A stretch of DNA of 64,000 bases from a bacterium. Lineage in GTDB: Bacteria; Patescibacteriota; CPR2; UBA1875; JAJYID01. The position numbers and the translations under genes were made by a program. This document shows, in pieces, positions 1-64,000 of this stretch (positions within the stretch are counted from its first letter, which is position 1; each line of letters opens with the position of its first letter). The notes under the pieces were generated by a model. The model ran no database searches and was not told the origin of the DNA. It was given only the letters and a program-made list of their open reading frames with translations. Location: contig JAJYLR010000001.1 in NCBI GenBank assembly GCA_021787535.1, positions 301,501 through 365,500 on the forward strand. The letters run 5' to 3'.

Positions 1-2
1 AT

Positions 3-233
3 TCCTACTCAGGCGTAGCGAATCTTCTGAATGTTATAGATGGCGCTAAGGCGATTATTTTTATTAGTGAAAGAGAAGGCGGAATCATCAAAGTCTCGCT
101 TCGCACACGCGATGAAGGTGTTGACGTCCAGAAATTGGCTGGGATGCTTGGCGGCGGCGGGCATGTGAAAGCAAGTGGGTTTACCGTGAAGGGTAGAATT
201 CAAACGGTGGGTGGTCGGGTAAAAATTATTTAG
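3..233 (+). CDS. DHH/DHHA1 phosphoesterase (NrnA-like), C-terminal fragment; 5' end lies outside the window
   Basis: Frame-3 translation ends ...DEGVDVQKLAGMLGGGGHVKASGFTVKGRIQTVGGRVKII*; GGGH is the DHHA1 motif; stop at 231-233. Confidence 0.7.
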   Translation, partial: SYSGVANLLNVIDGAKAIIFISEREGGIIKVSLRTRDEGVDVQKLAGMLGGGGHVKASGFTVKGRIQTVGGRVKII

Positions 234-250
234 GACATTAATGATACATA

Positions 251-478
251 TGCTATAATCGAAATACTGAGGGCGATAGCCCTTTTTTGCACCCTAAGGA
301 AAGGAGTACGGGAAGAATCCCATCGTTTCCAGGGATTGGCTGTAAGCGAATCTTTGCCGCGGCAAAGAGGTAGCTTTCGAAAATCTCTTTGGCTTTGTAC
401 TGATGGGCAGGCCAGGAAGGAACGAGCCCCAAACCTTGCTGAGGCGGGTGTAAGGCTCCAAACTCTGGAGGTCTTAGA
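251..478 (+). promoter_or_regulatory. Putative promoter (-10 TATAAT at ~253) plus GC-rich structured leader upstream of the 479 ORF
   Basis: gctataat; then gggcgatagccc+T6 hairpin, ctttgccgcggcaaag palindrome and gaatccc/gggattgg hairpin; GC clearly above flanking DNA. Confidence 0.3.
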
Positions 479-1276
479 GTGACCACAAAAGATACTTTAG
501 TTCAGGTAACACAAGTTATACATGCTCTTCATGAAGGTATGTGGGGTTGGTTCTGTAAAAGCGAAGAAGAGTTCGAAGAGTATTTGGGTATCCTTGGTAC
601 TAGCACAGGTATCAGAGAAGTTGCTAAAGCCGCCCATTGGAGTCGGATGTCTTTGATCTACAGGAATGATACCGGTTTTACTCCCTGTTTTATTCCTCAC
701 AGGAACATCAAGGCCGGTAGCGCAATTGACTGGATTGTCGGAGGCATCTACCGTCCCAAGCTTGTGGACGAAAAAGTCAGGGTACCTGATGCTTCTCGCA
801 GGGATACCATTTGCCTCGCTGGTGATAGCCTCTGGAGGCATACTTACACTGGATCCTTCAAGAGTCCTATCAGAAGGGACAGTTGGATCAGGCCAACTGA
901 CATGATACCAGTCGAGCTCAAGGCTGAAAAGGAGGGCTTCCTTAGCCTGGTTTTTCATCATAACCAGTTCAACCGTCCGAAAGAAAACCTCTACCTTGTA
1001 AAGACTGAAAAGCTGATGTTTATAAAAGAGATAGAAGAGTTTCTTGAGGAAAGAAATCTTGAGTTTTCATGGTGCGCTGATGCGAAGTACCTCTTCGCTG
1101 CACTTGAAAGTTCTATCTCTACTGATTTCTTCCGCGAACTCTTCTATACAAGGTATGTTTTCGTCCAGAACTATGGGCTGAACATTTACTGGCCAGTTGC
1201 GGATAAGTGGATGGAGGAACAGAGGAGAACAAAAATCGGCAAAGGGGAATACCTCGTACTTCAAGACAAAAGCTAG
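479..1276 (+). CDS. hypothetical protein (265 aa)
   Basis: Long ORF followed by a terminator; I recognise no motif. Confidence 0.55.
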   Translation: MTTKDTLVQVTQVIHALHEGMWGWFCKSEEEFEEYLGILGTSTGIREVAKAAHWSRMSLIYRNDTGFTPCFIPHRNIKAGSAIDWIVGGIYRPKLVDEKVRVPDASRRDTICLAGDSLWRHTYTGSFKSPIRRDSWIRPTDMIPVELKAEKEGFLSLVFHHNQFNRPKENLYLVKTEKLMFIKEIEEFLEERNLEFSWCADAKYLFAALESSISTDFFRELFYTRYVFVQNYGLNIYWPVADKWMEEQRRTKIGKGEYLVLQDKS

Positions 1277-1293
1277 TGAAAGCTAGACTTATA

Positions 1294-1335
1294 AAACCCC
1301 CGCTTCGGTTTATCCGTTTGGCGGGGGTTTAAAAT
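1294..1335 (+). terminator. rho-independent terminator
   Basis: aacccccgc...gcgggggtt stem followed by a T-run. Confidence 0.65.
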
Positions 1336-1430
1336 TTATAAGTCCAAAATTCTGTAAAATTTTTTTCTAAAAAATTTCTTGCTTGCTTTTCAGGAAAATG
1401 GTAATATAATTTCAAAGAAAAGGAGCGCCC

Positions 1431-1814
1431 ATGGAGGGAGATCAAAAAGAGAAAATACTTATTATCGAAGACGATCGTTTTATTGCCAAGATGTACCAAA
1501 CGAAACTCGGATTAGAGGGTTACACGGTTGAGGTAGCTGAAAACGGGGCTATTGGTATAGAAAAAATCAAGAGTTTTTCTCCGGACCTTGTGCTTCTTGA
1601 TATTATTATGCCGGAAGTGGACGGCTTTCAAGTCTTGGAAACCATTCGGGACGATCCTACCATCAACTCAACCCCTGTGATTGTTATGAGCAACTTGGCT
1701 CAAGAAGATCATTTAAAACGGGCGCGGGCGTTGGGTGCTAAAGATTATATCGTGAAAAGTCAACTTACTCCTGCAGATGTTGTAAAGAAAATTAAAGAAA
1801 CATTGGCGAAGTAG
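1431..1814 (+). CDS. single-domain response regulator (CheY/DivK-like receiver)
   Basis: KILIIEDD, LVLLDIIMP, T/S and K signature positions; RBS aaaggag; 127 aa. Confidence 0.9.
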   Translation: MEGDQKEKILIIEDDRFIAKMYQTKLGLEGYTVEVAENGAIGIEKIKSFSPDLVLLDIIMPEVDGFQVLETIRDDPTINSTPVIVMSNLAQEDHLKRARALGAKDYIVKSQLTPADVVKKIKETLAK

Positions 1815-1882
1815 CAAGTTTTGTGCTGTATTATTAGAAGATAAATTATTTAAAAAATCAGCAATGGCTGATTTTTTTGACT

Positions 1883-1995
1883 GTCATGCTGAGTGAAGCG
1901 AAAGCGCAATCAAGGAATGCCTTAGTATTGTGAATAGCGAATGAAAGGGATTTCTTCGCTCACTTTGAAAGACGAGTATCGGTCGAAATGACAAA
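1883..1995. repeat. MITE-like palindromic element E1 (~113 bp) with TGTCAT...ATGACAAA termini
   Basis: tgtcatgctgag...agggatttcttcgctc...tcggtcgaaatgacaaa; same termini and internal blocks as the element at 60186-60326. Confidence 0.5.
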
Positions 1996-2019
1996 CCCAG
2001 GGGTAAAATTTTTTTGATC

Positions 2020-2970
2020 TTATCCTAAAATACTCCCTACAATATTTCGATAACCCCTTATAAATTCCTCGGCTGTCATAGCTTTTTTCCCTTCGAGTTG
2101 AAGTTTTCTAACTATCAGAATACCTTTTCCGGTTTGAATGCCATATACTTGATTGATTTTTAGGAAAATTCCCGGTTCTTCTTTAGAATTTTCATTTAAT
2201 ACCTCTGCTTTCAGGATTTTCAGCATTTTTCCGTTCCAGAAAGTGTAGGTGCTCGGCCAAGGCGTGTAAGCTCTGACTTTACGTTCAATGGTTTCCGCCG
2301 ATTCGCTCCAATTGATTAGGCCGTCTGACTTTTTGATTATTTTTGAATAAGTGGCTTTTGCGCGGTCTTGTTTTTTCGGAGTGATTTTCCCTTGAATATA
2401 ATCAATGATTACATTTTCTATTTTTTGCGACGCAAGATTAAGCAATTTATTTCTAAGAGTTACCGAGTCTTCGCTGCCATCTAAACTAATACTTTGTTGA
2501 TATAAAATATCTCCTTCATCTACTCCTTGCATAACTTTTTGGATGACAAACCCTGTTTTTTTATCGCCATTTAATATTGTGGATTGGACAGGCGCAGTGC
2601 CCCTGTAAGTAGGTAAAAGAGAATAGTGTATATTTATAAAACCGTATTTGGGGATTTTAAGCGTTTCTTCTGTAATGATAACACCAAGAGAGGATACAAC
2701 CACTAAGTCTGGTTTTATTTTTTGAACCGCCTTCAAAAGATCGGACTTACCGTCTATCTCAAAGGTTGGTATATTTCTAGATTTGGCTAATATTTTAACA
2801 GTAGGTTTTGTAGTTTTTACACTCTGTCCTAATGGTTCATTTTTTTTTGTAATTAAAGTTAAATTATCAAATTTTTCCACCAGGGATTCAAAAATCGGCT
2901 CGGCATATGGACCAGAACCGGCAAAGGCGAGTCTCAAATTATTATTTGGATTTTTTAATGTCATTTGCAT
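2020..2970 (-). CDS. fmt: methionyl-tRNA formyltransferase
   Basis: NIHYSLLPTYRG motif; overlaps def as in def-fmt operons. Confidence 0.9.
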   Translation of the reverse strand: MQMTLKNPNNNLRLAFAGSGPYAEPIFESLVEKFDNLTLITKKNEPLGQSVKTTKPTVKILAKSRNIPTFEIDGKSDLLKAVQKIKPDLVVVSSLGVIITEETLKIPKYGFINIHYSLLPTYRGTAPVQSTILNGDKKTGFVIQKVMQGVDEGDILYQQSISLDGSEDSVTLRNKLLNLASQKIENVIIDYIQGKITPKKQDRAKATYSKIIKKSDGLINWSESAETIERKVRAYTPWPSTYTFWNGKMLKILKAEVLNENSKEEPGIFLKINQVYGIQTGKGILIVRKLQLEGKKAMTAEEFIRGYRNIVGSILG

Positions 2971-3478
2971 CTGCCTTTCTGAGTTTCTTTTTGTCGCTGA
3001 TTTTATCTATGAAAAGTATGCCGTTTAAATGGTCGATTTCGTGCTGGAAAATGCGAGCCAAAAGCCCCGAAGCATTAATCTTAATCTTTTTACCTTTTTC
3101 ATTGAGCGCTTCGAGACGGACTTTTTTAGGTCTTATCACGGGTCCGTAAAGATTGGGACATGATAAACAACCCTCTTCAAGCTCAATTGTCTCTTTAGAA
3201 AACTTAACAATCTCGGGATTTATATAGGCGGTTAGTGGAATGGCTTTTTGAATGACTTTACCTTTTTCATCCCTCTGCTCATTTACCCTGACTAATATTA
3301 TTCTTACGCTTTTACCGATTTGAGGTGCGGCAATAGCGAGCCCCTCTATTTCAGAGTTCTCTAAAGCCGAGGTCATTTCTCCTATCGTTTTTTTAACCTC
3401 ATCATTTACTTTTTCCGCTCTTTTGGCCTTTCGCCGCAATATTGGGCTCGGCTCAGTTAAGATTTCCACTTTTTTCAT
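2942..3478 (-). CDS. def: peptide deformylase
   Basis: EGCLS and HEIDHL metal-binding motifs. Confidence 0.9.
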   Translation of the reverse strand: MKKVEILTEPSPILRRKAKRAEKVNDEVKKTIGEMTSALENSEIEGLAIAAPQIGKSVRIILVRVNEQRDEKGKVIQKAIPLTAYINPEIVKFSKETIELEEGCLSCPNLYGPVIRPKKVRLEALNEKGKKIKINASGLLARIFQHEIDHLNGILFIDKISDKKKLRKADANDIKKSK

Positions 3479-5478
3479 ACCAGTCCTTGGGGATTAACAT
3501 CTATTTTCCATTTGGAACTAGTATATTTTACCACTTTTTCCGTGAACTCATCAAGATTTTCCTTTCCTTGAACCTTTAAAAGTATCTGCCAGCGATATTT
3601 ACCGTCTATTTTTGGTAAAAAAGCAGGGGAGGGTCCGACGAGTTCCACACCTTTCCCGTTCTTAATAATCTTCTGGATAATTTCTTTACTCATATTGCGG
3701 GATTCTTCCTCGCATTTTGCCGGATCTTTGTCTGAAAAAAGAAGATGTATGAGATTGGAATAAGGAGGATAGGAGAGCTCTTTTCTTTTGGGCAGCTCGC
3801 TCTCGTAGAAGGATTTATAGTCATGTTTGGCCGCCATTTTTAAGATAGGATTATCCGGATTGTAGGTTTGAAGTATTACCCGCCCGCGCTTTTTTCCCCG
3901 ACCGGTTCGTCCCGCCACCTGCATGATTAGAGAAAAGGCATGTTCGGAGGCGCGGAAGTCCGGTATATTTAGCATATTATCAGCTGAGATAATACCAACC
4001 AGATCGACATTTGGCAAATCCCATCCTTTGGCTATCATTTGGGTGCCGATCAGGATATCAAAACTTTTGTTCTTAAATTCTTCGTAGATATTCGCATGAT
4101 TTTTTCGAACCGAGTCGGCATCCATTCTTCTGACTCGTGCATTCGGAAAAAGACGCTTCACTTCCGACTCTATCTTCTGGGTGCCTTTGCCAAAGTATTT
4201 TATTGCATGAGATTTACATTTCGGACACACGGTCGGCACCACGGTTTTATAGTCGCAATGATGGCAGAAGAGGCCACTAACCTTGTCATTCCCGCGCAGG
4301 CGGGAATCTGTTATTTCGTGGTAAACAAGGGGGATTTCACAGTTTGGACATGTGACGACATACCCGCAGTCACGGCAGGAAACGAATGTTGAGAAACCCC
4401 GCCGGTTTATGAAAAGCACGGCTTGCCGGCTTTCCTGTAAGACATTTTCAATTTCTTCCTGAAGTTTCTCTGACAAGACAGATTTGTTTCCATACTGAAA
4501 CTCCTGAGCCATGTTGACAATTTGTACTTCAGGCATTTTGTCCTGGATATATCTTTCTTTCAGTTCATGAAATATGTACTTGCCGTTTTTTGCATAAAAA
4601 AATGTTTCAAATGATGGTGTGGCACTTCCCATTATTAAATATGTGCCTGTAACCTCACTAATTTTTTCGGCAACCTCGCGAGTTAGGTATCTGGGATTTT
4701 TATCTTGTTTGTAGCTGGTTTCATGCTCCTCGTCAATAACGATTAAACCAAGATTATAAAAGGGTAAGTATAGGGCGCTTCTGGAACCGATAACAATGTT
4801 TTTTTTGCCGCCTGCAACCTCTTTCCAGACCAGCGCTCTCTCGGTTTCTTTGAGGTAGCTGTGATAAAGCGCTACCTGGCCGGGAAATTTTTCCTCAAAT
4901 CTTGCGACCGTTTGAGGTGTCAAGGCAACTTCAGGCACTAGAATGATGGCCTGTTTGCCCGAAGAGATTACTTTCTCCAAAACTTCTAAATAAACTTCTG
5001 TTTTGCCTGATCCTGTGACGCCGAAAATCAGGTGCGGTTTATCCGGATGGGCCAGGATCACTCCGGCGATTTTCTTCTGATCCTCGGTGAGCAAATGGCT
5101 TTTTCTGATCCGGCGGCGAAATTTCTGAGACTCAGATATCCTTCTTTTTTTCAAAACGCCGGTTGGCAGGATAGTTTTTACGATTTCTGAAACAGGTGAA
5201 GCGTAGCGGTCGCGAAGCCAAGGGATTAGCTCGATTAAATGTTTCGGCAAGGGTTCACTCAAAACGGCCGTAATTTCTTTTGTATCAAACTCTGGCTTAG
5301 CTACAAAATCCAAAACTATCCCCGCGGATTTTTTACCGCGAAAAGAAAGAGAGACAATCTGGCCCGGTTTTATTTCATTTTCTAATTCATGAGGCACGGC
5401 ATAGGTAAAAAAATCTTTATTCCCGCTCGGCGCCGCCACAGCGCATAAAACATATTTCATAGCTTTATTATAAATCAC
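3475..5478 (-). CDS. priA: primosomal protein N' (replication restart helicase PriA)
   Basis: GVTGSGKTEVY Walker A, DEEH box, Cys4-Cys4 zinc-binding region. Confidence 0.9.
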   Translation of the reverse strand: MIYNKAMKYVLCAVAAPSGNKDFFTYAVPHELENEIKPGQIVSLSFRGKKSAGIVLDFVAKPEFDTKEITAVLSEPLPKHLIELIPWLRDRYASPVSEIVKTILPTGVLKKRRISESQKFRRRIRKSHLLTEDQKKIAGVILAHPDKPHLIFGVTGSGKTEVYLEVLEKVISSGKQAIILVPEVALTPQTVARFEEKFPGQVALYHSYLKETERALVWKEVAGGKKNIVIGSRSALYLPFYNLGLIVIDEEHETSYKQDKNPRYLTREVAEKISEVTGTYLIMGSATPSFETFFYAKNGKYIFHELKERYIQDKMPEVQIVNMAQEFQYGNKSVLSEKLQEEIENVLQESRQAVLFINRRGFSTFVSCRDCGYVVTCPNCEIPLVYHEITDSRLRGNDKVSGLFCHHCDYKTVVPTVCPKCKSHAIKYFGKGTQKIESEVKRLFPNARVRRMDADSVRKNHANIYEEFKNKSFDILIGTQMIAKGWDLPNVDLVGIISADNMLNIPDFRASEHAFSLIMQVAGRTGRGKKRGRVILQTYNPDNPILKMAAKHDYKSFYESELPKRKELSYPPYSNLIHLLFSDKDPAKCEEESRNMSKEIIQKIIKNGKGVELVGPSPAFLPKIDGKYRWQILLKVQGKENLDEFTEKVVKYTSSKWKIDVNPQGLV
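4284..4309 (-). repeat. Palindromic hairpin repeat copy inserted in frame in the priA zinc-finger region
   Basis: tgtcattcccgcgcaggcgggaatc; encodes DSRLRGNDK on the minus strand. Confidence 0.55.
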
Positions 5479-5788
5479 TGAGTACTTTACAGTAAACCCG
5501 ACTACATCAAGATTGTCGATTAATGGCAGAAGAAAATCACTATGCTAATACATATTAGTGTAGTAGTCCGCCACTTACTTGAACTAAACTAAAGTAGTTT
5601 ATTGAAAGCGCTAATATTAACTACATCGATTTAGTTTTTTTGGGGTGGCTGAGGATTGAGTTTATATTACCTTAACCAAAATGTTTCATAAAAAACCGTT
5701 TTTTATGATAAAATACCCATAAGCGTTAGAATAATAGCCGGAGGTGTCCGGATTTTTTTATCAAACGGGGAACTTGAAGGGAGGGAAA

Positions 5789-5929
5789 ATGAGATCGGAA
5801 TCAACAGCATCCGCCCGGAACAATGAAGCAGGAGAAATTGATTGGCTGAGGGTTTTATTTCTTGGGTTATTAGGCATCTATGTTCTTGGCGTAGCCATAG
5901 GCATTCCGTTTCTTTTCCTGGCGACATAA
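5789..5929 (+). CDS. small membrane peptide (46 aa)
   Basis: RBS gggaggg 6 nt upstream of ATG; hydrophobic C-terminal helix; higher GC than surroundings. Confidence 0.4.
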   Translation: MRSESTASARNNEAGEIDWLRVLFLGLLGIYVLGVAIGIPFLFLAT

Positions 5930-5943
5930 CAAAGGAGATCAAA

Positions 5944-6126
5944 ATGGCAAAAGCGAAATGTCCGATACCGAAGACAGACAAGAAGGAACTTAAGGCATTC
6001 CGATTTGAAGGGCTGGACGGCGCTTGTCTGGCCGCGGGATGCGGCCGGAATTATCTCTATAGAGAGGGGAGATCTTTTCCGGGCGGTTGTCTGTTGAAAC
6101 AAAAATGGCAGTTTACACCAGTTTAA
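5944..6126 (+). CDS. small Cys-rich protein (60 aa)
   Basis: RBS aaggag; CPIP...C..AGCG...GGC cysteine pattern. Confidence 0.4.
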   Translation: MAKAKCPIPKTDKKELKAFRFEGLDGACLAAGCGRNYLYREGRSFPGGCLLKQKWQFTPV

Positions 6127-6147
6127 CCTAAGAGAAAGGAATTTCCG

Positions 6148-6321
6148 ATGTGCAGAAACTGTTTAGAGCCATTAGGCCAATGCGAAAAAAGCGGTTCCAA
6201 AGAGACGGTTTCAAAGTCTTCGGCTGCAATCGGCGCTCTCGTTATCTTCGCCATATTTGCGGCTTTCTGTCTTGTTGCAATTTACGCTGACCTTGGAGTT
6301 TTCTGGGGGCCGTCGAGGTAA
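6148..6321 (+). CDS. small protein (57 aa) with N-terminal CxxC...C and a C-terminal TM helix; absent from the ORF track
   Basis: RBS aaagga; MCRNCLEPLGQCEK then AIGALVIFAIFAAFCLVAIY. Confidence 0.35.
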   Translation: MCRNCLEPLGQCEKSGSKETVSKSSAAIGALVIFAIFAAFCLVAIYADLGVFWGPSR

Positions 6322-6358
6322 GAAACGTTCTATAATCTAAGTTAATTGAGGTGTTGCC

Positions 6359-6766
6359 GTGAAGAGCGCGATGCAGACTTATAAGCCCCTGCTTAAACTG
6401 CCGACAACTGTAATTCGGTTTAAAGCCATTGCGAGCGAGGATCTCACAAGGGCATTACACAACGTCTTTGCTTCTTTGCCGAAGCCGCATGAGGTTGGTG
6501 CCTGGTTAGCTACAGGTATCTCAAGACAAGGCATAAGCTTTGCCGAGTTACAGAAAGATCTTGCCGATACCGGCATTAACGAGGTTGATGTCTATGAAGG
6601 TAGCTGGACGGTTCTGCTCACCAGAAATTCCAGACGGTGGTTTCTCCATAACCCCGAAACCATGGAGTGGATTGTCTGCTTCCCAGGCGGGTCAAACGGC
6701 GCAGCCAGAGAGTTATATCATGCGATTGCCTGGCGGGATGATATCGAGATTACCGAAATAAGGTAA
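6359..6766 (+). CDS. hypothetical protein (135 aa), GTG start
   Basis: ORF with RBS ttgaggtg; same higher-GC block as the three peptides upstream. Confidence 0.5.
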   Translation: MKSAMQTYKPLLKLPTTVIRFKAIASEDLTRALHNVFASLPKPHEVGAWLATGISRQGISFAELQKDLADTGINEVDVYEGSWTVLLTRNSRRWFLHNPETMEWIVCFPGGSNGAARELYHAIAWRDDIEITEIR

Positions 6767-6905
6767 TTTTCATCAAATGCGCAATCTTAGGGCGGTGCTC
6801 TTTAAGAACATCGCCCATTTTCTTTACTTCAAGTAAAATTTACGCTACAATTTTGCATTAGTTGATAAGTTTTTAGTTGGTAAGTTACTAAGTTGTAAAA
6901 GGAAT

Positions 6906-6929
6906 GATTCTGGACAAGCCAGAATGACG
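6906..6929 (+). repeat. palindromic hairpin repeat (ATTCTGG/CCAGAAT variant)
   Basis: gattctggacaagccagaatgacg; identical core at 19969 and 43751. Confidence 0.5.
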
Positions 6930-6995
6930 TGGTTTGAGGTCGGATATTAAATTTCAGGATTCGGATTTCAAACTACGATGAGAATAAATTAAGAG

Positions 6996-8336
6996 ATGAA
7001 AAAGCGAAGGAATTGGATTAAGGTTGTTTTAATAGCGCTGCTTTTGGCAGCGGCTCTTGTTGTTGATTGGCCGGGAAAGGGTATACATATTACCTTTAAG
7101 CCGCTTCATATCGACTTGAAAGGCCCCGACTTTAAAATCAAACAAGGTCTCGATCTGCAGGGCGGGACGTCCATTACTTATAATGCCGATCTATCAAAAA
7201 CTCCAGCAAGCGAAAAACAGAATGCTATGGAATCGCTCCGAAAAGTAATTGAAAACCGAGTTAATGAATTCGGAGTGACAGAGCCGGTTATCCAGACTAC
7301 GAAAATGGGCGGACAGGACCAAATTACCGTGGAGCTTCCGGGGGTGAAGGATGTGAATCAGGCAATGGATCTGATCGGAAAAACTGCCCAGCTTGATTTC
7401 AAAGAATTAAGTTCTCAGGGTACACCCGAGAGTTTTGGTCTTACCGGCAAAGATCTAAAAAGCGCATCCCAGACTTTCGATCCCAATACGAACCAGCCGG
7501 AAGTTTCTATAGTCTTTAACTCGGACGGAGCGAAGAAATTCGAAGACGCTACGGCTCAAAATGTCGGCAAGCCGATTTACATCTTGCTTGACGGGCAGAT
7601 TATCTCCGCGCCGAAAGTAAATGAGAAAATATCAGGCGGGCGGGCGGTTATAACCGGCCAATTTGACGTTAAGGAGGCAAAGAATTTGGCGATACAGCTA
7701 AATGCCGGTGCGCTTCCCGTACCGATTCACATCGCCCAGCAGCAGACAGTCGGCGCGACACTGGGCCAGCAGGCGATTAAAGCGAGTCTTTTTGCCGGAG
7801 TGTTGGGAGTGATTCTAGTCATGCTCTTTATGGCGCTTTACTACCGCCTGCCCGGACTCGTGGCTGACGCCTCGCTGGTTTTATATGCGATTTTCGTTTT
7901 GGCTATTTTCAAAGTTCTGGCCATTACCCTTACCTTAGCCGGGGTGGCGGCATTTATTTTATCAATCGGTATGGCGGTGGACGCAAATGTTCTGATATTC
8001 GAGCGGATGAAAGAGGAGCTGCATCACGGCAAAAGCTTGAACGCTGCCGTTGAGACAGGGTTTAAACGCGCCTGGACGGCAATCCGCGACTCGAATCTGG
8101 CAAGTATTATTACGGCTTCAATCCTATTTTTATTCGGTTCCGGAACTATCAAGGGCTTTGCGGTTGTCCTTATTATCGGAGTTCTCGTCAGTATGTTTAC
8201 GGCCGTCAATGTGACTAGAACATTCCTTCGAATCGTTATTAAACAAAAGTTTCTGACATCGCCGAAGTTTTATCTGGGAGCAGGAAAGGAGACAGACCCC
8301 ACTTCATTTAAAAAATTACGCGGGGCGGGCAAATGA
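6996..8336 (+). CDS. secD: protein translocase subunit SecD
   Basis: Signal-anchor, large periplasmic domain, C-terminal 6-TM bundle; ATGA overlap with secF. Confidence 0.9.
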   Translation: MKKRRNWIKVVLIALLLAAALVVDWPGKGIHITFKPLHIDLKGPDFKIKQGLDLQGGTSITYNADLSKTPASEKQNAMESLRKVIENRVNEFGVTEPVIQTTKMGGQDQITVELPGVKDVNQAMDLIGKTAQLDFKELSSQGTPESFGLTGKDLKSASQTFDPNTNQPEVSIVFNSDGAKKFEDATAQNVGKPIYILLDGQIISAPKVNEKISGGRAVITGQFDVKEAKNLAIQLNAGALPVPIHIAQQQTVGATLGQQAIKASLFAGVLGVILVMLFMALYYRLPGLVADASLVLYAIFVLAIFKVLAITLTLAGVAAFILSIGMAVDANVLIFERMKEELHHGKSLNAAVETGFKRAWTAIRDSNLASIITASILFLFGSGTIKGFAVVLIIGVLVSMFTAVNVTRTFLRIVIKQKFLTSPKFYLGAGKETDPTSFKKLRGAGK

Positions 8337-9217
8337 ATATTATGAAATATAGGAAAATATGGTTCGGGATATCGCTGGCAATAATTGTGCCGGGCGTTAT
8401 ATCCATGTTTCTTTGGGGACTCCGGCTCGGCATTGACTTCACCGGCGGCTCGATGATGGAAATAAAGGGCAGCCAGGATATCGCAAAAGTTACTTCAATT
8501 GTAAGGGGCGATGGAGTGGAAGTTTCATCCGTTCAGAAAACAGGCGCAAACTCGTTGATTGTCCGTACCAAAGAAATGTCTGAAGCGAAACATAGAGATG
8601 TGAAGAAAAAGCTGTCGGATGCGCTCAAAGTCCAGGAAACGCAGTATGAAACAGTGGGTCCGACTGTGTCCAAGGATCTTACCATGAAAGCTTTCGAGCT
8701 GATCGCCTTTGCTTCGGTATTAATCGTTCTCTTTCTTGCATATTCATTTAGAAAGGTTCCCAAGCCTGTCAGTTCCTGGCAGTTTGGTGTCTGCGCTATC
8801 ATCGCTCTCCTCCATGACGTACTTGTGATGCTTGGCGTCTTCTCTATTCTCGGCCATTTTCTAGGCATTGAAATAGACAGCATGTTTGTGGTGGCGGCGC
8901 TTACCGTGATCGGATTTTCGGTGCATGATACAATCGTGGTATTTGACAGAATTCGGGAGAATTTAATAAAGCGCGGATCGGACGACTTTGAAGAGTTGGC
9001 CAATGACAGTGTGCTCGAGACATTCTCGAGATCTTTAAATACATCATTTCTGACATTCCTGGTTCTTCTGACTCTCTTTCTGCTAGGCGGGGAGAGTACC
9101 CGGATCTTTGTGCTTGCGCTTCTGGTCGGCATTGCCACCGGAACTTACTCATCGATTTTCAATGCCTCGCCGATGCTTGTGGTCTGGCAAAACTGGAAAA
9201 CAAAGAGAAACAAGTAA
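8333..9217 (+). CDS. secF: protein translocase subunit SecF
   Basis: LGIDFTGG motif and TM topology. Confidence 0.9.
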   Translation: MNIMKYRKIWFGISLAIIVPGVISMFLWGLRLGIDFTGGSMMEIKGSQDIAKVTSIVRGDGVEVSSVQKTGANSLIVRTKEMSEAKHRDVKKKLSDALKVQETQYETVGPTVSKDLTMKAFELIAFASVLIVLFLAYSFRKVPKPVSSWQFGVCAIIALLHDVLVMLGVFSILGHFLGIEIDSMFVVAALTVIGFSVHDTIVVFDRIRENLIKRGSDDFEELANDSVLETFSRSLNTSFLTFLVLLTLFLLGGESTRIFVLALLVGIATGTYSSIFNASPMLVVWQNWKTKRNK

Positions 9218-9283
9218 TTTTAAAGTGAAAACCGTGACTCATGCCACGGTTTTTTACAATATTTATCGACTTTTAGCGGTATG

Positions 9284-9547
9284 TTATACCGCAACTAGCG
9301 TACTGCCTGGTATTAAATTACAGTTTGCGTATATTTCAGGGACTAATCCTTGATATTCTACGCTTCCAGACAGCAGTGTTTTGCGGACAATCTTCTCAAC
9401 GAGCGGCTGCAAATAGTTTGACATGGTTGTAAATCCTTTGCCAACAGGCATTCCATCAAATTCCTCTTGCGAGATGATAATATCAAAAATTTGACAGCCT
9501 TGCTCCTTGAGTGGCCGGCATCGCACTCGAATAAACTTGCCTTCCAT
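9284..9547 (-). CDS. hypothetical protein (87 aa)
   Basis: RBS gggaggtgg upstream of ATG on the minus strand. Confidence 0.45.
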   Translation of the reverse strand: MEGKFIRVRCRPLKEQGCQIFDIIISQEEFDGMPVGKGFTTMSNYLQPLVEKIVRKTLLSGSVEYQGLVPEIYANCNLIPGSTLVAV

Positions 9548-9610
9548 AGGTACCCACCTCCCAAATTGAAGTCTTCCAAGTCTATTATAAATTTAGAAAT
9601 TTGTAAAGAT

Positions 9611-9651
9611 TTTTATAAAAGCGAAACCCCGGCGCGATGTTGCCGCCGGGG
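9611..9651 (-). terminator. rho-independent terminator (minus strand)
   Basis: ccccggcg...cgccgggg stem with a U-run on the minus strand. Confidence 0.6.
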
Positions 9652-9667
9652 CATCTGGTTATATAGT

Positions 9668-9964
9668 CTAGAAAAGATGAAGTTGGCTACCTTGGAAGAC
9701 TTGAGTCGGTTTCCTCATCTGCTGGACAACCTGGCCAAACCTCTTTAAGGTATTCCATACCACACTTTCCCGCAACCGTTCGATTGCATCTATGTCATGG
9801 CCGAAAGATAATTGTTTGGCGATTATGTGACAGATATACCTTTGTTTTTGCTCATCGCCATCGCGAGCCATTGCGACATATGCAGGAACGGCTTTGAAGC
9901 TAACCTCCTTCCGGTAACCGGAGGCGTAAGTTGTTACTTGGTAAAACTTTTGATTTTTTGCCAA
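9668..9964 (-). CDS. hypothetical protein (~98 aa), probable TTG start
   Basis: RBS ggaggtga 5 nt upstream of TTG; terminator downstream. Confidence 0.4.
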   Translation of the reverse strand: MAKNQKFYQVTTYASGYRKEVSFKAVPAYVAMARDGDEQKQRYICHIIAKQLSFGHDIDAIERLRESVVWNTLKRFGQVVQQMRKPTQVFQGSQLHLF

Positions 9965-10074
9965 GATACTCACCTCCACAGAAGGTAGACAGGTACAAAT
10001 TTGCTTTGATAATATCACGAAAGTGATAAATTGTCAATATTTTTCTTATATCAGATTAGAGATATAATTCTTTT

Positions 10075-11805
10075 ATGTCTGAGCAGGTTATAAAACCTAA
10101 ACAACAAAAAAAGAAATGGACTCTGCGCAAAGAGTTTCCTAAAGATTATCTGGAAGGTGCCGATTTTTCAGATCTGGAAAAGCAGCTTCTTTTTAACCGC
10201 GGAATTCGAGACGAAACTGAAGCGGAGGATTTTCTAAACCCAAAATATGAGAGCTTGCACGATCCGTTCCTTATGCTTGGGATGACGGAGGCGGTGAAGC
10301 GGATTAAGGCGGTGAAGCCAAAGGGCGAGAAGGTAGTGATCTATGGCGACTATGACGTGGATGGCATTACTGCTACCGCTATTCTTTATAATGTTTTGAA
10401 CGGCTTGGGCATCAAGACCGACTATTATATCCCAAAGCGGGATAGCGAAGGATATGGGGTAAACCGTGACGCTCTTGATGAAATAGCGGGTCAAGGCGCT
10501 AATCTTGTGATTACCGTCGACTGTGGAGTGACAGCGGTGGATGAAGTGGAATACGCTAAGAAACAGGGATTAGACATTATTATCACCGACCATCACAGTC
10601 TAAGACTTGAAAACGGCAAGGAAATATTGCCAAAGACCATCGTGATTAATCCGAAACAGAAGTCCTGCAAATATCCGTTCAAGGAACTGGCCGGTGCCGG
10701 TATCGCTTTTAAGCTGGCGCAGGCACTCTATAAAGAATTCCCAGACATTTTACAGACTGGGCAGGAAAAGTGGCTTCTGGATCTTGCGGCGCTCGGTACG
10801 GTGTGTGATGTGGTGCCTTTGACCGGCGAGAATCGTATTTTAGCGTACTTTGGCATTAAAGTTCTGGCTAGAACAAGACGGGTTGGACTTCAGAAGCTTA
10901 CAGAAGCCGGGGGAAGCAAACCGGGGGAAGTGGATTCGTATAAAATCGGATTTCAAATAGGACCGCGCTTAAATGCTGCGGGACGGCTGGAAACAGCTGA
11001 GAAATCGATTCAACTTTTGCTCACAGAAGATGAGAATGAGGCCCGAATGCTTTCCCTAGAACTTAACAAGTTAAACGTTGAGCGCCAGGATCTCACTCAG
11101 AAAATACTAGCTGAGGCGATTTCCGAAGTAGAAAAGAAAGGCGAAAAGGCCAAACTATATCTTTTGAAAGGAGAAAACTGGCCATCCGGTGTGGTGGGGA
11201 TAGTAGCTTCCAAACTCACTGAAAGATATTTCAAACCGGTCATAGTCTGTGAAGACATGGGTGAGGAGTGCAAAGGTTCAGCGCGTTCACCGGAATGCTT
11301 CAATATTATCGAGGCGCTGGAAGAAGCATCAGAGTACTTAGTAAGGTATGGCGGACATGCCAGAGCTGCCGGAATAACGGTTAAAAAGGAACATTTTGTC
11401 TTACTTGAAAATAAGCTGCTGGAAATCTCCGATGGTAAAATAAGTGAAGAGGATTTAGTCGGTGAATACATTATTGATACAGATATTCAGTTGGATAAGA
11501 TAAATCGCGAGACATTTGAGTTTATCAAAAAACTTGGGCCTTTTGGCATGGGTAATCCGATGCCGCTTTTTGTATCTCGCGGCGTAAGCATAGATTCTCA
11601 TAAAAAAGTCGGCAAGGAAGGTGAACATATGAAGCTTGTTTTGTCGGACGGGGAGAGTAAAGTAAACGGCATCTATTTCTCATTCACCGGCGATGGCCGC
11701 GATCTAACTCAAAAAATGGATATTCTGTACAGAATCAGTGAAAATGAGTGGGGCGGGCGAAAAAGCTACGAGATGCGTTGTATTGCGCTTAAGGAATCAG
11801 GTTGA
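10075..11805 (+). CDS. recJ: single-stranded-DNA-specific exonuclease RecJ
   Basis: DHH motifs (DYDVDG, ITDHH), DHHA1 GGH, C-terminal OB domain. Confidence 0.9.
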   Translation: MSEQVIKPKQQKKKWTLRKEFPKDYLEGADFSDLEKQLLFNRGIRDETEAEDFLNPKYESLHDPFLMLGMTEAVKRIKAVKPKGEKVVIYGDYDVDGITATAILYNVLNGLGIKTDYYIPKRDSEGYGVNRDALDEIAGQGANLVITVDCGVTAVDEVEYAKKQGLDIIITDHHSLRLENGKEILPKTIVINPKQKSCKYPFKELAGAGIAFKLAQALYKEFPDILQTGQEKWLLDLAALGTVCDVVPLTGENRILAYFGIKVLARTRRVGLQKLTEAGGSKPGEVDSYKIGFQIGPRLNAAGRLETAEKSIQLLLTEDENEARMLSLELNKLNVERQDLTQKILAEAISEVEKKGEKAKLYLLKGENWPSGVVGIVASKLTERYFKPVIVCEDMGEECKGSARSPECFNIIEALEEASEYLVRYGGHARAAGITVKKEHFVLLENKLLEISDGKISEEDLVGEYIIDTDIQLDKINRETFEFIKKLGPFGMGNPMPLFVSRGVSIDSHKKVGKEGEHMKLVLSDGESKVNGIYFSFTGDGRDLTQKMDILYRISENEWGGRKSYEMRCIALKESG

Positions 11806-11838
11806 TTTTTACCTTTTTTTATGCTAATTTAGCCTTAA

Positions 11839-13116
11839 ATGGCTAAAAGGATTTTTCAAAAACCAAGGGGAACAAAAGATATCTGGGGTGATGACCAGAA
11901 GTATTTTAAATATGTGCGAGACATCTTTGAAAATGTAGCCGAAGAAGCGGGATTTTTAAAGATAGACACTCCGGCTATAGAGGATACCAAACTTTTTGTA
12001 CGTGGAGTGGGCAAAGAAACTGATATTGTCTCAAAGGAAATGTATACCTTTAACAGATCGGGAAATTCTTTGACGCTTCGTCCTGAGGGTACAGCTCCAA
12101 TTGTCAGGGCCTACCTTGAAGATGGCATGCAGAGCTTACCTCAGCCGGTGAGCTTGTACTATTTTAGCAATTTTTTCCGTTATGAAAGGCCTCAGGCGGG
12201 CAGGTATCGTGAATTTTGGCAATTTGGCCTCGAAGTTCTGGGTGATAAAAGCCCGCTTGTTGATGCAAATGTTATCGCTACCGCGTCAAGGATTTACAAA
12301 AAGTTGAATATCAAAGACATTAGCATTCAGGTAAACTCTATGGGATGTCCAACCTGCCGGCCAAAATATATGAAACTGCTTAAGAAATTTTATTCCGGCA
12401 AAGTGACGAAGCTATGCGCGGACTGTAAAAAACGCTATAAAACGAATCCTCTGCGGCTTTTGGACTGCAAAAATGAGAAGTGTCTGGCTCTTCAAAATGA
12501 AGCCCCGCAGATTATCAACAACCTTTGCAGCGCTTGCCATGATCACTTCAAAACAGTACTTGAGTATGTAGATGAGTTGGATATTCTTTATGAGCTTAAT
12601 CCTAAAGTAGTTCGCGGTTTTGACTATTACACTGGCACGGTCTTTGAGATATGGAATGCTAGCGATGGAGCGCAAAATTCGCTTGGCGGCGGAGGCAGAT
12701 ATGATGAGCTTATTCAAACTCTTGGCGGTCCCAGTATACCGGCTATGGGATTTGGCGGAGGAGTAGAGCGCACTATTGAGGAAATGAAAAAAGAAGAGTT
12801 AAATCTTGACTTCCCTAAAAATGTGAACATTTTTGTTGCTCAGCTTGGCAGTAAAGCCAGGAAAAAATGTTTCAAACTGCTGAATGATCTTTTAGACGCT
12901 GGTATTGGAGCCGAGGCAAGATTTGACAAAGGCGGAATAGGAGATCAGCTGAAAACCGCTTCAAAACTAGGAGTTGAATATACTCTTTTAATCGGACAAA
13001 GAGAAGCTTTCGACGGAACGGTTATTATAAAAGATATGGCATCTGGAAATCAGGAAGTTTTTCCGTATGAAAAAGTGATAAAAGTTATTTCAAAAAGGCT
13101 TAATAAAAATAGCTAG
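11839..13116 (+). CDS. hisS: histidyl-tRNA synthetase (class II) with a Cys-rich insertion
   Basis: Motif 2 FRYERPQ; GGGGRYD; four CxxC pairs in an inserted segment. Confidence 0.9.
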   Translation: MAKRIFQKPRGTKDIWGDDQKYFKYVRDIFENVAEEAGFLKIDTPAIEDTKLFVRGVGKETDIVSKEMYTFNRSGNSLTLRPEGTAPIVRAYLEDGMQSLPQPVSLYYFSNFFRYERPQAGRYREFWQFGLEVLGDKSPLVDANVIATASRIYKKLNIKDISIQVNSMGCPTCRPKYMKLLKKFYSGKVTKLCADCKKRYKTNPLRLLDCKNEKCLALQNEAPQIINNLCSACHDHFKTVLEYVDELDILYELNPKVVRGFDYYTGTVFEIWNASDGAQNSLGGGGRYDELIQTLGGPSIPAMGFGGGVERTIEEMKKEELNLDFPKNVNIFVAQLGSKARKKCFKLLNDLLDAGIGAEARFDKGGIGDQLKTASKLGVEYTLLIGQREAFDGTVIIKDMASGNQEVFPYEKVIKVISKRLNKNS

Positions 13117-13123
13117 GGACTCT

Positions 13124-14416
13124 ATGAACCAAAAAGAAAAGCTTATGAAAGGCGTGTTTTTCATTACGCTCGGATGCCGGCTCAATCAGGCGGAAACAAA
13201 TATGCTCAAAAATAATGCTCTTGAACGCGGATTTAGAATTGCTCAATCAGAGAGTACTGCGGATATTTTCATTATAAATTCATGCTCGGTTACCGATAAG
13301 GCGCAAAGAGAGACAAATAAACTTCTCAAAAATCTAACGGCCAAATATCCGGAGAAAAAAGCGGTCATAACCGGATGCGGAGCGCATGATGAACACAAAA
13401 AGTATGCATTTGTTGTAAGTAATGAAGATAAGAACAGGTTGTTCTCGTTATTATCACAACAATCCACGAAGCGTTGTCTTAAACCTTTTTCTCGTCATTC
13501 TGAACAAAGTGAAGAATCTCAGAGATCCTTCGTCGTTCCTCCTCAGGATGACGAAATATGTGGCAGAACGCGCCTCATGGTCAAGGTGCAGGAAGGGTGT
13601 AATAACTTCTGTGCATACTGTATCGTTCCTTATTTGCGCGGCAGGGAATATAGCTATGAACCCGAAAGAATAATCAGTGATCTTAAAAAAGCAGAAGAAG
13701 ATGGCTATAACGAGATAGTTTTATGCGGAGTAAATGTTGGCAAGTATGAGTATCACGATGTAAAATTGGCCGGTTTAATTCAAGAAATTCTTGTAAGAAC
13801 AGAAATCCCGCGTATACGCTTAAGTTCGATTAATCCCGATGATTTTTCAGACGATTTGATTGATTTGTGGGTAAAAAATGACCGTTTGTGTCCGCATTTC
13901 CATATCTCTCTTCAGAGCGGCTCGAATAGCGTTTTAAAACGCATGGGCAGAAGGTATAATACCAAGCAGTATGCTGAACTGGTTGCCAAAATTAGAAAGC
14001 GTGTTCCTGACGTACAAATTACAACTGATGTTATTGTCGGTTTTCCGGGTGAAACAGAAGGGGAATTTGCCGAAACAGTTGCGTTTGTGAAAAAAATAAA
14101 GTTTCTGAAAGTACATGTTTTCCGCTATTCTCCTCGTGAAGGCACAAGGGCTGCCGATATGGATGGCCAAATCAGCGAAAAAATTAAAAAGGAAAGAGCT
14201 GTAAAACTGCAAAAAATCGAGTCAGATGTGAGGCAGAGAACTTTACTAAACTACATTAGTAAAGAAGTCGAGGTACTATTTGAACAGGAGAAAAATGGCT
14301 ATTATTCTGGCTTTACCAAAAACTACATTAAAGTTTTGAAAGCAAGCAAAAAGGACCTGACGAATCAGATTACAAAGGTTACAATTAAAGCGCTGGACGA
14401 GAATCTAGTTGTTTAG
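13124..14416 (+). CDS. MiaB/MtaB-family radical-SAM tRNA methylthiotransferase
   Basis: N-terminal MTTase domain, CNNFCAYC radical-SAM motif, C-terminal TRAM-like region. Confidence 0.85.
   Translation: MNQKEKLMKGVFFITLGCRLNQAETNMLKNNALERGFRIAQSESTADIFIINSCSVTDKAQRETNKLLKNLTAKYPEKKAVITGCGAHDEHKKYAFVVSNEDKNRLFSLLSQQSTKRCLKPFSRHSEQSEESQRSFVVPPQDDEICGRTRLMVKVQEGCNNFCAYCIVPYLRGREYSYEPERIISDLKKAEEDGYNEIVLCGVNVGKYEYHDVKLAGLIQEILVRTEIPRIRLSSINPDDFSDDLIDLWVKNDRLCPHFHISLQSGSNSVLKRMGRRYNTKQYAELVAKIRKRVPDVQITTDVIVGFPGETEGEFAETVAFVKKIKFLKVHVFRYSPREGTRAADMDGQISEKIKKERAVKLQKIESDVRQRTLLNYISKEVEVLFEQEKNGYYSGFTKNYIKVLKASKKDLTNQITKVTIKALDENLVV
13493..13556 (+). repeat. degenerate MITE-like element in frame in the mtaB-like gene
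   Basis: tcgtcattctga...tcaggatgacgaaa inverted termini; encodes SRHSEQSEESQRSFVVPPQDDEI in the domain linker. Confidence 0.4.
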
Positions 14417-14424
14417 GTATTATA

Positions 14425-15045
14425 ATGAGCAATGAAATCTATATAGTTAGGCACGGACAGGATGAAGATAATGCGCACGGGATATTAAATGGCCATAGGG
14501 ACACACCTTTAACTAAAGTTGGTTCAAAACAAGCTCGTGAAATTGCAACAAAGATAGAAAAGGCCCGGATAGTCTTTGATATTATTTTGTCATCTCCCTT
14601 GAAAAGGGTATATTCTACCGCTCAAGCAATTGCAGAAAATCAAAGTGCCAAAATCGAAATTGAACCGCTTTTGATTGAAAGGGATTTTGGTGTAATGACT
14701 GGAAAACCGCTTGCTTCAATTATCGAACTTTGTAGTCCTGACGTTTTAGAAACTGAGCATATAAACTATTTTCTTTGCCCTGAGGGGGCAGAAACCTTTC
14801 CTGATCTTGTGAAAAGGGGTGAGAAACTACTTGCCGAGCTTAAGAAAAAATACAATGACAAAAAGATACTATTGGTAACTCATGGAGATATAGGCAAGAT
14901 GATTTATGCGGCTTACTCTAAAAAAGAATGGAGAAGTGTCTTAAGAGATTTTCACTTTGGGAATTCGGAAATGCTTATTTTATCTACAGAATATAGGAGA
15001 AATCCCCACATATTTAAGATAAAGCAATTTAACAAATCTAAATAA
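14425..15045 (+). CDS. histidine phosphatase (phosphoglycerate mutase) family protein
   Basis: IYIVRHGQ RHG motif; 206 aa. Confidence 0.8.
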   Translation: MSNEIYIVRHGQDEDNAHGILNGHRDTPLTKVGSKQAREIATKIEKARIVFDIILSSPLKRVYSTAQAIAENQSAKIEIEPLLIERDFGVMTGKPLASIIELCSPDVLETEHINYFLCPEGAETFPDLVKRGEKLLAELKKKYNDKKILLVTHGDIGKMIYAAYSKKEWRSVLRDFHFGNSEMLILSTEYRRNPHIFKIKQFNKSK

Positions 15046-15147
15046 ACTAAAAACCACTTTTCAGCAGTTACTAAGTGATGTTTTACTTTGGTGTAGAGCA
15101 TGTTAAGTTTATTTCTTATTCTGTTTTTCTAATATTAAAAAGGAAAA

Positions 15148-15203
15148 GCGACCCGTTTAAAACTTGCAGTGGCAAGTTGGGTCGCTAGTGTTTCCGATTT
15201 TTG
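15148..15203. terminator. bidirectional terminator hairpin
   Basis: gcgaccc...gggtcgc with T-runs on both sides. Confidence 0.55.
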
Positions 15204-15274
15204 GTTCTTTACATCATGCCGGCTTGTTTCAAGCTAGCGATAGTACTGTTTAGCTCTTCCTGAGTTGACTTGCA

Positions 15275-15400
15275 TCAGTCAAGGGAGGTCACACCTTTTT
15301 TGACTGCCATGACAAATTTGTGTCCGGCTTCCAGGTCACCATCTTGGCGCAGTTTCTTGAGATTCCCTATCGCTTCCTTTGTCGGCAGGTGCTGTGACAT
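15275..15400 (-). CDS. possible small protein (41 aa); absent from the ORF track
   Basis: RBS gagagg upstream of ATG; MSQHLPTKEAIGNLKKLRQDGDLEAGHKFVMAVKKGVTSLD. Confidence 0.3.
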   Translation of the reverse strand: MSQHLPTKEAIGNLKKLRQDGDLEAGHKFVMAVKKGVTSLD

Positions 15401-15579
15401 CAAAACCTCTCTTTCAAGTCCAATAAAAACCCAAAATTCGGATGCTTAATATAACACGGAAACATAAGTTTATCAACAAATTAAAATTGAAATTTATTCC
15501 TTATCGTTGTAAAATAAGTTTTCTTATGGTTTGGCCATAAAGTATTCTTTGTAAACAAAATCAGGAAAAGGAGCTTTCG

Positions 15580-16278
15580 ATGGACTTGAGCGCAACACAG
15601 GATTTTTTAGTTAACTGGGGCTGGTTTATCGTGTTTCTTGGTCTCACTTTCCCGATAATCATCGGTTTGTTGGTTGTTAATTTCCTTACTGAGCGTACCA
15701 AAATCGCTAAATGGAAAATTTCTGAATTTTTCGGCAGGTTTTACTTCTGGGCGCTGACTCCCTTAATTGCCTTAGCTGCGTCTCTAGTCTTCATAGCATC
15801 TTGGAAGCTGCTGACCCTGCTCTATCTAGTGATCATAGTTGGCTTAATACTGATAGCAAGGTTACAGTGGAAATGTGCGAAAGAAGGGAAAGAAATAGGT
15901 AAAAAATATCGAGAAATACTATCCGATTACATACTAGCTATAAGGGAATTAGTAAATTTACTCGAAAATATGTCCAAGATCGCCGAGATGACCAATCCGA
16001 TTTATCGGGTAATTTGCCAGGAAACAAGGGATCATGTGACCGGGAAAGTGCAGTACATTCTTCTTGAAAGCAGTAAGTCTCTGGTCTTTCTTGCAAAACA
16101 TCAATCATGGGGTCTTTCAAGAGCCCTGGATGCAGATCCCTCTCGGATGGATATGATTAGAATGACTGAGGAAGCAAAGGCGCTGTCAAAACAAATCAAA
16201 CAATTAAGGAAACTTGCTGACGAGGTGGGGAAACTAACCCCATTGAGGGTTACTTCAAAGCTCAGAGCTGTTTCCTGA
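15580..16278 (+). CDS. hypothetical membrane protein (232 aa)
   Basis: Three N-terminal TM helices; RBS aaaggag. Confidence 0.6.
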   Translation: MDLSATQDFLVNWGWFIVFLGLTFPIIIGLLVVNFLTERTKIAKWKISEFFGRFYFWALTPLIALAASLVFIASWKLLTLLYLVIIVGLILIARLQWKCAKEGKEIGKKYREILSDYILAIRELVNLLENMSKIAEMTNPIYRVICQETRDHVTGKVQYILLESSKSLVFLAKHQSWGLSRALDADPSRMDMIRMTEEAKALSKQIKQLRKLADEVGKLTPLRVTSKLRAVS

Positions 16279-16295
16279 TCAATATGTATAACCTG

Positions 16296-16380
16296 TGGCC
16301 CCTCTTTCCGAGGGGCTAATTCTTTACCATGCAGAACAAGAACTGGCCCAACTAAAAACCACCCAAAATGGGTGGTTTTT
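16296..16380. terminator. two terminator hairpins (gcccctc/gaggggc and aaaaaccaccc/gggtggttttt)
   Basis: Both are followed by T-runs; convergent gene ends. Confidence 0.6.
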
Positions 16381-16398
16381 AGTGCCTTTACGGCTATT

Positions 16399-16983
16399 TT
16401 ACCAGAGGATGCCTTGTACCGAGTACCAGGGTCTCCATCCGCGCGTTTTGTAGTATTGGTTATAAGCCAAGTCTACGTTAAACGCAGGATCGAAGATTTT
16501 CGGGCCGTAGGTTTCCAGACCGTGGTGGATCTGAAACAAGCCATAGTCATCGGTTTTGGAAACGGCATTCGGATTACCATGTGATTCTCGCGAGAGAACC
16601 AGCATTGCCTGGTCTACCGGCCAAGGATATTTGGCAACCAGCGGTCTCCACTGCTCAACGTTGTATGAAACGGCTTGGGCAGTTATCTGACCGGCAGCAG
16701 CGGCAGAAGCTTTAGCTTTCTGAGCCGCATCAAGCTCTGCCTGCTTTTTCCTCTCTTCCTCTTGCTGTTTCTGGACCGCAATCTCTTTGAGCATTAGCGT
16801 AGTCTCAGTATTTGCAAGAGTGTCATTTGATTGTTTAGGTTCCGGCGATTCTATAACCGCCTGAATGTTCTGAACTGTTTCTTTTTCTGTTTTAGGAGCG
16901 TTTACAGGTTGAGCTATGACCTGAGTTGCTGTTGTTGCTACTATCGACACTCCTGCGATAATAGCGCTCAATCTGTTAAGCAT
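16399..16983 (-). CDS. secreted lysozyme-like / lytic transglycosylase (SLT) domain protein
   Basis: Signal peptide; ES...DYGLFQI catalytic-region motif. Confidence 0.6.
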   Translation of the reverse strand: MLNRLSAIIAGVSIVATTATQVIAQPVNAPKTEKETVQNIQAVIESPEPKQSNDTLANTETTLMLKEIAVQKQQEEERKKQAELDAAQKAKASAAAAGQITAQAVSYNVEQWRPLVAKYPWPVDQAMLVLSRESHGNPNAVSKTDDYGLFQIHHGLETYGPKIFDPAFNVDLAYNQYYKTRGWRPWYSVQGILW

Positions 16984-17224
16984 TTGGTATTTCTACCTAC
17001 CTTTCTACCCTCACTCCTTTCCTGTGTTATCTTTAATAAAAGTTCCCGATTTCTCAGGAACGCGGGTAATTATAGCACAAGCACATTTGCTTGTCAATAC
17101 TTTTTTTAAGAAAATCTAGAATTTATCAAGGACCGCCAGTTAGAATTAGCTTGTCTGGTATTTTGGCCTCAGTTTAGAATCTATGATAAATAGCTGTTAT
17201 TTTTCTACTTTTTTAGAAAAAGTA

Positions 17225-17400
17225 GAGTAAAAATCGCGGCTTAGGCGGTCTCTCAAAGTATCGGATTACGGATCGTTTACCTTTGAAAAACCACGACTCC
17301 TTCCAGTCGGCCTAAAGGCAAGTGGTCTTTTCAAAGAGTTCTCTCGCCTAATCCTCTCTTTTCGATCCGATAGCCGCACATGGAGACTTAGTGATGTTGG
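17225..17400 (+). ncRNA. candidate structured RNA or 5' leader upstream of the HIT gene
   Basis: Nested complementary segments: ctttgaaaaacc/ggtcttttcaaag, cgact/agtcg, gcct/aggc, tatcggat...atccgata. Confidence 0.3.
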
Positions 17401-17484
17401 AATTTGAAAATTGATTGAGTCTTGAAACTTGAACATTGAAAATTGCCAATAGCTTGATATAAAATCAAACTAAAGGAGTTAGTT

Positions 17485-17850
17485 ATGGTAAAGGAAGAAT
17501 TAAATAAAGTCAGAGTCGATGATTGTGTGTTTTGCCAGATCGCGGATGGGAAAATCCCGGCAACGTATCTGTATCAGGACGATGACCTGATGATTATTGA
17601 AAATATTAATCCTGTTGCTAAGGTTCATGTGCTTGTGATTCCGAAAAACCACATTGTTTTTAACGAAATTGCAGATTCAGAAGCATTTCTCGGTAGATTA
17701 CTTTTGAATGCCAGACGGGCAGCGGAAATAAAAGGCATCAAAGATTCGGGTTACAGAATTATTATAAATACCGGCAAAGATGCAATGGCCGATTTTGAGC
17801 ATCTTCATCTGCATGTTCTCGGAGGGGAAAAATTATTAGATCATTTATGA
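17485..17850 (+). CDS. HIT (histidine triad) family protein
   Basis: HLHLHVLGG histidine triad. Confidence 0.9.
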   Translation: MVKEELNKVRVDDCVFCQIADGKIPATYLYQDDDLMIIENINPVAKVHVLVIPKNHIVFNEIADSEAFLGRLLLNARRAAEIKGIKDSGYRIIINTGKDAMADFEHLHLHVLGGEKLLDHL

Positions 17851-17861
17851 CCTAATAATTT

Positions 17862-17895
17862 AAAATCCGAAATTCTAAATCCGAAATCCGAAACA
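17862..17895 (+). repeat. short direct repeats (aaatccgaaat, three copies)
   Basis: The reverse-complement motif gattcggatttc also occurs at 6958-6970. Confidence 0.4.
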
Positions 17896-18071
17896 ATATC
17901 AAAATTAAAATGCTCTAAATCCAAAACGTTTGAAGATTTATTATTGCAGATTTGTTTAGAATTTAGTGCTTAGAGTTTGGCTGAAAATTCATGCTTGTTT
18001 AAGGTCTCATTTTGTGTTACAATGAAGCCCTAAATCAACAAAAACAAGACACACGAAGGAGGTGATAACTT

Positions 18072-18284
18072 TTGCAGACTGTCATCAGAAAAGACAAAGA
18101 GACTTTTGAAAATCTAATGCGGAGATTTAACCGCAAAGTCTTGCAAAGCGGCACGCTGACAACGGCCAGAAAAAAACAATATCATGCGAGAGCGCTTTCC
18201 AAAAGAGAACAGCGCGAGATTGCAATTCGCAAAAAAGCTCGGAAAGATTACAAAATCAAACAGCAGCTATATAAAGGATTGTAG
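18072..18284 (+). CDS. rpsU: 30S ribosomal protein S21
   Basis: TTG start after aaggaggtga; basic 70-aa protein with an S21 signature. Confidence 0.9.
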   Translation: MQTVIRKDKETFENLMRRFNRKVLQSGTLTTARKKQYHARALSKREQREIAIRKKARKDYKIKQQLYKGL

Positions 18285-18380
18285 GAAGTGTAGGAATTGA
18301 TGGAAATGTGGAAGGTGTCGGAGATGAAGAACGAACATTTATAACAAGCGAAGCGATCCATCATTCCTAACAATTGTAGA

Positions 18381-18827
18381 ATGAGTATAGTCGAACAAAT
18401 AGATAATGATCTAAAGCAGGCACTCAAGGAGCAAAGACATGATGAGTTGTCTGTTTTAAGGATGCTAAAAACCGCTCTCAAAAATGCAGAGATTGCCACA
18501 AAAGGTGACTTGAGCAATGACGCAGCCATGAAGGTTCTAAACACTCAGGCCAAACAGCGCAGGGATGCCATTTCCCAGTTTGAAAAGGGCGGACGCAGCG
18601 ACTTGGCAGAGAAAGAAAAGAAAGAACTGGAAATTATTGAGTCTTATTTACCGGAGAAAATGGGAGAGGATGAGATTCGAAAAATAGTACAGGCGAAAAT
18701 CAGCGAAGTCGGCGCTTCGAACTTCGGTCAGGTTATGGGCGCGGTTATGAAAGAAGCGGGGACGAGCGCTGATGGGCAAGTAGTGCGAAAGATTGTTCAA
18801 GAAGAGCTAGATAAAGCTAAACTATGA
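18381..18827 (+). CDS. yqeY: GatB/YqeY domain protein
   Basis: YqeY family; conserved rpsU-yqeY linkage. Confidence 0.85.
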   Translation: MSIVEQIDNDLKQALKEQRHDELSVLRMLKTALKNAEIATKGDLSNDAAMKVLNTQAKQRRDAISQFEKGGRSDLAEKEKKELEIIESYLPEKMGEDEIRKIVQAKISEVGASNFGQVMGAVMKEAGTSADGQVVRKIVQEELDKAKL

Positions 18828-19267
18828 GCCATTTAAACATAGTAGTTGGAAAATATAGAAAAAGCGGCCTCAAAAGATCAGATATAGAAAAAGCTGTTGA
18901 GGCCGTTTTTAATGAAACAGGAAAAGAAAAAGATATTAACATTGCCTTTGTCCCTGCAAACGGGATTTGGGAAGCTAATCAGTTTTACCGTTTTAAAAAC
19001 CATCCCACTGATGTTCTTGCTTTTGATTATGGAGATGAAGGCGATCTTTTACTGTGCCTTGAATGGATTGAGATTTTAAAGGAGTCTGATGAAAACTTGG
19101 CTGAGGCAACCTTAATAACGATTATTCATGGAGTACTGCATTTGCTTGGATTTGATCATGAAACTGAAAAAGATCGTGCTATAATGAGGAGGTTAGAAGA
19201 AAAAATATTTATTAAGGTCATTCCGGCATTTGAACAAAGACCATTAAAGGATAAGAAAACAAAATGA
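18824..19267 (+). CDS. ybeY: rRNA maturation endoribonuclease YbeY
   Basis: HGVLHLLGFDH zinc-binding motif. Confidence 0.9.
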   Translation: MSHLNIVVGKYRKSGLKRSDIEKAVEAVFNETGKEKDINIAFVPANGIWEANQFYRFKNHPTDVLAFDYGDEGDLLLCLEWIEILKESDENLAEATLITIIHGVLHLLGFDHETEKDRAIMRRLEEKIFIKVIPAFEQRPLKDKKTK

Positions 19268-19908
19268 GGGACGTGCTTTTGCTTTTTGGCATGCAAGGGT
19301 CGGGTAAAGGAACTCAAGGTGAGAGAATCAAAAAAAGATATGGCGGTTTCACTGATATTATAGTAGGACAGCTTCTTCGGGAAAAGGCGAGAACTGACAA
19401 GAAAATGGAAGTGTTTATGAAAACCGGCAATCTTTTTCCGGATGAGATAGTTGAGAACGTTATTGAAGAGAAAATTGACGCCTTGTCAGCCGAGGAGAAA
19501 ATTTTATTTGATGGATTCCCCCGCTCTGAAAGTCAATTTCTAATATTTGAAAGACTAGCCAGGAAATATCAGTTTCACACGGTCGCGCTCAATATTTTGA
19601 TAAATGAGGAGGAATCTTTAGAGCGTTTGAGAAAAAGATATGTTTGCCCGAAATGCGACTATATGCAGGTCGGCGAAGGAACTTGTCCAAACGACGGAAC
19701 TAAGCTCGAACTTAGATTAGATGATACAAATCCTGAGATAATAAAGCACAGAATATCTATCTTCAAAAAAGATACGCAGCCGATAATCGACCACTTTAAA
19801 GAAAAAGGCGAGCTAACCGAGATTGACGGCATAGGCAGTTTCGATGAGGTGACCGAGAGAATTTTTAAAGTTCTGGATAAATATTATGAGGTTTCAAAGG
19901 TCGCATAA
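19264..19908 (+). CDS. adk: adenylate kinase (Zn-lid type)
   Basis: GSGKGTQ P-loop; CPKC...C..DG lid. Confidence 0.9.
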   Translation: MRDVLLLFGMQGSGKGTQGERIKKRYGGFTDIIVGQLLREKARTDKKMEVFMKTGNLFPDEIVENVIEEKIDALSAEEKILFDGFPRSESQFLIFERLARKYQFHTVALNILINEEESLERLRKRYVCPKCDYMQVGEGTCPNDGTKLELRLDDTNPEIIKHRISIFKKDTQPIIDHFKEKGELTEIDGIGSFDEVTERIFKVLDKYYEVSKVA

Positions 19909-19929
19909 GCCAAATCAAAACCACTCTTT

Positions 19930-19996
19930 TGTCATCCGCGGACTTGATCCGGGGATCTAGATAAGGAAGGATTCTGGACAAGCCAGAATGACGAAA
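19930..19996 (+). repeat. composite palindromic element (tgtcatcc...ggattctggacaagccagaatgacgaaa)
   Basis: TGTCAT left end and GAATGACGAAA right end; contains the ATTCTGG/CCAGAAT hairpin. Confidence 0.5.
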
Positions 19997-20001
19997 TAAT
20001 T

Positions 20002-20748
20002 ATGATAACCATTAAAACAAAAAAAGAAATTGATATTATGCGAGAAGGCGGACATATTTTGGCCGCCATTTTGAAGGAGGCGCGCGATTATACGAAACCC
20101 GGCATTGCAACCGGCGATATCGATAGATTTGTCGGCCGGCTTTGCCTGAAGTATGGCGTCAAGCCGGCATTTCGGGGCTATAATGGCTTCCCCGCAAATA
20201 TTTGTACCTCTTTAAATGACGAAATAGTGCATGGGCTGCCGTCTGACAAAAGAGTAATTCACTCCGGCGATCTTGTCTCTCTGGACTTCGGAGTCTTGTA
20301 TCGCGGGTTTAATACTGATGCGGCTATTACCTTTAGTGTTGGCAAGGCAAACGCTACTGAGAAGAAATTGATCAAAGTTGTCCAGAAGTCGTTCTTCGCC
20401 GGCATGAAAAAGGTTAGGGCCGGGGCTCATCTGGGCGACGTATCGGAAGCGATCCAGAAATATATCGAAAAGGAAGGTTTTGCGGTAATTAGAAATCTGG
20501 CCGGCCATGGAATTGGCAAAGAGATTCATGAATATCCGGTGATTCCAAACTTCGGCAAAAAGGGAACCGGTGATATTTTAAAGGAGGGGATGGTTCTGGC
20601 TATCGAACCGATGATTGCCGAGAAAGGTTTCGAGCTCAAGCTTGACACTGACGGCTGGACGTATATTACAGCCGACGGCGGACTCTCGGCCCACTTTGAA
20701 CACACAATTTGCGTCACCAAGCGAGGGTATGAGATTTTGACGCAATAA
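20002..20748 (+). CDS. map: methionine aminopeptidase type I
   Basis: Conserved D, D, H, E, E metal ligands in the pita-bread fold. Confidence 0.9.
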   Translation: MITIKTKKEIDIMREGGHILAAILKEARDYTKPGIATGDIDRFVGRLCLKYGVKPAFRGYNGFPANICTSLNDEIVHGLPSDKRVIHSGDLVSLDFGVLYRGFNTDAAITFSVGKANATEKKLIKVVQKSFFAGMKKVRAGAHLGDVSEAIQKYIEKEGFAVIRNLAGHGIGKEIHEYPVIPNFGKKGTGDILKEGMVLAIEPMIAEKGFELKLDTDGWTYITADGGLSAHFEHTICVTKRGYEILTQ

Positions 20749-20891
20749 AACTCATTGCAAAAGACAGTTCCCGGCAAAGGGTTTGCAAAGGGTGAGTTAT
20801 ATATATATAATTTTTAAAGCGAAATGTTTAATGTTTAGATTCCCGCCGGATATTTACCCGACTTTTGGCGGGCGGGAATGATAAGGAGAAA

Positions 20892-22118
20892 ATGGCTAGA
20901 GCGGAAGAAATATTTGTCGGACTGGATATAGGGAGCTTTAAAATCACTTGCGTGGTCGGAAAAACCGATGAAACGGGCGAGCTTAATATTATCGGTGTCG
21001 GCACCTCCTATAATACCGGTGTCAGAAAAGGTATAGTGAGTGAAATAGAAGAAACTGTGAGCGGTATCTCAGAGTGTATGGAAACTGCGGAAAGAATGGC
21101 CGGGGTTCAGCTCGACAGTGCTGCTATTAATATCAACGGAGCGCATATCGGCTCTATGAATTCGAAAGGCGTTGTGGCAGTAGCTAAAGCAAATCAAGAA
21201 GTAACTTATGAAGATACTATTCGGGTTGATGAAGCAGCTCAAGCAGTCCAGATATCATCAAATAAAGAAATTTTACATGTGATCCCCAGAATCTACAGTG
21301 TGGATGGGCAGGAAGGCGTCAAAGATCCTATAGGCATGACCGGCATACGGCTGGAAGGCGAAGTGCAGATTATTACGGTCTCAGAACCGGCTGTTAAAAA
21401 TCTCAAAAAATGCGTTTCCCAGGCCGGCATTGCTATTGAAGACATGATAGTCAGTCCTCTGGCTACATCGAAAGCGATAGCGGGCAAAAGGGAGAAAGAA
21501 CTCGGCTGTATTGTTATAGACATTGGTTCCAGTACTACCGGGATCATAGTTTATGAAGATGAAAAACCGCTTTATACTCATGTTTTGCCCGTTGGTTCAG
21601 CTCATATTACCAACGATATTGCTATCGGGCTTAGAACTTCCATTGATGTAGCCGAGAAAGTAAAGCTGAAATACGGCACCTCTCTCGCCAAGTCAGTTCC
21701 CGAAAGAGATAAAATAGATCTCTCAGAGATTGATATGAACGAAGAAGGCATTATACCGAGGAAGCATGTAGCGGAAATTATCGAAGCACGCCTGCATGAG
21801 ATTTTTAATTTAGTAAAACTGGAACTCAGAAAGATTAACCGGGACGGGCAGCTGCCGGCCGGAGCTATTCTTTCTGGAGGCGGAGCAAAGCTGGAGGATA
21901 TAGATGCCGCGGCTAAAGACATTCTGAAACTTCCTTGCGTTATCGGCAAACCGCATAACTTGAAAGGTATGGTCGACAAAGTCTATGACCCCAGATTTTC
22001 ATGCGCGGTCGGTCTGATGCTTTACCAGCTTGAGGAAAATGAGCGTGTCGGCGGCTCTAAACAGGTTGGCGAAGCGCTTACGAAGATTAAAAGAGTGTTT
22101 AAAACATTCCTGCCGTAA
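20892..22118 (+). CDS. ftsA: cell division protein FtsA
   Basis: Actin-like ATPase motifs (GLDIGS, DIGSSTT); ATG at 20892 with RBS aaggag is preferred over the track start at 20865. Confidence 0.85.
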   Translation: MARAEEIFVGLDIGSFKITCVVGKTDETGELNIIGVGTSYNTGVRKGIVSEIEETVSGISECMETAERMAGVQLDSAAININGAHIGSMNSKGVVAVAKANQEVTYEDTIRVDEAAQAVQISSNKEILHVIPRIYSVDGQEGVKDPIGMTGIRLEGEVQIITVSEPAVKNLKKCVSQAGIAIEDMIVSPLATSKAIAGKREKELGCIVIDIGSSTTGIIVYEDEKPLYTHVLPVGSAHITNDIAIGLRTSIDVAEKVKLKYGTSLAKSVPERDKIDLSEIDMNEEGIIPRKHVAEIIEARLHEIFNLVKLELRKINRDGQLPAGAILSGGGAKLEDIDAAAKDILKLPCVIGKPHNLKGMVDKVYDPRFSCAVGLMLYQLEENERVGGSKQVGEALTKIKRVFKTFLP

Positions 22119-22155
22119 CTGCCGGATTGAATTACAAATAAATTTTTGGTAAAAT

Positions 22156-22189
22156 AAGAGGCAAGAGGGTTTTGCCTTCTTATTTTTTT
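22156..22189 (+). terminator. rho-independent terminator after ftsA
   Basis: aagaggcaa/ttgccttctt stem plus T7. Confidence 0.6.
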
Positions 22190-22234
22190 GCCCTTTGTAA
22201 AACCTAAAATATATCACAGAAAATTCAGGAAAGG

Positions 22235-23503
22235 ATGAAAATGCAAAAGACAGTTCCGTTTACTAAAAGTCAGATCGAGGAAATTATTAAAGAGTACCCG
22301 ACGCCTTTTCATATCTATGATGAAAGGGCAATCAGGGAAAATGCTAGGAGATTGCTTAAATCCTTTTCCGGATTTCCTGGATTTCATGAGTTTTTTGCCG
22401 TCAAAGCGTGTCCGAATCCTTATATCCTTGAGATTTTAATGGAAGAGGGTTTCGGTGCAGACTGCAGTTCTGATACTGAGCTTGAACTTGCGCGCAGGGT
22501 TGGGATAATTGGCGAGAACATAATGTTCTCCTCAAATGATACTCAAAAAGGTGAGTTTGAGATGGCTAGCCATCTGGAGGCGATTATTAATCTGGATGAT
22601 GTCGATATGATTCCCTTCCTTGAAGAAGAGGCGGGTATGCCGAATATCGCATGTTTTCGGTATAACCCTGGTCCGCGGCTTAAAACAAATACCAGCTTTA
22701 TCGGCAAACCGGAAGAGGCGAAGTATGGTCTTACCAGAGAGCAGTTAACCGATGCCTATAAATATATGAGGGATCGGGGAGTTCGCAGATTTGGGCTCCA
22801 TACGATGGTGGCGTCAAACGAACTGGATCCGGCATTTTTTATTGAGAATGCAGAAATGCTTTTCGATATTGTGGTTGAACTATCCCATGAGCTTGAAATT
22901 AGCTTCGAATTCATCAATATCGGAGGCGGTATTGGCATACCTTATCAGCCAGGCCAGGATCCTGTTGATCTCGACCTTATCGCTCGCGGTATCAAAGCGG
23001 CCTACATTAAGAAGATATCGGCGAATGATCTGAATCCGCTCAAGCTCTACATGGAAAACGGGCGCATGGTCACCGGTCCTTACGGATATCTTGTGGCCAA
23101 AGCGATTCACAAAAAAAGCATCTACAGGGACTATGTCGGACTTGATGCCTGCATGGCTAACCTAATGAGACCTGCTCTCTATGGCGCATACCATCACATT
23201 ACTGTCATGGGTAAAGAACATAATATCAAAAAGCATATTTACGATGTAACAGGTTCTTTGTGCGAGAATAATGATAAATTTGCCGTTCAGCGTTTGCTGC
23301 CTGAAGTTTCCATCGGCGATACAATCGTTATTCATGACGCGGGAGCTCATGGACATGCTATGGGATTCAACTATAACGGCAAGAAAAAGTCGGCCGAACT
23401 GCTTCTCAGAGAAGATGGATCAGTCCAACAAATCAGGCGAGCAGAGACCTTGGAGGATCTCTTTGCCACGCTCGACTTCTCAATGTTGAAGCATGCGGCA
23501 TAA
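22235..23503 (+). CDS. lysA: PLP-dependent fold-III decarboxylase, diaminopimelate decarboxylase-like
   Basis: FAVKAC (PLP-Lys), INIGGGIGIPY, CENND motifs. Confidence 0.7.
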   Translation: MKMQKTVPFTKSQIEEIIKEYPTPFHIYDERAIRENARRLLKSFSGFPGFHEFFAVKACPNPYILEILMEEGFGADCSSDTELELARRVGIIGENIMFSSNDTQKGEFEMASHLEAIINLDDVDMIPFLEEEAGMPNIACFRYNPGPRLKTNTSFIGKPEEAKYGLTREQLTDAYKYMRDRGVRRFGLHTMVASNELDPAFFIENAEMLFDIVVELSHELEISFEFINIGGGIGIPYQPGQDPVDLDLIARGIKAAYIKKISANDLNPLKLYMENGRMVTGPYGYLVAKAIHKKSIYRDYVGLDACMANLMRPALYGAYHHITVMGKEHNIKKHIYDVTGSLCENNDKFAVQRLLPEVSIGDTIVIHDAGAHGHAMGFNYNGKKKSAELLLREDGSVQQIRRAETLEDLFATLDFSMLKHAA

Positions 23504-23532
23504 GTGGTAACTTAGGAAAATATGTACAATTG

Positions 23533-23571
23533 ATGGCTCGGTGCGTTTACGCACCGAGCCATTTCTCTTTT
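23533..23571 (+). terminator. rho-independent terminator
   Basis: atggctcggtgcg/cgcaccgagccat 13-bp stem plus T-run. Confidence 0.7.
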
Positions 23572-23742
23572 CACTTCCATTACACCACCAAAAGTGTTAT
23601 AATAAAACCACGAAACTTTTAAGGTGAGGGTACAACTTAAGTCCCGGCCTTTTTAGTTTAGAAGCTTTATTTTTTGAAAGGAGGATTGAAGTTTTCCGGA
23701 TAAGGTGTTTAGTCTTGTTAATTTAAGTGAAAGGACTAATCT

Positions 23743-24915
23743 TTGCAACATAATGCGAACATAGACAAGCTGATTGGTGTATATCCATTCAGTGCCCTGA
23801 CCAAGAAGGTTAATGAGGTGGCAGCTGCCGGAGTGGATGTTATCCGGCTGCATATCGGAGACGTTCTGGGGCCTATCACTTCTTCACCGGCGGATCTTAT
23901 GGAAAAGGAGATTGAACGTCAAAGAGAACGTGATTCTTTCAGGGGCTATCAGAATGAAGCCGGTACAGATGATACAAGAGAGATGGTAGCGAACTACATT
24001 TCTCGTCTTGCCGGCAAGGAAATCCTGCCAGAGGAAGTTTTCATCACTTATGGCATTAAGGATGAAATTCCTATTCTGATGTGGCTCTTTGACCGCAATA
24101 GCAACTTTGCGATCGAGAGGCCTGTCTATCCCGCATATGAAGGCGTTATCACCATATGCAGTGCAGGCAACATCACGTACATGGACTGTAACGAAGATAA
24201 TGATTTCATTCCGGATTTGCCGAATAAGGATGTCGACATCATGTTTCTCAATCGGCCGAACAATCCTACTGGCGCAGGAATGACTCTCGCACAGTATCAG
24301 GAGCGGGTTGACTGGGCGAATGAAAACGGTGCCGTGATCGTTCAAGATTCGGCTTACTCTGTTTTCGGTGAAGACGGATATCCGGAAAGCATTCTCGCGG
24401 CCAAGGATGCGAAACGTTGTTGCATTGAGATGTTTTCGTTATCAAAATCTCATGCCGCAACAGCGATGCGCGCCGGGGCTGTCATAGTTTCTCGTGAGCT
24501 TCAGTGTTCCAGCACGGATGATCTGTACACCAAGTGGACAACCATGATCGGTTTCATGAAAAATGGAGTCGGCCTTGAAAATCAGGCTTTCATCAGAGGT
24601 GCTCTAAGCCAGAGCGGCCTCAGAGAAAGTTATGAAGCCATCGATGTTTATAAGGATTCCGGTGAGCTTTTGAACAAGGGATTCCGTGATCAGGGTTATA
24701 CAGTCAGAGGCGGAGAAAATGCGCCGTACAGTCTGATCAAAGCTCCTAATGGAATGACCGGAAACGATCTTGCAGAGATTTTTCTTTCTCAGCAAGGTGT
24801 GGCTGTCGCCCCCACGGAAATATTCAATCTTCCGGGCTGGGTAAGGATCCATCATTTCATTACAGCCGAACGTGCCAAAGAAGCCCTGGATAGGATTGCA
24901 AATATAAATCTCTAA
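23743..24915 (+). CDS. class I/II aminotransferase, LL-diaminopimelate aminotransferase (DapL)-like
   Basis: HIGDVLGPI N-terminal motif, NRPNNPTG, SLSKSHA PLP-Lys region. Confidence 0.6.
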   Translation: MQHNANIDKLIGVYPFSALTKKVNEVAAAGVDVIRLHIGDVLGPITSSPADLMEKEIERQRERDSFRGYQNEAGTDDTREMVANYISRLAGKEILPEEVFITYGIKDEIPILMWLFDRNSNFAIERPVYPAYEGVITICSAGNITYMDCNEDNDFIPDLPNKDVDIMFLNRPNNPTGAGMTLAQYQERVDWANENGAVIVQDSAYSVFGEDGYPESILAAKDAKRCCIEMFSLSKSHAATAMRAGAVIVSRELQCSSTDDLYTKWTTMIGFMKNGVGLENQAFIRGALSQSGLRESYEAIDVYKDSGELLNKGFRDQGYTVRGGENAPYSLIKAPNGMTGNDLAEIFLSQQGVAVAPTEIFNLPGWVRIHHFITAERAKEALDRIANINL

Positions 24916-24935
24916 CCAGATCAAAATCACTCGAA

Positions 24936-24967
24936 AAGGGGACCTGTCTCGACGGGTCCCTTTTTTC
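24936..24967 (+). terminator. rho-independent terminator
   Basis: ggggacc...gggtccc plus T6. Confidence 0.65.
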
Positions 24968-25295
24968 CTTTCTTTTTTCGACAAATTAGTTGTGGAAATG
25001 AAAGAAAAATGTATAGAATCCTAGTCGTTTTTAGAAAATGCAAAAATGAAAAATTTAGAAATTTTTAACCTTATATTGTATAAATTATTGGAACAAAAAC
25101 AAAAAAAGTATTGCATCGAGTATAAAAAAGATATACACTTTATTTCGGATGTTTTATTGGTTCATTTTTGGACTTAAATGTTTGAGAAAATTATTGCTAA
25201 AAGGATGTTTCTGGTTTTATTATCAGAAACGTTCAACTATTAGACAGCTCTTCTTTTAATACAAAATTTTGAAGGGTGAGGGAGGTTATAAAAAC

Positions 25296-26372
25296 ATGGC
25301 AGAAATTAAACCCAGTATTGAAGCTTTCGCTCAGATCAAAGTGGTCGGAGTCGGAGGAAGCGGAACCGGTGTGGTCAATAGAATGGTTGATACCGGCGTG
25401 AAAGGTGTAGAGTTTATTGCGGTAAATACCGACACGCAAAACTTGCAATCTTCGAAAGCTAACAAAAAAATTCATATCGGCAAAACTATTACTCGCGGCC
25501 TTGGGGCCGGCGCTGATCCTGAAGTTGGCAAAAAAGCCGCTGAAGAGTCAAGCGAAGACATAGAAGAAGCCCTTAAGGGCGCTGATATGGTTTTTGTTAC
25601 TTGCGGTGAAGGCGGCGGAACCGGTACTGGTGCTGCTCCTGTTATTGCTTCCATCGCCAGGCAGGTCGGTGCGCTGACTGTCGGTTTTGTGACCAAACCA
25701 TTTGGTTTTGAAGGAGAAAGAAGAAAAAGAACATCTGAGGAAGGCGTAGAAGAACTGAAAGAGCATGTCGACACTTTAATTACCATTCCAAACGACCGGC
25801 TTCTTCAGACAATTGAAAAGAAAACGACTATGCTGGACGCTTTCTCAGTAGTTGATGATGTTTTAAGGCAAGGCGTGCAAGGTATTTCTGATTTAATTAC
25901 TATTCACGGACTTATAAACGTCGACTTTGCCGACGTGAAAATGATTATGTCAAACGCCGGATCGGCTCTGATGGGTATCGGCATGGGCAGCGGCGAAAAC
26001 AGGGCAGTCGAGGCGGCCAGAAAAGCTATCAATTCTCCGCTTCTCGAGCTTTCTATCAACGGTGCCAAAGGAGTTCTCTTTAACGTTACCGGCGGAAGCG
26101 ATTTGGGTATGTTTGAAATTGATGAAGCGGCTAAGATTATTACCGAAGCGGTTGATCCTGATGCAAATATCATCTTCGGTGCGGTGATCGACCCGTCGCT
26201 CTCCAATGAACTGAAAATTACCGTTATCGCCACGGGCTTCGAATCTCCAAAAACTACTTCAGTCGGCGCGATAGAATCAAACAAGACCATTTTTGAGGAA
26301 GATTCCGGATTTGAAGAAGATGCGGATGACGAACTCGAAATCCCGGCCTTCATTAGAAAAAGAATGGAATAA
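25296..26372 (+). CDS. ftsZ: cell division GTPase FtsZ
   Basis: GGGTGTG tubulin signature; RBS gagggagg; ATG at 25296. Confidence 0.95.
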
Positions 26373-26459
26373 GTTGCCAATTCACAATTAACAATTCATA
26401 AAGAAAAAGCCCCGATAGCGTTTCGGAGCTTTTTGATTGCAGGTACGTTTCCGATTGGA

Positions 26460-27752
26460 TTATTCTCCGCGAATCATTTTTGCAGTTTCGGATCTTCGGA
26501 TAAAATATTCACGGTATCGGTCAGAATGAATTGCCTCCTCCTCGCTGTCTGAGAGTTCGCCTTCCACTTGATCGACTACTATCGTCCACTTTTCGTCCAA
26601 CGTCTTTGCCAGGTATACTAGAATGCCATCAGAAAATCGAATTTCCTTAACACTGCGGTAGGTATTTCCAACCAGGCCATCGACACAAACCGCTTCTTCA
26701 TCTGGTACGCTTTTGACAACAAAGGCGAGATGCAGAGGATCCTCATTTAGGTAGCAGTAGAAGTGGGCTCCATTATGCCACCCTTGCGGCTTGCCGTCTA
26801 CAACGAAGGTTTCTTGGCCCTCAGCATTGGTTGCATAGAAGACGAATTTTCCATCTTCTGTGAAGAAGCCCTTCTTCGTGTCCTTGTACCAGTCGGTGAA
26901 TTTACCGTTAACGACCCAGGCCTTTTCCTTTCCCTCTATTTCCTGTGCGACAGGGTAGGCAAAGTTGCCGTTTAAGTAGACAGGATTGCCAAAATTCCAA
27001 CGATCTATGCTCTTGTTGTGCTTATCGAGCGGTTTTCCGTCGAGAATCCAGTACCAAATGTCTCCTTCGCTTACCCTCATTGCAATATGAATATCTGATT
27101 CATTCTCGAACAGATCCAGGGAAATATAGTCGAACCAACCCTGCTCCTTGCCATTTATGACATAAGTTTCTTTTTCCTTGTCATTCTTGGCTCGGAAAGC
27201 AAAGTATTCTTCTCCTCTCATGGGAAGCCAGCCATCGCCGACGCTTTTATAGAGCTCTGACACTTTATCTTCGAAAACGTATCCCCACTTTCCGTCAAGG
27301 GACACCAGGAAGTACTCGGGAAGCGCATCCAGATCCAAGTCGTGAATGCCCCTCATTAAGAAAGGCGAGTTGTTGGTATAGACTTCATCAAACCAGCCGA
27401 TTAGTCGGCCGTTTGAGATGATGCCCATTTTCCCATTTTCATCAGCCAGCTCAACGATCACTTTTGAATCAGCTGTCCAGATTTTCAAGATATCGTATTC
27501 TTTATCATCCAGGAAATATCCGGAGTACTTCCTTTCGGCAAGTTCTCTATCTATATACTGAAGAATACTCTCCAGACCGTGTCTCTTGTCTCCGTTTTCC
27601 TCGACATCTATCATTGGCAACAGTACGAACTCTTCAGCGGCGGTCCCACCCATATGCTGTTGCAAATGAAGATGCTTAATACTTGAGAGCGCTTCAATCG
27701 CTTGCTCGTTTGCTTCTTGGTTAGTTGGGCTCAGTGTCATCGAGATAATCAT
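26460..27752 (-). CDS. WG-repeat (beta-propeller-like) protein, 430 aa, no signal peptide
   Basis: At least six repeats of the type NGK..GWFD/DGKWGYVFED. Confidence 0.55.
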   Translation of the reverse strand: MIISMTLSPTNQEANEQAIEALSSIKHLHLQQHMGGTAAEEFVLLPMIDVEENGDKRHGLESILQYIDRELAERKYSGYFLDDKEYDILKIWTADSKVIVELADENGKMGIISNGRLIGWFDEVYTNNSPFLMRGIHDLDLDALPEYFLVSLDGKWGYVFEDKVSELYKSVGDGWLPMRGEEYFAFRAKNDKEKETYVINGKEQGWFDYISLDLFENESDIHIAMRVSEGDIWYWILDGKPLDKHNKSIDRWNFGNPVYLNGNFAYPVAQEIEGKEKAWVVNGKFTDWYKDTKKGFFTEDGKFVFYATNAEGQETFVVDGKPQGWHNGAHFYCYLNEDPLHLAFVVKSVPDEEAVCVDGLVGNTYRSVKEIRFSDGILVYLAKTLDEKWTIVVDQVEGELSDSEEEAIHSDRYREYFIRRSETAKMIRGE

Positions 27753-27761
27753 TTTTCCTCC

Positions 27762-28007
27762 TTAAGCCGGGATTTTATTTTCGTTGTGCGTTCTTTGAAG
27801 TTTGTCTCTTAGCTCAGTGATTTGGGCTATACCCCTATAGGGGACAGGGCAATCCCCCAAATACGCAAGTGGTTCATGCCCTCGTGTAGTTGCAGGGAAG
27901 GGGTTGATTTCGAATTTTTCTCGAGGTAAAGTCATCAAAATTTCCATTGCTTTATCTTTTTCGCCCTTAGCATCCAGTAAAAGCATGATTTTGTATTTGA
28001 GCGCCAT
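27762..28007 (-). CDS. small hypothetical protein (81 aa), paralogue of 28017-28247
   Basis: Shares MAL...LP...GI.QIT.LRDKLQ....IPA with the gene immediately upstream; 9-nt spacing. Confidence 0.5.
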   Translation of the reverse strand: MALKYKIMLLLDAKGEKDKAMEILMTLPREKFEINPFPATTRGHEPLAYLGDCPVPYRGIAQITELRDKLQRTHNENKIPA

Positions 28008-28016
28008 CTTTACTCC

Positions 28017-28247
28017 TTAAGCCGGGATTTGACCTTCGTCGTATATGCCTTGTAGTTTGTCTCTGAGTCTTGTGATTGCTCCAATACCCTGATAGCTGAA
28101 ATTTCTCCAGTAAGCGATTGGCGGCCAATTGGGTTCAGTCGGCAGAACTTTTACTTGAATTTCTTTTGGCAGAGAAAAGAGGATGTCAATCGCTTCCAAA
28201 CCTTCCTTTGAATGATCTGCCATTAGTAGTACTCGATTTAACGCCAT
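28017..28247 (-). CDS. small hypothetical protein (76 aa), paralogue of 27762-28007
   Basis: Internal ATG with RBS ggagaaaaa; the tandem duplicate pair heads a three-gene minus-strand operon. Confidence 0.5.
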   Translation of the reverse strand: MALNRVLLMADHSKEGLEAIDILFSLPKEIQVKVLPTEPNWPPIAYWRNFSYQGIGAITRLRDKLQGIYDEGQIPA

Positions 28248-28411
28248 TTTTTCTCCAATCGGAATAGTTTTCAAGGTGCGGAGGTGTATTTTAGCAATTG
28301 TAAAAACCCAAAACAAGTATACAGATTTTGGAATTTTCAAAATTCAAATGCCAATGTCCAATCAATTTTCAAGTTTTAAAATTTCAGACCAGAATAATTA
28401 AATTAAGGACT

Positions 28412-28440
28412 GGATTCCCGCTTTCGCGGGAATGACAAAG
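28412..28440 (+). repeat. palindromic hairpin repeat (ATTCCCGC/GCGGGAAT variant)
   Basis: ggattcccgctttcgcgggaatgacaaag. Confidence 0.5.
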
Positions 28441-28605
28441 AAGCGAAATGATCTGGAAAGCTTGTGGAAAAGTGGGAAAAACTTTCAATATGAGCTGGAA
28501 AATCTGCTAAAAAACAGTGGAAAAGAAAACCGTTGACACGCTATATCTAGTGTTCTATTATTTTTTTAAACACCATAAGTGGTGTAAATTTTTGTGAGGT
28601 AAAAC

Positions 28606-29052
28606 ATGTACTGTCCGGAGTGCAAAGAAAACAAAATCAAAGTCTTAGAGAAGAGGAACGTAGAGGGCGAGCAGGTGATTCGCCGTCGAAGGGAGTGCGA
28701 ATCCTGCGGATTTCGCTTTACCACATACGAAAGGGTTGAGGCGGCTGCGCTGACAGTTATTAAAAAAGACGGCGCGCGAGAAACCTTTTCTGCGGATAAA
28801 CTGAAAAGCGGCATAGAAAGAGCACTTGAAAAAAGGCCGATTAGCGGGGTGGAAATGGATCAATTTACCCGCGATATAGAAAGAGACCTGAAATCCAGAG
28901 GCGCTAGTGAGATTAAATCACAGAAAATCGGCGATATAGTACTTCAAAAATTGAAAGATCTGGATGAAGTGGCATATCTAAGGTTTGCGAGCGTCTATAA
29001 GTCATTCGAGACAGCCGATAGTTTTAAAAAGGAGCTTGAGAATATCGGTTAG
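28606..29052 (+). CDS. nrdR: transcriptional repressor NrdR
   Basis: N-terminal Zn ribbon CPEC...CESC plus ATP-cone. Confidence 0.9.
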   Translation: MYCPECKENKIKVLEKRNVEGEQVIRRRRECESCGFRFTTYERVEAAALTVIKKDGARETFSADKLKSGIERALEKRPISGVEMDQFTRDIERDLKSRGASEIKSQKIGDIVLQKLKDLDEVAYLRFASVYKSFETADSFKKELENIG

Positions 29053-29245
29053 GGATTAGGGAATAGTGACGAGGTGGCAAGGGCTAGCTGATGCGGTTAT
29101 ATGAGAAGCAGCTAGTGAGTAGATCAGGTTATAGTTGGGAATTTATAAATTGAGGGTGTGAGAGATTAGTTTAGCTTTATCAAAAAATAATGAGAGCTGC
29201 CTGCCGGATGGACAGACAGGCGAGGGTAGAAAAGGAGGAGAGAAT

Positions 29246-31534
29246 ATGAGCCAGACAAAAACAAAACCGAAGCTTTCCAGCGCATCGCAAGAAGTCTTAA
29301 AAAGGCGTTATCTTCTGCGTGATGACAATGGCAAAGTCATAGAAAAACCGGAGGAGCTTTTTGAGCGGGTAGCCCGCCATGTGGCAGGAGCGGAAAAAGA
29401 TTATCCCGAAGGGCCCGGTTTTAGAAAAGCGGCAGCCAAGTTTTACGACATGATGGTAAATTTCGATTTTCTGCCAAACTCTCCCACTCTTATGAACTCA
29501 GGGCGTGAGCTTGGACAGCTAAGCGCGTGCTTTGTTTTGCCTATCAAAGACTCTATGGGAGGAATTTTTGAGACAATTAAAAATACGGCTTTAATCCATC
29601 AGAGCGGAGGCGGGACCGGTTTTTCCTTTGCCAATCTTCGTGAGAGCGGGTCAAGAGTGAAGTCAACGAGCGGCGTAGCATCAGGGCCGATTACCTTTAT
29701 GACGGCCTTTAATGCCGCCACAGAAACAGTCAAACAAGGCGGCACCAGACGCGGCGCGAATATGGGAATGCTTCGTGTGGATCACCCTGATATTTTAGAC
29801 TTTATTACCTGCAAGGAAGACGATGGGGCTATGAATAACTTCAATATTTCCGTATCTCTTACAAGAAAGTTTATGAACGCTTTAGAAAAGGACAAAGATT
29901 ATGACCTTCGCTCTCCCTTAGACGGTAAAAAGAAAGGATCGCTCAACTCACGGGAAATCTTTGATCTTATAGTCAAGCAGGCGTGGAAGAACGGCGAGCC
30001 GGGCATAGTATTTATCGATCGCATGAATAGGGATAATCCAACTCCTAAAGCCGGCGAAATAGAAAGCACTAATCCTTGCGGAGAACAGCCGCTCCTTCCT
30101 TATGAATCATGCAATCTTGGTTCCATCAATTTATCTAATTTTGTTGAAGATGGTGAGATCGATTGGGAGCGGCTAAAAGATATTATACGCTCGGCAGTTC
30201 GTTTTCTGGATGACGTCATTGATGTCAATAAATATCCTTTGAAGGAAATTGCCGATACGACCAGGGCAAACCGGAAAATAGGCCTTGGAGTTATGGGGTT
30301 CGCTGATATGTTAGTTCAGCTTGGTATATCATATAACTCAGATGAAGCTGTCGAGGCAGCCGAGCAAGTGATGCAGTTTATCCAGACGGAGGGCAGGGCA
30401 ATGTCGGAGGAACTAGCTAAAGAAAGAGGTGTATTTCCAAATTGGAAAGATAGTATTTATAAAGAAGAGGGCCAAAGGGTCAGGAATGCTACTGTTACCA
30501 CGATCGCTCCGACCGGTTCAATTAGTATGATTGCAGACGCTTCGAGCGGAGTGGAACCGCTTTTTGCTGTCAGTTTTATAAAAAACGTTATGGATAAAGA
30601 CGAACTTGTTATGACTAATCCGATATTCTTGCAGATTGCCAAAAAAGAAGGATTCTACTCGGAAGAGCTGATGAAAAAAATTGCTCAAAAAGGCACTCTT
30701 CATGGCGTTAAAGAAATACCAGAAGAAATTAGGAGAGTATTTGTAGTCGCTCATGATGTATCTCCAATCTGGCACATTAAAATTCAAGCGGCTTTTCAGA
30801 AATACACTGATAATGCCGTCTCTAAAACTGTTAATTTTCCCCACTCTGCAACTCAGAAAGACGTCGCTGAGGTCTATGAGCTGGCTTATAAACTCGGCTG
30901 CAAAGGCGTCACTATTTATCGCGACGGAAGCCGCGAAGAGCAAGTCTTAAATATTGGCAAGGTGAATAAAAAAGGTGAACAAGATGCGGCAAACCCAAAT
31001 AAAAGGATGGTGCGCCAACGGGCTAAAGTAACATACGGCAGAACCATTCAGATTATGACCGGCTGCGGCAAGCTCTTTGTGACTATTAACGAGGATGCAA
31101 GCGGCAGGCCATTTGAACTTTTCTCTGTAATGGGCAAAGCCGGCGGATGCGCCGCCTCCCAAGCTGAAGCCATTTCTCGAATGGCTTCAATATCTCTTCG
31201 GAGCGGCATAGATCCCAAGATAATCATAAAACATCTCAGAAATATCACTTGTCATAGGCCCTTTGGCTTTGGTCCTGAGAGAGTGAGTTCATGCTCAGAT
31301 GCTATTGCTCAGGCCCTTGAATCTTTTATTTCTCCCCCGACTCTAGGAATAGTAAAGGATGAGAAAAAGCCGGCCGCTGAAGTGGTAGAAATCGAGATTC
31401 AACCAGAAATACCGTTTGAAGCCACAATAAAAGAAAGCTATATAGGCGGCATATGCCGGGAATGCGGCGGACCGATAGAATACGAAGGCGGTTGTATGGT
31501 TTGCAGAAGCTGCGGTTATTCAGAGTGCGGGTAG
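29246..31534 (+). CDS. nrdJ: adenosylcobalamin-dependent ribonucleotide reductase (class II)
   Basis: Class II RNR active-site region (NPCGEQPL), C-terminal Zn ribbon; 762 aa. Confidence 0.9.
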   Translation: MSQTKTKPKLSSASQEVLKRRYLLRDDNGKVIEKPEELFERVARHVAGAEKDYPEGPGFRKAAAKFYDMMVNFDFLPNSPTLMNSGRELGQLSACFVLPIKDSMGGIFETIKNTALIHQSGGGTGFSFANLRESGSRVKSTSGVASGPITFMTAFNAATETVKQGGTRRGANMGMLRVDHPDILDFITCKEDDGAMNNFNISVSLTRKFMNALEKDKDYDLRSPLDGKKKGSLNSREIFDLIVKQAWKNGEPGIVFIDRMNRDNPTPKAGEIESTNPCGEQPLLPYESCNLGSINLSNFVEDGEIDWERLKDIIRSAVRFLDDVIDVNKYPLKEIADTTRANRKIGLGVMGFADMLVQLGISYNSDEAVEAAEQVMQFIQTEGRAMSEELAKERGVFPNWKDSIYKEEGQRVRNATVTTIAPTGSISMIADASSGVEPLFAVSFIKNVMDKDELVMTNPIFLQIAKKEGFYSEELMKKIAQKGTLHGVKEIPEEIRRVFVVAHDVSPIWHIKIQAAFQKYTDNAVSKTVNFPHSATQKDVAEVYELAYKLGCKGVTIYRDGSREEQVLNIGKVNKKGEQDAANPNKRMVRQRAKVTYGRTIQIMTGCGKLFVTINEDASGRPFELFSVMGKAGGCAASQAEAISRMASISLRSGIDPKIIIKHLRNITCHRPFGFGPERVSSCSDAIAQALESFISPPTLGIVKDEKKPAAEVVEIEIQPEIPFEATIKESYIGGICRECGGPIEYEGGCMVCRSCGYSECG

Positions 31535-31617
31535 GGGGAAATGTTGAAATTGTAAAAGATGTTGGAGATGCTGAGAATGAAAAAACAGGCAATTTCCTCA
31601 AGTGAAGCGATCCAACA

Positions 31618-32133
31618 ATGAGAACGGATTATAGGATGATTCAAATTTATACAGGAGATGGCAAAGGGAAAACTACCGCCGCGGTTGGTTTGGCGGTCAG
31701 AGCGTCGGCTCACTGCAAAGTTTTATTCGCGCAATTCATAAAAAATGGCGATTCGAGCGAGGTAGAGATATTAAAGACCATACCCAATATTGACTATAGA
31801 GCTTTCGGACAAGGCAATTGGATATTAAAGGATGAGGAAAAAACAAAGGAAAGGAAAAATGTCAGCCGCGGATTTGAGTATCTAAGGGCAAATTGTAAAA
31901 AATATAAAGTGATTATCATGGATGAAGCGGTTACCGCGGTAAGTCTGGGAATTATTAATGACAATAAACTGATAAACTTAGCCAAAGAAATCGGAAAAGA
32001 CAGAGAAGTTATTATGACAGGCAGAGGAGCAACGGAAAGTATGATTGAAAAAGCGGATTTGGTGACTGAAATGAAAAAGGTAAAACATTATTATGATAAA
32101 GGCGCGAACGCCAGAAAGGGAATAGAATTATGA
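31618..32133 (+). CDS. cob(I)alamin adenosyltransferase (CobO/BtuR family)
   Basis: IYTGDGKGKTTAAVG P-loop typical of CobA/CobO; 171 aa. Confidence 0.8.
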   Translation: MRTDYRMIQIYTGDGKGKTTAAVGLAVRASAHCKVLFAQFIKNGDSSEVEILKTIPNIDYRAFGQGNWILKDEEKTKERKNVSRGFEYLRANCKKYKVIIMDEAVTAVSLGIINDNKLINLAKEIGKDREVIMTGRGATESMIEKADLVTEMKKVKHYYDKGANARKGIEL

Positions 32134-32771
32134 AAGAAGTTTGGGGGAGGGTGCGAATAGGATGGGTTTATCTTCTGGGGATAGTTTTAATGGTCGGTTT
32201 TAGTTTATTGATTGCTCACTCGAATAGTACCGCCAAAAGCGAGCCGGAAAATCCGCCGGTAAAAGCAGTTCAAAAAGACAAGGATTTGAATGCCAGCCAA
32301 CCAGAACAAAAGACAACAGCGAATCAGAGAGGCAGCAGCAAATCCGCCGCAAAGAGTACCGAAAATATCATCCCGGCAGTCAAAAGTTCCTCGAGGACAG
32401 CTCAGGTTAATAATTCTTCGGCTGGCGCGGTTATGGCGCCCGCACAAAGCGCTCCTACACAGCCGGTACAAACAAACCCTGCCGAAACAGTTGAAATGCA
32501 GATATCCGGTTTAGGCAGCTTCACAGTACCGATCACAGACGGTGAAAACGCATTTGATGCTTTAAAGGAGGCGGCAAACGAAAACGGTTTTAGAATCGAG
32601 TACAAAACTTATTCATGGGGGGTGATGATTACAAAAATCGGAGGTACTGAGATGCAAGGTACTTACTACTGGGCTCTCTACTATAACGGGAATTACTCAG
32701 ATGTAGGTGCCAGCGATCTCACAGTAAAAAATAATGATGTAATAAAATGGAGTTATGAATCATGGATGTAA
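32130..32771 (+). CDS. membrane-anchored DUF4430 (transcobalamin-like) domain protein, putative B12-binding
   Basis: N-terminal TM, Ser/Ala-rich linker, C-terminal pattern ...DALK..A...G...EY....G..I..IGG......YW.LY.NG...DVGAS...VK..DVIKW.Y. Confidence 0.6.
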   Translation: MKEVWGRVRIGWVYLLGIVLMVGFSLLIAHSNSTAKSEPENPPVKAVQKDKDLNASQPEQKTTANQRGSSKSAAKSTENIIPAVKSSSRTAQVNNSSAGAVMAPAQSAPTQPVQTNPAETVEMQISGLGSFTVPITDGENAFDALKEAANENGFRIEYKTYSWGVMITKIGGTEMQGTYYWALYYNGNYSDVGASDLTVKNNDVIKWSYESWM

Positions 32772-33325
32772 AAATACAAAAAATCTTAAAAATAGCGGAT
32801 GAAAATCTGATCGCGATACTGATTGTAGTATTGGCAATCTCAACTCGGCTTTTGCCTCACCCGGATAACTTTACCGCAGTTGGCGCATCAGCTCTTTTTG
32901 CCGGGGTATATCTAAAGAAAAAATACGCTTTGTGGCTCCCCTTAGCTATTATGGTTATATCTGACATGATTATTGGGCTTCACAATCTTATCTTCTTTAC
33001 TTGGGGCAGCTTCATGCTCATGGGAATAATTGGACTTTGGATTAGAAAGAGAAAGAACATACCAAATGTCATCTTTGGAACAGTGACCGGGTCACTCAGT
33101 TTCTTCTTTATCACAAACTTTGCCGTCTGGGCTTTTACTCCTATGTATGCCAAGACTGCGCAGGGATTGGTACAATGCTATCTAATGGGACTGCCTTTCT
33201 TTAGAAATACTATTGCCGGTGATCTTTTCTACGTTGGCGTTATCTTCGGTGCATATGAAGCGGTGAGATATTTGCTGCCCAAATTGAGAACAAATAGGAT
33301 ATTAGCCGAAAATATAAACAAATAA
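32762..33325 (+). CDS. small polytopic membrane protein, putative ECF-type S component (CbrT-like) for cobalamin
   Basis: Six predicted TM helices in 187 aa; genomic coupling to the DUF4430, cobO and nrdJ genes. Confidence 0.4.
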   Translation: MDVKIQKILKIADENLIAILIVVLAISTRLLPHPDNFTAVGASALFAGVYLKKKYALWLPLAIMVISDMIIGLHNLIFFTWGSFMLMGIIGLWIRKRKNIPNVIFGTVTGSLSFFFITNFAVWAFTPMYAKTAQGLVQCYLMGLPFFRNTIAGDLFYVGVIFGAYEAVRYLLPKLRTNRILAENINK

Positions 33326-33437
33326 TTTATTCATTTTCAACCTCTGATTTTATGTCAGAGGTTTGTGTACATGATAAAAAAACTCTGGTCAAATCTTTCT
33401 AGATATGGTATGATATCTCAGGTTAAAAAAGAGGGCA

Positions 33438-34259
33438 ATGGAAGACACACAGAATCAAATTGAAATATTCTTAAAATCAATACCTTGGATTAAGAATTTT
33501 AAAGATAAAGTTTTCGTTCTGAAATATGGCGGAGAGCTTTTAACGTCTGAAAGCAACATTAGGAAGATATCGGCTGATATTGATCTTCTGGCTACCCTTG
33601 GTATTCGATCTGTAGTCGTGCATGGCGGCGGACCTCAACTAGATAAAGCGCTAAAAGAAAAAAATATCAGCTTCGAAAAGAAAGACGGCATGCGGGTTTA
33701 TTCCAAAGAGATTTTGGATGTCTCCCAAAAGGTTTTTGGAGAAGTAGCAAGTGAGCTCAGGAAAAATATTGAGAGAAGGGGCATTAAAACCAAACTTCTG
33801 CCCAATGAGTATGTTAAAACGGAAAGAATTCAAAATCTGGGATACGTAGGCAAAGTGACTTCTATTAACTCCCTTTTCTCCAAAATGATCAATGGCATAG
33901 TTGTGCCTATTATGCCGCTTTTCGGCTGGGACGAGGGAGGCGAGCTGTGTAATGTCAATGCGGATGATATGGCCGTATCTGTGGCTGAGATGCTTGGGGC
34001 CGAGAAACTGATCATCCATACGTCGGTTGACGGAGTTTTAAATAAAGATGACCAAATTATTACTCATTTAAATCTCGAGAAAGCTGAACGTATGATTAAA
34101 AGGGGTTATATTCAGGGCGGGATGATACCGAAAGTTCTGCATTGTCTTCAATCTGAAAAAGTGGGCAAAATCCATATTATTAACGGCAATATCCCTCATG
34201 CGCTTCTATACGAGGTTTTTACCGAGCAAGGTATCGGTACTGAGATAGTCAGAGATTAG
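33438..34259 (+). CDS. argB: amino-acid kinase family, acetylglutamate kinase-like
   Basis: VLKYGG, VHGGGPQ, NVNAD motifs. Confidence 0.75.
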   Translation: MEDTQNQIEIFLKSIPWIKNFKDKVFVLKYGGELLTSESNIRKISADIDLLATLGIRSVVVHGGGPQLDKALKEKNISFEKKDGMRVYSKEILDVSQKVFGEVASELRKNIERRGIKTKLLPNEYVKTERIQNLGYVGKVTSINSLFSKMINGIVVPIMPLFGWDEGGELCNVNADDMAVSVAEMLGAEKLIIHTSVDGVLNKDDQIITHLNLEKAERMIKRGYIQGGMIPKVLHCLQSEKVGKIHIINGNIPHALLYEVFTEQGIGTEIVRD

Positions 34260-34302
34260 TTTTATTAGACTAAATTAAATATCTAAATAGAACAAAAAAT
34301 CT

Positions 34303-34331
34303 TTGACAGAAACCAAAATTTTTATTATAAT
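34303..34331 (+). promoter_or_regulatory. consensus sigma70 promoter (TTGACA-17-TATAAT)
   Basis: TTGACA 34303-34308, 17-nt spacer, TATAAT 34326-34331. Confidence 0.45.
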
Positions 34332-34429
34332 ATTTTAGCACTTAAAAAGCAGTTTGTGCGGCTATAATAGAGTTTTTTTGAATTCTGTTATAGCTGCACA
34401 AGCAAAAAAATCCTCTAATTTGTTCATTT

Positions 34430-35000
34430 TTCTCAAGGATGATCGCGAGAACATTGAACTCACAGAGGAACAATCCACTTCGTCGCCGATATGGGCCGGA
34501 TAGCAGTTGCCTACCTACCTATCCTGGTATCGTTGCAACGTATTCGGAGTTCGGTGAACAATGGAAGATGCAGGCTTCCAAGGAGGTGGTTATCTGGTGC
34601 CTACCAGATAAAGACCTGTAGGAAAGATAAGATGATAGGTTCGGGTGGCTTGTCTTTCTGCCGGCGGAATAAAACGGTGAAGATCATAAGAGGAGAGAGC
34701 AGCCCCGACTGTGGATCTCCGGCTAGGCGCTACTCTAGTCAAGCACTTTTTTAATGGATACATTTCCTTGGATAGGAGGTCAGACGAGAGTTAGTAGATC
34801 CTGATTCGGCTTGACCGATCACTCTTGTCTGCATGTATCTACGACAAAGGAAGATTTTTAACCACAGCTTCGCTCATTTGAGTAAAGTAAGAAGAGTCCT
34901 TAAGCTCCCTTCTGAACCCAAATGAGAACGTAGTGGTACCGTCTGCAGACGGATGAACGTTGCTTTTCCGTTGTCAGGAACGGACAAGTTCAACGCTTTT
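34430..35000 (+). ncRNA. candidate large structured ncRNA (~570 nt), identity unresolved
   Basis: Non-coding, GC markedly above the genome average, many local hairpins (atctggt/accagat, cctac/gtagg, ccgtctgcagacgg); promoter upstream and terminator at the 3' end. Confidence 0.35.
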
Positions 35001-35015
35001 AAAGCTCGGCCAAGC
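34981..35015 (+). terminator. rho-independent terminator
   Basis: aaagctcggc/gccgagcttt plus T-rich tail. Confidence 0.65.
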
Positions 35016-35120
35016 CGAGCTTTTCTCTTTTATTTAAATGATGATTGAGTTTGTAATATTACATATTAATTTCTAGCCCCTTTCATTGTAATCTTTATTT
35101 AATTATAAAAGGAGGTTGAA

Positions 35121-35501
35121 ATGTTAAGCGATAAGAAAGCTGTGGCGGTCTTGCCGGCCACAGATTTAAAAAGAGCGAAGGATTTTTATACCGAAAAACT
35201 TGGGCTTAAAATTTTAAATGAGCCGCCGGGCATGCTTGCAGTTGGCGCAGGTGAAGATACGATGTTTACGGTTTATGAGAGGCCCGAGGGCACAAAAGCG
35301 GATCACACCGTCCTTGATTTTAGCGTTGGCGATATTGAAAAAGAGGTAGCCGATCTCAAAGCCAGGGGTGTGATTTTTGAAGAATATGATATGCCGGAAA
35401 TGGGCATCAAAACTGAAAACGGCATTGCTATCATTGGGGACTGGAAATCGGCTTGGTTTAAAGATTCTGAAGGCAATATTATCGGTTTAGATCAGATGTA
35501 A
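35121..35501 (+). CDS. VOC (glyoxalase/bleomycin-resistance) family protein
   Basis: Beta-alpha-beta-beta-beta module repeats; 126 aa. Confidence 0.8.
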   Translation: MLSDKKAVAVLPATDLKRAKDFYTEKLGLKILNEPPGMLAVGAGEDTMFTVYERPEGTKADHTVLDFSVGDIEKEVADLKARGVIFEEYDMPEMGIKTENGIAIIGDWKSAWFKDSEGNIIGLDQM

Positions 35502-35575
35502 ACATAAACTCATAAATGGGTGGCAAAAGCACTCATGCTATGATATGATGGCTTTAAAGTTTTTAAGGAGGGGTT

Positions 35576-35935
35576 TTGAAGAAAAAGATCAAAATCATTC
35601 TTGCGGGCTTTGGAGCTCTAATCTTGGCTGGAGGCACTCTTTTAGGTTTGTTCAATTACTTCAAAGAACGAGAGGCGCGCCAAGCATTTAATAATTTTTA
35701 TGGAAACGGCCAGGTCAAGGGAGCTTATGTAAGTTTGGGAGGACAAAGTTTAAGCGAACTCATATTTTTCTTTGTTGGCGGATTTATCTTTGCTTTTGCG
35801 TTTATAATTTTAGTCCACCATTATTATAAGAAAAACAAGGCGCCGCAGTCTCATGCGCCTGACGGTGAAATCAAAGATATTGGCATAATAAAAGATGAGC
35901 CGGCGGAAAAGAAGCGGCTGATCCGGCTCGGTTAG
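35576..35935 (+). CDS. hypothetical membrane protein (119 aa)
   Basis: Two TM helices; TTG start. Confidence 0.45.
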   Translation: MKKKIKIILAGFGALILAGGTLLGLFNYFKEREARQAFNNFYGNGQVKGAYVSLGGQSLSELIFFFVGGFIFAFAFIILVHHYYKKNKAPQSHAPDGEIKDIGIIKDEPAEKKRLIRLG

Positions 35936-36007
35936 TATTTTGCAAAGGACGGACCTTTGCAAGGCATTTAGCTGTATTTTTACTAATCTTTGTATTAAAA
36001 TAAGTTT

Positions 36008-36268
36008 ATGAAACTTAGAATATTTATCCGCGGCGATGATGCTGAAATGCGCGCCTCAAAAGATCTCGGGGAAAGATTTCAAAAAGAATATGGCATTCAA
36101 AGTGAGATTTTAGATCTTGATGATCGGGAAGGCAAGGAAGTGGCCGAAGTGTATGATGTCACCGCTGTGCCTTCATTTATAGCCGCTACTGACGACGGGA
36201 TGGTTCTCGGATCATTTCTTGGCAAAATACCGGCTGAGTTCGAGTTGCAAGAGGTTTTGCGATCATGA
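36008..36268 (+). CDS. small thioredoxin-fold-like hypothetical (no CxxC)
   Basis: 86 aa; overlaps the yggT start. Confidence 0.4.
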   Translation: MKLRIFIRGDDAEMRASKDLGERFQKEYGIQSEILDLDDREGKEVAEVYDVTAVPSFIAATDDGMVLGSFLGKIPAEFELQEVLRS

Positions 36269-36522
36269 ACAGCCATGTTTTTATTTTAAATATCTTTGAT
36301 TTTTTTACGACCGCTGTTTTCGTTTTGGTCTTTATCCGAATTATTTTGAGCTGGGCGCCGAATGCTAGAAATGCTTTTACTCAGGTGATCTTTGACCTTA
36401 CTGAGCCGCTACTCAAGCCATTTCGGATAATCAATCCCAAAAACTCTCCGCTAGACTTTTCTCCGATTATCCTTATAATTTTACTTGAAGTGGCAAGAAG
36501 TATTTTAAGCCGGATATTGTAA
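36265..36522 (+). CDS. YggT family membrane protein
   Basis: RIILSW...TEP.L.PFR motif. Confidence 0.8.
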   Translation: MNSHVFILNIFDFFTTAVFVLVFIRIILSWAPNARNAFTQVIFDLTEPLLKPFRIINPKNSPLDFSPIILIILLEVARSILSRIL

Positions 36523-36542
36523 AATTTAAAGAAAGGAAAAAT

Positions 36543-36806
36543 ATGAACACAGAGATGCAAAACAGTGGCATGGCGGAAAATGTTTTTGAGGGTGTAGATA
36601 ATGATGAGCTGGCGCGCAGAATTTGTGATATCGACAAAGCTTTGCAAAACTATTCAGAGGGTGAAGAATCAAATTTAAAAAGAGGCGAAATTAGGGAGTC
36701 TCTTTTTGCAGAACTTGAAAAAAGAATGGGCGGCGATACAGCGGCAGCGACAGGGCTGGTCGAAAAAATGCAGTCAGAAACAGAGGACTTGGAACAAGCC
36801 GCCTGA
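36543..36806 (+). CDS. acidic hypothetical protein (87 aa)
   Basis: 5' UTR, RBS and start duplicated with the next gene. Confidence 0.45.
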   Translation: MNTEMQNSGMAENVFEGVDNDELARRICDIDKALQNYSEGEESNLKRGEIRESLFAELEKRMGGDTAAATGLVEKMQSETEDLEQAA

Positions 36807-36853
36807 CTTATGAAATTCAAAATAAAAGCATAATTTAAAAGAAAGGAAGAACT

Positions 36854-37228
36854 ATGGGATCAGAGATGCCAACGCCTGAACAAAGCGAACAAGAAGAAAA
36901 CAATCAAAGCTGGACACCCGAAAAATTGGACGATGTCAAGCAAAGAGTTGATTATTTAAATGCAGCAAAGGGCGGCGAGAGAGCTTTTTGGTATAATGAA
37001 TTTTCGCCTGCGAAAAAAGCTGAGATCAATCAGCGCTATAAAGAACTTATGGATTTAGTGCCGGGAGAAAGCAAAACTGAAAAAGTTCAGCATCTGAGCG
37101 ACTTGCTCATTAACTTTAGAGAGATTGATGAAGGACACGATGATAATAGTGCGGGTGAAGGACCAAGGTCATGGTTTTACAAAAATGAATCTGATAGTGA
37201 TACCGCAAACCAAGAACAAGCTATGTAA
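36854..37228 (+). CDS. acidic hypothetical protein (124 aa)
   Basis: Duplicated initiation region (tttaaaagaaaggaag..atgg..cagagatgc). Confidence 0.45.
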   Translation: MGSEMPTPEQSEQEENNQSWTPEKLDDVKQRVDYLNAAKGGERAFWYNEFSPAKKAEINQRYKELMDLVPGESKTEKVQHLSDLLINFREIDEGHDDNSAGEGPRSWFYKNESDSDTANQEQAM

Positions 37229-37231
37229 ATC

Positions 37232-37456
37232 ATGAAAATTCAGGTGAAAGTTAAGGCCGGTGCTAAGTGTGACTGCGTTGGTTTTGATAAAGAAAATAAT
37301 ATTTATACGGTTTCGACGAAAGTCCCGCCGGTCGAAGGGCGGGCGAGTGAAGCAGTCCTCAAATTAATCGCCGGGTACTTCAAGGTACCGAAGTCAGATA
37401 TTAAACTCAAAACCGGTCAAAAATCGCAAATTAAAATATTTGAAATAAATGAGTAG
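37232..37456 (+). CDS. DUF167 (YggU) family protein
   Basis: VKVKAGAK...G.ASEA pattern; classic yggT neighbour. Confidence 0.75.
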   Translation: MKIQVKVKAGAKCDCVGFDKENNIYTVSTKVPPVEGRASEAVLKLIAGYFKVPKSDIKLKTGQKSQIKIFEINE

Positions 37457-37482
37457 GGTGGCGCGTAGCGCCACCCTTTATG
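37456..37482. terminator. terminator hairpin gggtggcgc-gta-gcgccaccc
   Basis: 9-bp GC stem plus ttta. Confidence 0.6.
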
Positions 37483-37490
37483 ATGTTGCC

Positions 37491-37928
37491 TTACTTGGCT
37501 TTGATTACTCTTTTCCGCTCTTTGACAGTGACGAATCTGGCGGGCTTGATAATTTCGCGATGCTGAGTTTTGACATCTGCGAGGATTTCCTCGAGCAATG
37601 CAAAAAGCTCGTCGGCCTTTAATAAAAGATGCCAGCCATCTTTTGCTTCATCGAAATTACCATCTACCCAAAGAAATGGTCCCCAAGTGCAGTTATAGCA
37701 AAGTTCCTCGCCATTCTCATTAAACCCGTAGATGTCATAATGCGGTTCTCCTGCCCATGTGATTGCTGAAATAAGAGGTGTTGCTTTATCGGCGCATTGC
37801 AACAAATCGCAAATCTCTTGTATAAGGTTGCCTTCAAATCTCTTTTCCGCGCGGAGTTCGCCGTTTTCAATAGTTTGAAATTTTCTGATGTCAAGAAAGC
37901 GGATGTTTACACCAATAAAGCTTATCAT
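37491..37928 (-). CDS. hypothetical protein (~145 aa)
   Basis: Internal ATG preceded by RBS ggaaaggaagg is preferred over the TTG at 37967. Confidence 0.45.
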   Translation of the reverse strand: MISFIGVNIRFLDIRKFQTIENGELRAEKRFEGNLIQEICDLLQCADKATPLISAITWAGEPHYDIYGFNENGEELCYNCTWGPFLWVDGNFDEAKDGWHLLLKADELFALLEEILADVKTQHREIIKPARFVTVKERKRVIKAK

Positions 37929-38129
37929 TATCCTTCCTTTCCAAAAAAGGTTTTTAGGCAAGAACAAGTGTTTTTATTATAGCATAATTAATTCTCAAAT
38001 AAGTAAATTAAGTACTGAAAGATTAAAATATTTGAAATTGACATCTAGAGTTTAGCAGCTATACTTTTCTTAAGGAACTTTTCTAACGAACCTTGACTTT
38101 CTAAGGAGTGGTTATGGAAATTATATCTA

Positions 38130-38399
38130 GTGTTTGTTACCGGGTTTGTGGCATTTTTTATGTCTTTATCATCATCCGCTTTATTTTTGTATGCAACATT
38201 TGTTTGGGACCATAATAAGAAGATTGTGTTTCCGCTATGGACCATAATCGGTTTATGTGGTCTTGTTTCTGTATTTCTTTCAACAACAATGTTCGGATTC
38301 TTAGCTATAACTTTTAACATCCTTGTGATCGCTTCTGTCGTTCTAAACTGGAAATATACTCTCAAAATATCTCCGGGTAACGGTTACGGCAGATACTGA
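38130..38399 (+). CDS. small membrane protein (89 aa), start uncertain
   Basis: Three hydrophobic segments; see the overlapping 33-codon uORF at 38114. Confidence 0.35.
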   Translation: MFVTGFVAFFMSLSSSALFLYATFVWDHNKKIVFPLWTIIGLCGLVSVFLSTTMFGFLAITFNILVIASVVLNWKYTLKISPGNGYGRY

Positions 38400-38419
38400 T
38401 TGAAATTTTAAAAGTTCTA

Positions 38420-38446
38420 AAAATGCCCGCATTGACGGGCATTTTT
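38420..38446. terminator. bidirectional terminator aaaatgcccg-cattga-cgggcattttt
   Basis: Hairpin flanked by A and T runs. Confidence 0.65.
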
Positions 38447-38457
38447 CTTTGGTTGAT

Positions 38458-38886
38458 TTAAAATTCAGCTTCGGCCTCTTGAGGTTGAAGCTTGAAATAT
38501 TCAAGGACTTTTGGCGGCCAGAGGGATACGCCTTTTGCTGAACAGATTGAAGGGACTGCCGATCGTTCAACATATTTCACATCAGTTAAGTCATCGCCAT
38601 ATTTCAAGTCATGAGTCAGCGGTTCGCATAGGTACCATTTAGCAATTGTTTTAGTTTCAGCCACATGCACTTTGCCTAAAAATTCTTTTACTCTGATTTT
38701 AATACCTGCCTCCTCCCAAATTTCTCTTGTGAGGCCTTCTACATCAGATTCACAACCTTTAAGACTGCCGCCCGGAATATGCCAAGCTTCGCTCAAAGGA
38801 TGGCCTAAGGTCTTCTCTTTCTTGCCGACCAGAACTTTTCCTTCATGCTCGACTAATGCGACTATGGCCTGGTTTAGTTTGCCCAT
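38458..38886 (-). CDS. NUDIX hydrolase
   Basis: Nudix box GGSLKGCESDVEGLTREIWEEAGI. Confidence 0.85.
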   Translation of the reverse strand: MGKLNQAIVALVEHEGKVLVGKKEKTLGHPLSEAWHIPGGSLKGCESDVEGLTREIWEEAGIKIRVKEFLGKVHVAETKTIAKWYLCEPLTHDLKYGDDLTDVKYVERSAVPSICSAKGVSLWPPKVLEYFKLQPQEAEAEF

Positions 38887-39015
38887 TTCAAATCTCCTTA
38901 AATATTATTATAACAGCGATTGACCGGGAATAATAAAAAAAGTATAATTATTTGTGCCTGGATAGGCACATTTTTTAGTATTAACAGTCATTACGGACTT
39001 GATTTGAAGCCTTTA

Positions 39016-39064
39016 GATTCCTGTTTTCGCAGGAATGACAGTAAAGGTTATAGGAATGACAAGG
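39016..39064 (+). repeat. palindromic hairpin repeat (ATTCCTG/CAGGAAT) plus a half-copy, just upstream of ileS
   Basis: gattcctgttttcgcaggaatgacag...aggaatgacaagg. Confidence 0.5.
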
Positions 39065-39070
39065 AATTGA

Positions 39071-42000
39071 ATGAAAAAGTTTGAGAAAGTAGATCCGAAA
39101 CCCGACTTTCCGAAAATTGATGAGGAGGTTCTTTCGTTTTGGAAAGATGAGAAGGTGTTTGAGCATACGCAGAAAAGGGATTCCTCGGCTCGTCGCTCCG
39201 CGAAGTCGCTCGGAATGACAGAGGGGAAGGATTCCGGACTGAGCCAGAATGACTCCACTTCGCTAAAGCTTCGCGAGGCAGGCAAAGGGGGTGAGAAGAA
39301 TTTTATTTTCTTTGAAGGGCCGCCGACGGCAAACGGCAGGCCTGGTGTTCATCATGTCCTTTCCCGTGTCTTTAAGGACATTATTCTCCGTTATAAAACT
39401 ATGCAGGGTTATCACATTGACAGAAAAGGCGGCTGGGATACTCACGGGCTTCCGGTTGAGCTTGAGGTGGAGAAAAATCTCGGCATTTCAGGAAAGCCGG
39501 ATATTGAAAAGTATGGCGTTGAGAAATTCAACAAAAAATGCCGCGAAAGCGTCTTTAAGTACGTCAAAGAGTGGGAGGAACTGACGAAAAAAATCGGTTT
39601 CTGGGTCGATACCAAAGATCCTTATGTCACCTACGATTCGAGCTATATCCAGTCGCTTTGGTGGGTGCTCGGCGAGGCCTGGAAGAAAGATTTGCTATAT
39701 GAAGGATACAAGGTTGTGCCATACTGTCCTCGATGCGGAACTGCTCTCTCGTCACACGAAGTTTCTCAGGGTTACAAAGATATTACAGAAAACACGGTTT
39801 ACGTTAAGTTTCCGGTCGAAGGCGAAAAAGACACATATTTTCTTGCTTGGACGACTACACCATGGACTTTGCCGGGAAACTCAGGACTTGCTTTTGGACC
39901 GAACATTAAATACGTAAAAGCCGAGTCGGAAGGCGAAAAATATATTCTAGCCAAGGATCGGCTGGAAAAGGTATTTGAAGGCAAGAAATATAAAATTCTT
40001 GGGGAGTTTTATGGCAAAGAAATCGTTGAGAGCATTTTCAATGGGCCGACGGAAGGCACGAAGCATTACAAACCCCTTTTCGCCGATGGTGCAAAGTTTA
40101 AAAAAGAAAAAGATACGGAAGAATATACAGTCATTATGGGTGACTTTGTTTCGACCGAAGATGGCACGGGTATCGTCCATATCGCGCCGGCATTTGGTGA
40201 AGATGACTATGAAGTAGGCAGAATACAAAATGGTTTATCTGTACTTATGACAGTTGATGAACAGGGCAATATGCTGACTGAAGTCGGAAAAGGGAAGTTT
40301 GCCAAAGATGCCGACTCACTCATTGTTTCAGATTTAAAAAAGCGGGGACTGATATTCAAAGAAGAAGAGTATACACACTCGTATCCGTACTGCTGGCGTT
40401 GCGGCACTCCCCTCCTTTATTACGCGCGGGACACTTGGTATATCAGAATGTCATCGCTTCGAAAGGAACTGGTTAAAAATAATGAAGAAGTACACTGGTA
40501 TCCGTCTCATATGAAAAATGGCCGTTTCGGCGAATGGATTCGAGAAGCCAAGGATTGGGCGCTGTCCAGGGAAAGATATTGGGGCACGCCGCTGCCGATC
40601 TGGAAATGTGATAAGTGTGGTAAAAAAGAATTAATTTCTTCGTATGAAGAGTTGGGTGATAAAACCGGTAAAAAGATTCCGGACGACTTTGATCCGCATA
40701 GGCCGTATATTGACGATTACACATGGAAGTGCGATTGCGGAAGTGAATTCAAGCGCTACACTCATGTCATAGACTGCTGGTTTGACTCCGGCGCCATGCC
40801 GTATGCGCAGTGGGGCTATCCTTCCGCCGCCGGCAGTGAGGAGGGATTTAAAACACACTTCCCCGCTGACTACATCTGCGAGGCGGTAGATCAGACGCGC
40901 GGCTGGTTCTACACATTGCTCGCTATTTCTACATTTCTTGGCAAGGGTCCGGCTTATAAACACGTAATTAGCTTGGGCCATATATTAGATGAAAAGGGTG
41001 AGAAGATGTCTAAGTCCAAAGGAAATGTGGTAAATCCTTGGGACGTTCTCTCGGCGCATGGTGCCGATGCGCTCAGATGGTATATGTATAGCGCGACCAT
41101 GCCGGGAAACCCGCGCAACTTCTCTGTCAAACTGGTCGGCGAAGCCAAAAGATTTCTGGTGACTTACTGGAATGTGTACAGCTTCTTTGTGACATATGCG
41201 AATGTTGATAATTACGTACCAAGCAGAAAACATGCAAATTCAGAAAACATTCTCGACAAATGGATCTTATCGCGCAAAAACAAATTGGTTGAGTCTGTGA
41301 CCAAGCATCTCGAAAGATATAATATTTATAAAGCTACCCAAGAAATCGAGCAGTTCATTGATGACCTCTCGAACTGGTATGTGAGACGTTCGAGGAGAAG
41401 ATTTTGGAAAAGCGAAAATGACACCGACAAAACCGCGGCATACGATACACTGTATGAAGTTCTTGTGGGCTACACAAAGGTTCTGGCGCCTTTTATGCCA
41501 TTTGTGACGGAAACCGTTTATCAAAATCTGGCGGGTGGCGGAAGTGTTCATTTGTCCGAATGGCCGAAGTTTGAGAAAGGTACAATTGATGAAAAAATAG
41601 AAACAGCGATGCAAAGTGCCAGAAGTATCGTCGAGGCGGGTCTGGCAGACAGAAACGAAAATGGCATTAAAGTGCGGCAGCCACTTATGTCTTTAAGCTA
41701 CGGTGGAACGAAGCTAGACGCGGCATTGGAGCAGATTATTGCTGAAGAAGTGAATGTCAAAGAAGTGACATTTAACGCTAAACTAAAAACGACCATTGCT
41801 TTAAATACGGAAATTACTGAAGAGTTAAAAGTAGAAGGTCTGGCGCGGGAGATTGTCAGAAAAGTTCAGGCGATGAGGAAAAAAGCTGGATTTAACGTGG
41901 AAGACAGAATCCATTTGTATTGGAGTACGGCTGATAAAGCAATTCAATCTGTATTTGAAAAGGAAAACGGCTATATCGCCAAAGAAACACTTGCCGAAAA

Positions 42001-42094
42001 GGTTACGGTTGGAGATATAGAAAAAGCGGAATATAGTGAAAAAGCGAGGATTGAGGGAGCGGAAATAGAGTTGGGAGTACAAAAAATTAAGTAG
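39071..42094 (+). CDS. ileS: isoleucyl-tRNA synthetase (type 2)
   Basis: PPTANGRPGVHHVLSR (HIGH region), KMSKS, editing domain, Zn-binding CxxC pairs. Confidence 0.95.
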   Translation: MKKFEKVDPKPDFPKIDEEVLSFWKDEKVFEHTQKRDSSARRSAKSLGMTEGKDSGLSQNDSTSLKLREAGKGGEKNFIFFEGPPTANGRPGVHHVLSRVFKDIILRYKTMQGYHIDRKGGWDTHGLPVELEVEKNLGISGKPDIEKYGVEKFNKKCRESVFKYVKEWEELTKKIGFWVDTKDPYVTYDSSYIQSLWWVLGEAWKKDLLYEGYKVVPYCPRCGTALSSHEVSQGYKDITENTVYVKFPVEGEKDTYFLAWTTTPWTLPGNSGLAFGPNIKYVKAESEGEKYILAKDRLEKVFEGKKYKILGEFYGKEIVESIFNGPTEGTKHYKPLFADGAKFKKEKDTEEYTVIMGDFVSTEDGTGIVHIAPAFGEDDYEVGRIQNGLSVLMTVDEQGNMLTEVGKGKFAKDADSLIVSDLKKRGLIFKEEEYTHSYPYCWRCGTPLLYYARDTWYIRMSSLRKELVKNNEEVHWYPSHMKNGRFGEWIREAKDWALSRERYWGTPLPIWKCDKCGKKELISSYEELGDKTGKKIPDDFDPHRPYIDDYTWKCDCGSEFKRYTHVIDCWFDSGAMPYAQWGYPSAAGSEEGFKTHFPADYICEAVDQTRGWFYTLLAISTFLGKGPAYKHVISLGHILDEKGEKMSKSKGNVVNPWDVLSAHGADALRWYMYSATMPGNPRNFSVKLVGEAKRFLVTYWNVYSFFVTYANVDNYVPSRKHANSENILDKWILSRKNKLVESVTKHLERYNIYKATQEIEQFIDDLSNWYVRRSRRRFWKSENDTDKTAAYDTLYEVLVGYTKVLAPFMPFVTETVYQNLAGGGSVHLSEWPKFEKGTIDEKIETAMQSARSIVEAGLADRNENGIKVRQPLMSLSYGGTKLDAALEQIIAEEVNVKEVTFNAKLKTTIALNTEITEELKVEGLAREIVRKVQAMRKKAGFNVEDRIHLYWSTADKAIQSVFEKENGYIAKETLAEKVTVGDIEKAEYSEKARIEGAEIELGVQKIK
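39179..39286 (+). repeat. 36-codon in-frame insertion in ileS built from degenerate hairpin-repeat copies
   Basis: gattcc...ggaatgacag and ggattccggactgagccagaatgact; falls between QKR and GGEKNFIFFEGPP, where other type-2 IleS are contiguous. Confidence 0.5.
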
Positions 42095-42106
42095 GAGCAC
42101 AAGTGC

Positions 42107-42176
42107 TGTCATTCCCGCGAAGGCGGGAATCCAGACTTAATATTTTATAGATTCCCGCCTTCGCGGGAATGACAAG
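42107..42176. repeat. 70-bp MITE-like element: 26-bp perfect inverted repeats (tgtcattcccgcgaaggcgggaatcc) around an 18-bp spacer
   Basis: Between the ileS stop and the ftsW/rodA start. Confidence 0.6.
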
Positions 42177-42178
42177 AG

Positions 42179-43288
42179 GTGGCAGGTTTGTTTTTTAACT
42201 TACGAAATTTAAAAAACTTTGACTGGTTTATCATTGTAATCAGCATACTTCTTTTTGCTATCGGTCTTGCAATTATATATTCCACGACATTCGGTGTGGT
42301 TGGCGGGGGTAGAGAAGCTTGGCAGCAGGCAATTTTCGGACTAGTTGGGTTGGTCTTTTTCTTTTTAGTTGCTTTTTTCGATTATCGAACTATGTTTAAC
42401 TGGAGCAGTATTTTATATGTGATTTTAATCGTTACATTGGTTGCCGTACACTTTCTAGGCAAAAACTCCATGGGTGCAACCCGATGGATTACTATAGCCG
42501 GTTTCCAGTTCCAGCCGTCTGAGTTTGTGAAGCTTCTTATTATTATTGTGATGGCAAAATATTTCAGCAATTTTGCCGAAGAAATGCATAAGCTGAAGCC
42601 AATTATCAGATCGGGAATATACTTTGCCATACCGACGTTTCTCGTTCTAATACAGCCGGATTTGGGAACGGCCCTGGTTTTTATAGTAATATGGATAGCA
42701 ATGCTTGCGGTCAGCAGAATACGCCTGAAACATATTATCATTCTAGCTGCCGCTGCACTGCTTTTAGTCCCGGTGGGATGGATGACCATGCATGATTATC
42801 AGAAGCAGAGGATCATGGCTCTCGTGAATCCGTCAAGCGATCCAAAAGGCGCCGGGTACAATGTGACGCAGGCGCAGATTGCTATCGGTTCAGGGCAGCT
42901 TTTTGGCAGAGGATTGGGCCATGGTCCGCAGTCGCAGCTCAACTTTATACCGGAGAAAAATACCGACTTTATTTTTGCCGCTCTGGCTGAAGAAATGGGA
43001 TTTGTTGGGGTTTTTGTTGTACTTGCGCTTTTTGCCGTTCTAATCTTTCGCGGTATTTTGATATCTGCCAAGTCGAGGGACTATTTCGGCATGTATCTGT
43101 CGACGGGAATAGTGGCGATGCTTGCCTTTCATGTATTTTTGAATATCGGGATGAATCTGGGAATTGCTCCGGTAGCCGGAATACCGCTCCCCCTCATCAG
43201 TCTCGGCGGCTCATCAGTAATTGTAGTTTTAGTTTCTCTTGGGATTCTCGAAAGCATTCATATTCATCATAAGAAGATAGATTTTTAG
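42179..43288 (+). CDS. ftsW: SEDS family peptidoglycan glycosyltransferase (FtsW/RodA)
   Basis: Ten-TM SEDS topology with conserved periplasmic loop motifs; probable GTG start. Confidence 0.85.
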   Translation: MAGLFFNLRNLKNFDWFIIVISILLFAIGLAIIYSTTFGVVGGGREAWQQAIFGLVGLVFFFLVAFFDYRTMFNWSSILYVILIVTLVAVHFLGKNSMGATRWITIAGFQFQPSEFVKLLIIIVMAKYFSNFAEEMHKLKPIIRSGIYFAIPTFLVLIQPDLGTALVFIVIWIAMLAVSRIRLKHIIILAAAALLLVPVGWMTMHDYQKQRIMALVNPSSDPKGAGYNVTQAQIAIGSGQLFGRGLGHGPQSQLNFIPEKNTDFIFAALAEEMGFVGVFVVLALFAVLIFRGILISAKSRDYFGMYLSTGIVAMLAFHVFLNIGMNLGIAPVAGIPLPLISLGGSSVIVVLVSLGILESIHIHHKKIDF

Positions 43289-43379
43289 TTTCCCTATAGC
43301 ATAAAAGCATTGACAAAAACAGGATATTATGTTACCCTCTATTTCGTAAAAGTTCCTCTAGAGTCGATAAGGAGATCTA

Positions 43380-43562
43380 GTGAATACTGTACTGAATATG
43401 GTCTTTCTCATCCTGTTCTTTGTTGCAATCGTGGGGTTGTCCTTTCTAGTGAACAGCCTGATCAACTGGATCTGGCCCTACAACTGGCTGATCGCACGGC
43501 CGAAGGTGCCCAAGAATCAGTTACAGCTTTTTGGCACCTGGCAGTATCGCGGGCGCAGATAA
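43380..43562 (+). CDS. small membrane protein (60 aa), GTG start
   Basis: RBS aaggag 6 nt upstream; one TM helix. Confidence 0.4.
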   Translation: MNTVLNMVFLILFFVAIVGLSFLVNSLINWIWPYNWLIARPKVPKNQLQLFGTWQYRGRR

Positions 43563-43695
43563 AGTAGCAGCTGTAAACCAGGAATGTATCACCGGTCAGG
43601 CGGGCGTTTCCGCCCGCCTGACCAAAACCCAAGCAGAGTAATTCGAATTCAAAGATTATAGTCAAAGAAAAGCTCTGCTTTTTCATTTGATTTTA

Positions 43696-43724
43696 TTGAC
43701 TATCTCGAGAAAATTTAGTATAAT
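43696..43724 (+). promoter_or_regulatory. sigma70 promoter TTGACT-17-TATAAT upstream of rplU
   Basis: Near-consensus boxes. Confidence 0.45.
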
Positions 43725-43750
43725 TTTTTAGTGTTTAAAGATATTAATCT

Positions 43751-43779
43751 GGATTCTGGGCAAGCCAGAATGACGAAAG
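43751..43779 (+). repeat. palindromic hairpin repeat immediately upstream of rplU
   Basis: ggattctgggcaagccagaatgacgaaag. Confidence 0.5.
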
Positions 43780-43782
43780 AAA

Positions 43783-44121
43783 ATGACGGAAAAAACTAAA
43801 GTTAATAAATTTGCAGTGATTAAAACCGGCGGAAAACAATATAAAGTTTCCGAAGGCGATACATTATTGGTTGAAAAACTTGATGTCGAGGAAGGTAAGA
43901 CGTTGGATATCAAAGATGTCCTTTTGGTGGCGGATGGCGATAAAGTTGAGGTGGGTAAGCCGATCGTCGAGAGCGGAAGTGTCAGGGTGAAGGTTTTATC
44001 TCAGGAAAAGGATGATAAGATTGTTGTTCTAAAATACAAGAAAAGAAAAAACTACCGCAAAAAGACCGGTCACAGGCAGAAACTCACAAAACTGCAGGTA
44101 GAAAAAATAAGCGTAAAATAG
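43783..44121 (+). CDS. rplU: 50S ribosomal protein L21
   Basis: FAVIKTGGKQYKV signature. Confidence 0.9.
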   Translation: MTEKTKVNKFAVIKTGGKQYKVSEGDTLLVEKLDVEEGKTLDIKDVLLVADGDKVEVGKPIVESGSVRVKVLSQEKDDKIVVLKYKKRKNYRKKTGHRQKLTKLQVEKISVK

Positions 44122-44180
44122 TGTTAACTGCTCGATCCCGGATATTAAAAAACTATTCCCAACATTTTCTCATTACTAAT

Positions 44181-44214
44181 AAAAACTCTCCAAGATAAGG
44201 GAGTTTTATTTTTA
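44181..44214 (+). terminator. rho-independent terminator after rplU
   Basis: aaaactctcc...gggagtttt plus T-run. Confidence 0.65.
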
Positions 44215-44354
44215 GTCCAAAAAATTACATCGCTATTCTAAATCAGTCTGGTAGACTAACAGTTGCTTTACTAATGTAGTTTAGTAAAGCACTCAAAATA
44301 GTCGCATGAGAATCGGATTTATGGTAAACTGAACTTGAAATAAAGGAGTTAGTT

Positions 44355-45245
44355 ATGGGGATAGAAATGCCGGACAAAATGGAAGTGCCCTCGAGCGACC
44401 CGACAAGCGCTCGGGCAATGTTTAACCTAGGGCGGCAGCAGCAAGAAAAACTGGAGCAAACTAGGACAAGAGATTATTCAGCTGAAGAGATTAGCCAAAT
44501 TAAGCAATTTCTTGCGGATCATGAAGAACTGACAGATAAGCTAGTCGGTTTTTATGGCGATAAAACCATGAAACTAGCTCTTGACTGTCCAACAATGGGC
44601 AACCGAGAATATAGCGATTATGTCAAAGATCAGGAAGCAAAAAATGATCCCCAAGTTTCTAAATTTTCAGAAAGTTACCGAAGAGGACTCATTCTTTTAG
44701 CTGATTCTCCCGAGACCAAAATTCTAGGCGAAGATATTTCTCTTCTTATGGCCTCAAAATATGATCGCTATAAAAACGGGACAGATCTTGTAGGTGTAGC
44801 TAGACAGCAAGATGTGGCGACAGGGAGATCCGAGGAAATAAACTTTGGGCTTAACACTACGCGAGAGCTTTATAAACTATCCGCAAACAATGATGACAGA
44901 GTTGAATATTTGCCATCATTTGTTTTGGCTGCCAGAAGAAAGCCGCATTCTTCAGGTATTGCCACAAACGCCGTTGTAGATTTGCCTCTTCGCCTTGAGG
45001 CCGATGTAATTCTTTTGGCCTCGGAATTAATTGAAGGAAAGGATATAGCAGAAACTGATAAATTTGCCGAATTGCAAAGGGAGCTTAAAGGAAGATTTAT
45101 GGCAAATCTCGAGCGAACCATGGAACGCCTTGATGGGGCGCTGGAAGATCGGGGAGTGGGAGAGACGGTTCACTCATTTTATCAAGCAAAAAAAGAAGCC
45201 ATCACGAAAATAGAGTCGGCGATTGAACCGGTAAGGCTTTCATAA
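44355..45245 (+). CDS. hypothetical protein (296 aa)
   Basis: RBS aaaggag; no motif that I recognise. Confidence 0.5.
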   Translation: MGIEMPDKMEVPSSDPTSARAMFNLGRQQQEKLEQTRTRDYSAEEISQIKQFLADHEELTDKLVGFYGDKTMKLALDCPTMGNREYSDYVKDQEAKNDPQVSKFSESYRRGLILLADSPETKILGEDISLLMASKYDRYKNGTDLVGVARQQDVATGRSEEINFGLNTTRELYKLSANNDDRVEYLPSFVLAARRKPHSSGIATNAVVDLPLRLEADVILLASELIEGKDIAETDKFAELQRELKGRFMANLERTMERLDGALEDRGVGETVHSFYQAKKEAITKIESAIEPVRLS

Positions 45246-45306
45246 ATTCCATTTCAAAATCCGGCAGTTGCCAGATAGGAGGTTTTCAACTTCACAGTAA
45301 AAACTC

Positions 45307-45335
45307 TTGACTAACATAATAATTTTTGTTATAAT
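45307..45335 (+). promoter_or_regulatory. sigma70 promoter TTGACT-17-TATAAT
   Basis: Near-consensus boxes at the start of the GC-richer island. Confidence 0.45.
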
Positions 45336-45359
45336 ATTAATCATTAGGATTAACTTTTT

Positions 45360-45600
45360 GTACATCTAGCTGATGTGCGAGAGTGATCCTAATGTTCTTA
45401 AAAAATGCGACTGGCGTTGAAAGGAGGATACGATCTTCATGAAGCGACTTTGCTCCTGACACTTTGACATGCGGAAATTAATCGGCGTTGTGTCAGGAGG
45501 ATAATTGCCCTTATTAAGGACACGAAGGAGAGATCATGAAGCGAAGTATCTAGGGTGCATCCTTTTTTTTCTGGGATGTGCCCGAAAAAACTTTTTTTAG
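45360..45600 (+). promoter_or_regulatory. leader region with two tiny ORFs (MKRLCS*, MKRSI*), each behind a strong RBS, plus an attenuator-like hairpin
   Basis: aaggaggatacgatcttcATG...TGA at 45439-45459 and gaaggagagatcATG...TAG at 45536-45553; ctcctgacac pairs with gtgtcaggag; gggtgcatcc-T8-ctgggatgtgccc hairpin. Confidence 0.4.
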
Positions 45601-45936
45601 CGCTTTTTATAGCCGCTTAGACGGCTAGCCGCAAGAGGCGGAATCGTGGCAATTTTATCACGCCTCTTCGACAAACCTATGGAGGAGAGGAACCCTCCCG
45701 AACCATTGGGAGGGTTCCCCCTCAAAAGTTTGTGAGAGATTGAGGAAATAGTTTTTATTTCCTCAGGCCTTCGCCACAAGGCATCAGGGAGCATATCGCA
45801 TGCTCCCTTTCTTATTGATAAAATCCTTGCTATTTTTTATGTTTTGTTATATAATTACCACCACGAAATCAAGGTAACCTCTGGGCTTACCTATTTTGTA
45901 CCTATTCATTCAATTACCTTGAAGGAGGTGAGATCT

Positions 45937-48144
45937 TTGCAGCCGCGTATATATCAGCAAGAATGTCTGGATGCCATCCAGACCGCACAGCAAGTAAATC
46001 AGCAGAATAAGACTTTGGTCGTGATGGCTACCGGACTCGGTAAAACTGTGGTTTCGGCCTTTGCTGTGCACCGCTTAATGCAAGAAGAACCTGGACGGGT
46101 TCTATATCTATGTCATCAGAATGATATTCTACGCCAAGCGAGAGCTGAATATCAGGAGGTACTTGACGGTTCCTATACTTATGGGTACTTTCATGGGGTG
46201 GAAAAGCATTTGCACAAAGTTGATGTGTTGTTTGCTTCATTCCAAACAATGGCCAAGAACCGCGAGCTTTTTAATAAGCGCGAGTTCAAATACATTATTG
46301 TGGATGAGGTACATCATGTGCAGGCTGCGACTTTTCGCCCTACGATAGAGTACTTTGACCCACAGCTTATGATAGGGCTGACAGCAACTCCTCATAGGCA
46401 TGATGGACTAGACATCACGGAATTGTTTGGTCAACCTGTATACAACTTGGGCGTTGCTGAGGCTTTAGCTCGGGGATATCTCTGTAAGGTTGACTATCGC
46501 CTGATGACGGATGAAATCCAAAACCTGGAGATGCTTGATACTCCTGTTGGCAAGCTCAACATCGCTAAACTGAACCGCACTATCTTTATCCCTAAAAGAG
46601 ATGAAGAGATTGTACGGATTATCGAGGAAAAAGCTGCAAAGATCATGCCTCATCGAGTTATGATCTTTTGTCCCTCGATACAGTACGCTACAAGGCTTTC
46701 ACGCATGATGCCCAAAGCAACAATTCTTCATTCAGGGATTACATCTTCTGAAGAGAAACGCAGAAGAATCGAAGCGTTTCGTAAGGGTGCGGTAAACATT
46801 GCACTCACTGTTGACATGTTCAACGAGGGCATTGATGTTCCGGAGGCCAATATTATCGTTTTCCTCCGATCAACACAGTCAAAAACCATTTTCCTGCAGC
46901 AGCTCGGAAGAGGTTTGCGTAAAGCTGATGGCAAAGAAAGTGTTGTTGTTCTTGACTTTGTTGCTAACTGCGAACGAATGGAGATGATCAATGAATTCCA
47001 CGAGAGTATAAAGTTCAGACAACAAGCTAGCTCTCAAGAAAGGGCGGGTGAATATCAGGGTACCGATTTGCCTGTAGAAATTGCTCTTGATAGTTTTGAG
47101 TTTAATGAAACGGCAAAACGGGTCCTCGATGTCATCGGTCGCGTCCGAATGAGTTATACTAAGGAATCCGTAGTGGAGCAGTTGCAAGCATTGGCTCAGG
47201 AAATCGGACGTAGACCGACAAAATCCAGTATCGAGATTGCTGCTAGAGAAAACAAGGTAGCTTCAGTGCCAAATATAAGGCAATTGTTTGGCACTCTGAC
47301 ATCCGCCTTGGCAGAGGCTGGGTTTAAACCAATCAAGAAAGATCGAGAAGGTCTCAAGCAACAAATACTCAAACTTCAGAGGCATTTGAAGGGCAGGGTT
47401 CCTTGCATAAAGGATCTCAATGAGTATAGAAAGGTGTTAAACCTTTCTGGTTTCGATGCCTTCATTCGTGAGTTCGGGACTTGGAATCAGGCCTTGCAAG
47501 CAGCAGGCATAACCCCCGTACATACCAAGTCTAAACCCCAGCACTTTAGTCGTGAAGAGCTCAAGAAACAGTTACTCAAACTTCAAGAGCACACAGAGAA
47601 AGAAGCCCCGGGTGTACGTGATCTTGAGGAACATAAGAGTTCCCTTGGATTGGCTAGCTTTGAGTCATTCAGGAAAGAGTTCGGGACTTGGAACTTAGCT
47701 CTCCAGGCAGTTGGTATACAACCTGATCAGGTGCATCATAATGTTACTAACGAAGAGCTCAAGCAACAGCTTGTCAAGCTCCGAGAGTATCTGGGAGCAG
47801 TTCCTCGAGTAATTGACTTGAAGCAACACAGAAAGGAGTTAGGAATCGCAAGTCACAAGGCGTTTTTCCGGCGGTTTGGTTCATGGAAGAACGCACTGAG
47901 AGAGGCCGGTCTTCTCAATGAAGTGATGGTATGTTCTCTCATTGAGGAGTTTGGAGAGAAAGGTGTGTATCGCAGCGCCATCGCAATGACAGCCAAACAA
48001 AATGGCAATCTGCGAAAAATACTGATCTCTCTTCAGCGAGACGGAAAGATCGGGTTTGTCCGGCGTGGAAGAATACCGGAACTCGATATTTTTATCTCAA
48101 CCAAGTACATTAGTAAGGAGAAACAGGGGGGTGGCATAAAGTGA
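45937..48144 (+). CDS. SF2 helicase (ResIII/DEAD-like core) with four HEAR repeats and a ~65-aa C-terminal domain shared with the adjacent sigma factor
   Basis: ATGLGKT (I), DEVHH (II), LTATP (III), QQLGRGLR (VI). Repeats of L..LQ..L...P...DL......LG...F...FG.WN.ALQ.AGI. TTG start after aggaggtg is preferred over the track start at 45844. Confidence 0.7.
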   Translation: MQPRIYQQECLDAIQTAQQVNQQNKTLVVMATGLGKTVVSAFAVHRLMQEEPGRVLYLCHQNDILRQARAEYQEVLDGSYTYGYFHGVEKHLHKVDVLFASFQTMAKNRELFNKREFKYIIVDEVHHVQAATFRPTIEYFDPQLMIGLTATPHRHDGLDITELFGQPVYNLGVAEALARGYLCKVDYRLMTDEIQNLEMLDTPVGKLNIAKLNRTIFIPKRDEEIVRIIEEKAAKIMPHRVMIFCPSIQYATRLSRMMPKATILHSGITSSEEKRRRIEAFRKGAVNIALTVDMFNEGIDVPEANIIVFLRSTQSKTIFLQQLGRGLRKADGKESVVVLDFVANCERMEMINEFHESIKFRQQASSQERAGEYQGTDLPVEIALDSFEFNETAKRVLDVIGRVRMSYTKESVVEQLQALAQEIGRRPTKSSIEIAARENKVASVPNIRQLFGTLTSALAEAGFKPIKKDREGLKQQILKLQRHLKGRVPCIKDLNEYRKVLNLSGFDAFIREFGTWNQALQAAGITPVHTKSKPQHFSREELKKQLLKLQEHTEKEAPGVRDLEEHKSSLGLASFESFRKEFGTWNLALQAVGIQPDQVHHNVTNEELKQQLVKLREYLGAVPRVIDLKQHRKELGIASHKAFFRRFGSWKNALREAGLLNEVMVCSLIEEFGEKGVYRSAIAMTAKQNGNLRKILISLQRDGKIGFVRRGRIPELDIFISTKYISKEKQGGGIK

Positions 48145-48294
48145 GCCACCCTCTTTTCTATTGTCAGGTTAACCATAAAAATCTTGCTTTTTTTACAAAA
48201 ATGGTAGATAATGTACTTATGAAATGATGGTCAGACGTTAGTTTGGCTTATTTTGAACCTATAAATTTCTGTTCACCAAAGGAGGTGAAAAGCT

Positions 48295-49818
48295 TTGGCT
48301 ACTCTCGAAAAAGATTTAGAGCTACCTGAGGATTTACCTATAGCAGGCTCAGAGGAAATCGACGATGAGATAGTTTTGTCGGAAGAAATCGCTGATGAAA
48401 CTGCACTCCAGCAACTGGATATTCTCAAAAGGCTTAAGAGTTTAGTGAAGCGCTACCCCTCCATTTCCTTGGCAGAGATAGATCGTCATCATACCAAGCT
48501 CTGTGAGGAAGGTTATGAGTGCTTCGGCTATTTCTGGGAAGAGCTGATTCAAGATGTCATCAACAACAAGCCATACACGGAAGATTGGAGGACTCGACTC
48601 GTCCTAGACTATCAGGGAACTGGCCACAAGGGTAAGCTGGCCAGGATCATTGGCGAGTTTATCAATCTCTCCAATGATGTTTTCAGGAGAGAACCTCAGG
48701 TCTTGCAACATGGCGAAGAATGGAAGAACGACTTTCGGCAAGAGGCGGCGCTTGGGATCGTCAGGGGTGCCCGGAAGTACAGATTGTGCAAGAGAGCAAC
48801 CTTCTCCACTTATGTCTACTGGTGGATATATCAGGCGATCAAACGAGCCTTTCATGATCAAGCGAAGGTTATTCGCCTGCCAGTGCATGTGGGTGAAAAG
48901 GTTGATGCGTACGGCAGAGCACTGAGCCGTTTGCACCATGAATACGGCGCAGAACCCTCCATTGAAGAGATCGCGGCGCAGATGAAAATGCCGCCAGAGA
49001 AAGTCGCTGCCTTGGGAAAACTGATCAGGGGCAAAGTTAATATACTATCCCTTGACCAGAAACTGGGTGAGGACTCAGATGCCCTGGACTTCTATGGTTA
49101 TCTTCATGATCCTGCGCCTGAAGTTGTTGATCGGGTTGTCTTTAACCAACTCTTTGACGCCGTGAACGACTCGCTTACTAAGCTGCCACCGAGGGATCGG
49201 CAGATCATAGAGATGAGATTCGGCATCAACGGGTATAAGAAGCCTCACACTTTCGGAGAGATCGCCGGCGATTTTGGCTTAACCAGAGAAAGGATAAGGC
49301 AAATCGTAATCCAGGCCTTAGACAAGCTTCAACGGAAGCTTGCAACACGAGGTTACAAAAGCAGCTTCGAGCCCAACAAGGTTGGCAAGGCTGACTCTGG
49401 CCTAGTACAGGAGAGAGTCCTTCAGGAAATCCAGGAGAAAGGGTGGCCTCCCAGGAAAGAAGCTGTCTCGCAGTGGCTGAAGAACAACCATGACTATAAG
49501 TCATTTGAAGCAAAAAATGCCATCGCTCGGGCTATAGCTGAGGTAAAGATCACAGATCGTAATGGAGTGCTGGACATTCCGGGCAGAAAAGAAACCATGG
49601 CTGAAGCTGTCTATGCCTTCATCGACGGCTTCAAAGGGCGCGGAGTCTACCGTAGCGAGATTGCTGAAAAGGTCAACATTAACGGCAGTCTTCGGAAGCT
49701 CCTGATTTCCCTCCAAAGAGACGGGAAGGTCGGCTTTATCAAACGGGGTGAACGCCCTGAACTCGACGTCTTCGTCTCAACAAGATACATTCGCAGAAAG
49801 AAACAGGGGGTGGTGTAA
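48295..49818 (+). CDS. sigma-70 family sigma factor, divergent, with a long C-terminal extension
   Basis: Region 2.3/2.4 FSTYVYWWIYQAIKRAF...IRLPVHV; region 4.2 FGEIAGDFGLTRERIRQIVIQALDKL. The last ~65 aa are homologous to the helicase C-terminus. TTG start after aggaggtg. Confidence 0.7.
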   Translation: MATLEKDLELPEDLPIAGSEEIDDEIVLSEEIADETALQQLDILKRLKSLVKRYPSISLAEIDRHHTKLCEEGYECFGYFWEELIQDVINNKPYTEDWRTRLVLDYQGTGHKGKLARIIGEFINLSNDVFRREPQVLQHGEEWKNDFRQEAALGIVRGARKYRLCKRATFSTYVYWWIYQAIKRAFHDQAKVIRLPVHVGEKVDAYGRALSRLHHEYGAEPSIEEIAAQMKMPPEKVAALGKLIRGKVNILSLDQKLGEDSDALDFYGYLHDPAPEVVDRVVFNQLFDAVNDSLTKLPPRDRQIIEMRFGINGYKKPHTFGEIAGDFGLTRERIRQIVIQALDKLQRKLATRGYKSSFEPNKVGKADSGLVQERVLQEIQEKGWPPRKEAVSQWLKNNHDYKSFEAKNAIARAIAEVKITDRNGVLDIPGRKETMAEAVYAFIDGFKGRGVYRSEIAEKVNINGSLRKLLISLQRDGKVGFIKRGERPELDVFVSTRYIRRKKQGVV

Positions 49819-49965
49819 CAGCCACCCTCTTTTCCATGCTGGAAACTCTCACTGAAACTCTCACTGAACTGTTGCGTTTTTTGGAAAAATGTGATATTAT
49901 TTACCAAACAATCGGAGGGAGCATCTTGATAACCCTCCTTCTCTACACTGCCAGAGGAGGAAAAA

Positions 49966-51171
49966 ATGAATAAGTTTCAAGCCCCGAATGCAGAGGAGCT
50001 AGAACAAATCTTACCCGTGGTTGAAGCGGTGGAATCTCTGATAGCTGAAAAGCGGACTGTTGACGGAAATTTAGTCAAGGGTACTGATATCTATCAGAAA
50101 CTGCCTACAGCAGGTAAGGACATAAGCCTCGCTATACGTTTTCTAGTTTTAAAGAGAGAAGTGTATAGAGGTATGGCACATTTTTACGTTGACCAGCAAG
50201 TTTTAGCCAAGCTTTTGGAAGGGAGAGAAACCATGGCACATCCGATGGTTCGCGAGGATTACGCTGATGAGGCAATTGAAATGAAGGGCCAGCCGCTTTG
50301 CAAGCAGGACATTCTTGGCTATATGACTGAGGAAACTCAGGGACTGACTGATGAAGAGGCTGAAGCCTCTTTTCAGGAGGCGATTGACAAGGAGCGGATT
50401 GTCAAGATGTCCGGTGAAGAGGATCTCTATGACTTGCCTGAGGGCGTCGCCAAAACTGCTTCTCCGAGTTCGGAACCTGAGAAGGAAGCTGCTTCGCTCA
50501 AATCTCGGGAAGAAATTCAGAAAGCGGCGTCGAGCCAGAAGCCTAGTGTAGGCAAAAAATCTGCTGTCAGCAAGGAAGACATACAAAGGGCAATCAATGA
50601 ATTTCCCGACGTCGTCCAAGCTCTTATGAAGGAAAACGGCGGAAAAGCTCTAGTGTCCGATGTCAGGGAAAGACTTGGGTTAAAAGACGCCGCATACGCC
50701 TGGAACATTGTGAGAGACAGCGCCCTGGCGTTGCACGGAGGTTTAAAAGCACACAAAGCCGGTGCCAAGTCAAGTTTCTCCTATGTTCCTGAGAAGGCAG
50801 AGGAATCAAAGTCTTCTTCGACGGCAACTTCCGAAGTGGGCGAGAATCCTGGCAAAACAGAACCAGAATCAGGAGATGAGCAGAAAGAACAGGAAACAAA
50901 GGTGCCGGAAGCCTTGATACATGACAAGGAGAAGCCTTCCGTTATTTTGAAGGATGAGGTTATGGGCACGGAGCTCATCATAACTCAGCCAACAGACCTC
51001 AGGGTCGATAACGGAGCTGTGACTTACGGGCCTCCGGGCAACTTCAACGGTAACCATACCAATGTCATAAGCCTCAGATGGAACGGCGATGGCAAGGTTA
51101 GCGCTGTCTTGGGCGACATTGAGCTCACGAGCAGTGATGCCAGTCCGCTCATCCTGACAAGGAAGGCATAA
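49966..51171 (+). CDS. hypothetical protein (401 aa) with an acidic, Ser/Lys-rich low-complexity middle
   Basis: RBS agaggagg; last gene of the higher-GC island. Confidence 0.5.
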   Translation: MNKFQAPNAEELEQILPVVEAVESLIAEKRTVDGNLVKGTDIYQKLPTAGKDISLAIRFLVLKREVYRGMAHFYVDQQVLAKLLEGRETMAHPMVREDYADEAIEMKGQPLCKQDILGYMTEETQGLTDEEAEASFQEAIDKERIVKMSGEEDLYDLPEGVAKTASPSSEPEKEAASLKSREEIQKAASSQKPSVGKKSAVSKEDIQRAINEFPDVVQALMKENGGKALVSDVRERLGLKDAAYAWNIVRDSALALHGGLKAHKAGAKSSFSYVPEKAEESKSSSTATSEVGENPGKTEPESGDEQKEQETKVPEALIHDKEKPSVILKDEVMGTELIITQPTDLRVDNGAVTYGPPGNFNGNHTNVISLRWNGDGKVSAVLGDIELTSSDASPLILTRKA

Positions 51172-51415
51172 GGTCAGTTCGTCTCTTTGTCATAGCAATA
51201 TCTAACGGCCTGCTTGGGAGTAATTTATCTCCCTCGCGGGCCGTTTTTCTTTTATGAAATATCCAAGTGGCTAAACTCTGAATATCATAAAGAAATCAAC
51301 CAAGATATATTCTATTCACTACTTAGCCTTCGGTTAATATCTTTAGTTTATGAGTGGGTTGAATCTAAAGTTTATATTCAAATTCACAGCCGTTTCTGTT
51401 ATAGTAAAAGGACTA

Positions 51416-52179
51416 TGGGCAAGGTTATTGCGGTGACAAATCAAAAAGGCGGGGTTGGCAAAACTACGACTACGATGAACTTGGCTGCTTATCTGGCGCA
51501 CGAGGGCAATCGCGTGCTTTTGATTGATCTTGACCCCCAGGGGAACTCGACTAGCGGGATTGGCATTGACAGAAACGCGCTTAGGCGATCACTCTATGAT
51601 GTTTTAATTAATGAGGTTAACCCGCAAGAAGCTATTTTTCGGACTAAATACCAAAACCTGCACATAATTCCTTCGGCAACCGTCCTTGCCGCCGCGGAGG
51701 TAGAGCTTGTGTCACACTTGGCGCGCGAACACAAGCTGAAAAACGCATTGGCGAAACTCTCCGGTGATTACGACTATATTTTTCTAGATTCTCCGCCATC
51801 TCTCGGACTTTTAACGGTAAACGGATTAACCGCCTCTGACAAGATATTAATTCCTGTCCAAGCTGAGTATTTTGCGCTTGAAGGTTTGAGCCAGCTTTTG
51901 CATACGGTTCAGCGAATTAAAACGAGTTTAAACCCAAACATTGACTTGCTTGGTGTTTTGCTGACGATGTATGATAAAAGAACGATACTTTCAAGGCAGG
52001 TTGAACAGGAAGTCAAAAAGCACTTTCCGGGAAGGGTTTTTGATACGATTATTCCTCGGAATATCCGTTTGGCCGAAGCTCCGAGTTTCGGAAAAAGTAT
52101 ATTTAAATATGATAAGCTCGGCAAAGGGGCAAATGCTTACAAAAGCCTGGCGAAGGAGGTGCATATAAAATGTCAGTAA
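51416..52179 (+). CDS. parA: chromosome partitioning ATPase ParA/Soj
   Basis: KGGVGKTTT deviant Walker A; an internal ATG is preferred over the track start. Confidence 0.85.
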
Positions 52180-53036
52180 AAAATTCACGCGGCCTAGGGC
52201 GCGGCCTCGATGCTTTGATCCCAACGGGAAATGATAGTACATCCTCGGGCGATAAACCTGAAGGAAACTTTATAAATGTCGCGGTCAATTTGATTGATCC
52301 AAACCCTGTGCAGCCGAGGCAAACCTTTAACGATGAGTCGCTGGCGGATCTGGCCGAGTCAATCAAAGAAAACGGCATCATCCAGCCATTAGTTGTTATA
52401 AAGTCAGGAGGCGGTTATGAACTGATAGCCGGCGAGAGGCGCCTTCGGGCGGCAAAAGTTCTGGGGCTTAGCGAGGTGCCGGTAATAGTTCGAGATGGGA
52501 ATGAACTTAGGAAACTTGAACTGGCTCTTGTCGAAAATATCCAAAGAGACAATCTAAACGCTATCGAAGAAGCGCTTGCATATCAGAAACTTATGGATGA
52601 ACTCTCGCTGACTCAGGAAGACGTGGCGAAAAGAGTCGGAAAGTCGAGAAGCCAAATTGCAAACAAAATACGGCTTTTGGGTTTGTCTGTTGAGATTAAA
52701 AGGGCGCTAAACACGAGCCAGATTTCCGAGGGGCATGCCCGCGCTCTTCTTGCTATTCCCAACACTGAAGATCAGATCTTGCTTCTAGGGCTCATTATCT
52801 CCCGAAAGCTTTCTGTCCGGGAAACTGAGAAAAAAGTCAGCGAGGTCCTCTCCGGCCAAAAGCTGAAAAAAGATAAGGTAGAGCCGGATCCTGATGTGGT
52901 GAGAATAGAAAAAGAGCTGCGGGAGGCAATCGGTTCAAAAGTGTCTATTAGACCCAAAAGAAAAGGCGGATCGATTACTATAAACTATGATTCAGACGAA
53001 GATCGGGAAAGAATTATTAGTATTCTCAAAAAATAA
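52170..53036 (+). CDS. parB: chromosome partitioning protein ParB/Spo0J
   Basis: LGRGLDALI and GERRLRAA ParB boxes. Confidence 0.9.
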   Translation: MSVKNSRGLGRGLDALIPTGNDSTSSGDKPEGNFINVAVNLIDPNPVQPRQTFNDESLADLAESIKENGIIQPLVVIKSGGGYELIAGERRLRAAKVLGLSEVPVIVRDGNELRKLELALVENIQRDNLNAIEEALAYQKLMDELSLTQEDVAKRVGKSRSQIANKIRLLGLSVEIKRALNTSQISEGHARALLAIPNTEDQILLLGLIISRKLSVRETEKKVSEVLSGQKLKKDKVEPDPDVVRIEKELREAIGSKVSIRPKRKGGSITINYDSDEDRERIISILKK

Positions 53037-53079
53037 ACTTTTACTTATCATTAAGAAAAAAGTTTAGGTTAAATTTCTA

Positions 53080-53577
53080 ATGAAACAAAAGCCGCTTGTA
53101 ACGAGCAAATTAGATTGGTATGGAGAAAAAATTACGTTAGAGTTTTTTGATAGTGTTAGTTTTGAAAGATTATGTCCTGTTACTCAAGTGCAAGCTGTTT
53201 GTTTTATCAACGAAAATAAAATTGTACTCTATAAAAGCGGACGCGGGAATTATGGTTGTCCCGGTGGAACCATAGAAAAAGGTGAAAGTTTTGAAGAGGC
53301 GCTTGCCCGGGAGATTCATGAAGAGGTTGCCGGGAAGATGATTGTCTGCGGTCGTATTGGGTATCTTAAGGAAACCCGCGAAAAGTCAGGAAAGGTTAAA
53401 TATCTTCTTCGATACTGGGTCAAAATAAGGTTGTTAGATGAGGCGATTTCAGATCCTTGCGATGATGCAAGAAGCCGGCATGTTTTTAAACCTGAAGAAG
53501 CAATAGATAAACTCAACTGGGACGAAATGGGGAAGCTAATCATCGAACGTGCTAGAGAGAATTTTTTAAATTCTTAA
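53080..53577 (+). CDS. NUDIX hydrolase
   Basis: Nudix box GGTIEKGESFEEALAREIHEEVAG. Confidence 0.8.
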   Translation: MKQKPLVTSKLDWYGEKITLEFFDSVSFERLCPVTQVQAVCFINENKIVLYKSGRGNYGCPGGTIEKGESFEEALAREIHEEVAGKMIVCGRIGYLKETREKSGKVKYLLRYWVKIRLLDEAISDPCDDARSRHVFKPEEAIDKLNWDEMGKLIIERARENFLNS

Positions 53578-53596
53578 AGAAGTAAGGCAAGGTTCT

Positions 53597-54199
53597 CTAG
53601 TATTTTGGTTCAGAGATAAGTCCTAATTCATTTAAAGGAAGAACGCGGAGCCATGCTTTGCCGATAATATGGTCTCTCGGCAGAGCGCCCCATTCACGAG
53701 AATCCAAACTGGCATTTGGCTGTCTGTTGTCTCCAAGTGTGAAATACTCATCTTTCCCGAGAGTTTTTGTTTCGTCTCCCTGCAGTTTAAAGCTGGCTGT
53801 ATTTGGAATATAAGATTCATTCAAGACGAACCCATCCGGATGCTGTTTGTTTTTGATAGTGACAGTTCCGTTTTTGATAATCACTGTTTCTCCGGGAAGC
53901 CCGATAATCCTTTTAATGAAGTTGGTACAGGGACTAAACGGCGAGAAGCGGTTGAAATAGTTTGCACTGAGAAAATCATTGCACCCCTTCTCTGGGTGTT
54001 TAAAGACAACCACATCGCCTCGTTGCGGAGAACCTATGAGGTATGGAAGCTCTTCCACAAATATATAGTTCTTGTTCTGGAAATTAGGTTCCATTGAAGT
54101 GCCTAAAACAAGGAAGGGTTCCAGAAATAAATATTTTACTGCCAAAACAACGGCAAGTATTATAATAATACTTTTAGTTTTAGTAAAAATTGTTTGCAC
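53597..54199 (-). CDS. lepB: signal peptidase I
   Basis: GTSMEP (Ser), KRIIGLPGE (Lys), GDNR...S.DSR boxes. Confidence 0.9.
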   Translation of the reverse strand: MQTIFTKTKSIIIILAVVLAVKYLFLEPFLVLGTSMEPNFQNKNYIFVEELPYLIGSPQRGDVVVFKHPEKGCNDFLSANYFNRFSPFSPCTNFIKRIIGLPGETVIIKNGTVTIKNKQHPDGFVLNESYIPNTASFKLQGDETKTLGKDEYFTLGDNRQPNASLDSREWGALPRDHIIGKAWLRVLPLNELGLISEPKY

Positions 54200-54379
54200 G
54201 GTTTTTCCAAATTTAAATATAACTAATCACAAGTTTATCAACAAACTTCTTTACGGGCAATGTATTTATTTGTAAAATGGAAAAGATAGTGTTTCAAGCT
54301 TTTCTCAAGATTGATAGTCTAGAATCTATAAAGAAATTCTTGATTTACACATGCCGATCATATTATCATAACAAACATA

Positions 54380-55750
54380 ATGAGTAAGAAATCTATAGAC
54401 GATATTTTAAGCGATCTTGATAGCGGCGATTCCGAAAAAGGGGGGCGCGGCCAGACAGTCGAAAATGGCAAGACGCCCGTAAAATTTAAAAAAAAGAAAA
54501 AGAGACATTGGAAAAGAAGGATTATCCTTACCGTTCTATTAATTTTTTTGGTAGGAGGATCATTTCTCGGATACAAAGCTTATGTCCTAGCGCAGAAGAT
54601 GTTCCAAGGTAATGGCGCGCCGGGACTTTTTGGTCTTTTCGGCGGAGGCCAGCTCAAAGGGGAAGCTGACGGTCGGGTCAATGTGCTTCTTTTGGGCATT
54701 GGCGGAGCCGGTCATGACGGGCCAAACCTGACTGATACGATGATGGTGGCGTCTATTAAACCGGCTACTAATGAGGTGGCCTTGCTTTCAGTGCCGAGAG
54801 ATTTGTACGTCTCGATTCCGGGACATGGCAAGGAGAAAATTAATGCTGCAGATGCTGAAGGAGAGCAGGACAAGCCGGGAGGCGGTATAGATTTAGCTAC
54901 TCAAACTGTACAAAATGTTCTAAATCTTCCCATTCATTATACTGTCAGAGTGGATTTTTCAGGTTTCGATAAGATTATCGACGATGTCGGGGGTGTAGAT
55001 GTAAATGTAGAGAAAGATTTATATGACCCTTATTATCCTGATGGCACATATTACATTAAAAAAGGCATGCATCATATGGATGGCGCTGAAGCGCTTAAAT
55101 ATGCCAGGAGCAGGGAGACTACCTCTGATTTTGACCGCGCCAAAAGACAGCAGCAGATCTTAGTGGCAGTTAGAGACAAAGTGATGAGTGCGAATACCCT
55201 TTTAAATCCTGCCAAAATGAATGATATTGTGAATGTTCTCGGCGATCATATCAAAACTAATATGCAGATCTGGGAAGCGGAGCGGCTTTTTGAAATATTT
55301 AAACATGTTGACAAGAATAAAATTATTAATAAAGTTCTAGATGACAGTCCCGGAGGGCCGCTGGTGTCAGCAAACAATGGTGCCTACATTTTACTTCCTA
55401 AAACAGGCAATTTCGAAGAAATTCAAAGTATTGCCAAAAACATTTTTGATGATTCGGGGCTGGACACGGAAGCGGCGAAAGTGCAGATTTTAAATGCTAC
55501 CGGGGTAACAGGCGAGGCGAAAAAAACTGGCGATTCTATTTCCGGCATGGGATTTTCGATCAATGATTTATCAAATGCGAGCGAGATTAACTCTTCCACG
55601 GAAATTGTTGACCATACCGGCGGCGCCAAACCAAAGACTATTGCTTTCTTGGAAAAGAAGCTTTGCGTTAAATCAACTCAAGCGGGTGATCCTACCGGGC
55701 TCTACGATATCACAATCGTTGTTGGGAAAGACCAGCTTAATAAAGATTAA
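54380..55750 (+). CDS. LytR-CpsA-Psr (LCP) family protein
   Basis: N-terminal TM; LCP catalytic-domain residues (R..D, LLLGIG...D). Confidence 0.8.
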   Translation: MSKKSIDDILSDLDSGDSEKGGRGQTVENGKTPVKFKKKKKRHWKRRIILTVLLIFLVGGSFLGYKAYVLAQKMFQGNGAPGLFGLFGGGQLKGEADGRVNVLLLGIGGAGHDGPNLTDTMMVASIKPATNEVALLSVPRDLYVSIPGHGKEKINAADAEGEQDKPGGGIDLATQTVQNVLNLPIHYTVRVDFSGFDKIIDDVGGVDVNVEKDLYDPYYPDGTYYIKKGMHHMDGAEALKYARSRETTSDFDRAKRQQQILVAVRDKVMSANTLLNPAKMNDIVNVLGDHIKTNMQIWEAERLFEIFKHVDKNKIINKVLDDSPGGPLVSANNGAYILLPKTGNFEEIQSIAKNIFDDSGLDTEAAKVQILNATGVTGEAKKTGDSISGMGFSINDLSNASEINSSTEIVDHTGGAKPKTIAFLEKKLCVKSTQAGDPTGLYDITIVVGKDQLNKD

Positions 55751-56583
55751 TGGCACAAGAACAACTTGAAAAAATCAGATCCGATATTATACTGGGGCTG
55801 CTTTTCATTGAAAGCATTCTTCTAACCTTAGTGGTGGGAAACAAACTATACTTTTGGCTTCTATACCTTCTGTCTTTTGTATCTGTCTTTTTATACTGTC
55901 TTATCGTTTTAGACGTTCCGGTAAAAGGTTTTTTAAAAAATACCAAAAGAAACGATGTGGTCTTCATCGTTTCTTTAGCGGCGATTTTTAACGCGAATGC
56001 AGCGATTTTTAACAACCGGCTTGTTTTGGCGCTCGTGTTTATCGGCTTTTATTCGGGCTTAAGGTTTTTAGTTAAGACATTTAAGGCTAATACCGCTACG
56101 CAGATACAAAGAAATGGATTTAACTTGGCAGTGCTTTTTATTGTTTTTCTTGGCTCTAACCTAATCGCTAATTTAGAAATAATAGCAGAGAAAACATTTG
56201 GAGAATTTGCAATCTTACCTTTTAACATATTGATTTTTGCGCTTGTACAAATGGCGACCTATTATAATTTTATGAAAAACAGGGTGGCAAAGAGGGTAGC
56301 TCGGGTTTATTCAGTTGCACTGGCTCTTCTACTCACAGAAACCTCCCTTATCGCCGGGTTTTATATTGAAAAATACCCGAATCTTTACAAGGCCGAAAAC
56401 TCTGCCAATTTGTCAATTGTGACCTTGCCATTATTTCTAATTACGATTTATTATTTAACGTATGGTCTTATGATACATAAGATACAGAAAAAATTTACCG
56501 CGAAAGTGATTATTGAGTATTTAAGCGTTTCCTCAGTAATATTTTTTACCTTGTTTATAACAATCAAGTGGTTCGGTTCTTAA
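55750..56583 (+). CDS. hypothetical polytopic membrane protein (277 aa)
   Basis: About eight hydrophobic segments; internal 12-nt direct repeat gcgatttttaac. Confidence 0.5.
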   Translation: MAQEQLEKIRSDIILGLLFIESILLTLVVGNKLYFWLLYLLSFVSVFLYCLIVLDVPVKGFLKNTKRNDVVFIVSLAAIFNANAAIFNNRLVLALVFIGFYSGLRFLVKTFKANTATQIQRNGFNLAVLFIVFLGSNLIANLEIIAEKTFGEFAILPFNILIFALVQMATYYNFMKNRVAKRVARVYSVALALLLTETSLIAGFYIEKYPNLYKAENSANLSIVTLPLFLITIYYLTYGLMIHKIQKKFTAKVIIEYLSVSSVIFFTLFITIKWFGS

Positions 56584-56594
56584 AGGGAGGATTT

Positions 56595-57761
56595 ATGGAA
56601 GAAAATTTTGAAAATACAAGTAATACAGATGTGAAGAAACAGCCGAGTGATCCGGGCTGGAAAAGAAAAACAGCCGTACTTATTGCTGCTTCGTTTGTCA
56701 TGGGCATTTTGGGAGGGTTTTTGGGCTATAATATTGCAAGCGGCAATTTGCACAATGTTGTTTCTAATACTCCGTCAGGCAATAAAACCTATAACGTTCA
56801 AGAGCAGTCGGCTGTTATAGATGCTGTCAAAAAAGTCAGCCCGAGTGTTGTTTCGATTACCAGTGAGGGGTCTAGCGAAGGTCTTTTTGGAATGTCCATG
56901 CCGACTAAAAGCGCCGGTACGGGATTTATTGTTGACTCGAATGGACTAATTGTCACGAATAAACATGTTGTTTCTGATCAAAACGCTAAATACACCGTAT
57001 TTACCAGCGACGGGAAAAAATATGCAGCTGAGGTAAAAGCGCGTGATCCTTTAAACGATTTGGCTTTTGTTAAAATTAACACTTCAGGGCTTCCGGCGGC
57101 TGAGCTTGGCAACTCTGACGGCTTGCAAGTCGGCCAGACTGTTATTGCTATCGGAAATGCTCTAGGGCAATACCAAAATACGGTAACTACCGGTGTGGTA
57201 AGCGGCGTCGGCCGCGCTATCACTGCGGGCGATCAGGGAGGCGCTAGCCAGGAATATCTTGATAATGTCATTCAAACAGATGCGGCGATCAATCCCGGCA
57301 ACTCCGGCGGACCGCTTATTAATATCGGCGGGCAGGTTATCGGCATAAATACCGCTATTGACCAGCAGGGCCAGTCGATCGGCTTTGCCATCCCTATCAA
57401 TATGATTAAAAAACAGGTTTCCTCGGTAGAATCTACCGGAAAGATTGTCAGGCCTGTTTTAGGCATTCGCTACGTTCCTATAACCAAAGATTTGGCGGCA
57501 AGCAATAACCTTAAATCTGATACAGGCGCGCTTGTATATGGCGGCGGAAACAATCCTGGTGTTGTACCGGGGTCTGCCGCCGATAAAGCGGGCGTCAAGG
57601 AAGGCGACATTATCCTGAAAATAAATAATGACTCCATTGATGAGAATCACTCTATTACCTCGATACTCCAGAAATATGATCCGGGTAATACCGTGACGCT
57701 TACTATTTTAAGAGACGGCGGCCAGAAAAAAATCAATGTGGCGCTTGGTTCCAGCTCTTAG
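56595..57761 (+). CDS. htrA: HtrA/DegP family serine protease with one PDZ domain
   Basis: H (TNKHVV), D (DLAFVKI), S (GNSGGPL) triad; ATG at 56595 after RBS agggagga. Confidence 0.9.
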   Translation: MEENFENTSNTDVKKQPSDPGWKRKTAVLIAASFVMGILGGFLGYNIASGNLHNVVSNTPSGNKTYNVQEQSAVIDAVKKVSPSVVSITSEGSSEGLFGMSMPTKSAGTGFIVDSNGLIVTNKHVVSDQNAKYTVFTSDGKKYAAEVKARDPLNDLAFVKINTSGLPAAELGNSDGLQVGQTVIAIGNALGQYQNTVTTGVVSGVGRAITAGDQGGASQEYLDNVIQTDAAINPGNSGGPLINIGGQVIGINTAIDQQGQSIGFAIPINMIKKQVSSVESTGKIVRPVLGIRYVPITKDLAASNNLKSDTGALVYGGGNNPGVVPGSAADKAGVKEGDIILKINNDSIDENHSITSILQKYDPGNTVTLTILRDGGQKKINVALGSSS

Positions 57762-57833
57762 AGCTAAAAAAGTATTTTACTTTTGCATTAGGGATTGTAA
57801 AATAAGATAGAAATATTAATTTATGCAAATATT

Positions 57834-58157
57834 ATGGGTACTAAGAAGGAAAACTGTTGGGAGTTTAAAAAGTGCGGACGCGAACCCGGAGGAGAGAATA
57901 CCAGCCATCTGGGTGTCTGTCCGGCGGCAGTTTCTGGTACAGGAGACGGCATTAATGGCGGCGCCAACCGCGGTAGAATCTGCTGGGCGGTTACGGGCAC
58001 TTTCTGCGGCGGTAAGATCCAGGGAACTTATGCGCAGAAAGAAATCAGCTGCCTGGATTGCTCTTTCTTCAACGTCGTTGAAGAAGAAGAGGGAACTGAT
58101 TTCTGCCTGCTTTTGCCCGGGCAGACTTACACTCCCAGATATCAGAAAGAAAACTAG
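57834..58157 (+). CDS. small Cys-rich protein resembling a free-standing two-CW domain
   Basis: NCWEFKKCG ... ICWAVTGTFCGG ... CLDCSFF; eight Cys in 107 aa. Confidence 0.45.
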   Translation: MGTKKENCWEFKKCGREPGGENTSHLGVCPAAVSGTGDGINGGANRGRICWAVTGTFCGGKIQGTYAQKEISCLDCSFFNVVEEEEGTDFCLLLPGQTYTPRYQKEN

Positions 58158-58182
58158 CGCGCTTATCAGTGGGGATTAAAAG

Positions 58183-58647
58183 ATGAGGCGTTTCAGTTTG
58201 TTGAATTTGAAAATTATTTTAGTTTTTTGCTTAACCTTTATCGGATTAGGCGTTTTTATTTTTATAAAGACAAGGGTACCCGAACAAGTCTGTTTTCGCG
58301 GCCAATGCTACAAAGTTTCAGTTGCGAAAACCGAAAAAGCAAGAGCAGAGGGATTATCCGGCAGGAGAAAAATGAGCGAAGATCGCGGCATGCTCTTTGT
58401 TTTTGATGAATCAGGCAAGCATCGGTTTTGGATGAAGGGCATGAATTTCCCCTTAGATATTATCTGGCTGGATAAAGATAAAAAGATTGTAGCTATGCAA
58501 GAAAATGCAGCGCCGTGTACGGCTAACTGTGCTACTTTGACTCCGGCAAAAGATTCAAAATATGTTTTGGAAGTGAACGCCGGGGAAATTAAAAAAATCA
58601 ACCTTAGTATTGGAGAGACAATAGATTTTCAGCGGGGTTTATGGTGA
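58183..58647 (+). CDS. DUF192 domain protein
   Basis: GMLFVFD...FWMKGMNFPLDIIWLD...YVLEVNAG pattern; N-terminal TM. Confidence 0.7.
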   Translation: MRRFSLLNLKIILVFCLTFIGLGVFIFIKTRVPEQVCFRGQCYKVSVAKTEKARAEGLSGRRKMSEDRGMLFVFDESGKHRFWMKGMNFPLDIIWLDKDKKIVAMQENAAPCTANCATLTPAKDSKYVLEVNAGEIKKINLSIGETIDFQRGLW

Positions 58648-59420
58648 AAATAGTCAGTTGGAACGTCAATGGTATCCGTTCTGCGGCGAAGAATGGCTTT
58701 TTTGATTTTATCGAGAAAGAGAGCGCTGATATTTATTTATTCCAGGAAGTGAAAATTTCAGAATATGACTTAAATTTACTGCCAAAACCAGAGGGTTATT
58801 ATCTTTACCATTTTCTGCCGGAAAAGAAGGGTTACGCCGGACTTATAGCTTATTGTAGAGGACAGTCCTCTGCAAAGGACGGACCTTTGCAAGTTACGAA
58901 GGGATTAGAAGTTGAAATCTTTGATCTCGAAGCGAGGGTTATGGCGCTGGAATTTAATAAATTTTACCTTCTGAACGTTTATTTTCCGCATTCCAGAAGA
59001 GAGCTTGCCCGCCTTGATTTTAAAATGAAATTTAATGAAGTATTTTTAGAATATATTAACGAGTTAGATAAAAAGAAACCGGTAATTATCGGCGGAGATT
59101 TCAATGTGGCACATGAAGCGAGAGATCTCGCCAATCCGAAATCGAATGAGAAAAACGCCGGTTTTACCGGTGAGGAGCGGGATTGGTTTAGTAAATTCCT
59201 AGAGTCAGGATTTACAGACACATTTCGTATGTTTGAAGAAGACGGCGGGCATTACACCTGGTGGAGTAACCGTCCGACAGTCAGAGAGCGGAACATCGGT
59301 TGGCGCATCGACTATTTCATTGTATCAAACTCCATTAAAGACAGGGTGACAGACAGCAAAATCTTGCCCGATGTCTACGGCTCAGACCATTGTCCGATAT
59401 CACTCGAGATTGACTTATGA
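58641..59420 (+). CDS. xth: exodeoxyribonuclease III (Xth/APE1 family)
   Basis: SWNVNG, GDFNVAH, WRIDY, SDHCP catalytic motifs. Confidence 0.9.
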   Translation: MVKIVSWNVNGIRSAAKNGFFDFIEKESADIYLFQEVKISEYDLNLLPKPEGYYLYHFLPEKKGYAGLIAYCRGQSSAKDGPLQVTKGLEVEIFDLEARVMALEFNKFYLLNVYFPHSRRELARLDFKMKFNEVFLEYINELDKKKPVIIGGDFNVAHEARDLANPKSNEKNAGFTGEERDWFSKFLESGFTDTFRMFEEDGGHYTWWSNRPTVRERNIGWRIDYFIVSNSIKDRVTDSKILPDVYGSDHCPISLEIDL

Positions 59421-59427
59421 TCAAAAT

Positions 59428-59458
59428 TAAAACCCCAAGTGCAATGACTGGGGTTTTA
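59428..59458. terminator. bidirectional terminator
   Basis: aaaacccca...tggggtttta. Confidence 0.6.
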
Positions 59459-59475
59459 ATTTAAGAAAAGGAGTT

Positions 59476-60063
59476 TCACTGCAGTCCGGCAACCTTGCTT
59501 GAATCGAGCATAAATGCCACGGCGTTTAGCATTTTTTTCAGGTTGCCTTCTTCTGCACAGACGGTAATGACATTTCGGTCAATGACGATTCCTTGCTGTA
59601 CCGGAATCGCGTTAATCGCCTCAATTGCTTTTCGTGCCTCCTCTGATTGTAAGAAGACTCGCTTTCCATAGAGAATACCGCTTCCATAGAGAATATTGGC
59701 ACCCCTATGATAGCCGGCTATGACTTTCTCTCGATAATCCATCTCTATAACCAGTGTAATTAATAATTCATCCATTCTCATTATAGTGTTGTTTTCTTTG
59801 CTAACACCGGCTAAGATGAACGCATCGAGATCATCTGCTTTTACTTGGCTCAATAATTTCGTTTCTTTTACCACAGTACCATCAGAACTTACTGTCTTCT
59901 CGTTCTGAGTTAACGGAACGGCGATTAAATCAACCGCGGCCCCATTTTCGACAAAGAAATTCCTGGCTGTGACAACCTGCTCCTCGAGAAAACCTGTCGC
60001 GATAGGGATACCGATCTTTTTACCTGTAAGATTAGATTTCAAGAAACTCAACTCCTTTCTCAA
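59476..60063 (-). CDS. DJ-1/PfpI family protein (no canonical nucleophile Cys evident)
   Basis: KKIGIPIATGFLEEQ..AFILAGV flavodoxin-like fold signature. Confidence 0.55.
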   Translation of the reverse strand: MRKELSFLKSNLTGKKIGIPIATGFLEEQVVTARNFFVENGAAVDLIAVPLTQNEKTVSSDGTVVKETKLLSQVKADDLDAFILAGVSKENNTIMRMDELLITLVIEMDYREKVIAGYHRGANILYGSGILYGKRVFLQSEEARKAIEAINAIPVQQGIVIDRNVITVCAEEGNLKKMLNAVAFMLDSSKVAGLQ

Positions 60064-60185
60064 ATTGTATAAAGTGCTCTATTGCCAAGACTCCAATGTC
60101 TATAGGGAATAGCTTAAGTATCTACTATAACATGACCGAATAAAAATGTCAAAGTTTTTAAGACCGTGAATTCAAAAACCTTCTC

Positions 60186-60326
60186 TGTCATCCCGAGCCC
60201 ATTCGACAAGCTCAAGATAAACTCCGCGGTAGCGGAGTCGAGGGATCCCTTTAAAAAATTAAATTCAAGTACAGTTTAAGGGATTTCTCCGCTCGTCACT
60301 AGCGTGATGTCGGTCGAAATGACAAA
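60186..60326. repeat. MITE-like palindromic element E2 (~140 bp), same family as 1883-1995
   Basis: tgtcatcccgag...agggatttctccgctc...gtcggtcgaaatgacaaa. Confidence 0.5.
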
Positions 60327-60418
60327 TATGGGCGGGGTTTTTGAATTCACGGTAAGAAATAAGAGTTTTATAAATTTGTCTATAGAAGCGCTTACGGGTG
60401 TGGGGTAATATATTGCTC

Positions 60419-61957
60419 ATGGCAAAAGAAATGAGTACAGAAAAAGACGGCTTTCCGGGCAAGCCGACAAGCGTCTGGATGGATACGACTTCGGAAACGG
60501 ATTACCCTGCCTTGAATGGCAAGGTGAAAACTGATGCGGTCATTGTAGGCGGAGGTATTGCCGGCATTCTGACCGCATACTCGCTTCTCGAGGCCGGTAT
60601 AAAAGTGGTTTTGCTGGAGAGTGGGAGAGTTGCAGAAGATGTCACTGCTTATACCACTGCGAAGGTAACATCGGCGCACGGAGCTATGTATCATTATTTA
60701 ACTGAGAAATTCGGCGAAGATAAGGCCAAACTGTATGCGGATGCAAACCAGGCCGGGCTTTTGAAGATTGTTTCAATTATTTTGAACAGAAAAATTGACT
60801 GCGAACTCAGGAAACAAAGCGCCTACATCTATACCGAAAAAGCAAAAAACAGAGGGGCTTTAAAAAAGGAGGCGGAGGCAGCCAGGCGTTTGGGGCTGCC
60901 GGCCCGGTATACAGAGGATACCCCGCTCGCATTTATAAAAGGAGTGGTTGAATATCAAAACCAAGCCCAGTTTCATCCTCGGAAATTCTTGCTGGATTTG
61001 GCTAACGATATTTCCAAAGAAGCTCTTTTGTTTGAAAATTCCCGCGCGATAAAAGTTCAAGAGGACGGCAAAAATGTTACAGTTTTTACCGGACAAGGTG
61101 AGGTTGAAGCCAAATCTCTGATTATCGCCACTCACTTTCCTTTCTACGATAAGGAACGTTTTTATACCAAACTTTATCCGCACAGGTCTTATGTTTTAGG
61201 ATTAAAGTTGAAAACCGAAGTCCCGGACGGCATGTATTTCTCGATAGATGGGATGCGAAACTCTATTCGCAACCAAGGATTATACGGCAAAAAGATTTTG
61301 CTTGTCGGAGGCGGTACTGAGCGAGCTGGGGTGGATGCCGACACATTGAAATATTATGAACGAATCAGAACATACGCTGATGAGAGATTTGATGTTGAAG
61401 AAATAGAATACCACTGGTTTACGCAGGACAACCGTACGCCTGACCGCTTGCCGTATATCGGTAAAATGTCGGGGGCGAAAAATATTTATGTTGCTGCCGG
61501 CTTCGGCGGCTGGGGGATGACGACCAGCGCCGCAGCTTCGACAGTACTGACAGATTTGATCTTAGGTAAAGTAAATACAGCGGCGTCGCTTTTTGATCCC
61601 GCAAGGAAAGTGGGAAACAGATTAGGCCCTATCGAAGCTTCAATCAGTGAAAATGTCAAAACTTTCACTCACCTTCTAGAAAGATACACAAAGAGATATC
61701 CTTTTGAGCTGCCTGCAGGGTTTGAACCGGGTGAAGGGAAGATAGTCAGTATGCGTGGCAGAAAGGTTGCCATTTACAAAGATAAGGAAGGGAAGATCTA
61801 TTCTTTATCGCCGGTGTGCAAGCATATGGGCTGTAATGTGGGCTGGAACGTGACAGAGAAAACTTGGGACTGTCCTTGCCATGGATCGCGCTACAACTAC
61901 GACGGCAAAGTTATCCACGGTCCGGCTAATGAGGATTTGGATAAGATTGATATTTAA
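60419..61957 (+). CDS. FAD-dependent oxidoreductase fused to a C-terminal Rieske [2Fe-2S] domain
   Basis: VIVGGGIAG dinucleotide motif; CKHMGC...CPCHGS Rieske ligands. Confidence 0.8.
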   Translation: MAKEMSTEKDGFPGKPTSVWMDTTSETDYPALNGKVKTDAVIVGGGIAGILTAYSLLEAGIKVVLLESGRVAEDVTAYTTAKVTSAHGAMYHYLTEKFGEDKAKLYADANQAGLLKIVSIILNRKIDCELRKQSAYIYTEKAKNRGALKKEAEAARRLGLPARYTEDTPLAFIKGVVEYQNQAQFHPRKFLLDLANDISKEALLFENSRAIKVQEDGKNVTVFTGQGEVEAKSLIIATHFPFYDKERFYTKLYPHRSYVLGLKLKTEVPDGMYFSIDGMRNSIRNQGLYGKKILLVGGGTERAGVDADTLKYYERIRTYADERFDVEEIEYHWFTQDNRTPDRLPYIGKMSGAKNIYVAAGFGGWGMTTSAAASTVLTDLILGKVNTAASLFDPARKVGNRLGPIEASISENVKTFTHLLERYTKRYPFELPAGFEPGEGKIVSMRGRKVAIYKDKEGKIYSLSPVCKHMGCNVGWNVTEKTWDCPCHGSRYNYDGKVIHGPANEDLDKIDI

Positions 61958-62017
61958 ATGAATAGAGCCGGCATTGCCTGCCGGCTCTATGGTTATGCTT
62001 CTCTATCAACGTTTGCG

Positions 62018-63319
62018 CTATCTTTGCGGGATGTTTATTTCAGCTGGCAGTTTGGCGATGTCAGTGCGCATCTGCATGCCGAGGAAGCTGATACCTTCAG
62101 CTGCCTGATATGCCTTGGTACGGGCATTCAAAATGCTCCATCCCAGCGCTGTCACTGCCAATACGCGGCCGCCGTTTGTCACCAGTGACCCGTTGCCGTC
62201 ACGAGCTGTTCCGGCGTGGAAAACCTCGGCTTCCTCAACTCCTCCATAAAGGTAGTTGAGTCCGCTGATAACATCTCCTTTGCTCGAAGAGGCGGGGTAG
62301 CCGTCAGAGGCCAGAATGACAGTAACGGCAGACTCATTCTTCCACTCGAGTTCGTGGCCGGCGAGGTTACCCTCGGCGCAAGCAAGCATGACTTCAACCA
62401 GGTCACTTTCGAGGCGAGGCAGGATGACCTGAGTTTCAGGATCACCGAAGCGGACGTTAAACTCGAGGACCTTAGGACCTTCAGGGGTGATCATCAGGCC
62501 AGCGTACAGAATGCCGCAGAACCTGTGGCCGCGTTTGGCCATCTCAGCAATGACTGGCTTGTGTACCGTCTCGATGATCTCCGTAACCATGTTCGGAGGC
62601 ACGTGAGGAACGGGGCTGTAGCATCCCATCCCCCCGGTATTCGGGCCTTCGTCGCCGTCGAATATCCGCTTGTAATCCTGGGCGGGTTCGAGAGGTAGAA
62701 CGGTTTCTCCGTCGCATAGAGCGAGGATTGAGCACTCCTGGCCGGCAAGGCACTCCTCGATGAGAATCTTGGTACCGGTGTCTTCCCAACACTCGTTAAG
62801 CATGTTCTGTTTAAGAATTGTCTCTGCTTCTGTACGAGTTTTTACGATTGTTACTCCCTTGCCTGAGGCCAGACCATCCAGCTTGATAACGACCGGAAAG
62901 TCGAAGTAGTCGAGATCTTCCTTGGCAGCTGCAAAGCTGGTGAAAACGGCAGAGTCAGCGGTAGGAACGCCAGCAGCTCGCATAATCTCTTTGGCATAAG
63001 ACTTGCTGCCCTCCAGTCTCGCCGCTCCTGCGTTCGGGCCGAAAACCTTAAAACCCTCACGCCTCAGCGCATTGCCCATGCCGGCCACCAATGGTGTTTC
63101 AGGCCCAATGACGACCAGATCGGCATCGATCCGCTTGGCGAGCTCGACGACACCTTTGATGTCGGTGTCCGCTATCTGATGGCACTGGGCATCGTATGCA
63201 ATGCCGGCATTTCCGGGCGTACAATGTACCCATGCCACCATAGGGCTTGCCTTGCAAGCTCTCACCAGCGCATGTTCTCTGCCGCCGGATCCTACGACTA
63301 ACACGTTTATCTTGCTCAT
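62018..63319 (-). CDS. purD: phosphoribosylamine--glycine ligase
   Basis: ATP-grasp PurD; VLVVGSGGREHAL. ATG with RBS aagggagag is preferred over the upstream track start. GC markedly higher than the neighbours. Confidence 0.85.
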   Translation of the reverse strand: MSKINVLVVGSGGREHALVRACKASPMVAWVHCTPGNAGIAYDAQCHQIADTDIKGVVELAKRIDADLVVIGPETPLVAGMGNALRREGFKVFGPNAGAARLEGSKSYAKEIMRAAGVPTADSAVFTSFAAAKEDLDYFDFPVVIKLDGLASGKGVTIVKTRTEAETILKQNMLNECWEDTGTKILIEECLAGQECSILALCDGETVLPLEPAQDYKRIFDGDEGPNTGGMGCYSPVPHVPPNMVTEIIETVHKPVIAEMAKRGHRFCGILYAGLMITPEGPKVLEFNVRFGDPETQVILPRLESDLVEVMLACAEGNLAGHELEWKNESAVTVILASDGYPASSSKGDVISGLNYLYGGVEEAEVFHAGTARDGNGSLVTNGGRVLAVTALGWSILNARTKAYQAAEGISFLGMQMRTDIAKLPAEINIPQR

Positions 63320-63545
63320 CTTACTCTCCCTTCCTGTTGCAGTTTGTTTTGAATTAAGAAGCTTGAAGACCAAAAACTTGTCCATAATGCTTTACAGACA
63401 GTTTAAGGCCTTAAATATTTTCAATGTGCGTAAGATTAATAATCTTAGCATAATAAGGATATTCTGTCGAGCCGATTTTAGGATTTTGTATACTTGATTT
63501 GTTAAAAATTGTCTGTTATTTTACCCCTAGATAAGGAGATTATTA

Positions 63546-64000
63546 TGGTAAAGAAAACTTGGATAGAAAAGCTAAATGATTCAAAAAATCTGCCGAAGGT
63601 GGTGAAATTAAATTCAAAAGGCGCCCAACATTGGCACGGTGAAACGATGGTTGTACCGTCACCCTTGGAAGTTGATGAGATTATGCGCAGCGTCCCCGAA
63701 GGCAAACTGATTACGATTAATGAGGTTCGGCAGAAATTAGCCCAAAAACATCACACCGATATCGGTTGCCCCCTAACTTCTGGCATCTTTGCCTGGATTA
63801 GTGCCAATGCCGCTGAAGAAATGCGCGGGGAAGGCAAAACTGATATTACTCCATGGTGGCGGACGCTGAAGTCCGGTGGGTTTCTAAATGAGAAATTTCC
63901 GGGAGCACCTGATATGCAGAAGAAAATACTTGAAGCTGAGGGGCATAAAATTATAAAAAAAGGTAAAAAACAGCAGGTGGAGGATTATCAAAAATCGCTC
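63546..64000 (+). CDS. MGMT-family DNA-binding domain protein (alkyltransferase-like, no active-site Cys seen); 3' end runs out of the window
   Basis: ...ITPWWRTLKSGGFLNE... resembles the Ogt/ATL HTH and 'PCHRV'-region with W in place of C; not in the ORF track. Confidence 0.4.

Follow-up and report, generated by a model that had tools for sequence, protein, structure and literature searches.

Probable gene-less relatives of GIY-YIG-bearing repeat elements in a Patescibacteriota genome

A 64,000-nucleotide stretch of a Patescibacteriota genome, referred to throughout as the window, contains two short sequences, here termed A and B, that share their ends. The original prediction, made from the sequence alone, viewed them as two copies of a ~125-bp MITE-like element, and offered a non-autonomous transposable element or a structured-RNA gene family as their identity. 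This raises the question of what kind of repeat A and B represent, and what might have distributed it.

Shared sequence and hairpin architecture of the two elements

Both elements begin with CTGTCAT[GC]C[TC]GAG, have the ends TGTCAT and ATGACAAA in common, contain a 17-nt inner block, AAGGGATTTCT[TC]CGCTC, and close with the exact 17-mer TCGGTCGAAATGACAAA. The shared termini and inner block, as originally described, lie well above chance: the terminal 17-mer with up to three mismatches occurs 3 times in the window as against 0.27 times in shuffled sequences (0 of 100 shuffles reach 3), and the inner block occurs 3 times as against 0.6. The intergenic setting is likewise borne out by the flanking genes, which are convergent around A and divergent around B (Table 1). 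The bases adjoining the elements are GAC on the left and AAC on the right for A, and CTC and AAT for B. Look-ups of the exact proteins returned no record for the fmt and DJ-1 gene products, and for the response regulator a single 1,963-bp contig that ends inside A.

Homology between A and B is confined to their right-hand units of ~48 nt, the left-hand units being of different subtypes and the spacers unrelated. Instead of being copies of one 125-bp element, A and B are each a dimer, in which two hairpin units are arranged with their tags outward. The units take the form (C/T)GTC–AT…stem…AT–C(CC) and have a 5-bp basal stem whose halves are separated by 27-50 nt. The TGTC tag is present on all four units. 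The right units of A and B have the stem ATTTC/GAAAT, the left unit of B has ATCCC/GGGAT, and the stem has decayed to ATGCT/GGAAT in the left unit of A, while a CCC(T) tail follows the other three. In three of the four, a GTC lies directly 5' and a C directly 3' of the palindrome, the decayed unit having a G at the latter position. The long-loop units of A and B follow the pattern TGTCAT-YYC-GASCGA…GAGCSGAG-RRAT-CCC. Regarding the sequence between the termini, the prediction was right that it differs between A and B, and the internal complementarity that it described is real in B (DNA fold z = -3.6) but marginal in A (z = -2.0).

Both ends of the B spacer resemble the unit-to-gene junctions of the gene-bearing elements L036 and L162 described below, a likeness which suggests that B may be a deletion derivative of such an element. 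Further, blastn aligns the right unit of B over 49 nt, at 93.9% identity, with the unit at one end of the 405-bp GIY-YIG element at L162; its identity to the right unit of a 91-bp dimer at L145 is 94.7%. The inverted repeat that brackets B is unique within the window.

Table 1. Positions of elements A and B, their surroundings and the other hairpin units of the window
Feature	Position	Strand	Description
Response regulator gene	1431-1814	+	left of A
Element A	1882-1995		114 bp
A left unit	1882..1921	+	TGTC tag and decayed hairpin (ATGCT…GGAAT-GCC)
A spacer	1922..1946		without similarity to B spacer
A right unit	1947..1995	-	long-loop; minus strand TTTGTCAT-TTC-GACCGA…GAGCGAAG-AAAT-CCC; basal stem ATTTC/GAAAT; fits the cross-phylum long-loop pattern
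fmt	2020-2970	-	right of A
priA unit	4284..4308	+	single canonical unit, in frame; TGTC-ATTCCCGC-GCAG-GCGGGAAT-C; strict SRM match
secD-upstream unit	6899..6929	-	single; GATTCTGG-ACAAG-CCAGAAT-GACG
mtaB/miaB-like dimer	13493..13553		tags outward, in frame in radical-SAM gene (…SRHSEQSEESQRSFVVPPQDDE…)
adk-map dimer	19930..19993		tags outward; occupies the whole intergenic gap
Single canonical unit	28410..28437	-	minus strand TGTCATTCCCGCGAAAGCGGGAATCCAG; strict SRM match
ileS-upstream unit	39016..39041	-	single
ileS units	39175..39253	-	long-loop unit 39175-39222 and degenerate unit 39229-39253, in frame near the IleRS N-terminus
Canonical dimer	42107..42175		tags outward; NTS-like halves, each one mismatch from the Neisseria NTS consensus
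rplU-upstream unit	43745..43775	-	single
DJ-1/PfpI gene	59476-60063	-	left of B
Inverted repeat, left arm	60163..60180		ACCGTGAATTCAAAAACC; perfect 18-bp repeat
Element B	60186-60326		141 bp
B left unit	60186..60249	+	TGTC-ATCCC…GGGAT-CCC; inner hairpins GAGC…GCTC and CTCCGC-GGTA-GCGGAG
B spacer	60250..60279		TTTAAAAAATTAAATTCAAGTACAGTTTAA
B right unit	60280..60326	-	long-loop; basal stem ATTTC/GAAAT
Inverted repeat, right arm	60336..60353		GGTTTTTGAATTCACGGT
FAD/Rieske oxidoreductase gene	60398-61957	+	right of B

The hairpin family across the window

A and B are two of five dimers, all five with tags outward, among a total of ~17 units in the window. Hairpins of the general form GTC-AT…AT-C number 21 as against 1.7 in shuffled sequences (maximum 4), and five units, where 0.14 are found in shuffles, match the strict SRM motif, HGTCWYN(0-2)YYVSBRHN(0-5)WNVSBRGN(0-2)RNCYNB (Chenal 2025). 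The units at 4284, 28410, 42107 and 42147 have an 8-bp stem and a 4-nt loop, the canonical units carry the tail CCA or CTA/CTG, and the dimer that begins at 42107 has a DNA fold z of -12.6. Two candidates delivered by a repeat finder were rejected as chance matches, one (24264-24284) coding for the NNPTG motif of an aminotransferase and the other (41393-41423) being ordinary IleRS coding sequence.

Some of the units are read in frame within priA, ileS and the mtaB-like gene. The priA unit codes for part of a …DSRLRGNDK… stretch inside the Zn-ribbon, where it amounts to a 10-aa insert relative to the PriA structures in the PDB; the Pfam match for the Zn-ribbon is missing from the window PriA. 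Similarly, the ileS units account for ~35 residues that are extra relative to Thermus thermophilus IleRS, and an almost identical counterpart of the long-loop unit among them forms the left end of the GIY-YIG element at L036. In the window, the forward strand is antisense to the local gene in all six solo units that were oriented by eye, whereas a larger set of solo units shows no strand bias relative to genes (38:30). The open reading frames of the window include neither a GIY-YIG gene nor a transposase of the Y1 or any other type, and no transposase domain is present in the unannotated ones.

Distribution and covariation of the long-loop unit

The pattern of the A/B right units recurs at no fewer than 117 genome loci in many phyla, against an estimated chance expectation of ~0.003, and at 61 metagenome loci, the variant thus being present in metagenome-assembled genomes (MAGs) of many phyla. 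A and B are hence far from being the only two copies. A search of viral contigs yielded a single 34,401-bp contig, of the same size as the Zavarzinia MAG contig of L049/L077, which argues that the repeat is not phage-borne. None of the 174 long-loop units, among them those of A and B, matches the published SRM motif, and the motif is likewise absent from the elements at L181 and L036; a custom pattern and a looser structural definition were adopted on this account. In these 174 units TGTC is fixed by the search pattern, while the partner units, which are unconstrained, carry TGTC or CGTC.

The stem shows strong covariation: among 108 units, 103 have Watson-Crick matches at the variable basal pairs, where 34 are expected, and 107 have a complementary second pair (S/S'), although no simple helix could be derived to account for the latter, which may involve tandem G·A pairs. 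An inverted partner lies on the tail side within 200 nt in 57 of 118 units, as opposed to 4 head-to-head partners. The dimers in the genome-contig set measure 61-243 bp, typically ~105 bp, a range that accommodates both A and B, and the left and right units of a single dimer may belong to different subtypes. Target-site duplications, which had been anticipated for a MITE-like element, did not materialize: a repeat of at least 2 bp flanks 2 of 57 dimers as against 3.6 in a shuffled-pairing control.

Association with small GIY-YIG genes

Elements of 400-550 bp with a gene for a ~96-aa GIY-YIG protein are bounded on either side by units of the A/B type. A and B are built alike, from two hairpins with the tags outward, but lack the gene. 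There are 12 such flanked genes (L036, L042, L043, L080, L083, L087, L115, L131, L149, L162, L174 and L181), all of one subfamily and coding for single-domain PF01541 proteins of 85-102 aa, with the units, tags outward, at ~10-90 bp. A second GIY-YIG subtype, in L087, lacks flanking units. As the loci were chosen via the unit itself, the association amounts to a set of cases with one internal control rather than an unbiased genome-wide statistic. The CPR-type protein is comparable to SsnA of Neisseria in length (96 vs 94 aa) and in the placement of the catalytic Tyr/Tyr/Glu (10/20/67 vs 6/17/64), and its nearest relatives in the PDB are the UPF0213 proteins 1ZG2 and 1YWL.

One unit–GIY-YIG–unit element probably belongs to the window's own organism. 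Its 96-aa PF01541 protein, P0016, is encoded on the same 635,771-bp contig as the PriA and FAD oxidoreductase of the window, and its locus (L181), a ~416-bp element with the gene between two long-loop units, comes from run SRR13170411, which is also the source of L001, a contig that does not differ from the window across A. In this organism comEC is found 70 bp downstream of the GIY-YIG gene. P0016 has a histidine in place of the 'GIY' tyrosine, which is retained by 112 of 113 homologues; hence, it may bind without cutting, and another enzyme or copy may act.

Turnover between close relatives

A close relative, L182, whose PriA is 88% identical to that of the window at the amino acid level, allows individual insertions to be followed. 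The 24 nt at 4285-4308 that make up the priA unit are present only in the window, being absent from L182 and nine orthologues, and this precise insertion is without a target-site duplication. Conversely, only L182 has an A/B-type dimer of 94 nt and an additional unit in mtaB; it retains the mtaB/miaB-like dimer of the window, and upstream of its secD lies a different unit at a different distance. These presence/absence differences indicate that the hairpin family turns over.

Element A occurs in both genomes and is therefore older than their split. Its left unit in L182, CGTCATTCC-AAGTGAAGCGAAAGCGCAGTCGA-GGAATCC, bears a CGTC tag, an intact 5-bp basal stem (ATTCC/GGAAT) and a C 3' of the stem, whereas the basal stem is lost in the window; the right units differ at 2 of 49 nt. 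Over the whole of A, 11 of 114 positions differ, as compared with ~6% in the intergenic flanks, which suggests that decay in A is no slower than in its surroundings. With respect to B, the nearest homologues of the neighbouring oxidoreductase are 63-67% identical, their upstream regions are without a B-like element, and synteny is not conserved.

Relationship to known repeat systems

The A/B units belong to the superfamily of CGTC-tagged REPs, which includes dRS3 (CGTC-1) of Neisseria and RPE-6/RPE-4 of Rickettsia (Di Nocera 2013, BMC Genomics 14:522), as a long-loop variant. Shared features are the CGTC/TGTC terminal tag, a stem starting with A-T and T-A, a short C-rich tail (consensus CCA), the predominance of HH (tags-outside) dimers, with spacers of 20-100 bp in the CGTC REPs, copies inside genes, notably those of replication and repair, and the inclusion of some dimers in larger palindromes; canonical units of the window (e.g., 42107-42134) fit CGTC-1 exactly. 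In contrast to the 5-bp stem and 27-50-nt structured interior of the A/B units, CGTC REPs combine stems of 8-9 bp with loops of 4-5 nt, a few of their families having loops of other lengths (Di Nocera 2013). The A/B units are further set apart by the conserved interior blocks GASCGA…GAGCSGAG and by their hosts, Patescibacteria and many MAG phyla rather than mainly Alphaproteobacteria. The 2013 survey found neither a dedicated enzyme for the CGTC REPs nor a RAYT or IS200 gene flanked by their units, left RAYTs or other transposases open as their movers, and suggested a function at the RNA level for many REPs (Di Nocera, De Gregorio & Rocco 2013).

An enzyme that recognizes the Neisseria version has since been described. 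SsnA, a ~94-aa single-domain GIY-YIG nuclease, binds such hairpins from Neisseria and Wolbachia as ssDNA, does not bind the RNA form, and cuts a few nucleotides 5' of the tag, the GTC being required for cleavage and the C after the palindrome for binding; its gene is flanked as NTS-ssnA-NTS (Chenal 2025, Nat Commun 16:2388). Its demonstrated function in Neisseria lies in restricting the ssDNA of transformation rather than in transposition: together with the NTS, it reduces N. meningitidis transformation ~5-fold, while mobility was only hypothesized and an IS-like origin only suggested (Chenal 2025). The GTC 5' and C 3' of the palindrome and the small GIY-YIG gene flanked on both sides are common to this system and the present one, and some genomes have hundreds of motif copies. 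The difference lies in the long-loop units, including those of A and B, which fall outside the SRM motif. Additionally, the RefSeq set of that study is without CPR genomes and its text mentions neither Patescibacteria nor 'Candidatus', and the mobility hypothesized there has a counterpart here in presence/absence differences that are seen directly.

Two systems with HUH-type enzymes offer a further comparison. REP/REPIN–RAYT systems (Nunvar 2010; Ton-Hoang 2012; Bertels & Rainey) likewise feature tetranucleotide-tagged hairpins, mainly as inverted doublets, a unit-flanked single-copy gene, a lack of target-site duplications and ssDNA hairpin recognition, the last being putative in our case; they differ in having a GTAG tag and a HUH/Y1 transposase in place of (C/T)GTC and a GIY-YIG nuclease. 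IS200/IS605 elements and their PATEs are similarly small, with subterminal hairpin ends read as ssDNA, gene-less miniatures and no target-site duplication, but have asymmetric LE/RE ends, both cleavages on one strand and an enzyme of another family, while the A/B-type dimers have inverted ends with predicted cuts on opposite strands.

A proposed explanation and its alternatives

The same hairpins flank a small GIY-YIG gene, which points to A and B being gene-less relatives of a known, if little understood, selfish repeat system rather than a MITE or an RNA gene. Accordingly, we favor the view, with a probability of roughly three in four, that they are tags-outward ('HH') dimers of CGTC/TGTC REP hairpins related to the GIY-YIG-bearing elements. 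The unit would be a DNA hairpin with a (C/T)GTC tag, an A-T/T-A stem start, a variable interior and a C(CC) tail. By analogy with SsnA, the GIY-YIG protein would recognize it as an ssDNA hairpin, and might drive the spread and turnover of units much as RAYT does for REPINs and the TnpA of IS200/IS605 for PATEs. A would then be an old, decaying relic and B a better-preserved gene-less derivative. The mobilizing mechanism is putative, and an IS200-like 'peel and paste' does not follow directly, as the predicted cut sites of a tags-outward dimer are on opposite strands. The part of the original prediction that holds is thus a non-autonomous transposable element in the broad sense, given the architecture shared with the GIY-YIG elements and the presence/absence differences from L182.

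A more far-reaching version of this proposal, which we regard as possible though on the doubtful side, is that unit–GIY-YIG–unit elements, gene-less dimers and single units make up a widespread mobile class, in which a ~96-aa GIY-YIG nuclease mobilizes ssDNA hairpin ends as a transposase type apart from the DDE, HUH/Y1, serine and tyrosine types, and which is active in Patescibacteria, with clean in-frame insertion, in steps of 24 nt, into essential genes, among them priA, ileS and mtaB. Were the nuclease indeed the mobilizing enzyme, this would represent a new transposition chemistry, and further sequence-specific ssDNA nucleases with new specificities could be expected.

Among the alternatives, it is unlikely that the units are REPs or REPINs moved by a RAYT (an IS200/IS605-type Y1 transposase) or another host or IS enzyme, with the GIY-YIG gene as a passenger or frequent target. 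The architecture is certainly REPIN-like, with multi-copy, occasionally intragenic, inverted hairpin doublets that lack target-site duplications; mobilization by RAYTs or transposases was left open in 2013, and P0016 has lost its GIY tyrosine. However, the tag is not GTAG, the 2013 survey found no RAYT or IS200 gene flanked by CGTC units, and no Y1 transposase is present among the window ORFs. Moreover, the units flank 12 GIY-YIG genes of one subfamily and not a gene of a different subtype, and in vitro assays show SsnA homologues to be specific for such hairpins in both binding and cleavage (Chenal 2025).

A and B might also be domesticated signals without current mobility, serving as sites for an Ssn-type nuclease that processes ssDNA, for instance by restricting or trimming the DNA that enters via ComEC, on the model of Neisseria. 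The reliance on imported DNA that is commonly ascribed to CPR bacteria, the position of the organism's GIY-YIG gene next to comEC and the effect of SsnA and NTS on meningococcal transformation (Chenal 2025) fit this notion, which is nevertheless quite improbable as the full account: it leaves unexplained the insertions in essential genes and the rapid gain and loss between close relatives, and A decays at or above the rate of its flanks. Further, it is compatible with the hairpin/GIY-YIG explanation and not exclusive of it.

Very improbable, and largely refuted, is a classical MITE, i.e., a deletion derivative of a DDE-type IS whose TIRs are bound as dsDNA by the transposase and whose insertion generates target-site duplications. 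The small size, inverted TGTCAT/ATGACA ends, intergenic location and multi-copy nature recall MITEs such as Correia/NEMIS and Nezha, which are ~100-150 bp long and can form a long hairpin. However, the target-site duplications and TIRs of a DDE transposase IS that define these are not found here: duplications do not exceed the control in the 57 dimers and are absent at the priA insertion, and the 'TIR' is a self-contained hairpin unit, which also occurs and inserts singly and may differ in subtype between the two ends of a dimer. In addition, the gene-bearing relatives code for a GIY-YIG nuclease, and the unannotated window ORFs are devoid of transposase domains.

An RNA reading, on which the covariation reflects RNA structure and the units are small structured RNAs or hairpins that regulate in cis (terminators, stabilizers), while consistent with the strong stem covariation, with the RNA roles proposed for many REPs (Di Nocera et al. 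2013) and with the location of A just after a terminator-like hairpin (by eye) at the 3' ends of two genes, is barely credible, as Rfam yields no match in the window at the gathering threshold or at either locus at E <= 1, solo units occur in both orientations, some units are in frame inside ORFs, non-Watson-Crick pairs show no G·T excess (2 G·T vs 4 C·A), the left stem of A is decaying, SsnA does not bind RNA (Chenal 2025), the divergent region that holds B has its promoters downstream of B, and promoter/terminator scans called no terminator-like site at A or B.

Implications

Taken against what was established by the descriptions of the CGTC REPs in 2013, without a dedicated enzyme, and of their Neisseria version as an ssDNA-nuclease target in 2025, three observations are new. 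The first is a structurally distinct long-loop unit that is missed by the published search motif and yet present in MAGs of many phyla. The second is that one unit type ends both GIY-YIG gene-bearing elements and gene-less dimers such as A and B, the sharing of ends with and without a gene being what one expects of mobile DNA that has autonomous and non-autonomous forms. The third is that single units and dimers are cleanly gained and lost between two close CPR genomes, including within essential genes. Such repeats also have practical consequences: they inflate 'hypothetical protein' calls, add peptide segments to conserved proteins, which can defeat domain models such as that of the PriA Zn-ribbon in Pfam, and break assemblies, contig L001 stopping within A.

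Sequence and setting of the paired elements

Inspection of the sequence at the two elements of the original prediction, here termed A and B, bears out the shared ends and blocks reported for them: both begin with CTGTCAT[GC]C[TC]GAG, contain an inner block AAGGGATTTCT[TC]CGCTC and close with an identical 17-mer, TCGGTCGAAATGACAAA. This shared sequence is beyond chance, the 17-mer occurring three times in the window at up to three mismatches against 0.27 in shuffles (0 of 100 shuffles reach three), and the inner block three times against 0.6. The intergenic setting claimed for them likewise holds, with A lying between convergent genes (response regulator and fmt) and B between divergent ones (DJ-1/PfpI and FAD/Rieske oxidoreductase). 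However, they do not represent a single ~125-bp element in duplicate, as had been proposed, since both belong to a class of tags-outward inverted pairs, i.e., each is a dimer of two hairpin units; homology between them is limited to the right-hand units, the left units being of different subtypes and the spacers unrelated. When folded as single-stranded DNA, B attains z = -3.6 and A only z = -2.0, as compared with z = -12.6 for a canonical dimer at 42105-42177.

A perfect 18-bp inverted repeat (ACCGTGAATTCAAAAACC / GGTTTTTGAATTCACGGT), unique in the window, brackets B. Flanking inverted repeats of at least 10 bp are seen at 3 of 76 dimers elsewhere, against ~0.2 expected, and Di Nocera et al. 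(2013) describe for H. neapolitanus CGTC-1 dimers set in a palindrome whose letters (…GAAAaACC--dimer--attcacgGGTaTTTC…) are oddly similar to those of the repeat around B.

Hairpin units, tags-outward dimers and other features, in window coordinates unless a contig is named
Feature	Position	Remark
A	1882-1995	tags-outward dimer; right unit 1947-1995
B	60186-60326	tags-outward dimer; right unit 60280-60326
Inverted repeat around B	60163-60180 / 60336-60353	two arms
Dimer	13493-13553	tags outward; in frame in mtaB-like gene
Dimer	19930-19993	tags outward; adk-map spacer
Dimer	42107-42175	tags outward
Unit in priA	4284-4308	in frame
Units in IleRS gene	39175-39253	two units; extra residues at ~39170-39274
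Lineage-specific insertion	194-1367	~1.1 kb; ORF 479-1276
Tandem paralogous ORFs	27762-28007 and 28017-28340	minus strand; 91-nt direct repeat 27750-27840 / 28005-28095
SF2 helicase gene	45844-48144	direct repeats D3, 47343-47783
P0016 gene	contig L181, 2876-3166	GIY-YIG protein; XerC-like integrase gene adjoining

The hairpin family and its published relatives

Related hairpins in the window, detected with a repeat finder and a scan for YGTCAT/ATGACR, share a common unit comprising, in order, a (C/T)GTC tag, a stem opening with A-T and T-A, an interior, the closing half of the stem and C(CC). A relaxed structural search (GTC, then a Watson-Crick stem, 5 bp or longer, opening with AT, then C) recovers 21 units in the window against 1.7 in dinucleotide shuffles (maximum 4), of which ~17 are credible once obvious coding coincidences are dropped; 10 of these form five inverted pairs, every one with its tags outward. 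The dimer of the adk-map spacer has a counterpart in position in a Doudnabacteria MAG (L115, ~7548-7711), where a dimer of another subtype lies directly upstream of map.

The 'CGTC-tagged REPs' defined by Di Nocera et al. (2013) have a CGTC or TGTC tag, stems of 8-9 bp opening with AT, loops of 4-5 nt and a tail of approximately CCA; HH dimers, i.e., those with the tags outside, are their main form, intragenic copies often lie in replication or repair genes, and no dedicated transposase was found for them. These authors assigned dRS3 and the Rickettsia RPE-6 to CGTC-1, and RPE-4 to CGTC-4. The dRS3 repeat lies within the Neisseria NTS, CGTCATTCCCGCGMAVGCGGGAATCYRG, which Chenal et al. (2025), along with the degenerate 'Ssn-related motif' (SRM) that they defined, tied across bacteria to SsnA, a 94-aa single-domain GIY-YIG nuclease. 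SsnA binds the hairpin as ssDNA only, its cut falling a few nucleotides to the 5' side, with the C 3' of the palindrome being critical for binding and the GTC 5' of it for cleavage; the NTS-ssnA-NTS arrangement is frequent and was termed IS-like (Chenal et al. 2025). In the window, five units match the SRM, against 0.14 in shuffles, and the unit at 42107-42134 departs from the NTS consensus by one mismatch. A and B belong to this CGTC-tagged REP/Ssn-related hairpin family, as HH dimers built from units of a long-loop variant.

The long-loop variant

The units of A and B constitute a distinct variant, reading in unit orientation TGTCAT-YYC-GASCGA-[5-30 nt, often a small hairpin]-GAGCSGAG-RRAT-CCC; 0 of 174 long-loop units match the SRM. 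The possibility, raised in the original prediction, that only two copies exist is contradicted by at least 117 loci carrying this pattern in one scan of GTDB representative genomes, where the estimated chance expectation is ~0.003. Among the matches listed, the hosts, as taken from record titles, include within the Patescibacteria Doudna-, Falkow-, Magasanik-, Morani-, Lipton- and Saccharibacteria and Gracilibacteria, and beyond them Clostridia, Gamma-, Alpha- and Deltaproteobacteria, Acidobacteriota, Verrucomicrobia, Dehalococcoidia and Bacteroidales. The ATTTC subtype, to which A and B belong, occurs at 61 metagenome loci and is essentially absent from the viral contigs scanned.

The structure of the unit is reflected in its covariation: in 103 of 108 distinct long-loop units both variable basal pairs follow Watson-Crick rules, against 34 expected under independence, and in 107 the S/S' positions are complementary. 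Among the rare exceptions to Watson-Crick pairing in these 108 units, G·T is not in excess (2, versus 4 C·A). Tags-outward dimers, with an inverted unit no more than 200 nt away on the tail side, are formed by 57 of the 118 units with enough flank, as against head-to-head partners for only four and tandem partners for 16 and 7. The dimers of the genome-contig set span 61-243 bp, typically ~105, and A and B are typical in this respect. No target-site duplication is discernible at the 57 dimers, repeats of at least 2 bp being present in 2 of them versus 3.6 in the control. The 10-nt stretch ahead of the tag is rich in pyrimidines.

GIY-YIG genes flanked by the units

Small ORFs of the type Y-x-Y-I-M-A-S…G-T-L-Y-x-G-x-T-N-D-L…E-G-F-T-K-K-Y in the fetched loci encode single-domain PF01541 (GIY-YIG) proteins of 96-102 aa (E ~1e-16), and are flanked by tags-outward units in L036, L042, L043, L080, L083, L087, L115, L131, L149, L162 and L174, with complete unit-gene-unit elements measuring 404-547 bp. 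A gene of another GIY-YIG subtype (L087, 941-1207) is without flanking units. The same ends are found both with and without a GIY-YIG gene, and A and B are the gene-less counterparts of these ~400-bp elements; by blastn, the right unit of B aligns over 49 nt with a terminus of the L162 element at 93.9% identity. Additionally, the unit-to-gene junctions in L036 (…GGGATCCCTTAAAAAAGC-ATG and TAA…GAAAAGGGATT…) resemble both ends of the spacer of B, a sequence likeness which suggests that B could be an internal-deletion derivative of a gene-bearing element. The protein family is large, with 4,350 matches at E <= 1e-5 named 'GIY-YIG nuclease family protein', from Patescibacteria, WS5, Parcubacteria, Doudnabacteria, Absconditabacterales and Deltaproteobacteria.

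One such protein, P0016, is encoded on contig L181, and we strongly infer that L181 and the window come from one genome. The PriA and FAD oxidoreductase of the window are 100% identical to recorded proteins for which the longest contig measures 635,771 bp, a figure shared by P0016, and Logan run SRR13170411 holds both P0016 and L001, a contig identical to the window across A. The P0016 gene lies between TGTCATTCCGACCGCC…GGAGGAATCCC and GGGATTCCTCCGCTC…GGTCGGAATGACA in an element of ~416 bp, 70 bp upstream of comEC. The protein has a histidine at the 'GIY' tyrosine position, which is tyrosine in 112 of 113 homologues, while the other catalytic residues are all conserved; as the equivalent SsnA mutant, Y6A, binds without cutting (Chenal et al. 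2025), this copy may be catalytically impaired.

The window's organism is represented in an independent assembly by L001 (1963 bp), which breaks exactly within the 3' terminus of A (…CGGTCGAAATGA), and for many of the GIY-YIG homologues the contig measures 0.5-2 kb; short-read assemblies appear to be fragmented by these repeats.

Insertion and turnover

Several copies are intragenic and in frame. Relative to solved structures, the window IleRS has ~35 extra residues at its N-terminus, which include two units, and PriA has 10, DSRLRGNDKV, inside its Zn-binding region; in the MtaB/MiaB-like methylthiotransferase a dimer occupies the inter-domain linker. The corresponding 24 nt of priA, GTCATTCCCGCGCAGGCGGGAATC (4285-4308), are missing from L182 (GCA_021790235.1), a syntenic relative with 82-90% nucleotide identity to the window and 88% amino acid identity in PriA, and from nine other orthologues, and no duplication is present at the junction. 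The Pfam model of the PriA Zn-ribbon (PF18319) is listed for eight of the nine other aligned orthologues and is missing in the window PriA and the WS5 orthologue (P0128), the two with an insert at the Zn-ribbon site. The WS5 insert, a separate unit-like stretch of 20 aa (…KVRDSSALVGITGK…; A3 alignment columns ~424-445), is independent of that in the window, and suggests that this position is a tolerated or preferred site.

Further comparison with L182 reveals both gain and loss. Its MtaB-like protein has a 43-aa insert derived from a 94-nt A/B-type dimer (TGTCATTCTGAGCG…CCCTTTAAAAACAAAGAAAAGGGATTTCTCCACTCG…TCGGTCGAAATGACA) and a second, unit-derived insert of 20 aa, both absent in the window, and the unit that the window has upstream of secD is replaced there by one of another sequence and spacing. 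L182 shares A but for differences at 11 of 114 positions; the ATTCC/GGAAT stem of its left unit is intact there and lost in the window, which marks A as an old copy in decay.

Mechanism and alternative explanations

In the homologous systems SsnA binds and cleaves the ssDNA hairpin in a strand-specific manner. By extension, the CPR-type GIY-YIG protein would act on the long-loop units and drive their spread; the family becomes more interesting should mobilisation prove to be the work of this protein. Where two units are paired with their tags outward, one cut is predicted on each strand, both outside the element, and hence any mechanism must differ from the single-strand excision of IS200/IS605. 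A host role, e.g., in processing incoming ssDNA as in Neisseria, could coexist with mobility.

A RAYT/REPIN system accords with neither the tag nor the flanked gene, though it may act as an alternative mobiliser. The structured-RNA gene family offered as one option in the original prediction is unsupported: the whole 64 kb has no Rfam match at the gathering threshold, tRNA included, the units have no strand bias, copies lie inside ORFs, wobble pairs are not in excess, and SsnA does not bind the RNA form (Chenal et al. 2025). Its other option, a classical MITE, is contradicted on four counts: there is no target-site duplication, the ends are hairpins, single units are mobile and the associated gene is of the GIY-YIG type.

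Other features of the window

A lineage-specific insertion, with a 265-aa ORF without a Pfam match, separates a DHH-family gene from that of the response regulator, where L182 has 53 bp. The tandem paralogous small ORFs, of which 28017-28340 has no match in a Pfam scan, are marked by a direct repeat of 74% identity. The 766-aa SF2 helicase (ResIII/Helicase_C) bears four C-terminal 'homing endonuclease associated repeats' (PF18780), which correspond to the D3 direct repeats. The window has a GC content of 43% and a GC skew of +0.10, with most genes on the plus strand, and its best relatives are Patescibacteria MAGs at ~65% amino acid identity.

Follow-up and report, generated by a model that had tools for sequence, protein, structure and literature searches.

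The palindromic repeats in the analyzed stretch of DNA (64 kb; hereafter, the window) belong by their sequence to the dRS3/NTS/SRM group, i.e., to the "CGTC-tagged REP" superfamily, and represent neither a new family nor a new element class. According to our analysis, they are probably selfish, non-autonomous hairpins whose spread would have relied on an Ssn-type nuclease acting in trans. Modestly new are the setting of these repeats in a bacterium of the candidate phyla radiation (CPR) and an insertion hotspot in the linker of MtaB.

The scan for perfect hairpins (ATTC, a perfect stem of ≥3 bp, a loop of ≤10 nt, and GAAT) gave eight matches in the window, at 4288, 6907, 19971, 28414, 39017, 42111, 42151, and 43753, vs. 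0.41 ± 0.58 expected (maximum 2) from 200 first-order Markov shuffles. The sequences GGAATGAC and AGAATGAC occurred 10 and 8 times (1.9 and 2.4 expected, respectively). This bears out the repeats described in an earlier sequence-only reading, and every site listed there was present, in place or displaced by no more than 1–3 nt. Once degenerate copies are included, about 15 repeat units are recognizable, about one third of which lie within genes and in frame. The repeat is a DNA hairpin of 23–28 nt with an unpaired (C/T)GTC head, a stem of 7–8 bp starting from ATTC, a loop of 4–5 nt, and a short tail. A-type copies have an 8-bp stem (ATTCCCGC/GCGGGAAT), a 4-nt loop, and the tails CCA, CCA, CTA, and CTG; their head is TGTC, a one-base variant of the CGTC of B-type copies (6929, 19993, 43775), which combine a 7-bp stem and a 5-nt loop with the tails CCA, CCT, and CAT.

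In DNA folds, the solo hairpins reached z ≈ −3.8 to −4, and the pair at 42107–42174 formed a perfect 25-bp stem (−32.8 kcal/mol, z = −11), whereas the coding copies in ileS (z = +0.4) and mtaB (z = −1.4) were degenerate. Therefore, the perfect pairing that had been ascribed to every stem variant is limited to the intergenic copies and the priA copy. The idea of one repeat family with compensatory stem variants and MITE-like dimers is supported, but the accompanying conclusion that selection acts on structure rather than on sequence is half right: compensatory stems do occur, yet the repeats of different phyla have almost the same sequence, a pattern indicative of recognition by a protein with sequence specificity.

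Four copies match the 28-nt NTS consensus CGTCATTCCCGCGMAVGCGGGAATCYRG, which contains dRS3, with one mismatch (42107–42134 and 28410–28437) or two (4284–4311 and 42147–42174), so that they agree with the Neisseria NTS at 26–27 of 28 positions (27 of 28 at 42107–42134); the published NTS search tolerated one mismatch (Chenal 2025, PMC11893778). The published SRM pattern HGTCWYN(0-2)YYVSBRHN(0-5)WNVSBRGN(0-2)RNCYNB is enriched, with five matches in the window against a mean of 0.2 and a maximum of 2 in 100 dinucleotide-type shuffles. B-type copies fall outside this expression, although they have the head, outer stem, and tail in common with it. As in Neisseria, the repeats are oriented hairpins with an unpaired head and tail; unlike there, the host is a CPR-like genome of ~0.64 Mb and not a proteobacterium, the A-type head is TGTC and not CGTC, and the intragenic share, reported as ~2% for the NTS of N. 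meningitidis, is the one third given above.

CGTC-1, which equals dRS3 and the Rickettsia RPE-6, has already been reported with intragenic copies, and many intragenic CGTC repeats lie in replication and repair genes (Di Nocera 2013, PMC3733652), as does the copy in priA. The window repeats also share with CGTC-1 an unpaired CGTC head, an 8–9-bp stem, a 4–5-nt loop, a 3-nt tail close to CCA, and dimers of opposite orientation; they differ in the 7-bp stems of the B-type. That survey covered five phyla and no CPR, whereas the host of the window is CPR-like. The family is thus not undescribed: it falls within CGTC-tagged REPs whose intragenic copies were reported in 2013. In the literature searched, no prior description of these repeats in CPR/Patescibacteria was found, so that they may be new to this type of genome, but only in this restricted sense. 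The parallel drawn with Rickettsia RPEs is apt, and according to the literature it would be one of homology rather than analogy, the short forms RPE-6 and RPE-4 corresponding to CGTC-1 and CGTC-4 (an equivalence with the window repeats taken from the literature). In both cases, the genome is reduced, and a palindromic repeat is inserted in frame within functional and essential genes (here priA, ileS, and mtaB), where it encodes hydrophilic loop peptides. In contrast, classical elements such as RPE-1 are 100–150 bp long and restricted to Rickettsia.

Among the intergenic copies, the B-type hairpin at 6906–6929 (CGTCATTCTGGCTTGTCCAGAATC on the minus strand) is located between a TACAAT −10-like box and the start of secD (6996); the site is empty in close relatives, and the stems of orthologous secD leaders co-vary (CTGG/CCAG, CTGGCC/GGCCAG, CCGGA/TCCGG). 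Another B-type hairpin (43752–43775, minus strand) stands between a TATAAT box and the rplU start and is absent at that site in the relatives L001, L002, and L003. The ileS leader holds, on the minus strand (39016–39060), a CCTG/CAGG stem variant (39016–39040) followed by a half copy, GGAATGAC (39053–39060), and upstream of nrdR there is an A-type hairpin (28410–28437, minus strand) that is common to L001, where it has decayed. Two spacers contain dimers. Between adk and map, genes that overlap (ATGA) in relatives and leave the site empty there, an outward-facing dimer (19930–19993) consists of a GTCATCC variant (19930–19960, plus strand) and a B-type hairpin (19970–19993, minus strand). The ileS–ftsW spacer, empty and 7 nt long in L003, carries an inverted dimer of A-type hairpins (42107–42174) with 25-bp perfect arms and outward tags.

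These positions could suggest host cis-regulatory RNAs that act on mRNA stability, termination, or translation and are kept for their RNA structure, their spread being incidental. Six intergenic copies precede a start codon by 5–70 nt and follow a −10-like box, the stems at the secD leader change in a compensatory manner, and all 11 of 11 solo copies present the same strand in mRNA. However, we consider this explanation unlikely: this sequence is also present within ORFs, across many phyla, and in viral contigs; relatives lack the hairpin at every site examined; intragenic copies over all loci show no strand bias (23 vs. 22); the conserved unpaired head and tail are not required by RNA structure alone; and the hairpins match no Rfam family.

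The repeats have been linked to Ssn, a GIY-YIG ssDNA nuclease of ~95 aa whose gene typically lies between two inverted hairpins and whose cognate binding and cleavage site in ssDNA is this hairpin family; cleavage by Ssn and an effect on transformation, not mobility, were demonstrated (Chenal 2025, PMC11893778). The NTS–ssnA–NTS layout of Neisseria recurs in CPR and viral contigs, where identical hairpins bracket small GIY-YIG genes. Such units with the B-type hairpin of the window were found in L073, in L081 (Curtissbacteria), and in L107/L126 (Saccharibacteria-type, a 626-kb contig), and window positions 6906–6928 are reproduced exactly by the 3′ hairpin of L107. In the viral/prophage contig L229, the A-type hairpins that flank ssn have exact counterparts in the window, the 5′ hairpin (GTCAT…CCAG) at 42108–42134 and the 3′ 24-nt unit at 4285–4308, which is the priA copy. 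The hairpin-flanked GIY-YIG proteins of CPR have 96–108 aa, PF01541 as their only Pfam domain, and Tyr/Tyr/Glu at ~8/18/65, compared with Y6/Y17/E64, the residues mutated in SsnA; their size, single domain, hairpin flanks, and catalytic-residue positions make them candidates for cd10448 (Ssn). Ssn-like proteins form a very large family that is frequent in CPR. An HMM search (--max) revealed no ssn gene, even degenerate, in the 64-kb window, a difference from Neisseria, or in ~140 kb of DNA from syntenic relatives.

The near identity of the repeats to the experimentally characterized NTS, together with the frequency of Ssn-like genes in CPR, would be in line with a domesticated role as Neisseria-like genomic marks at which Ssn cuts incoming ssDNA and thereby tunes natural transformation. 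This role, which is compatible with a selfish origin, is quite unlikely here: the window and the syntenic relatives contain no ssn gene, and the in-frame copies in essential genes and the decay of coding copies resemble passive tolerance, not placement.

The opposite-orientation dimers of the window comprise, besides the pairs at 42107–42174 and 19930–19993, two composite long elements. The one at 1882–1995 has the left arm TGTCATGCTGAG… and the right arm …GGTCGAAATGACA; the other, at 60186–60326, is homologous to it and to L002:12166–12280 and is flanked on both sides by the arms of a perfect 18-bp inverted repeat (60163–60180/60336–60353). The locus of the composite dimer thus differs between the window and L002. 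The TGTCAT…ATGACAAA ends proposed for both long elements were confirmed. As with REP/REPIN and MITEs (e.g., Correia/NEMIS), the short palindromes here occur singly and as inverted dimers, and terminal inverted repeats (the 25-bp arms of 42107–42174) without coding capacity are MITE-type features. The dimers have the appearance of derivatives of a repeat–gene–repeat unit from which the gene is missing; in particular, both long elements and the inverted pair resemble a MITE-like form of hairpin–ssn–hairpin without the gene. Unlike in REP/RAYT systems and MITEs, the associated gene encodes a GIY-YIG nuclease, not a known transposase, and no target-site duplication is visible at the window repeats. 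It is very improbable that these are classical REP/REPIN sequences moved by a RAYT (TnpA-like) tyrosine transposase of the IS200/IS605 type, to which short palindromes and inverted dimers bear a general resemblance only: the head reads (C/T)GTC instead of GTAG, a Y1 transposase was found neither among the scanned ORFs of the window nor in the Pfam tables for syntenic relatives, and neither a RAYT association nor another associated enzyme was found for CGTC repeats (Di Nocera 2013, PMC3733652). The suggestion of an IS200/IS605 TnpA as the mobilizer is thus unsupported.

The in-frame, lineage-specific insertions that had been proposed for three genes were all verified by comparison with relatives. 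In priA (3475–5478, minus strand), the A-type hairpin TGTCATTCCCGCGCAGGCGGGAATCTGT (4284–4311, plus strand) encodes DSRLRGND in the Cys-rich Zn-finger loop. Four close relatives (72–73% identity) have an empty site and read HE-TRNQT-GLY, vs. HE-IT[DSRLRGND]KVS-GLF in the window, a net gain of 8 codons that equals the 24-nt unit. The length of this loop varies across bacteria (three residues in 109 of 142 representatives), and the DSRLRGND peptide was present in none of the 142. The insert of ileS (39071–42094, plus strand) is a composite of 108 nt (36 aa; 39179–39286, minus strand), made of a long-stem variant (39179–39219), a B-like hairpin (39230–39253), and 33 further nt. None of six relatives (63–80% identity) or of the more distant aligned homologues has the 36-aa block, and close relatives have an empty site at codon 37. 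The ileS hairpin maps to a single clade; it has decayed in L001, and extra copies have accreted in the window.

The third host gene, mtaB (13124–14416, plus strand), carries a degenerate two-arm unit, CGTCATTCTGAAC…/…CAGGATGACG (13493–13553), in the inter-domain linker at approximately residues 118–146; P0245, P0247, P0252, and P0257 lack it. In AlphaFold models, the main low-confidence segments (pLDDT < 50) are residues 38–74 of IleS (overall 86.7) and 117–146 of MtaB (overall 88.7), i.e., both inserts are predicted to lie in disordered loops. Throughout the clade, the MtaB linker is a hotspot for insertions: the same position holds different hairpin types in different relatives, with at least four types in sister lineages. 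The MtaB of one relative has up to four candidate inserts, namely, the shared linker insert, two blocks in the radical-SAM domain, and possibly a C-terminal one. Although PriA loop and MtaB linker lengths vary across bacteria, the notion that the extra residues of PriA, IleS, and MtaB are ancestral or convergent and only coincidentally resemble the repeats is refuted by the empty sites in relatives and deserves virtually no credence, the inserted DNA being the repeat unit itself and, in priA, identical to the 3′ hairpin of L229.

Overall, presence/absence polymorphism is evident from the empty sites of close relatives at priA, ileS codon 37, the ileS–ftsW spacer, the rplU leader, adk–map, and the secD leader. 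In the selfish scenario that we prefer, the solo hairpins and gene-less dimers (42107–42174, 19930–19993, and the two composites of ~115–140 bp) would derive from hairpin–ssn–hairpin units, and insertion would probably have occurred as single-stranded hairpins, with an Ssn-type nuclease provided in trans, either by another part of the genome or at an earlier time. Surviving copies would be those in leaders, in spacers, and at loops or linkers of proteins in which additional hydrophilic residues are tolerated; with a length of exactly 24 nt, the A-type unit leaves the reading frame intact. Coding copies would later decay as structures, and intergenic copies would retain their stems. We infer that Ssn or another specific enzyme mobilizes the repeats and that they are neutral passengers here. 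To our knowledge, transposition by Ssn has never been shown. As a counterpoint, the conserved or co-varying stems at orthologous leaders and the uniform orientation of solo copies could mean a host function for some hairpins. It is possible, albeit doubtful, that the Ssn-linked hairpins of ultra-small CPR genomes are still mobile and constitute, outside Rickettsiales, a recurrent, RPE-like source of lineage-specific peptide insertions in essential proteins, with true hotspots.

Our analysis extends the dRS3/NTS/CGTC-REP/RPE-6 family and its association with Ssn to CPR bacteria. In metagenome-assembled genomes of CPR, these 23–28-nt hairpins give rise to recurring peptides (DSRLRGND, DSGLSQND, VIPA…GIQ, CHSE.SEES…) and to spurious or extended ORFs, as where an ssn ORF runs on through the hairpins that flank it; recognition of the repeats improves gene calls and alignments. 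The filled and empty sites in essential genes are useful for dating insertions and for studying loop tolerance, and the gene-less dimers and hairpin–ssn–hairpin units with identical hairpins offer concrete substrates for probing Ssn-mediated mobility. If the hairpins are still mobile, this clade would be a natural system for examining whether a GIY-YIG ssDNA nuclease of ~95 aa is able to drive the transposition-like spread of its own recognition hairpin.

A structural scan for ATTC followed by a perfect stem (at least 3 bp beyond ATTC), a loop of no more than 10 nt and GAAT recovered eight hairpins in the window, at positions 4288, 6907, 19971, 28414, 39017, 42111, 42151 and 43753, against a chance expectation of 0.41 ± 0.58 (maximum 2) in 200 Markov shuffles of the window at 43% GC. 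The motif is thus enriched over chance, and every site listed in the sequence-only reading, which had claimed a family of palindromic hairpin and MITE-like repeats, was found in the window sequence. The motifs GGAATGAC and AGAATGAC were 3–5 times over-represented, and approximately 15 recognisable units emerged when all GTCAT[TC]C heads were listed and then folded. Two main sub-families were distinguished, the A-type (TGTCATTCCCGCG-NNN-GCGGGAATC) and the B-type (CGTCATTCTGG-CTTGY-CCAGAATC), along with CCTG and GTCATCC variants and a long-stem variant of about 45 nt (GTCATT[TC]CGACCGAC…GAGCGGAGRAATCC). In DNA folds, solo hairpins had z-scores of about −3.8 to −4, and the pair at 42107–42174 formed a 25-bp perfect stem (−32.8 kcal/mol, z = −11); the coding composites in ileS (z = +0.4) and mtaB (z = −1.4) were degenerate as folds.

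Several published families of hairpin repeats bear on the identity of these elements. The Neisseria repeat dRS3 (ATTCCC-N8-GGGAAT) is the core of the 28-nt NTS CGTCATTCCCGCGMAVGCGGGAATCYRG, and many bacteria carry NTS or the related SRM motifs in spatial linkage with ssnA (Chenal et al., 2025; PMC11893778). The ssnA product, a small GIY-YIG nuclease (cd10448), binds to and cleaves the hairpin exclusively in its single-stranded DNA form, and the gene is commonly arranged as NTS-ssnA-NTS (PMC11893778). Four window copies differ from NTS by 1–2 mismatches, and the published SRM pattern has 5 matches in the window vs. 0.2 in shuffles. The superfamily of CGTC-tagged REPs, defined by Di Nocera et al. 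(2013; PMC3733652), is characterized by an 8–9-bp stem, a 4–5-nt loop, an approximately CCA tail and dimers in opposite orientation, with intragenic copies, many of them in replication and repair genes, and no transposase found. Since CGTC-1 was equated in that work both with dRS3 and with RPE-6 of R. conorii, the parallel to Rickettsia RPEs drawn from the sequence amounts, according to the literature, to membership of the same superfamily. The window repeats are very probably members of the dRS3/NTS/CGTC-tagged REP family.

The claim of lineage-specific in-frame insertions in priA, ileS and mtaB held for all three genes. In the Cys-rich region of PriA, TDSRLRGNDK faces a 10-residue gap in comparison to solved PriA structures; among 142 representatives clustered at 50%, the loop has 3 residues in 109 and contains the peptide in none. 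Four close relatives (72–73% identity) without the insertion read VYHE-TRNQT-GLYCHHC, where the window PriA reads VYHE-IT[DSRLRGND]KVS-GLFCHHC (ITDSRLRGNDK across the insert), and the net gain of 8 codons is exactly the 24-nt repeat unit GATTCCCGCCTGCGCGGGAATGAC.

The 36-aa block that follows residue 36 of IleS is missing in six relatives (63–80% identity) and in the more distant homologues aligned. At the same site, the homologue P0004 carries a single hairpin (DSGLSQNDK) and P0002 a decayed one (DSGLNRSD). When the insert region is left out, a neighbour-joining tree groups the three hairpin-bearing ileS genes in one clade, which fits a single gain, followed by decay in the related locus L001 and by added copies in the window. 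The ileS gene of another relative, L002, contains a second hairpin, likewise in frame, near codon 693 (L002:2187–2205).

The MtaB proteins of the relatives vary in length between 404 and 514 aa, and their linker is variously occupied. The window insert is common to P0243, whereas P0245, P0247, P0252 and P0257 have an empty linker. At the position of the window insert, P0248 has DSRLRGND, and P0250 and P0253 have CHSE[HR]SEESRDP; the linkers of P0246, P0249, P0254 and P0255 contain …ERDFSA…VEMT, corresponding to the long-stem variant, and that of P0244 contains a similar …ERDSSA…VGMT. AlphaFold models of MtaB and IleS were largely confident, with overall pLDDT values of 88.7 and 86.7, respectively, and in both the stretches below 50 were mainly the inserts (residues 117–146 of MtaB and 38–74 of IleS). 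The P0243 protein (514 aa, L123:8472–10016) also has two more in-frame 'VIPARQ.SGKHP.GIQ' blocks within the radical-SAM domain, which are of the NTS type with an expanded loop, and an 'SSSRRRGS' stretch near its C-terminus. An ancestral protein segment as the source of the extra residues in PriA, IleS and MtaB was rejected.

Filled and empty sites were also found between genes. The ileS-ftsW spacer is only 7 nt long in the related locus L003 and holds an inverted A-type pair in the window and L002, the loops of which co-vary between the genomes (GAAG/CTTC in the window, GGAG/CTCC in L002). In the rplU leader, the hairpin is missing at the window's site in L001, L002 and L003. The genes adk and map overlap (ATGA) in the relatives L123 and L124, and a 95-bp two-hairpin unit lies between them in the window (within 19880–20010); because this insert parts genes that overlap in relatives, the adk C-terminus and stop codon must have changed. 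The stems in the secD leader are CTGG/CCAG in the window, CTGGCC/GGCCAG in L123 and CCGGA/TCCGG in L125, with none in L124. Hairpin density among the relatives varies strongly, from 0 to 4 per ~15–20 kb. The hypothesis that the hairpins serve as RNA regulatory elements retains some weight; the hairpins gave no match in Rfam.

In all 11 solo copies from the window, L002, L123 and L125, the strand with …GAATGAC is the sense strand of the neighbouring or host gene, and the priA copy, on the other DNA strand, is no exception. Because GC skew stays positive throughout the window, the directions of transcription and replication are confounded for this orientation. A general strand bias of intragenic copies was rejected (23 vs. 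22 across all 122 loci). Upstream of ileS, a small hairpin and T-run (TGTGCCTGGATAGGCACATTTTTT; window 38945–38990) directly follows a TATAAT box and is conserved in two relatives (L001:~9850–9880 and L002:~10–45); it is distinct from the repeat family and may be a leader or attenuator element.

The long elements at 1882–1995 and 60186–60326 each consist of two outward-facing GTCAT-headed arms around an AT-rich spacer. They can be aligned to one another and also to L002:12166–12280, which occupies another place in the genome. Together with the pairs at 42107–42174 and 19930–19993, they have the hairpin-ssn-hairpin layout minus the gene. The term MITE-like is appropriate in that sense, but no target-site duplications were seen by eye at the dimer flanks. 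A perfect 18-bp inverted repeat (ACCGTGAATTCAAAAACC / GGTTTTTGAATTCACGGT) at 60163–60180 and 60336–60353 brackets the 60186–60326 element, which may have been inserted into the loop of an existing hairpin; otherwise, its true ends may lie further out.

The B-type pattern was present at no fewer than 119 loci in the species-representative genome collection. The matches listed include Acidobacteriota, Nitrospirota, Gammaproteobacteria and many CPR lineages, the CPR hosts among them being Levyi-, Davies-, Gottesman-, Curtiss-, Howlett-, Peri-, Berkel-, Gracili- and Saccharibacteria. The window's own proteins have their nearest named homologues in 'Patescibacteria group bacterium', 'Candidatus Berkelbacteria' and 'candidate division …', in keeping with a CPR-like host. 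Viral and prophage contigs often carry the A-type pattern as well. Three of the at least 119 B-type loci (L073, L081 and L107) encode a 96–108-aa protein with PF01541 (GIY-YIG) as its only Pfam match, and each gene is bracketed by B-type hairpins with their heads outward; these genes were found by tblastn with a consensus query and confirmed by Pfam. At one locus with an Ssn-like gene (L107/L126, on a 626-kb contig), the 3′ hairpin is identical to the window copies at 6906 and 19970. At another, in the viral contig L229, the gene is bracketed by A-type hairpins, CGTCATTCCCGCGAAGGCGGGAATCCAG, which from GTCAT to CCAG equals window 42108–42134, and GGATTCCCGCCTGCGCGGGAATGACG, the 24-nt unit of which equals the priA copy. 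The protein database contains at least 7,985 members of the Ssn-like family, many of which come from CPR and many of which lie on short or multiple contigs. No ssn gene, not even a degenerate one, was recovered from the window or from ~140 kb of syntenic relatives with an HMM based on 120 Ssn-like proteins. Some Ssn-like reading frames stay open through both flanking hairpins (L081:1388–1804 and L107:1838–2200), so that automated calls can yield extended proteins with hairpin-encoded peptides; such read-through may explain Ssn-like matches of 126–154 aa.

We propose selfish spread of the copies, in which an Ssn-type nuclease would act in trans on the ssDNA hairpins. To our knowledge, Ssn-driven mobility has never been demonstrated. 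Taken as a whole, family membership combined with selfish spread through such a nuclease appears likely. A domesticated role in the control of transformation, as in Neisseria, keeps some weight as an alternative, and none is kept for REPs mobilised by a RAYT. An IS200/IS605-like TnpA, envisaged earlier as a possible mobiliser, was rejected, as Pfam scans detected no transposase in the uncharacterised window ORFs.

Two other features of the window were observed. At 34300–35035 (+), an ORF-poor gap of ~860 nt separates an amino-acid kinase gene from a glyoxalase gene; this gap is only ~70 nt in the syntenic L001 and L003. A TTGACA/TATAAT-like promoter and a perfect 24-bp hairpin mark the start of the gap and a terminator-like hairpin with a T-run its end, and the RNA fold of 34335–35030 reached −250.6 kcal/mol vs. 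−196.6 in shuffles (z = −7.5). With no Rfam match and no phage or plasmid similarity, it may represent an unclassified large structured RNA. At 45844–48144 (+), a 766-aa helicase (ResIII and Helicase_C) carries four C-terminal PF18780 'homing endonuclease associated repeat' units; the corresponding rplU-parA interval holds other genes in syntenic relatives.

In conclusion, earlier publications already cover the element family, its occurrence within genes and the enzyme that is its likely partner. The additions of the current analysis are incremental: a host from the CPR, clean filled-versus-empty sites in priA, ileS and mtaB, and a hotspot in the MtaB linker.

Follow-up and report, generated by a model that had tools for sequence, protein, structure and literature searches.

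A predicted self-contained, non-coding transcription unit of about 690 nt between argB and a VOC gene in a candidate-division-WS5-like genome

In this study, we analysed the spacer between argB and a VOC/glyoxalase gene in the metagenome-assembled genome of a candidate-division-WS5-like bacterium (candidate phyla radiation). The DNA available was a stretch of 64 kb, which is called the window throughout, and this spacer is the longest intergenic region in it. An earlier note made from the sequence had placed a candidate large RNA between these two genes, and the assignment of the flanking genes to PF00696 and PF00903 bears this location out. The region is chromosomal with conserved synteny, and not a prophage; the order around argB (class II ribonucleotide reductase, CobO, DUF4430, DUF6580, argB, small genes, YggT, IleRS) is kept in relatives. 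The argB protein itself is confined to its own contig and one Logan contig from the same sample (SRR13170411), and the nearest argB relatives, at most 77% identical, come from MAGs labelled Patescibacteria group or candidate division WS5. In the window (29246-34259) and in the related loci L003 and L012, a lone argB lies in conserved synteny behind a B12-related cluster consisting of a class II ribonucleotide reductase with a TSCPD domain, a CobO adenosyltransferase, DUF4430 and DUF6580, while in other relatives argB lies behind NrdD/NrdG rather than this cluster. No further arginine-biosynthesis genes were found near argB. The features of the locus are as follows.

33438-34259: argB (PF00696, AA_kinase), 5' neighbour of the unit
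34262-35048, no strand assigned: insertion of ~790 bp into the ancestral argB-VOC spacer, from alignment to the L003 spacer
34303-34331, + strand: sigma-70-type promoter TTGACA-17-TATAAT, 12/12 match, with an A-rich tract immediately 5'
34352-34403, + strand: H1, a 24-bp 5' hairpin with zero mismatches (G.U wobbles included), unique in the window
34404-34995, + strand: non-coding body of about 540-590 nt, 47% GC, a string of ordinary local hairpins
34590-34611, + strand: 9-bp perfect hairpin with a GCCU loop, -10.4 kcal/mol, z = -3.9
34755-34841, + strand: long irregular branched hairpin with 11-bp and 8-bp helices, one G.U in each, -30.0 kcal/mol, z = -2.1
34873-34926, + strand: 54-nt hairpin closed by the 8-bp helix CUCAUUUG/CAAAUGAG, -16.3 kcal/mol, z = -4.0
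34939-34984, + strand: two short hairpins, CCGUC-UGCA-GACGG and UCCGUU-GUCAGG-AACGGA, neither with a T-run after it
35001-35031, + strand: intrinsic terminator, 10-bp stem with 6 G-C pairs and a 3-nt loop, followed by TTTTCTCTTTT
35121-35501: VOC/glyoxalase gene, 126 aa (PF00903), 3' neighbour of the unit

The perfect TTGACA-17-TATAAT that had been claimed at 34303 is present, matching the consensus at all 12 positions. The 64 kb window contains just one more site of this kind, which makes two where shuffled sequence would give 0.07, and this second site (17069-17097, - strand) lies upstream of a gene for a 194-aa SLT-domain (lytic transglycosylase-like) protein at 16399-16983; because of this excess, and of the place of the second site before a gene, the consensus looks functional in this organism. 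Three promoter regions of the window (34293-34335 and 45299-45338 on the + strand, 54155-54196 on the - strand) are ~78% identical over ~42 nt and have in common an A-tract just 5' of the -35 box, which suggests that a UP-like element may belong to a common strong-promoter architecture of this organism. From the promoter spacing (~7 nt past the -10 box), transcription of the unit is predicted to start at ~34337-34339. At the other end, the terminator stem-loop occupies 35001-35023 with a T-run that extends to ~35031; its hairpin folds with -15.5 kcal/mol (z = -4.7) and is the only terminator-like site between 33800 and 35600. A clean terminator does exist, as the earlier note had stated, but not at 34981: the hairpin read there (34967-34984, UCCGUU-GUCAGG-AACGGA) has no T-run, and the end coordinate of 35015 given for the element falls inside the true terminator stem. 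The element is thus bracketed by a promoter and a terminator on the same strand, as judged from sequence signals, and the predicted RNA runs from ~34338 to 35031. The unit probably makes this RNA of ~690 nt, and we regard it, on the strength of these signals, as a self-contained, non-coding transcription unit of the + strand.

H1 starts ~14 nt into the predicted transcript. On the + strand it folds with -33.8 kcal/mol (z = -11.1), and on the - strand with -17.2 kcal/mol only, owing to internal mismatches (four C.A/A.C). The differences between its arms are transitions only, and each of them leaves a G.U pair on the + strand; we estimate the chance of such an all-G.U pattern, with transition bias allowed for, at roughly 0.01. 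The pattern points to selection on an RNA and not on a DNA palindrome, and H1 is the sole feature of the unit that would speak for selection at the RNA level. Its asymmetry and the orientation shared by promoter and terminator fix the + strand as the strand of the unit. A 5' hairpin combined with a 3' terminator hairpin is a classic guard against decay from the 5' and 3' ends, and a duplex of 24 bp suffices in length as an RNase III site.

The body between H1 and the terminator is less distinctive than had been supposed. Its GC content had been described as far above that of an AT-rich genome; the core, at 47.5%, is indeed richer than the ordinary short spacers of the window (27-37%), but the window itself has 43.0% and the whole intergenic region 40.1%, so that 'far above' was an overstatement. 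Both the GC content of the core and its G>C skew resemble coding sequence of the + strand. The whole unit folds with z = -7.5, most of which comes from H1 and the terminator, and the body, taken in 200-nt windows, gives z from 0 to -0.6. Compared with shuffles, the 551-nt core (34410-34960) has z = -2.4 on the + strand and -2.6 on the - strand, i.e. no strand asymmetry, a value spanned by the range of six coding controls (-0.3 to -4.2), and it ranks at the 12th percentile of folding among 312 native tiles of the window after correction for composition. All three hairpins that the earlier note had named exist (34590-34611, the one written there as atctggt-gcct-accagat, 34939-34952 and 34352-34403); the dense packing with helices that it had seen does not appear to exceed chance, and the body seems no more helical than ordinary sequence of this genome. 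The branched hairpin at 34755-34841 is weak evidence because its z on the - strand is equally -2.1, and the hairpin at 34873-34926 has z = -3.5 on the - strand. None of the stable hairpins of the unit carries a GNRA or UNCG tetraloop. GGA/AGGA motifs occur 17 times in the body against 12.9 expected, a marginal excess (p = 0.04-0.07); they include three Shine-Dalgarno-like AGGAG sites, and their placement in hairpin loops is not systematic. No CsrA gene is present in the 64 kb window. That the RNA titrates a protein or the ribosome by way of its GGA and Shine-Dalgarno-like motifs may be considered as a weak lead.

The claim that the interval holds no credible ORF was tested in several ways and stands. 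The longest ORF in the unit has 87 aa and is not preceded by a ribosome-binding site (Shine-Dalgarno). With a codon-usage score for which 29 long genes of the window served as the training set, the log-odds are at most 0.05 bits per codon in all six frames, against 0.26 +/- 0.11 in real genes. Period-3 spectral power, which is independent of host codon usage, is 0.55 in the core as compared with ~5 in genes of equal length, and is at the level of shuffles in local windows of the core. The stop codons TAA, TAG and TGA are mixed in every frame, and a recoded genetic code (codes 4 and 25, TAG as sense) was for this reason rejected. Ten stop-free segments gave no match in Pfam at E <= 10, and neither did the six concatenated frames against 5.8 billion proteins at the same threshold. 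A HMMER search with the longest stop-free frame against 1.84 billion cluster representatives returned one marginal match (E = 3.6e-4) to a repetitive 1869-aa protein in 8 stretches, which we judged to be a compositional artefact and not a coding relation. The proteins of the neighbouring genes gave no support for a pseudogene when compared with the region by tblastn, and reconstruction of an ORF would require the reversal of at least 3 frameshifts and 2 nonsense codons. A protein-coding gene or pseudogene is rejected on the absence of an ORF, codon bias, 3-base periodicity and protein homology, and a conserved coding frame, which the earlier note had named as one finding that would overturn its reading, was sought by codon usage, period-3, stop types and homology and was not found.

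A scan of the entire 64 kb window with Rfam 15 gave zero matches at the gathering score, and there is likewise no tRNA or tmRNA anywhere in positions 1-64000. When the region alone was searched with permissive filters at E <= 10, only chance-level matches were obtained (miRNA models on H1, sRNA terminators), and the models of OLE, ROOL, GOLLD, HEARO, raiA, RNase P, tmRNA, 6S, SRP and introns were all absent. It had been suggested that the element might be OLE/ROOL/GOLLD/HEARO-like, and the scan with these families, RNase P, tmRNA and 6S that had been proposed as a check gave no credible match, so that this suggestion is not upheld. Of the reading as a large ornate RNA, the data support no more than a non-coding transcription unit. 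OLE RNA (RF01071) has no covariance-model match at either threshold. OLE is expected beside oapA/ole-associated protein genes in an anaerobic Firmicutes host; the neighbours here are instead argB and VOC in a WS5-like genome of the candidate phyla radiation. ROOL (RF03087) and GOLLD (RF01998), which are often found in the neighbourhood of prophages or tRNAs, have no model match, and there is no phage similarity and no tRNA in the 64 kb. HEARO/omega RNA (RF02033) has no model match, and the flanking genes are argB and VOC with no IscB/TnpB. More generally, no IscB, TnpB, reverse transcriptase or OLE-associated gene neighbours the unit. Bacterial RNase P RNA (RF00010/RF00011) is not matched even at E <= 10; short look-alikes of its CR-I/CR-II (AGAGGAACAAUCCAC, GGUGAAGAUCAUAAGAGG) were read by eye in the unit and have no P4 partner. 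6S RNA (RF00013) forms a hairpin of ~180 nt that opens at its centre into a bubble resembling an open promoter; its model gives no match, and H1 is fully paired with no bubble. No catalytic-core model of group I or group II introns matches. Since tRNA genes of Patescibacteria (candidate phyla radiation) can conceal group I introns (PMC13011429), an intron-bearing tRNA was searched for as well, and ARAGORN, with default and relaxed scores and with introns of up to 800 nt, detected no tRNA or tmRNA in the region. tmRNA (RF00023), tRNA and intron-bearing tRNA are rejected on the negative ARAGORN and Rfam results.

Comparison with related loci gives an indication of how the unit came to lie at this position. 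In the nearest relative, L003 (argB 77% identical), the entire 70-nt argB-VOC spacer aligns with window positions 35049-35120, and the sequence from the argB stop to ~35048 has no counterpart there; the unit is therefore best described as an insertion of ~790 bp with its own promoter and terminator. The insertion boundaries showed neither terminal repeats, inverted or direct, nor a target-site duplication, and there was no second copy elsewhere in the window. Synteny in related genomes had been proposed as a test of the element, and the unit is absent from every relative that covers the slot, six out of six (L003, L004, L005, L009/L010, L011 and L013; argB 68-77% identical); the L012 contig ends 74 nt after argB and was excluded from this scoring. 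Taking in partly related loci, eleven were inspected and all are without the unit. With nhmmer, no homologue was obtained either in related loci totalling 112 kb or elsewhere in the window, and blastn against phage and plasmid collections gave no match. The large collections were scanned through stop-free translations, with six near-exact 24-nt windows per scan (12 patterns in two scans of JGI metagenomes, 24 in four scans of IMG/VR), and nothing was confirmed; scans of this kind detect relatives only above roughly 85% identity over 24 nt. Within the relatives and collections searched, the unit is found in one uncultivated bacterium only.

The slot itself is variable. Unrelated non-coding insertions are present in the same argB-VOC slot in L004 and L005, including a repeat that is also found at window positions 17198-17378; the slot is therefore a dumping ground for DNA, and the position after argB in this clade is a hot spot for non-coding insertions. 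Gene content just 3' of argB varies among L003-L013 in the manner of a small flexible islet: VOC follows argB only in the window, L003 and L005, and in L011, L009 and L013 the slot holds unrelated, uncharacterised ORFs of 94-261 aa or 100 aa. The repeat, a non-coding sequence of ~200 nt (17198-17378 in the window, 4938-5159 in L005, 4895-5125 and 6925-7104 in L004), carries …CTACTTTTTTAGAAAAAGTAG…CGCGGCTTAGGCGG…GATAGCCGCA…, has no Rfam match and keeps 84% identity between genomes that share just 68-71% in the argB protein; it would be a MITE-like mobile element or else an ncRNA conserved in the clade. A shorter sequence of 24-31 nt recurs with 93-100% identity at three intergenic sites of the window (43751-43781, 19969-19999 and 6906-6929) and in the argB-VOC spacer of L005 (4918-4944), and may be a small repeat or a binding site.

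The reading that we favour, tentatively and with somewhat less than even confidence, is that the unit is a lineage-specific, young, stand-alone ncRNA gene which arrived as the insertion of ~790 bp. This is consistent with a promoter that matches at 12 of 12 positions and with the orientation of the sole terminator of the interval on the + strand, with the difference in H1 stability between the strands (-33.8 kcal/mol on + and -17.2 on -, all non-Watson-Crick pairs being G.U on +), with the lack of coding capacity in four independent tests (codon usage, period-3, stops and homology) and with the discreteness of an insertion that has its own start and stop signals. In addition, a core of coding-like GC content (47.5%) in an AT-drifting genome with spacers of 27-37%, together with an intact promoter, H1 and terminator, argues against old, decaying junk. 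However, the unit is missing in six syntenic relatives and has no homologue in metagenomes, viral contigs, phages or plasmids, the body folds no better than typical genome sequence and does so without strand asymmetry, and the slot is prone to unrelated repeat insertions (L004, L005). As we picture such a gene, the sigma-70 consensus promoter would initiate RNA near 34338, the 24-bp hairpin H1 would be the first structure formed, the next ~590 nt would be free of coding sequence and form ordinary local hairpins, and the intrinsic terminator would stop the RNA near 35031, giving ~690 nt. The RNA would presumably be made and be stable, either with H1 and the terminator hairpin as protection or with H1 as a substrate for RNase III processing, and it would act as RNA, most likely in trans. 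There may also be an effect on the neighbours. In L003 argB lies only 70 nt upstream of VOC; in the window no terminator belonging to argB precedes 35001, so that the insertion would terminate argB read-through ahead of VOC, and its terminator may now uncouple VOC from this read-through.

The main rival is neutral, recently acquired DNA, a 'moron'-like cassette or a piece of phage, plasmid or mobile-element DNA in a variable slot, with a payload that was never coding or has lost all trace of a gene and that is perhaps transcribed into a functionless RNA. We consider this a serious alternative, if a doubtful one. The restriction to a single genome, the clean 70-nt spacer in the nearest relative and the variability of the slot, which is filled by different small genes in L009, L011 and L013 but by repeat elements in L004 and L005, would all be expected of it, as would the succession of a promoter, ~600 nt and a terminator, which is the architecture of a one-gene cassette; a GC content and G>C skew like those of + strand coding sequence and a body that is not unusually structured fit equally well. 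However, there is no period-3 signal even locally, no frame has a convincing codon score, and the 5.8 billion proteins searched contain no homologue for any frame. To restore an ORF one would have to undo at least 3 frameshifts and 2 nonsense codons, and a decay of that length fits poorly with the flawless state of the promoter, H1 and the terminator. Nor are there terminal repeats or a target-site duplication, and the phage, plasmid and viral collections contain no matches. A stronger claim than that of a young RNA gene would be that the unit founds a new class of functional ncRNA of ~0.7 kb in the WS5-like lineage and is its sole member to date. Expressed from the consensus promoter, such an RNA would be protected or processed by means of the 24-bp 5' duplex and would work in trans, for instance as a sponge for a protein or the ribosome. 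We think this unlikely; relatives below ~85% identity could have been missed because the pattern searches needed near-exact 24-nt matches.

Three further explanations were weighed. It is improbable, in our view, that the unit is a cis-regulatory leader of ~780 nt for VOC, with the promoter at 34303 driving VOC and the terminator at 35001 acting as a conditional attenuator. The unit does lie directly 5' of VOC in the same orientation, there is no convincing separate VOC promoter in 35032-35120, and 13 nt at 34806-34818 are 92% complementary to the terminator core and could in principle compete with it, although this complementarity is likely to be trivial because both sequences are near-palindromes. 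What disfavours a leader is that the VOC orthologues in L003 and L005 lack it; no riboswitch, T-box or leader family matches, so that the assignment by Rfam to an ordinary VOC leader, which had been named as a possible refutation of the RNA gene, did not occur, and we know of no precedent for a 690-nt leader of a 126-aa enzyme. Membership as a divergent form in a known class (OLE, ROOL, GOLLD, HEARO/omega, raiA, RNase P, tmRNA, 6S, introns or an intron-containing tRNA) is effectively refuted, and we would give it hardly any weight: the size and stand-alone layout would suit a large or housekeeping RNA, the short look-alikes AGAGGAACAAUCCAC and GGUGAAGAUCAUAAGAGG recall RNase P CR-I/CR-II and group I introns can hide in Patescibacteria tRNA genes (PMC13011429), but Rfam 15 gave zero matches at the gathering score and none of these families at E <= 10, ARAGORN was negative even when scores were relaxed and introns of up to 800 nt allowed, and no IscB, TnpB, reverse transcriptase or OLE-associated gene is a neighbour. 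Just as little weight is given to a functional RNA on the - strand with H1 as its terminator. On that strand H1 is followed by CUGCUUUUU and the core folds no worse (z = -2.6) than on the + strand; however, a good promoter is absent from the - strand, where H1 also has four C.A/A.C mismatches and only half its stability, and both the perfect promoter and the real terminator point in the + direction. This explanation is rejected on the asymmetry of H1 and the direction of the signals.

A second non-coding region headed by a promoter (TTGACT-17-TATAAT at 45308-45336) lies at 45245-45844 (+ strand) and is the most over-folded stretch of the window for its composition (residual of about -48 kcal/mol, on both strands). 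It contains two tiny Shine-Dalgarno-preceded ORFs (MKRLCS* and MKRSI*) and several G+C-rich hairpins, lies upstream of a gene for a 766-aa ResIII-helicase/HNH-repeat protein and has nothing credible in Rfam. This region looks a better candidate for a structured RNA than the unit between argB and VOC. Further long and relatively GC-rich intergenic regions lie at 5930-6358 (47% GC), 9548-10074 and 43289-43782.

To our knowledge, the RNA biology of the candidate phyla radiation is almost unexplored. If the unit is functional, it would be among very few candidate large regulatory RNAs in these genome-reduced bacteria, and it would be an example of a young RNA gene that arrived as a complete cassette from promoter to terminator. 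In its present state it is a single-genome orphan with no unusual structure, and its practical value is that of a pointer to the argB slot.

Several known systems share features with the unit. Like the CsrB/RsmZ sponges, it is several hundred nucleotides long, with a strong promoter, a chain of hairpins and 17 GGA motifs; however, GGA is no more than marginally in excess (p = 0.04-0.07), the motifs do not regularly fall in loops, the window has no CsrA gene and there is no Rfam match to CsrB/Rsm. Phage 'morons' and other single-gene accessory cassettes are also discrete insertions with their own sigma-70 promoter and intrinsic terminator, and as in their case the unit lies between genes that are adjacent in the nearest relative and differs in composition from the surrounding spacer; unlike them, it has a payload without an ORF or the trace of one, and the region is chromosomal and syntenic. 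Large ornate ncRNAs have been discovered by way of long intergenic regions that are rich in GC although the genome is AT-rich (PMC8632094, PMC11109978). The unit differs from them in having no covariance-model match, no conservation and no excess folding energy in the body, and in lacking GNRA/UNCG-capped helices, the usual partner genes and a prophage or tRNA context, although it is, like OLE, ROOL, GOLLD, HEARO and raiA, long (~690 nt) and non-coding, with its own promoter and terminator and a core that is richer in GC than the spacers. At the 5' end, the comparison is with the ompA and ermC leaders and the stems of rRNA precursors, which are stabilising 5' stem-loops or RNase III processing stems; hairpins of the ompA and ermC type block 5'-end-dependent decay. 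H1 resembles these, by functional analogy only, as a 24-bp duplex near the predicted 5' end.
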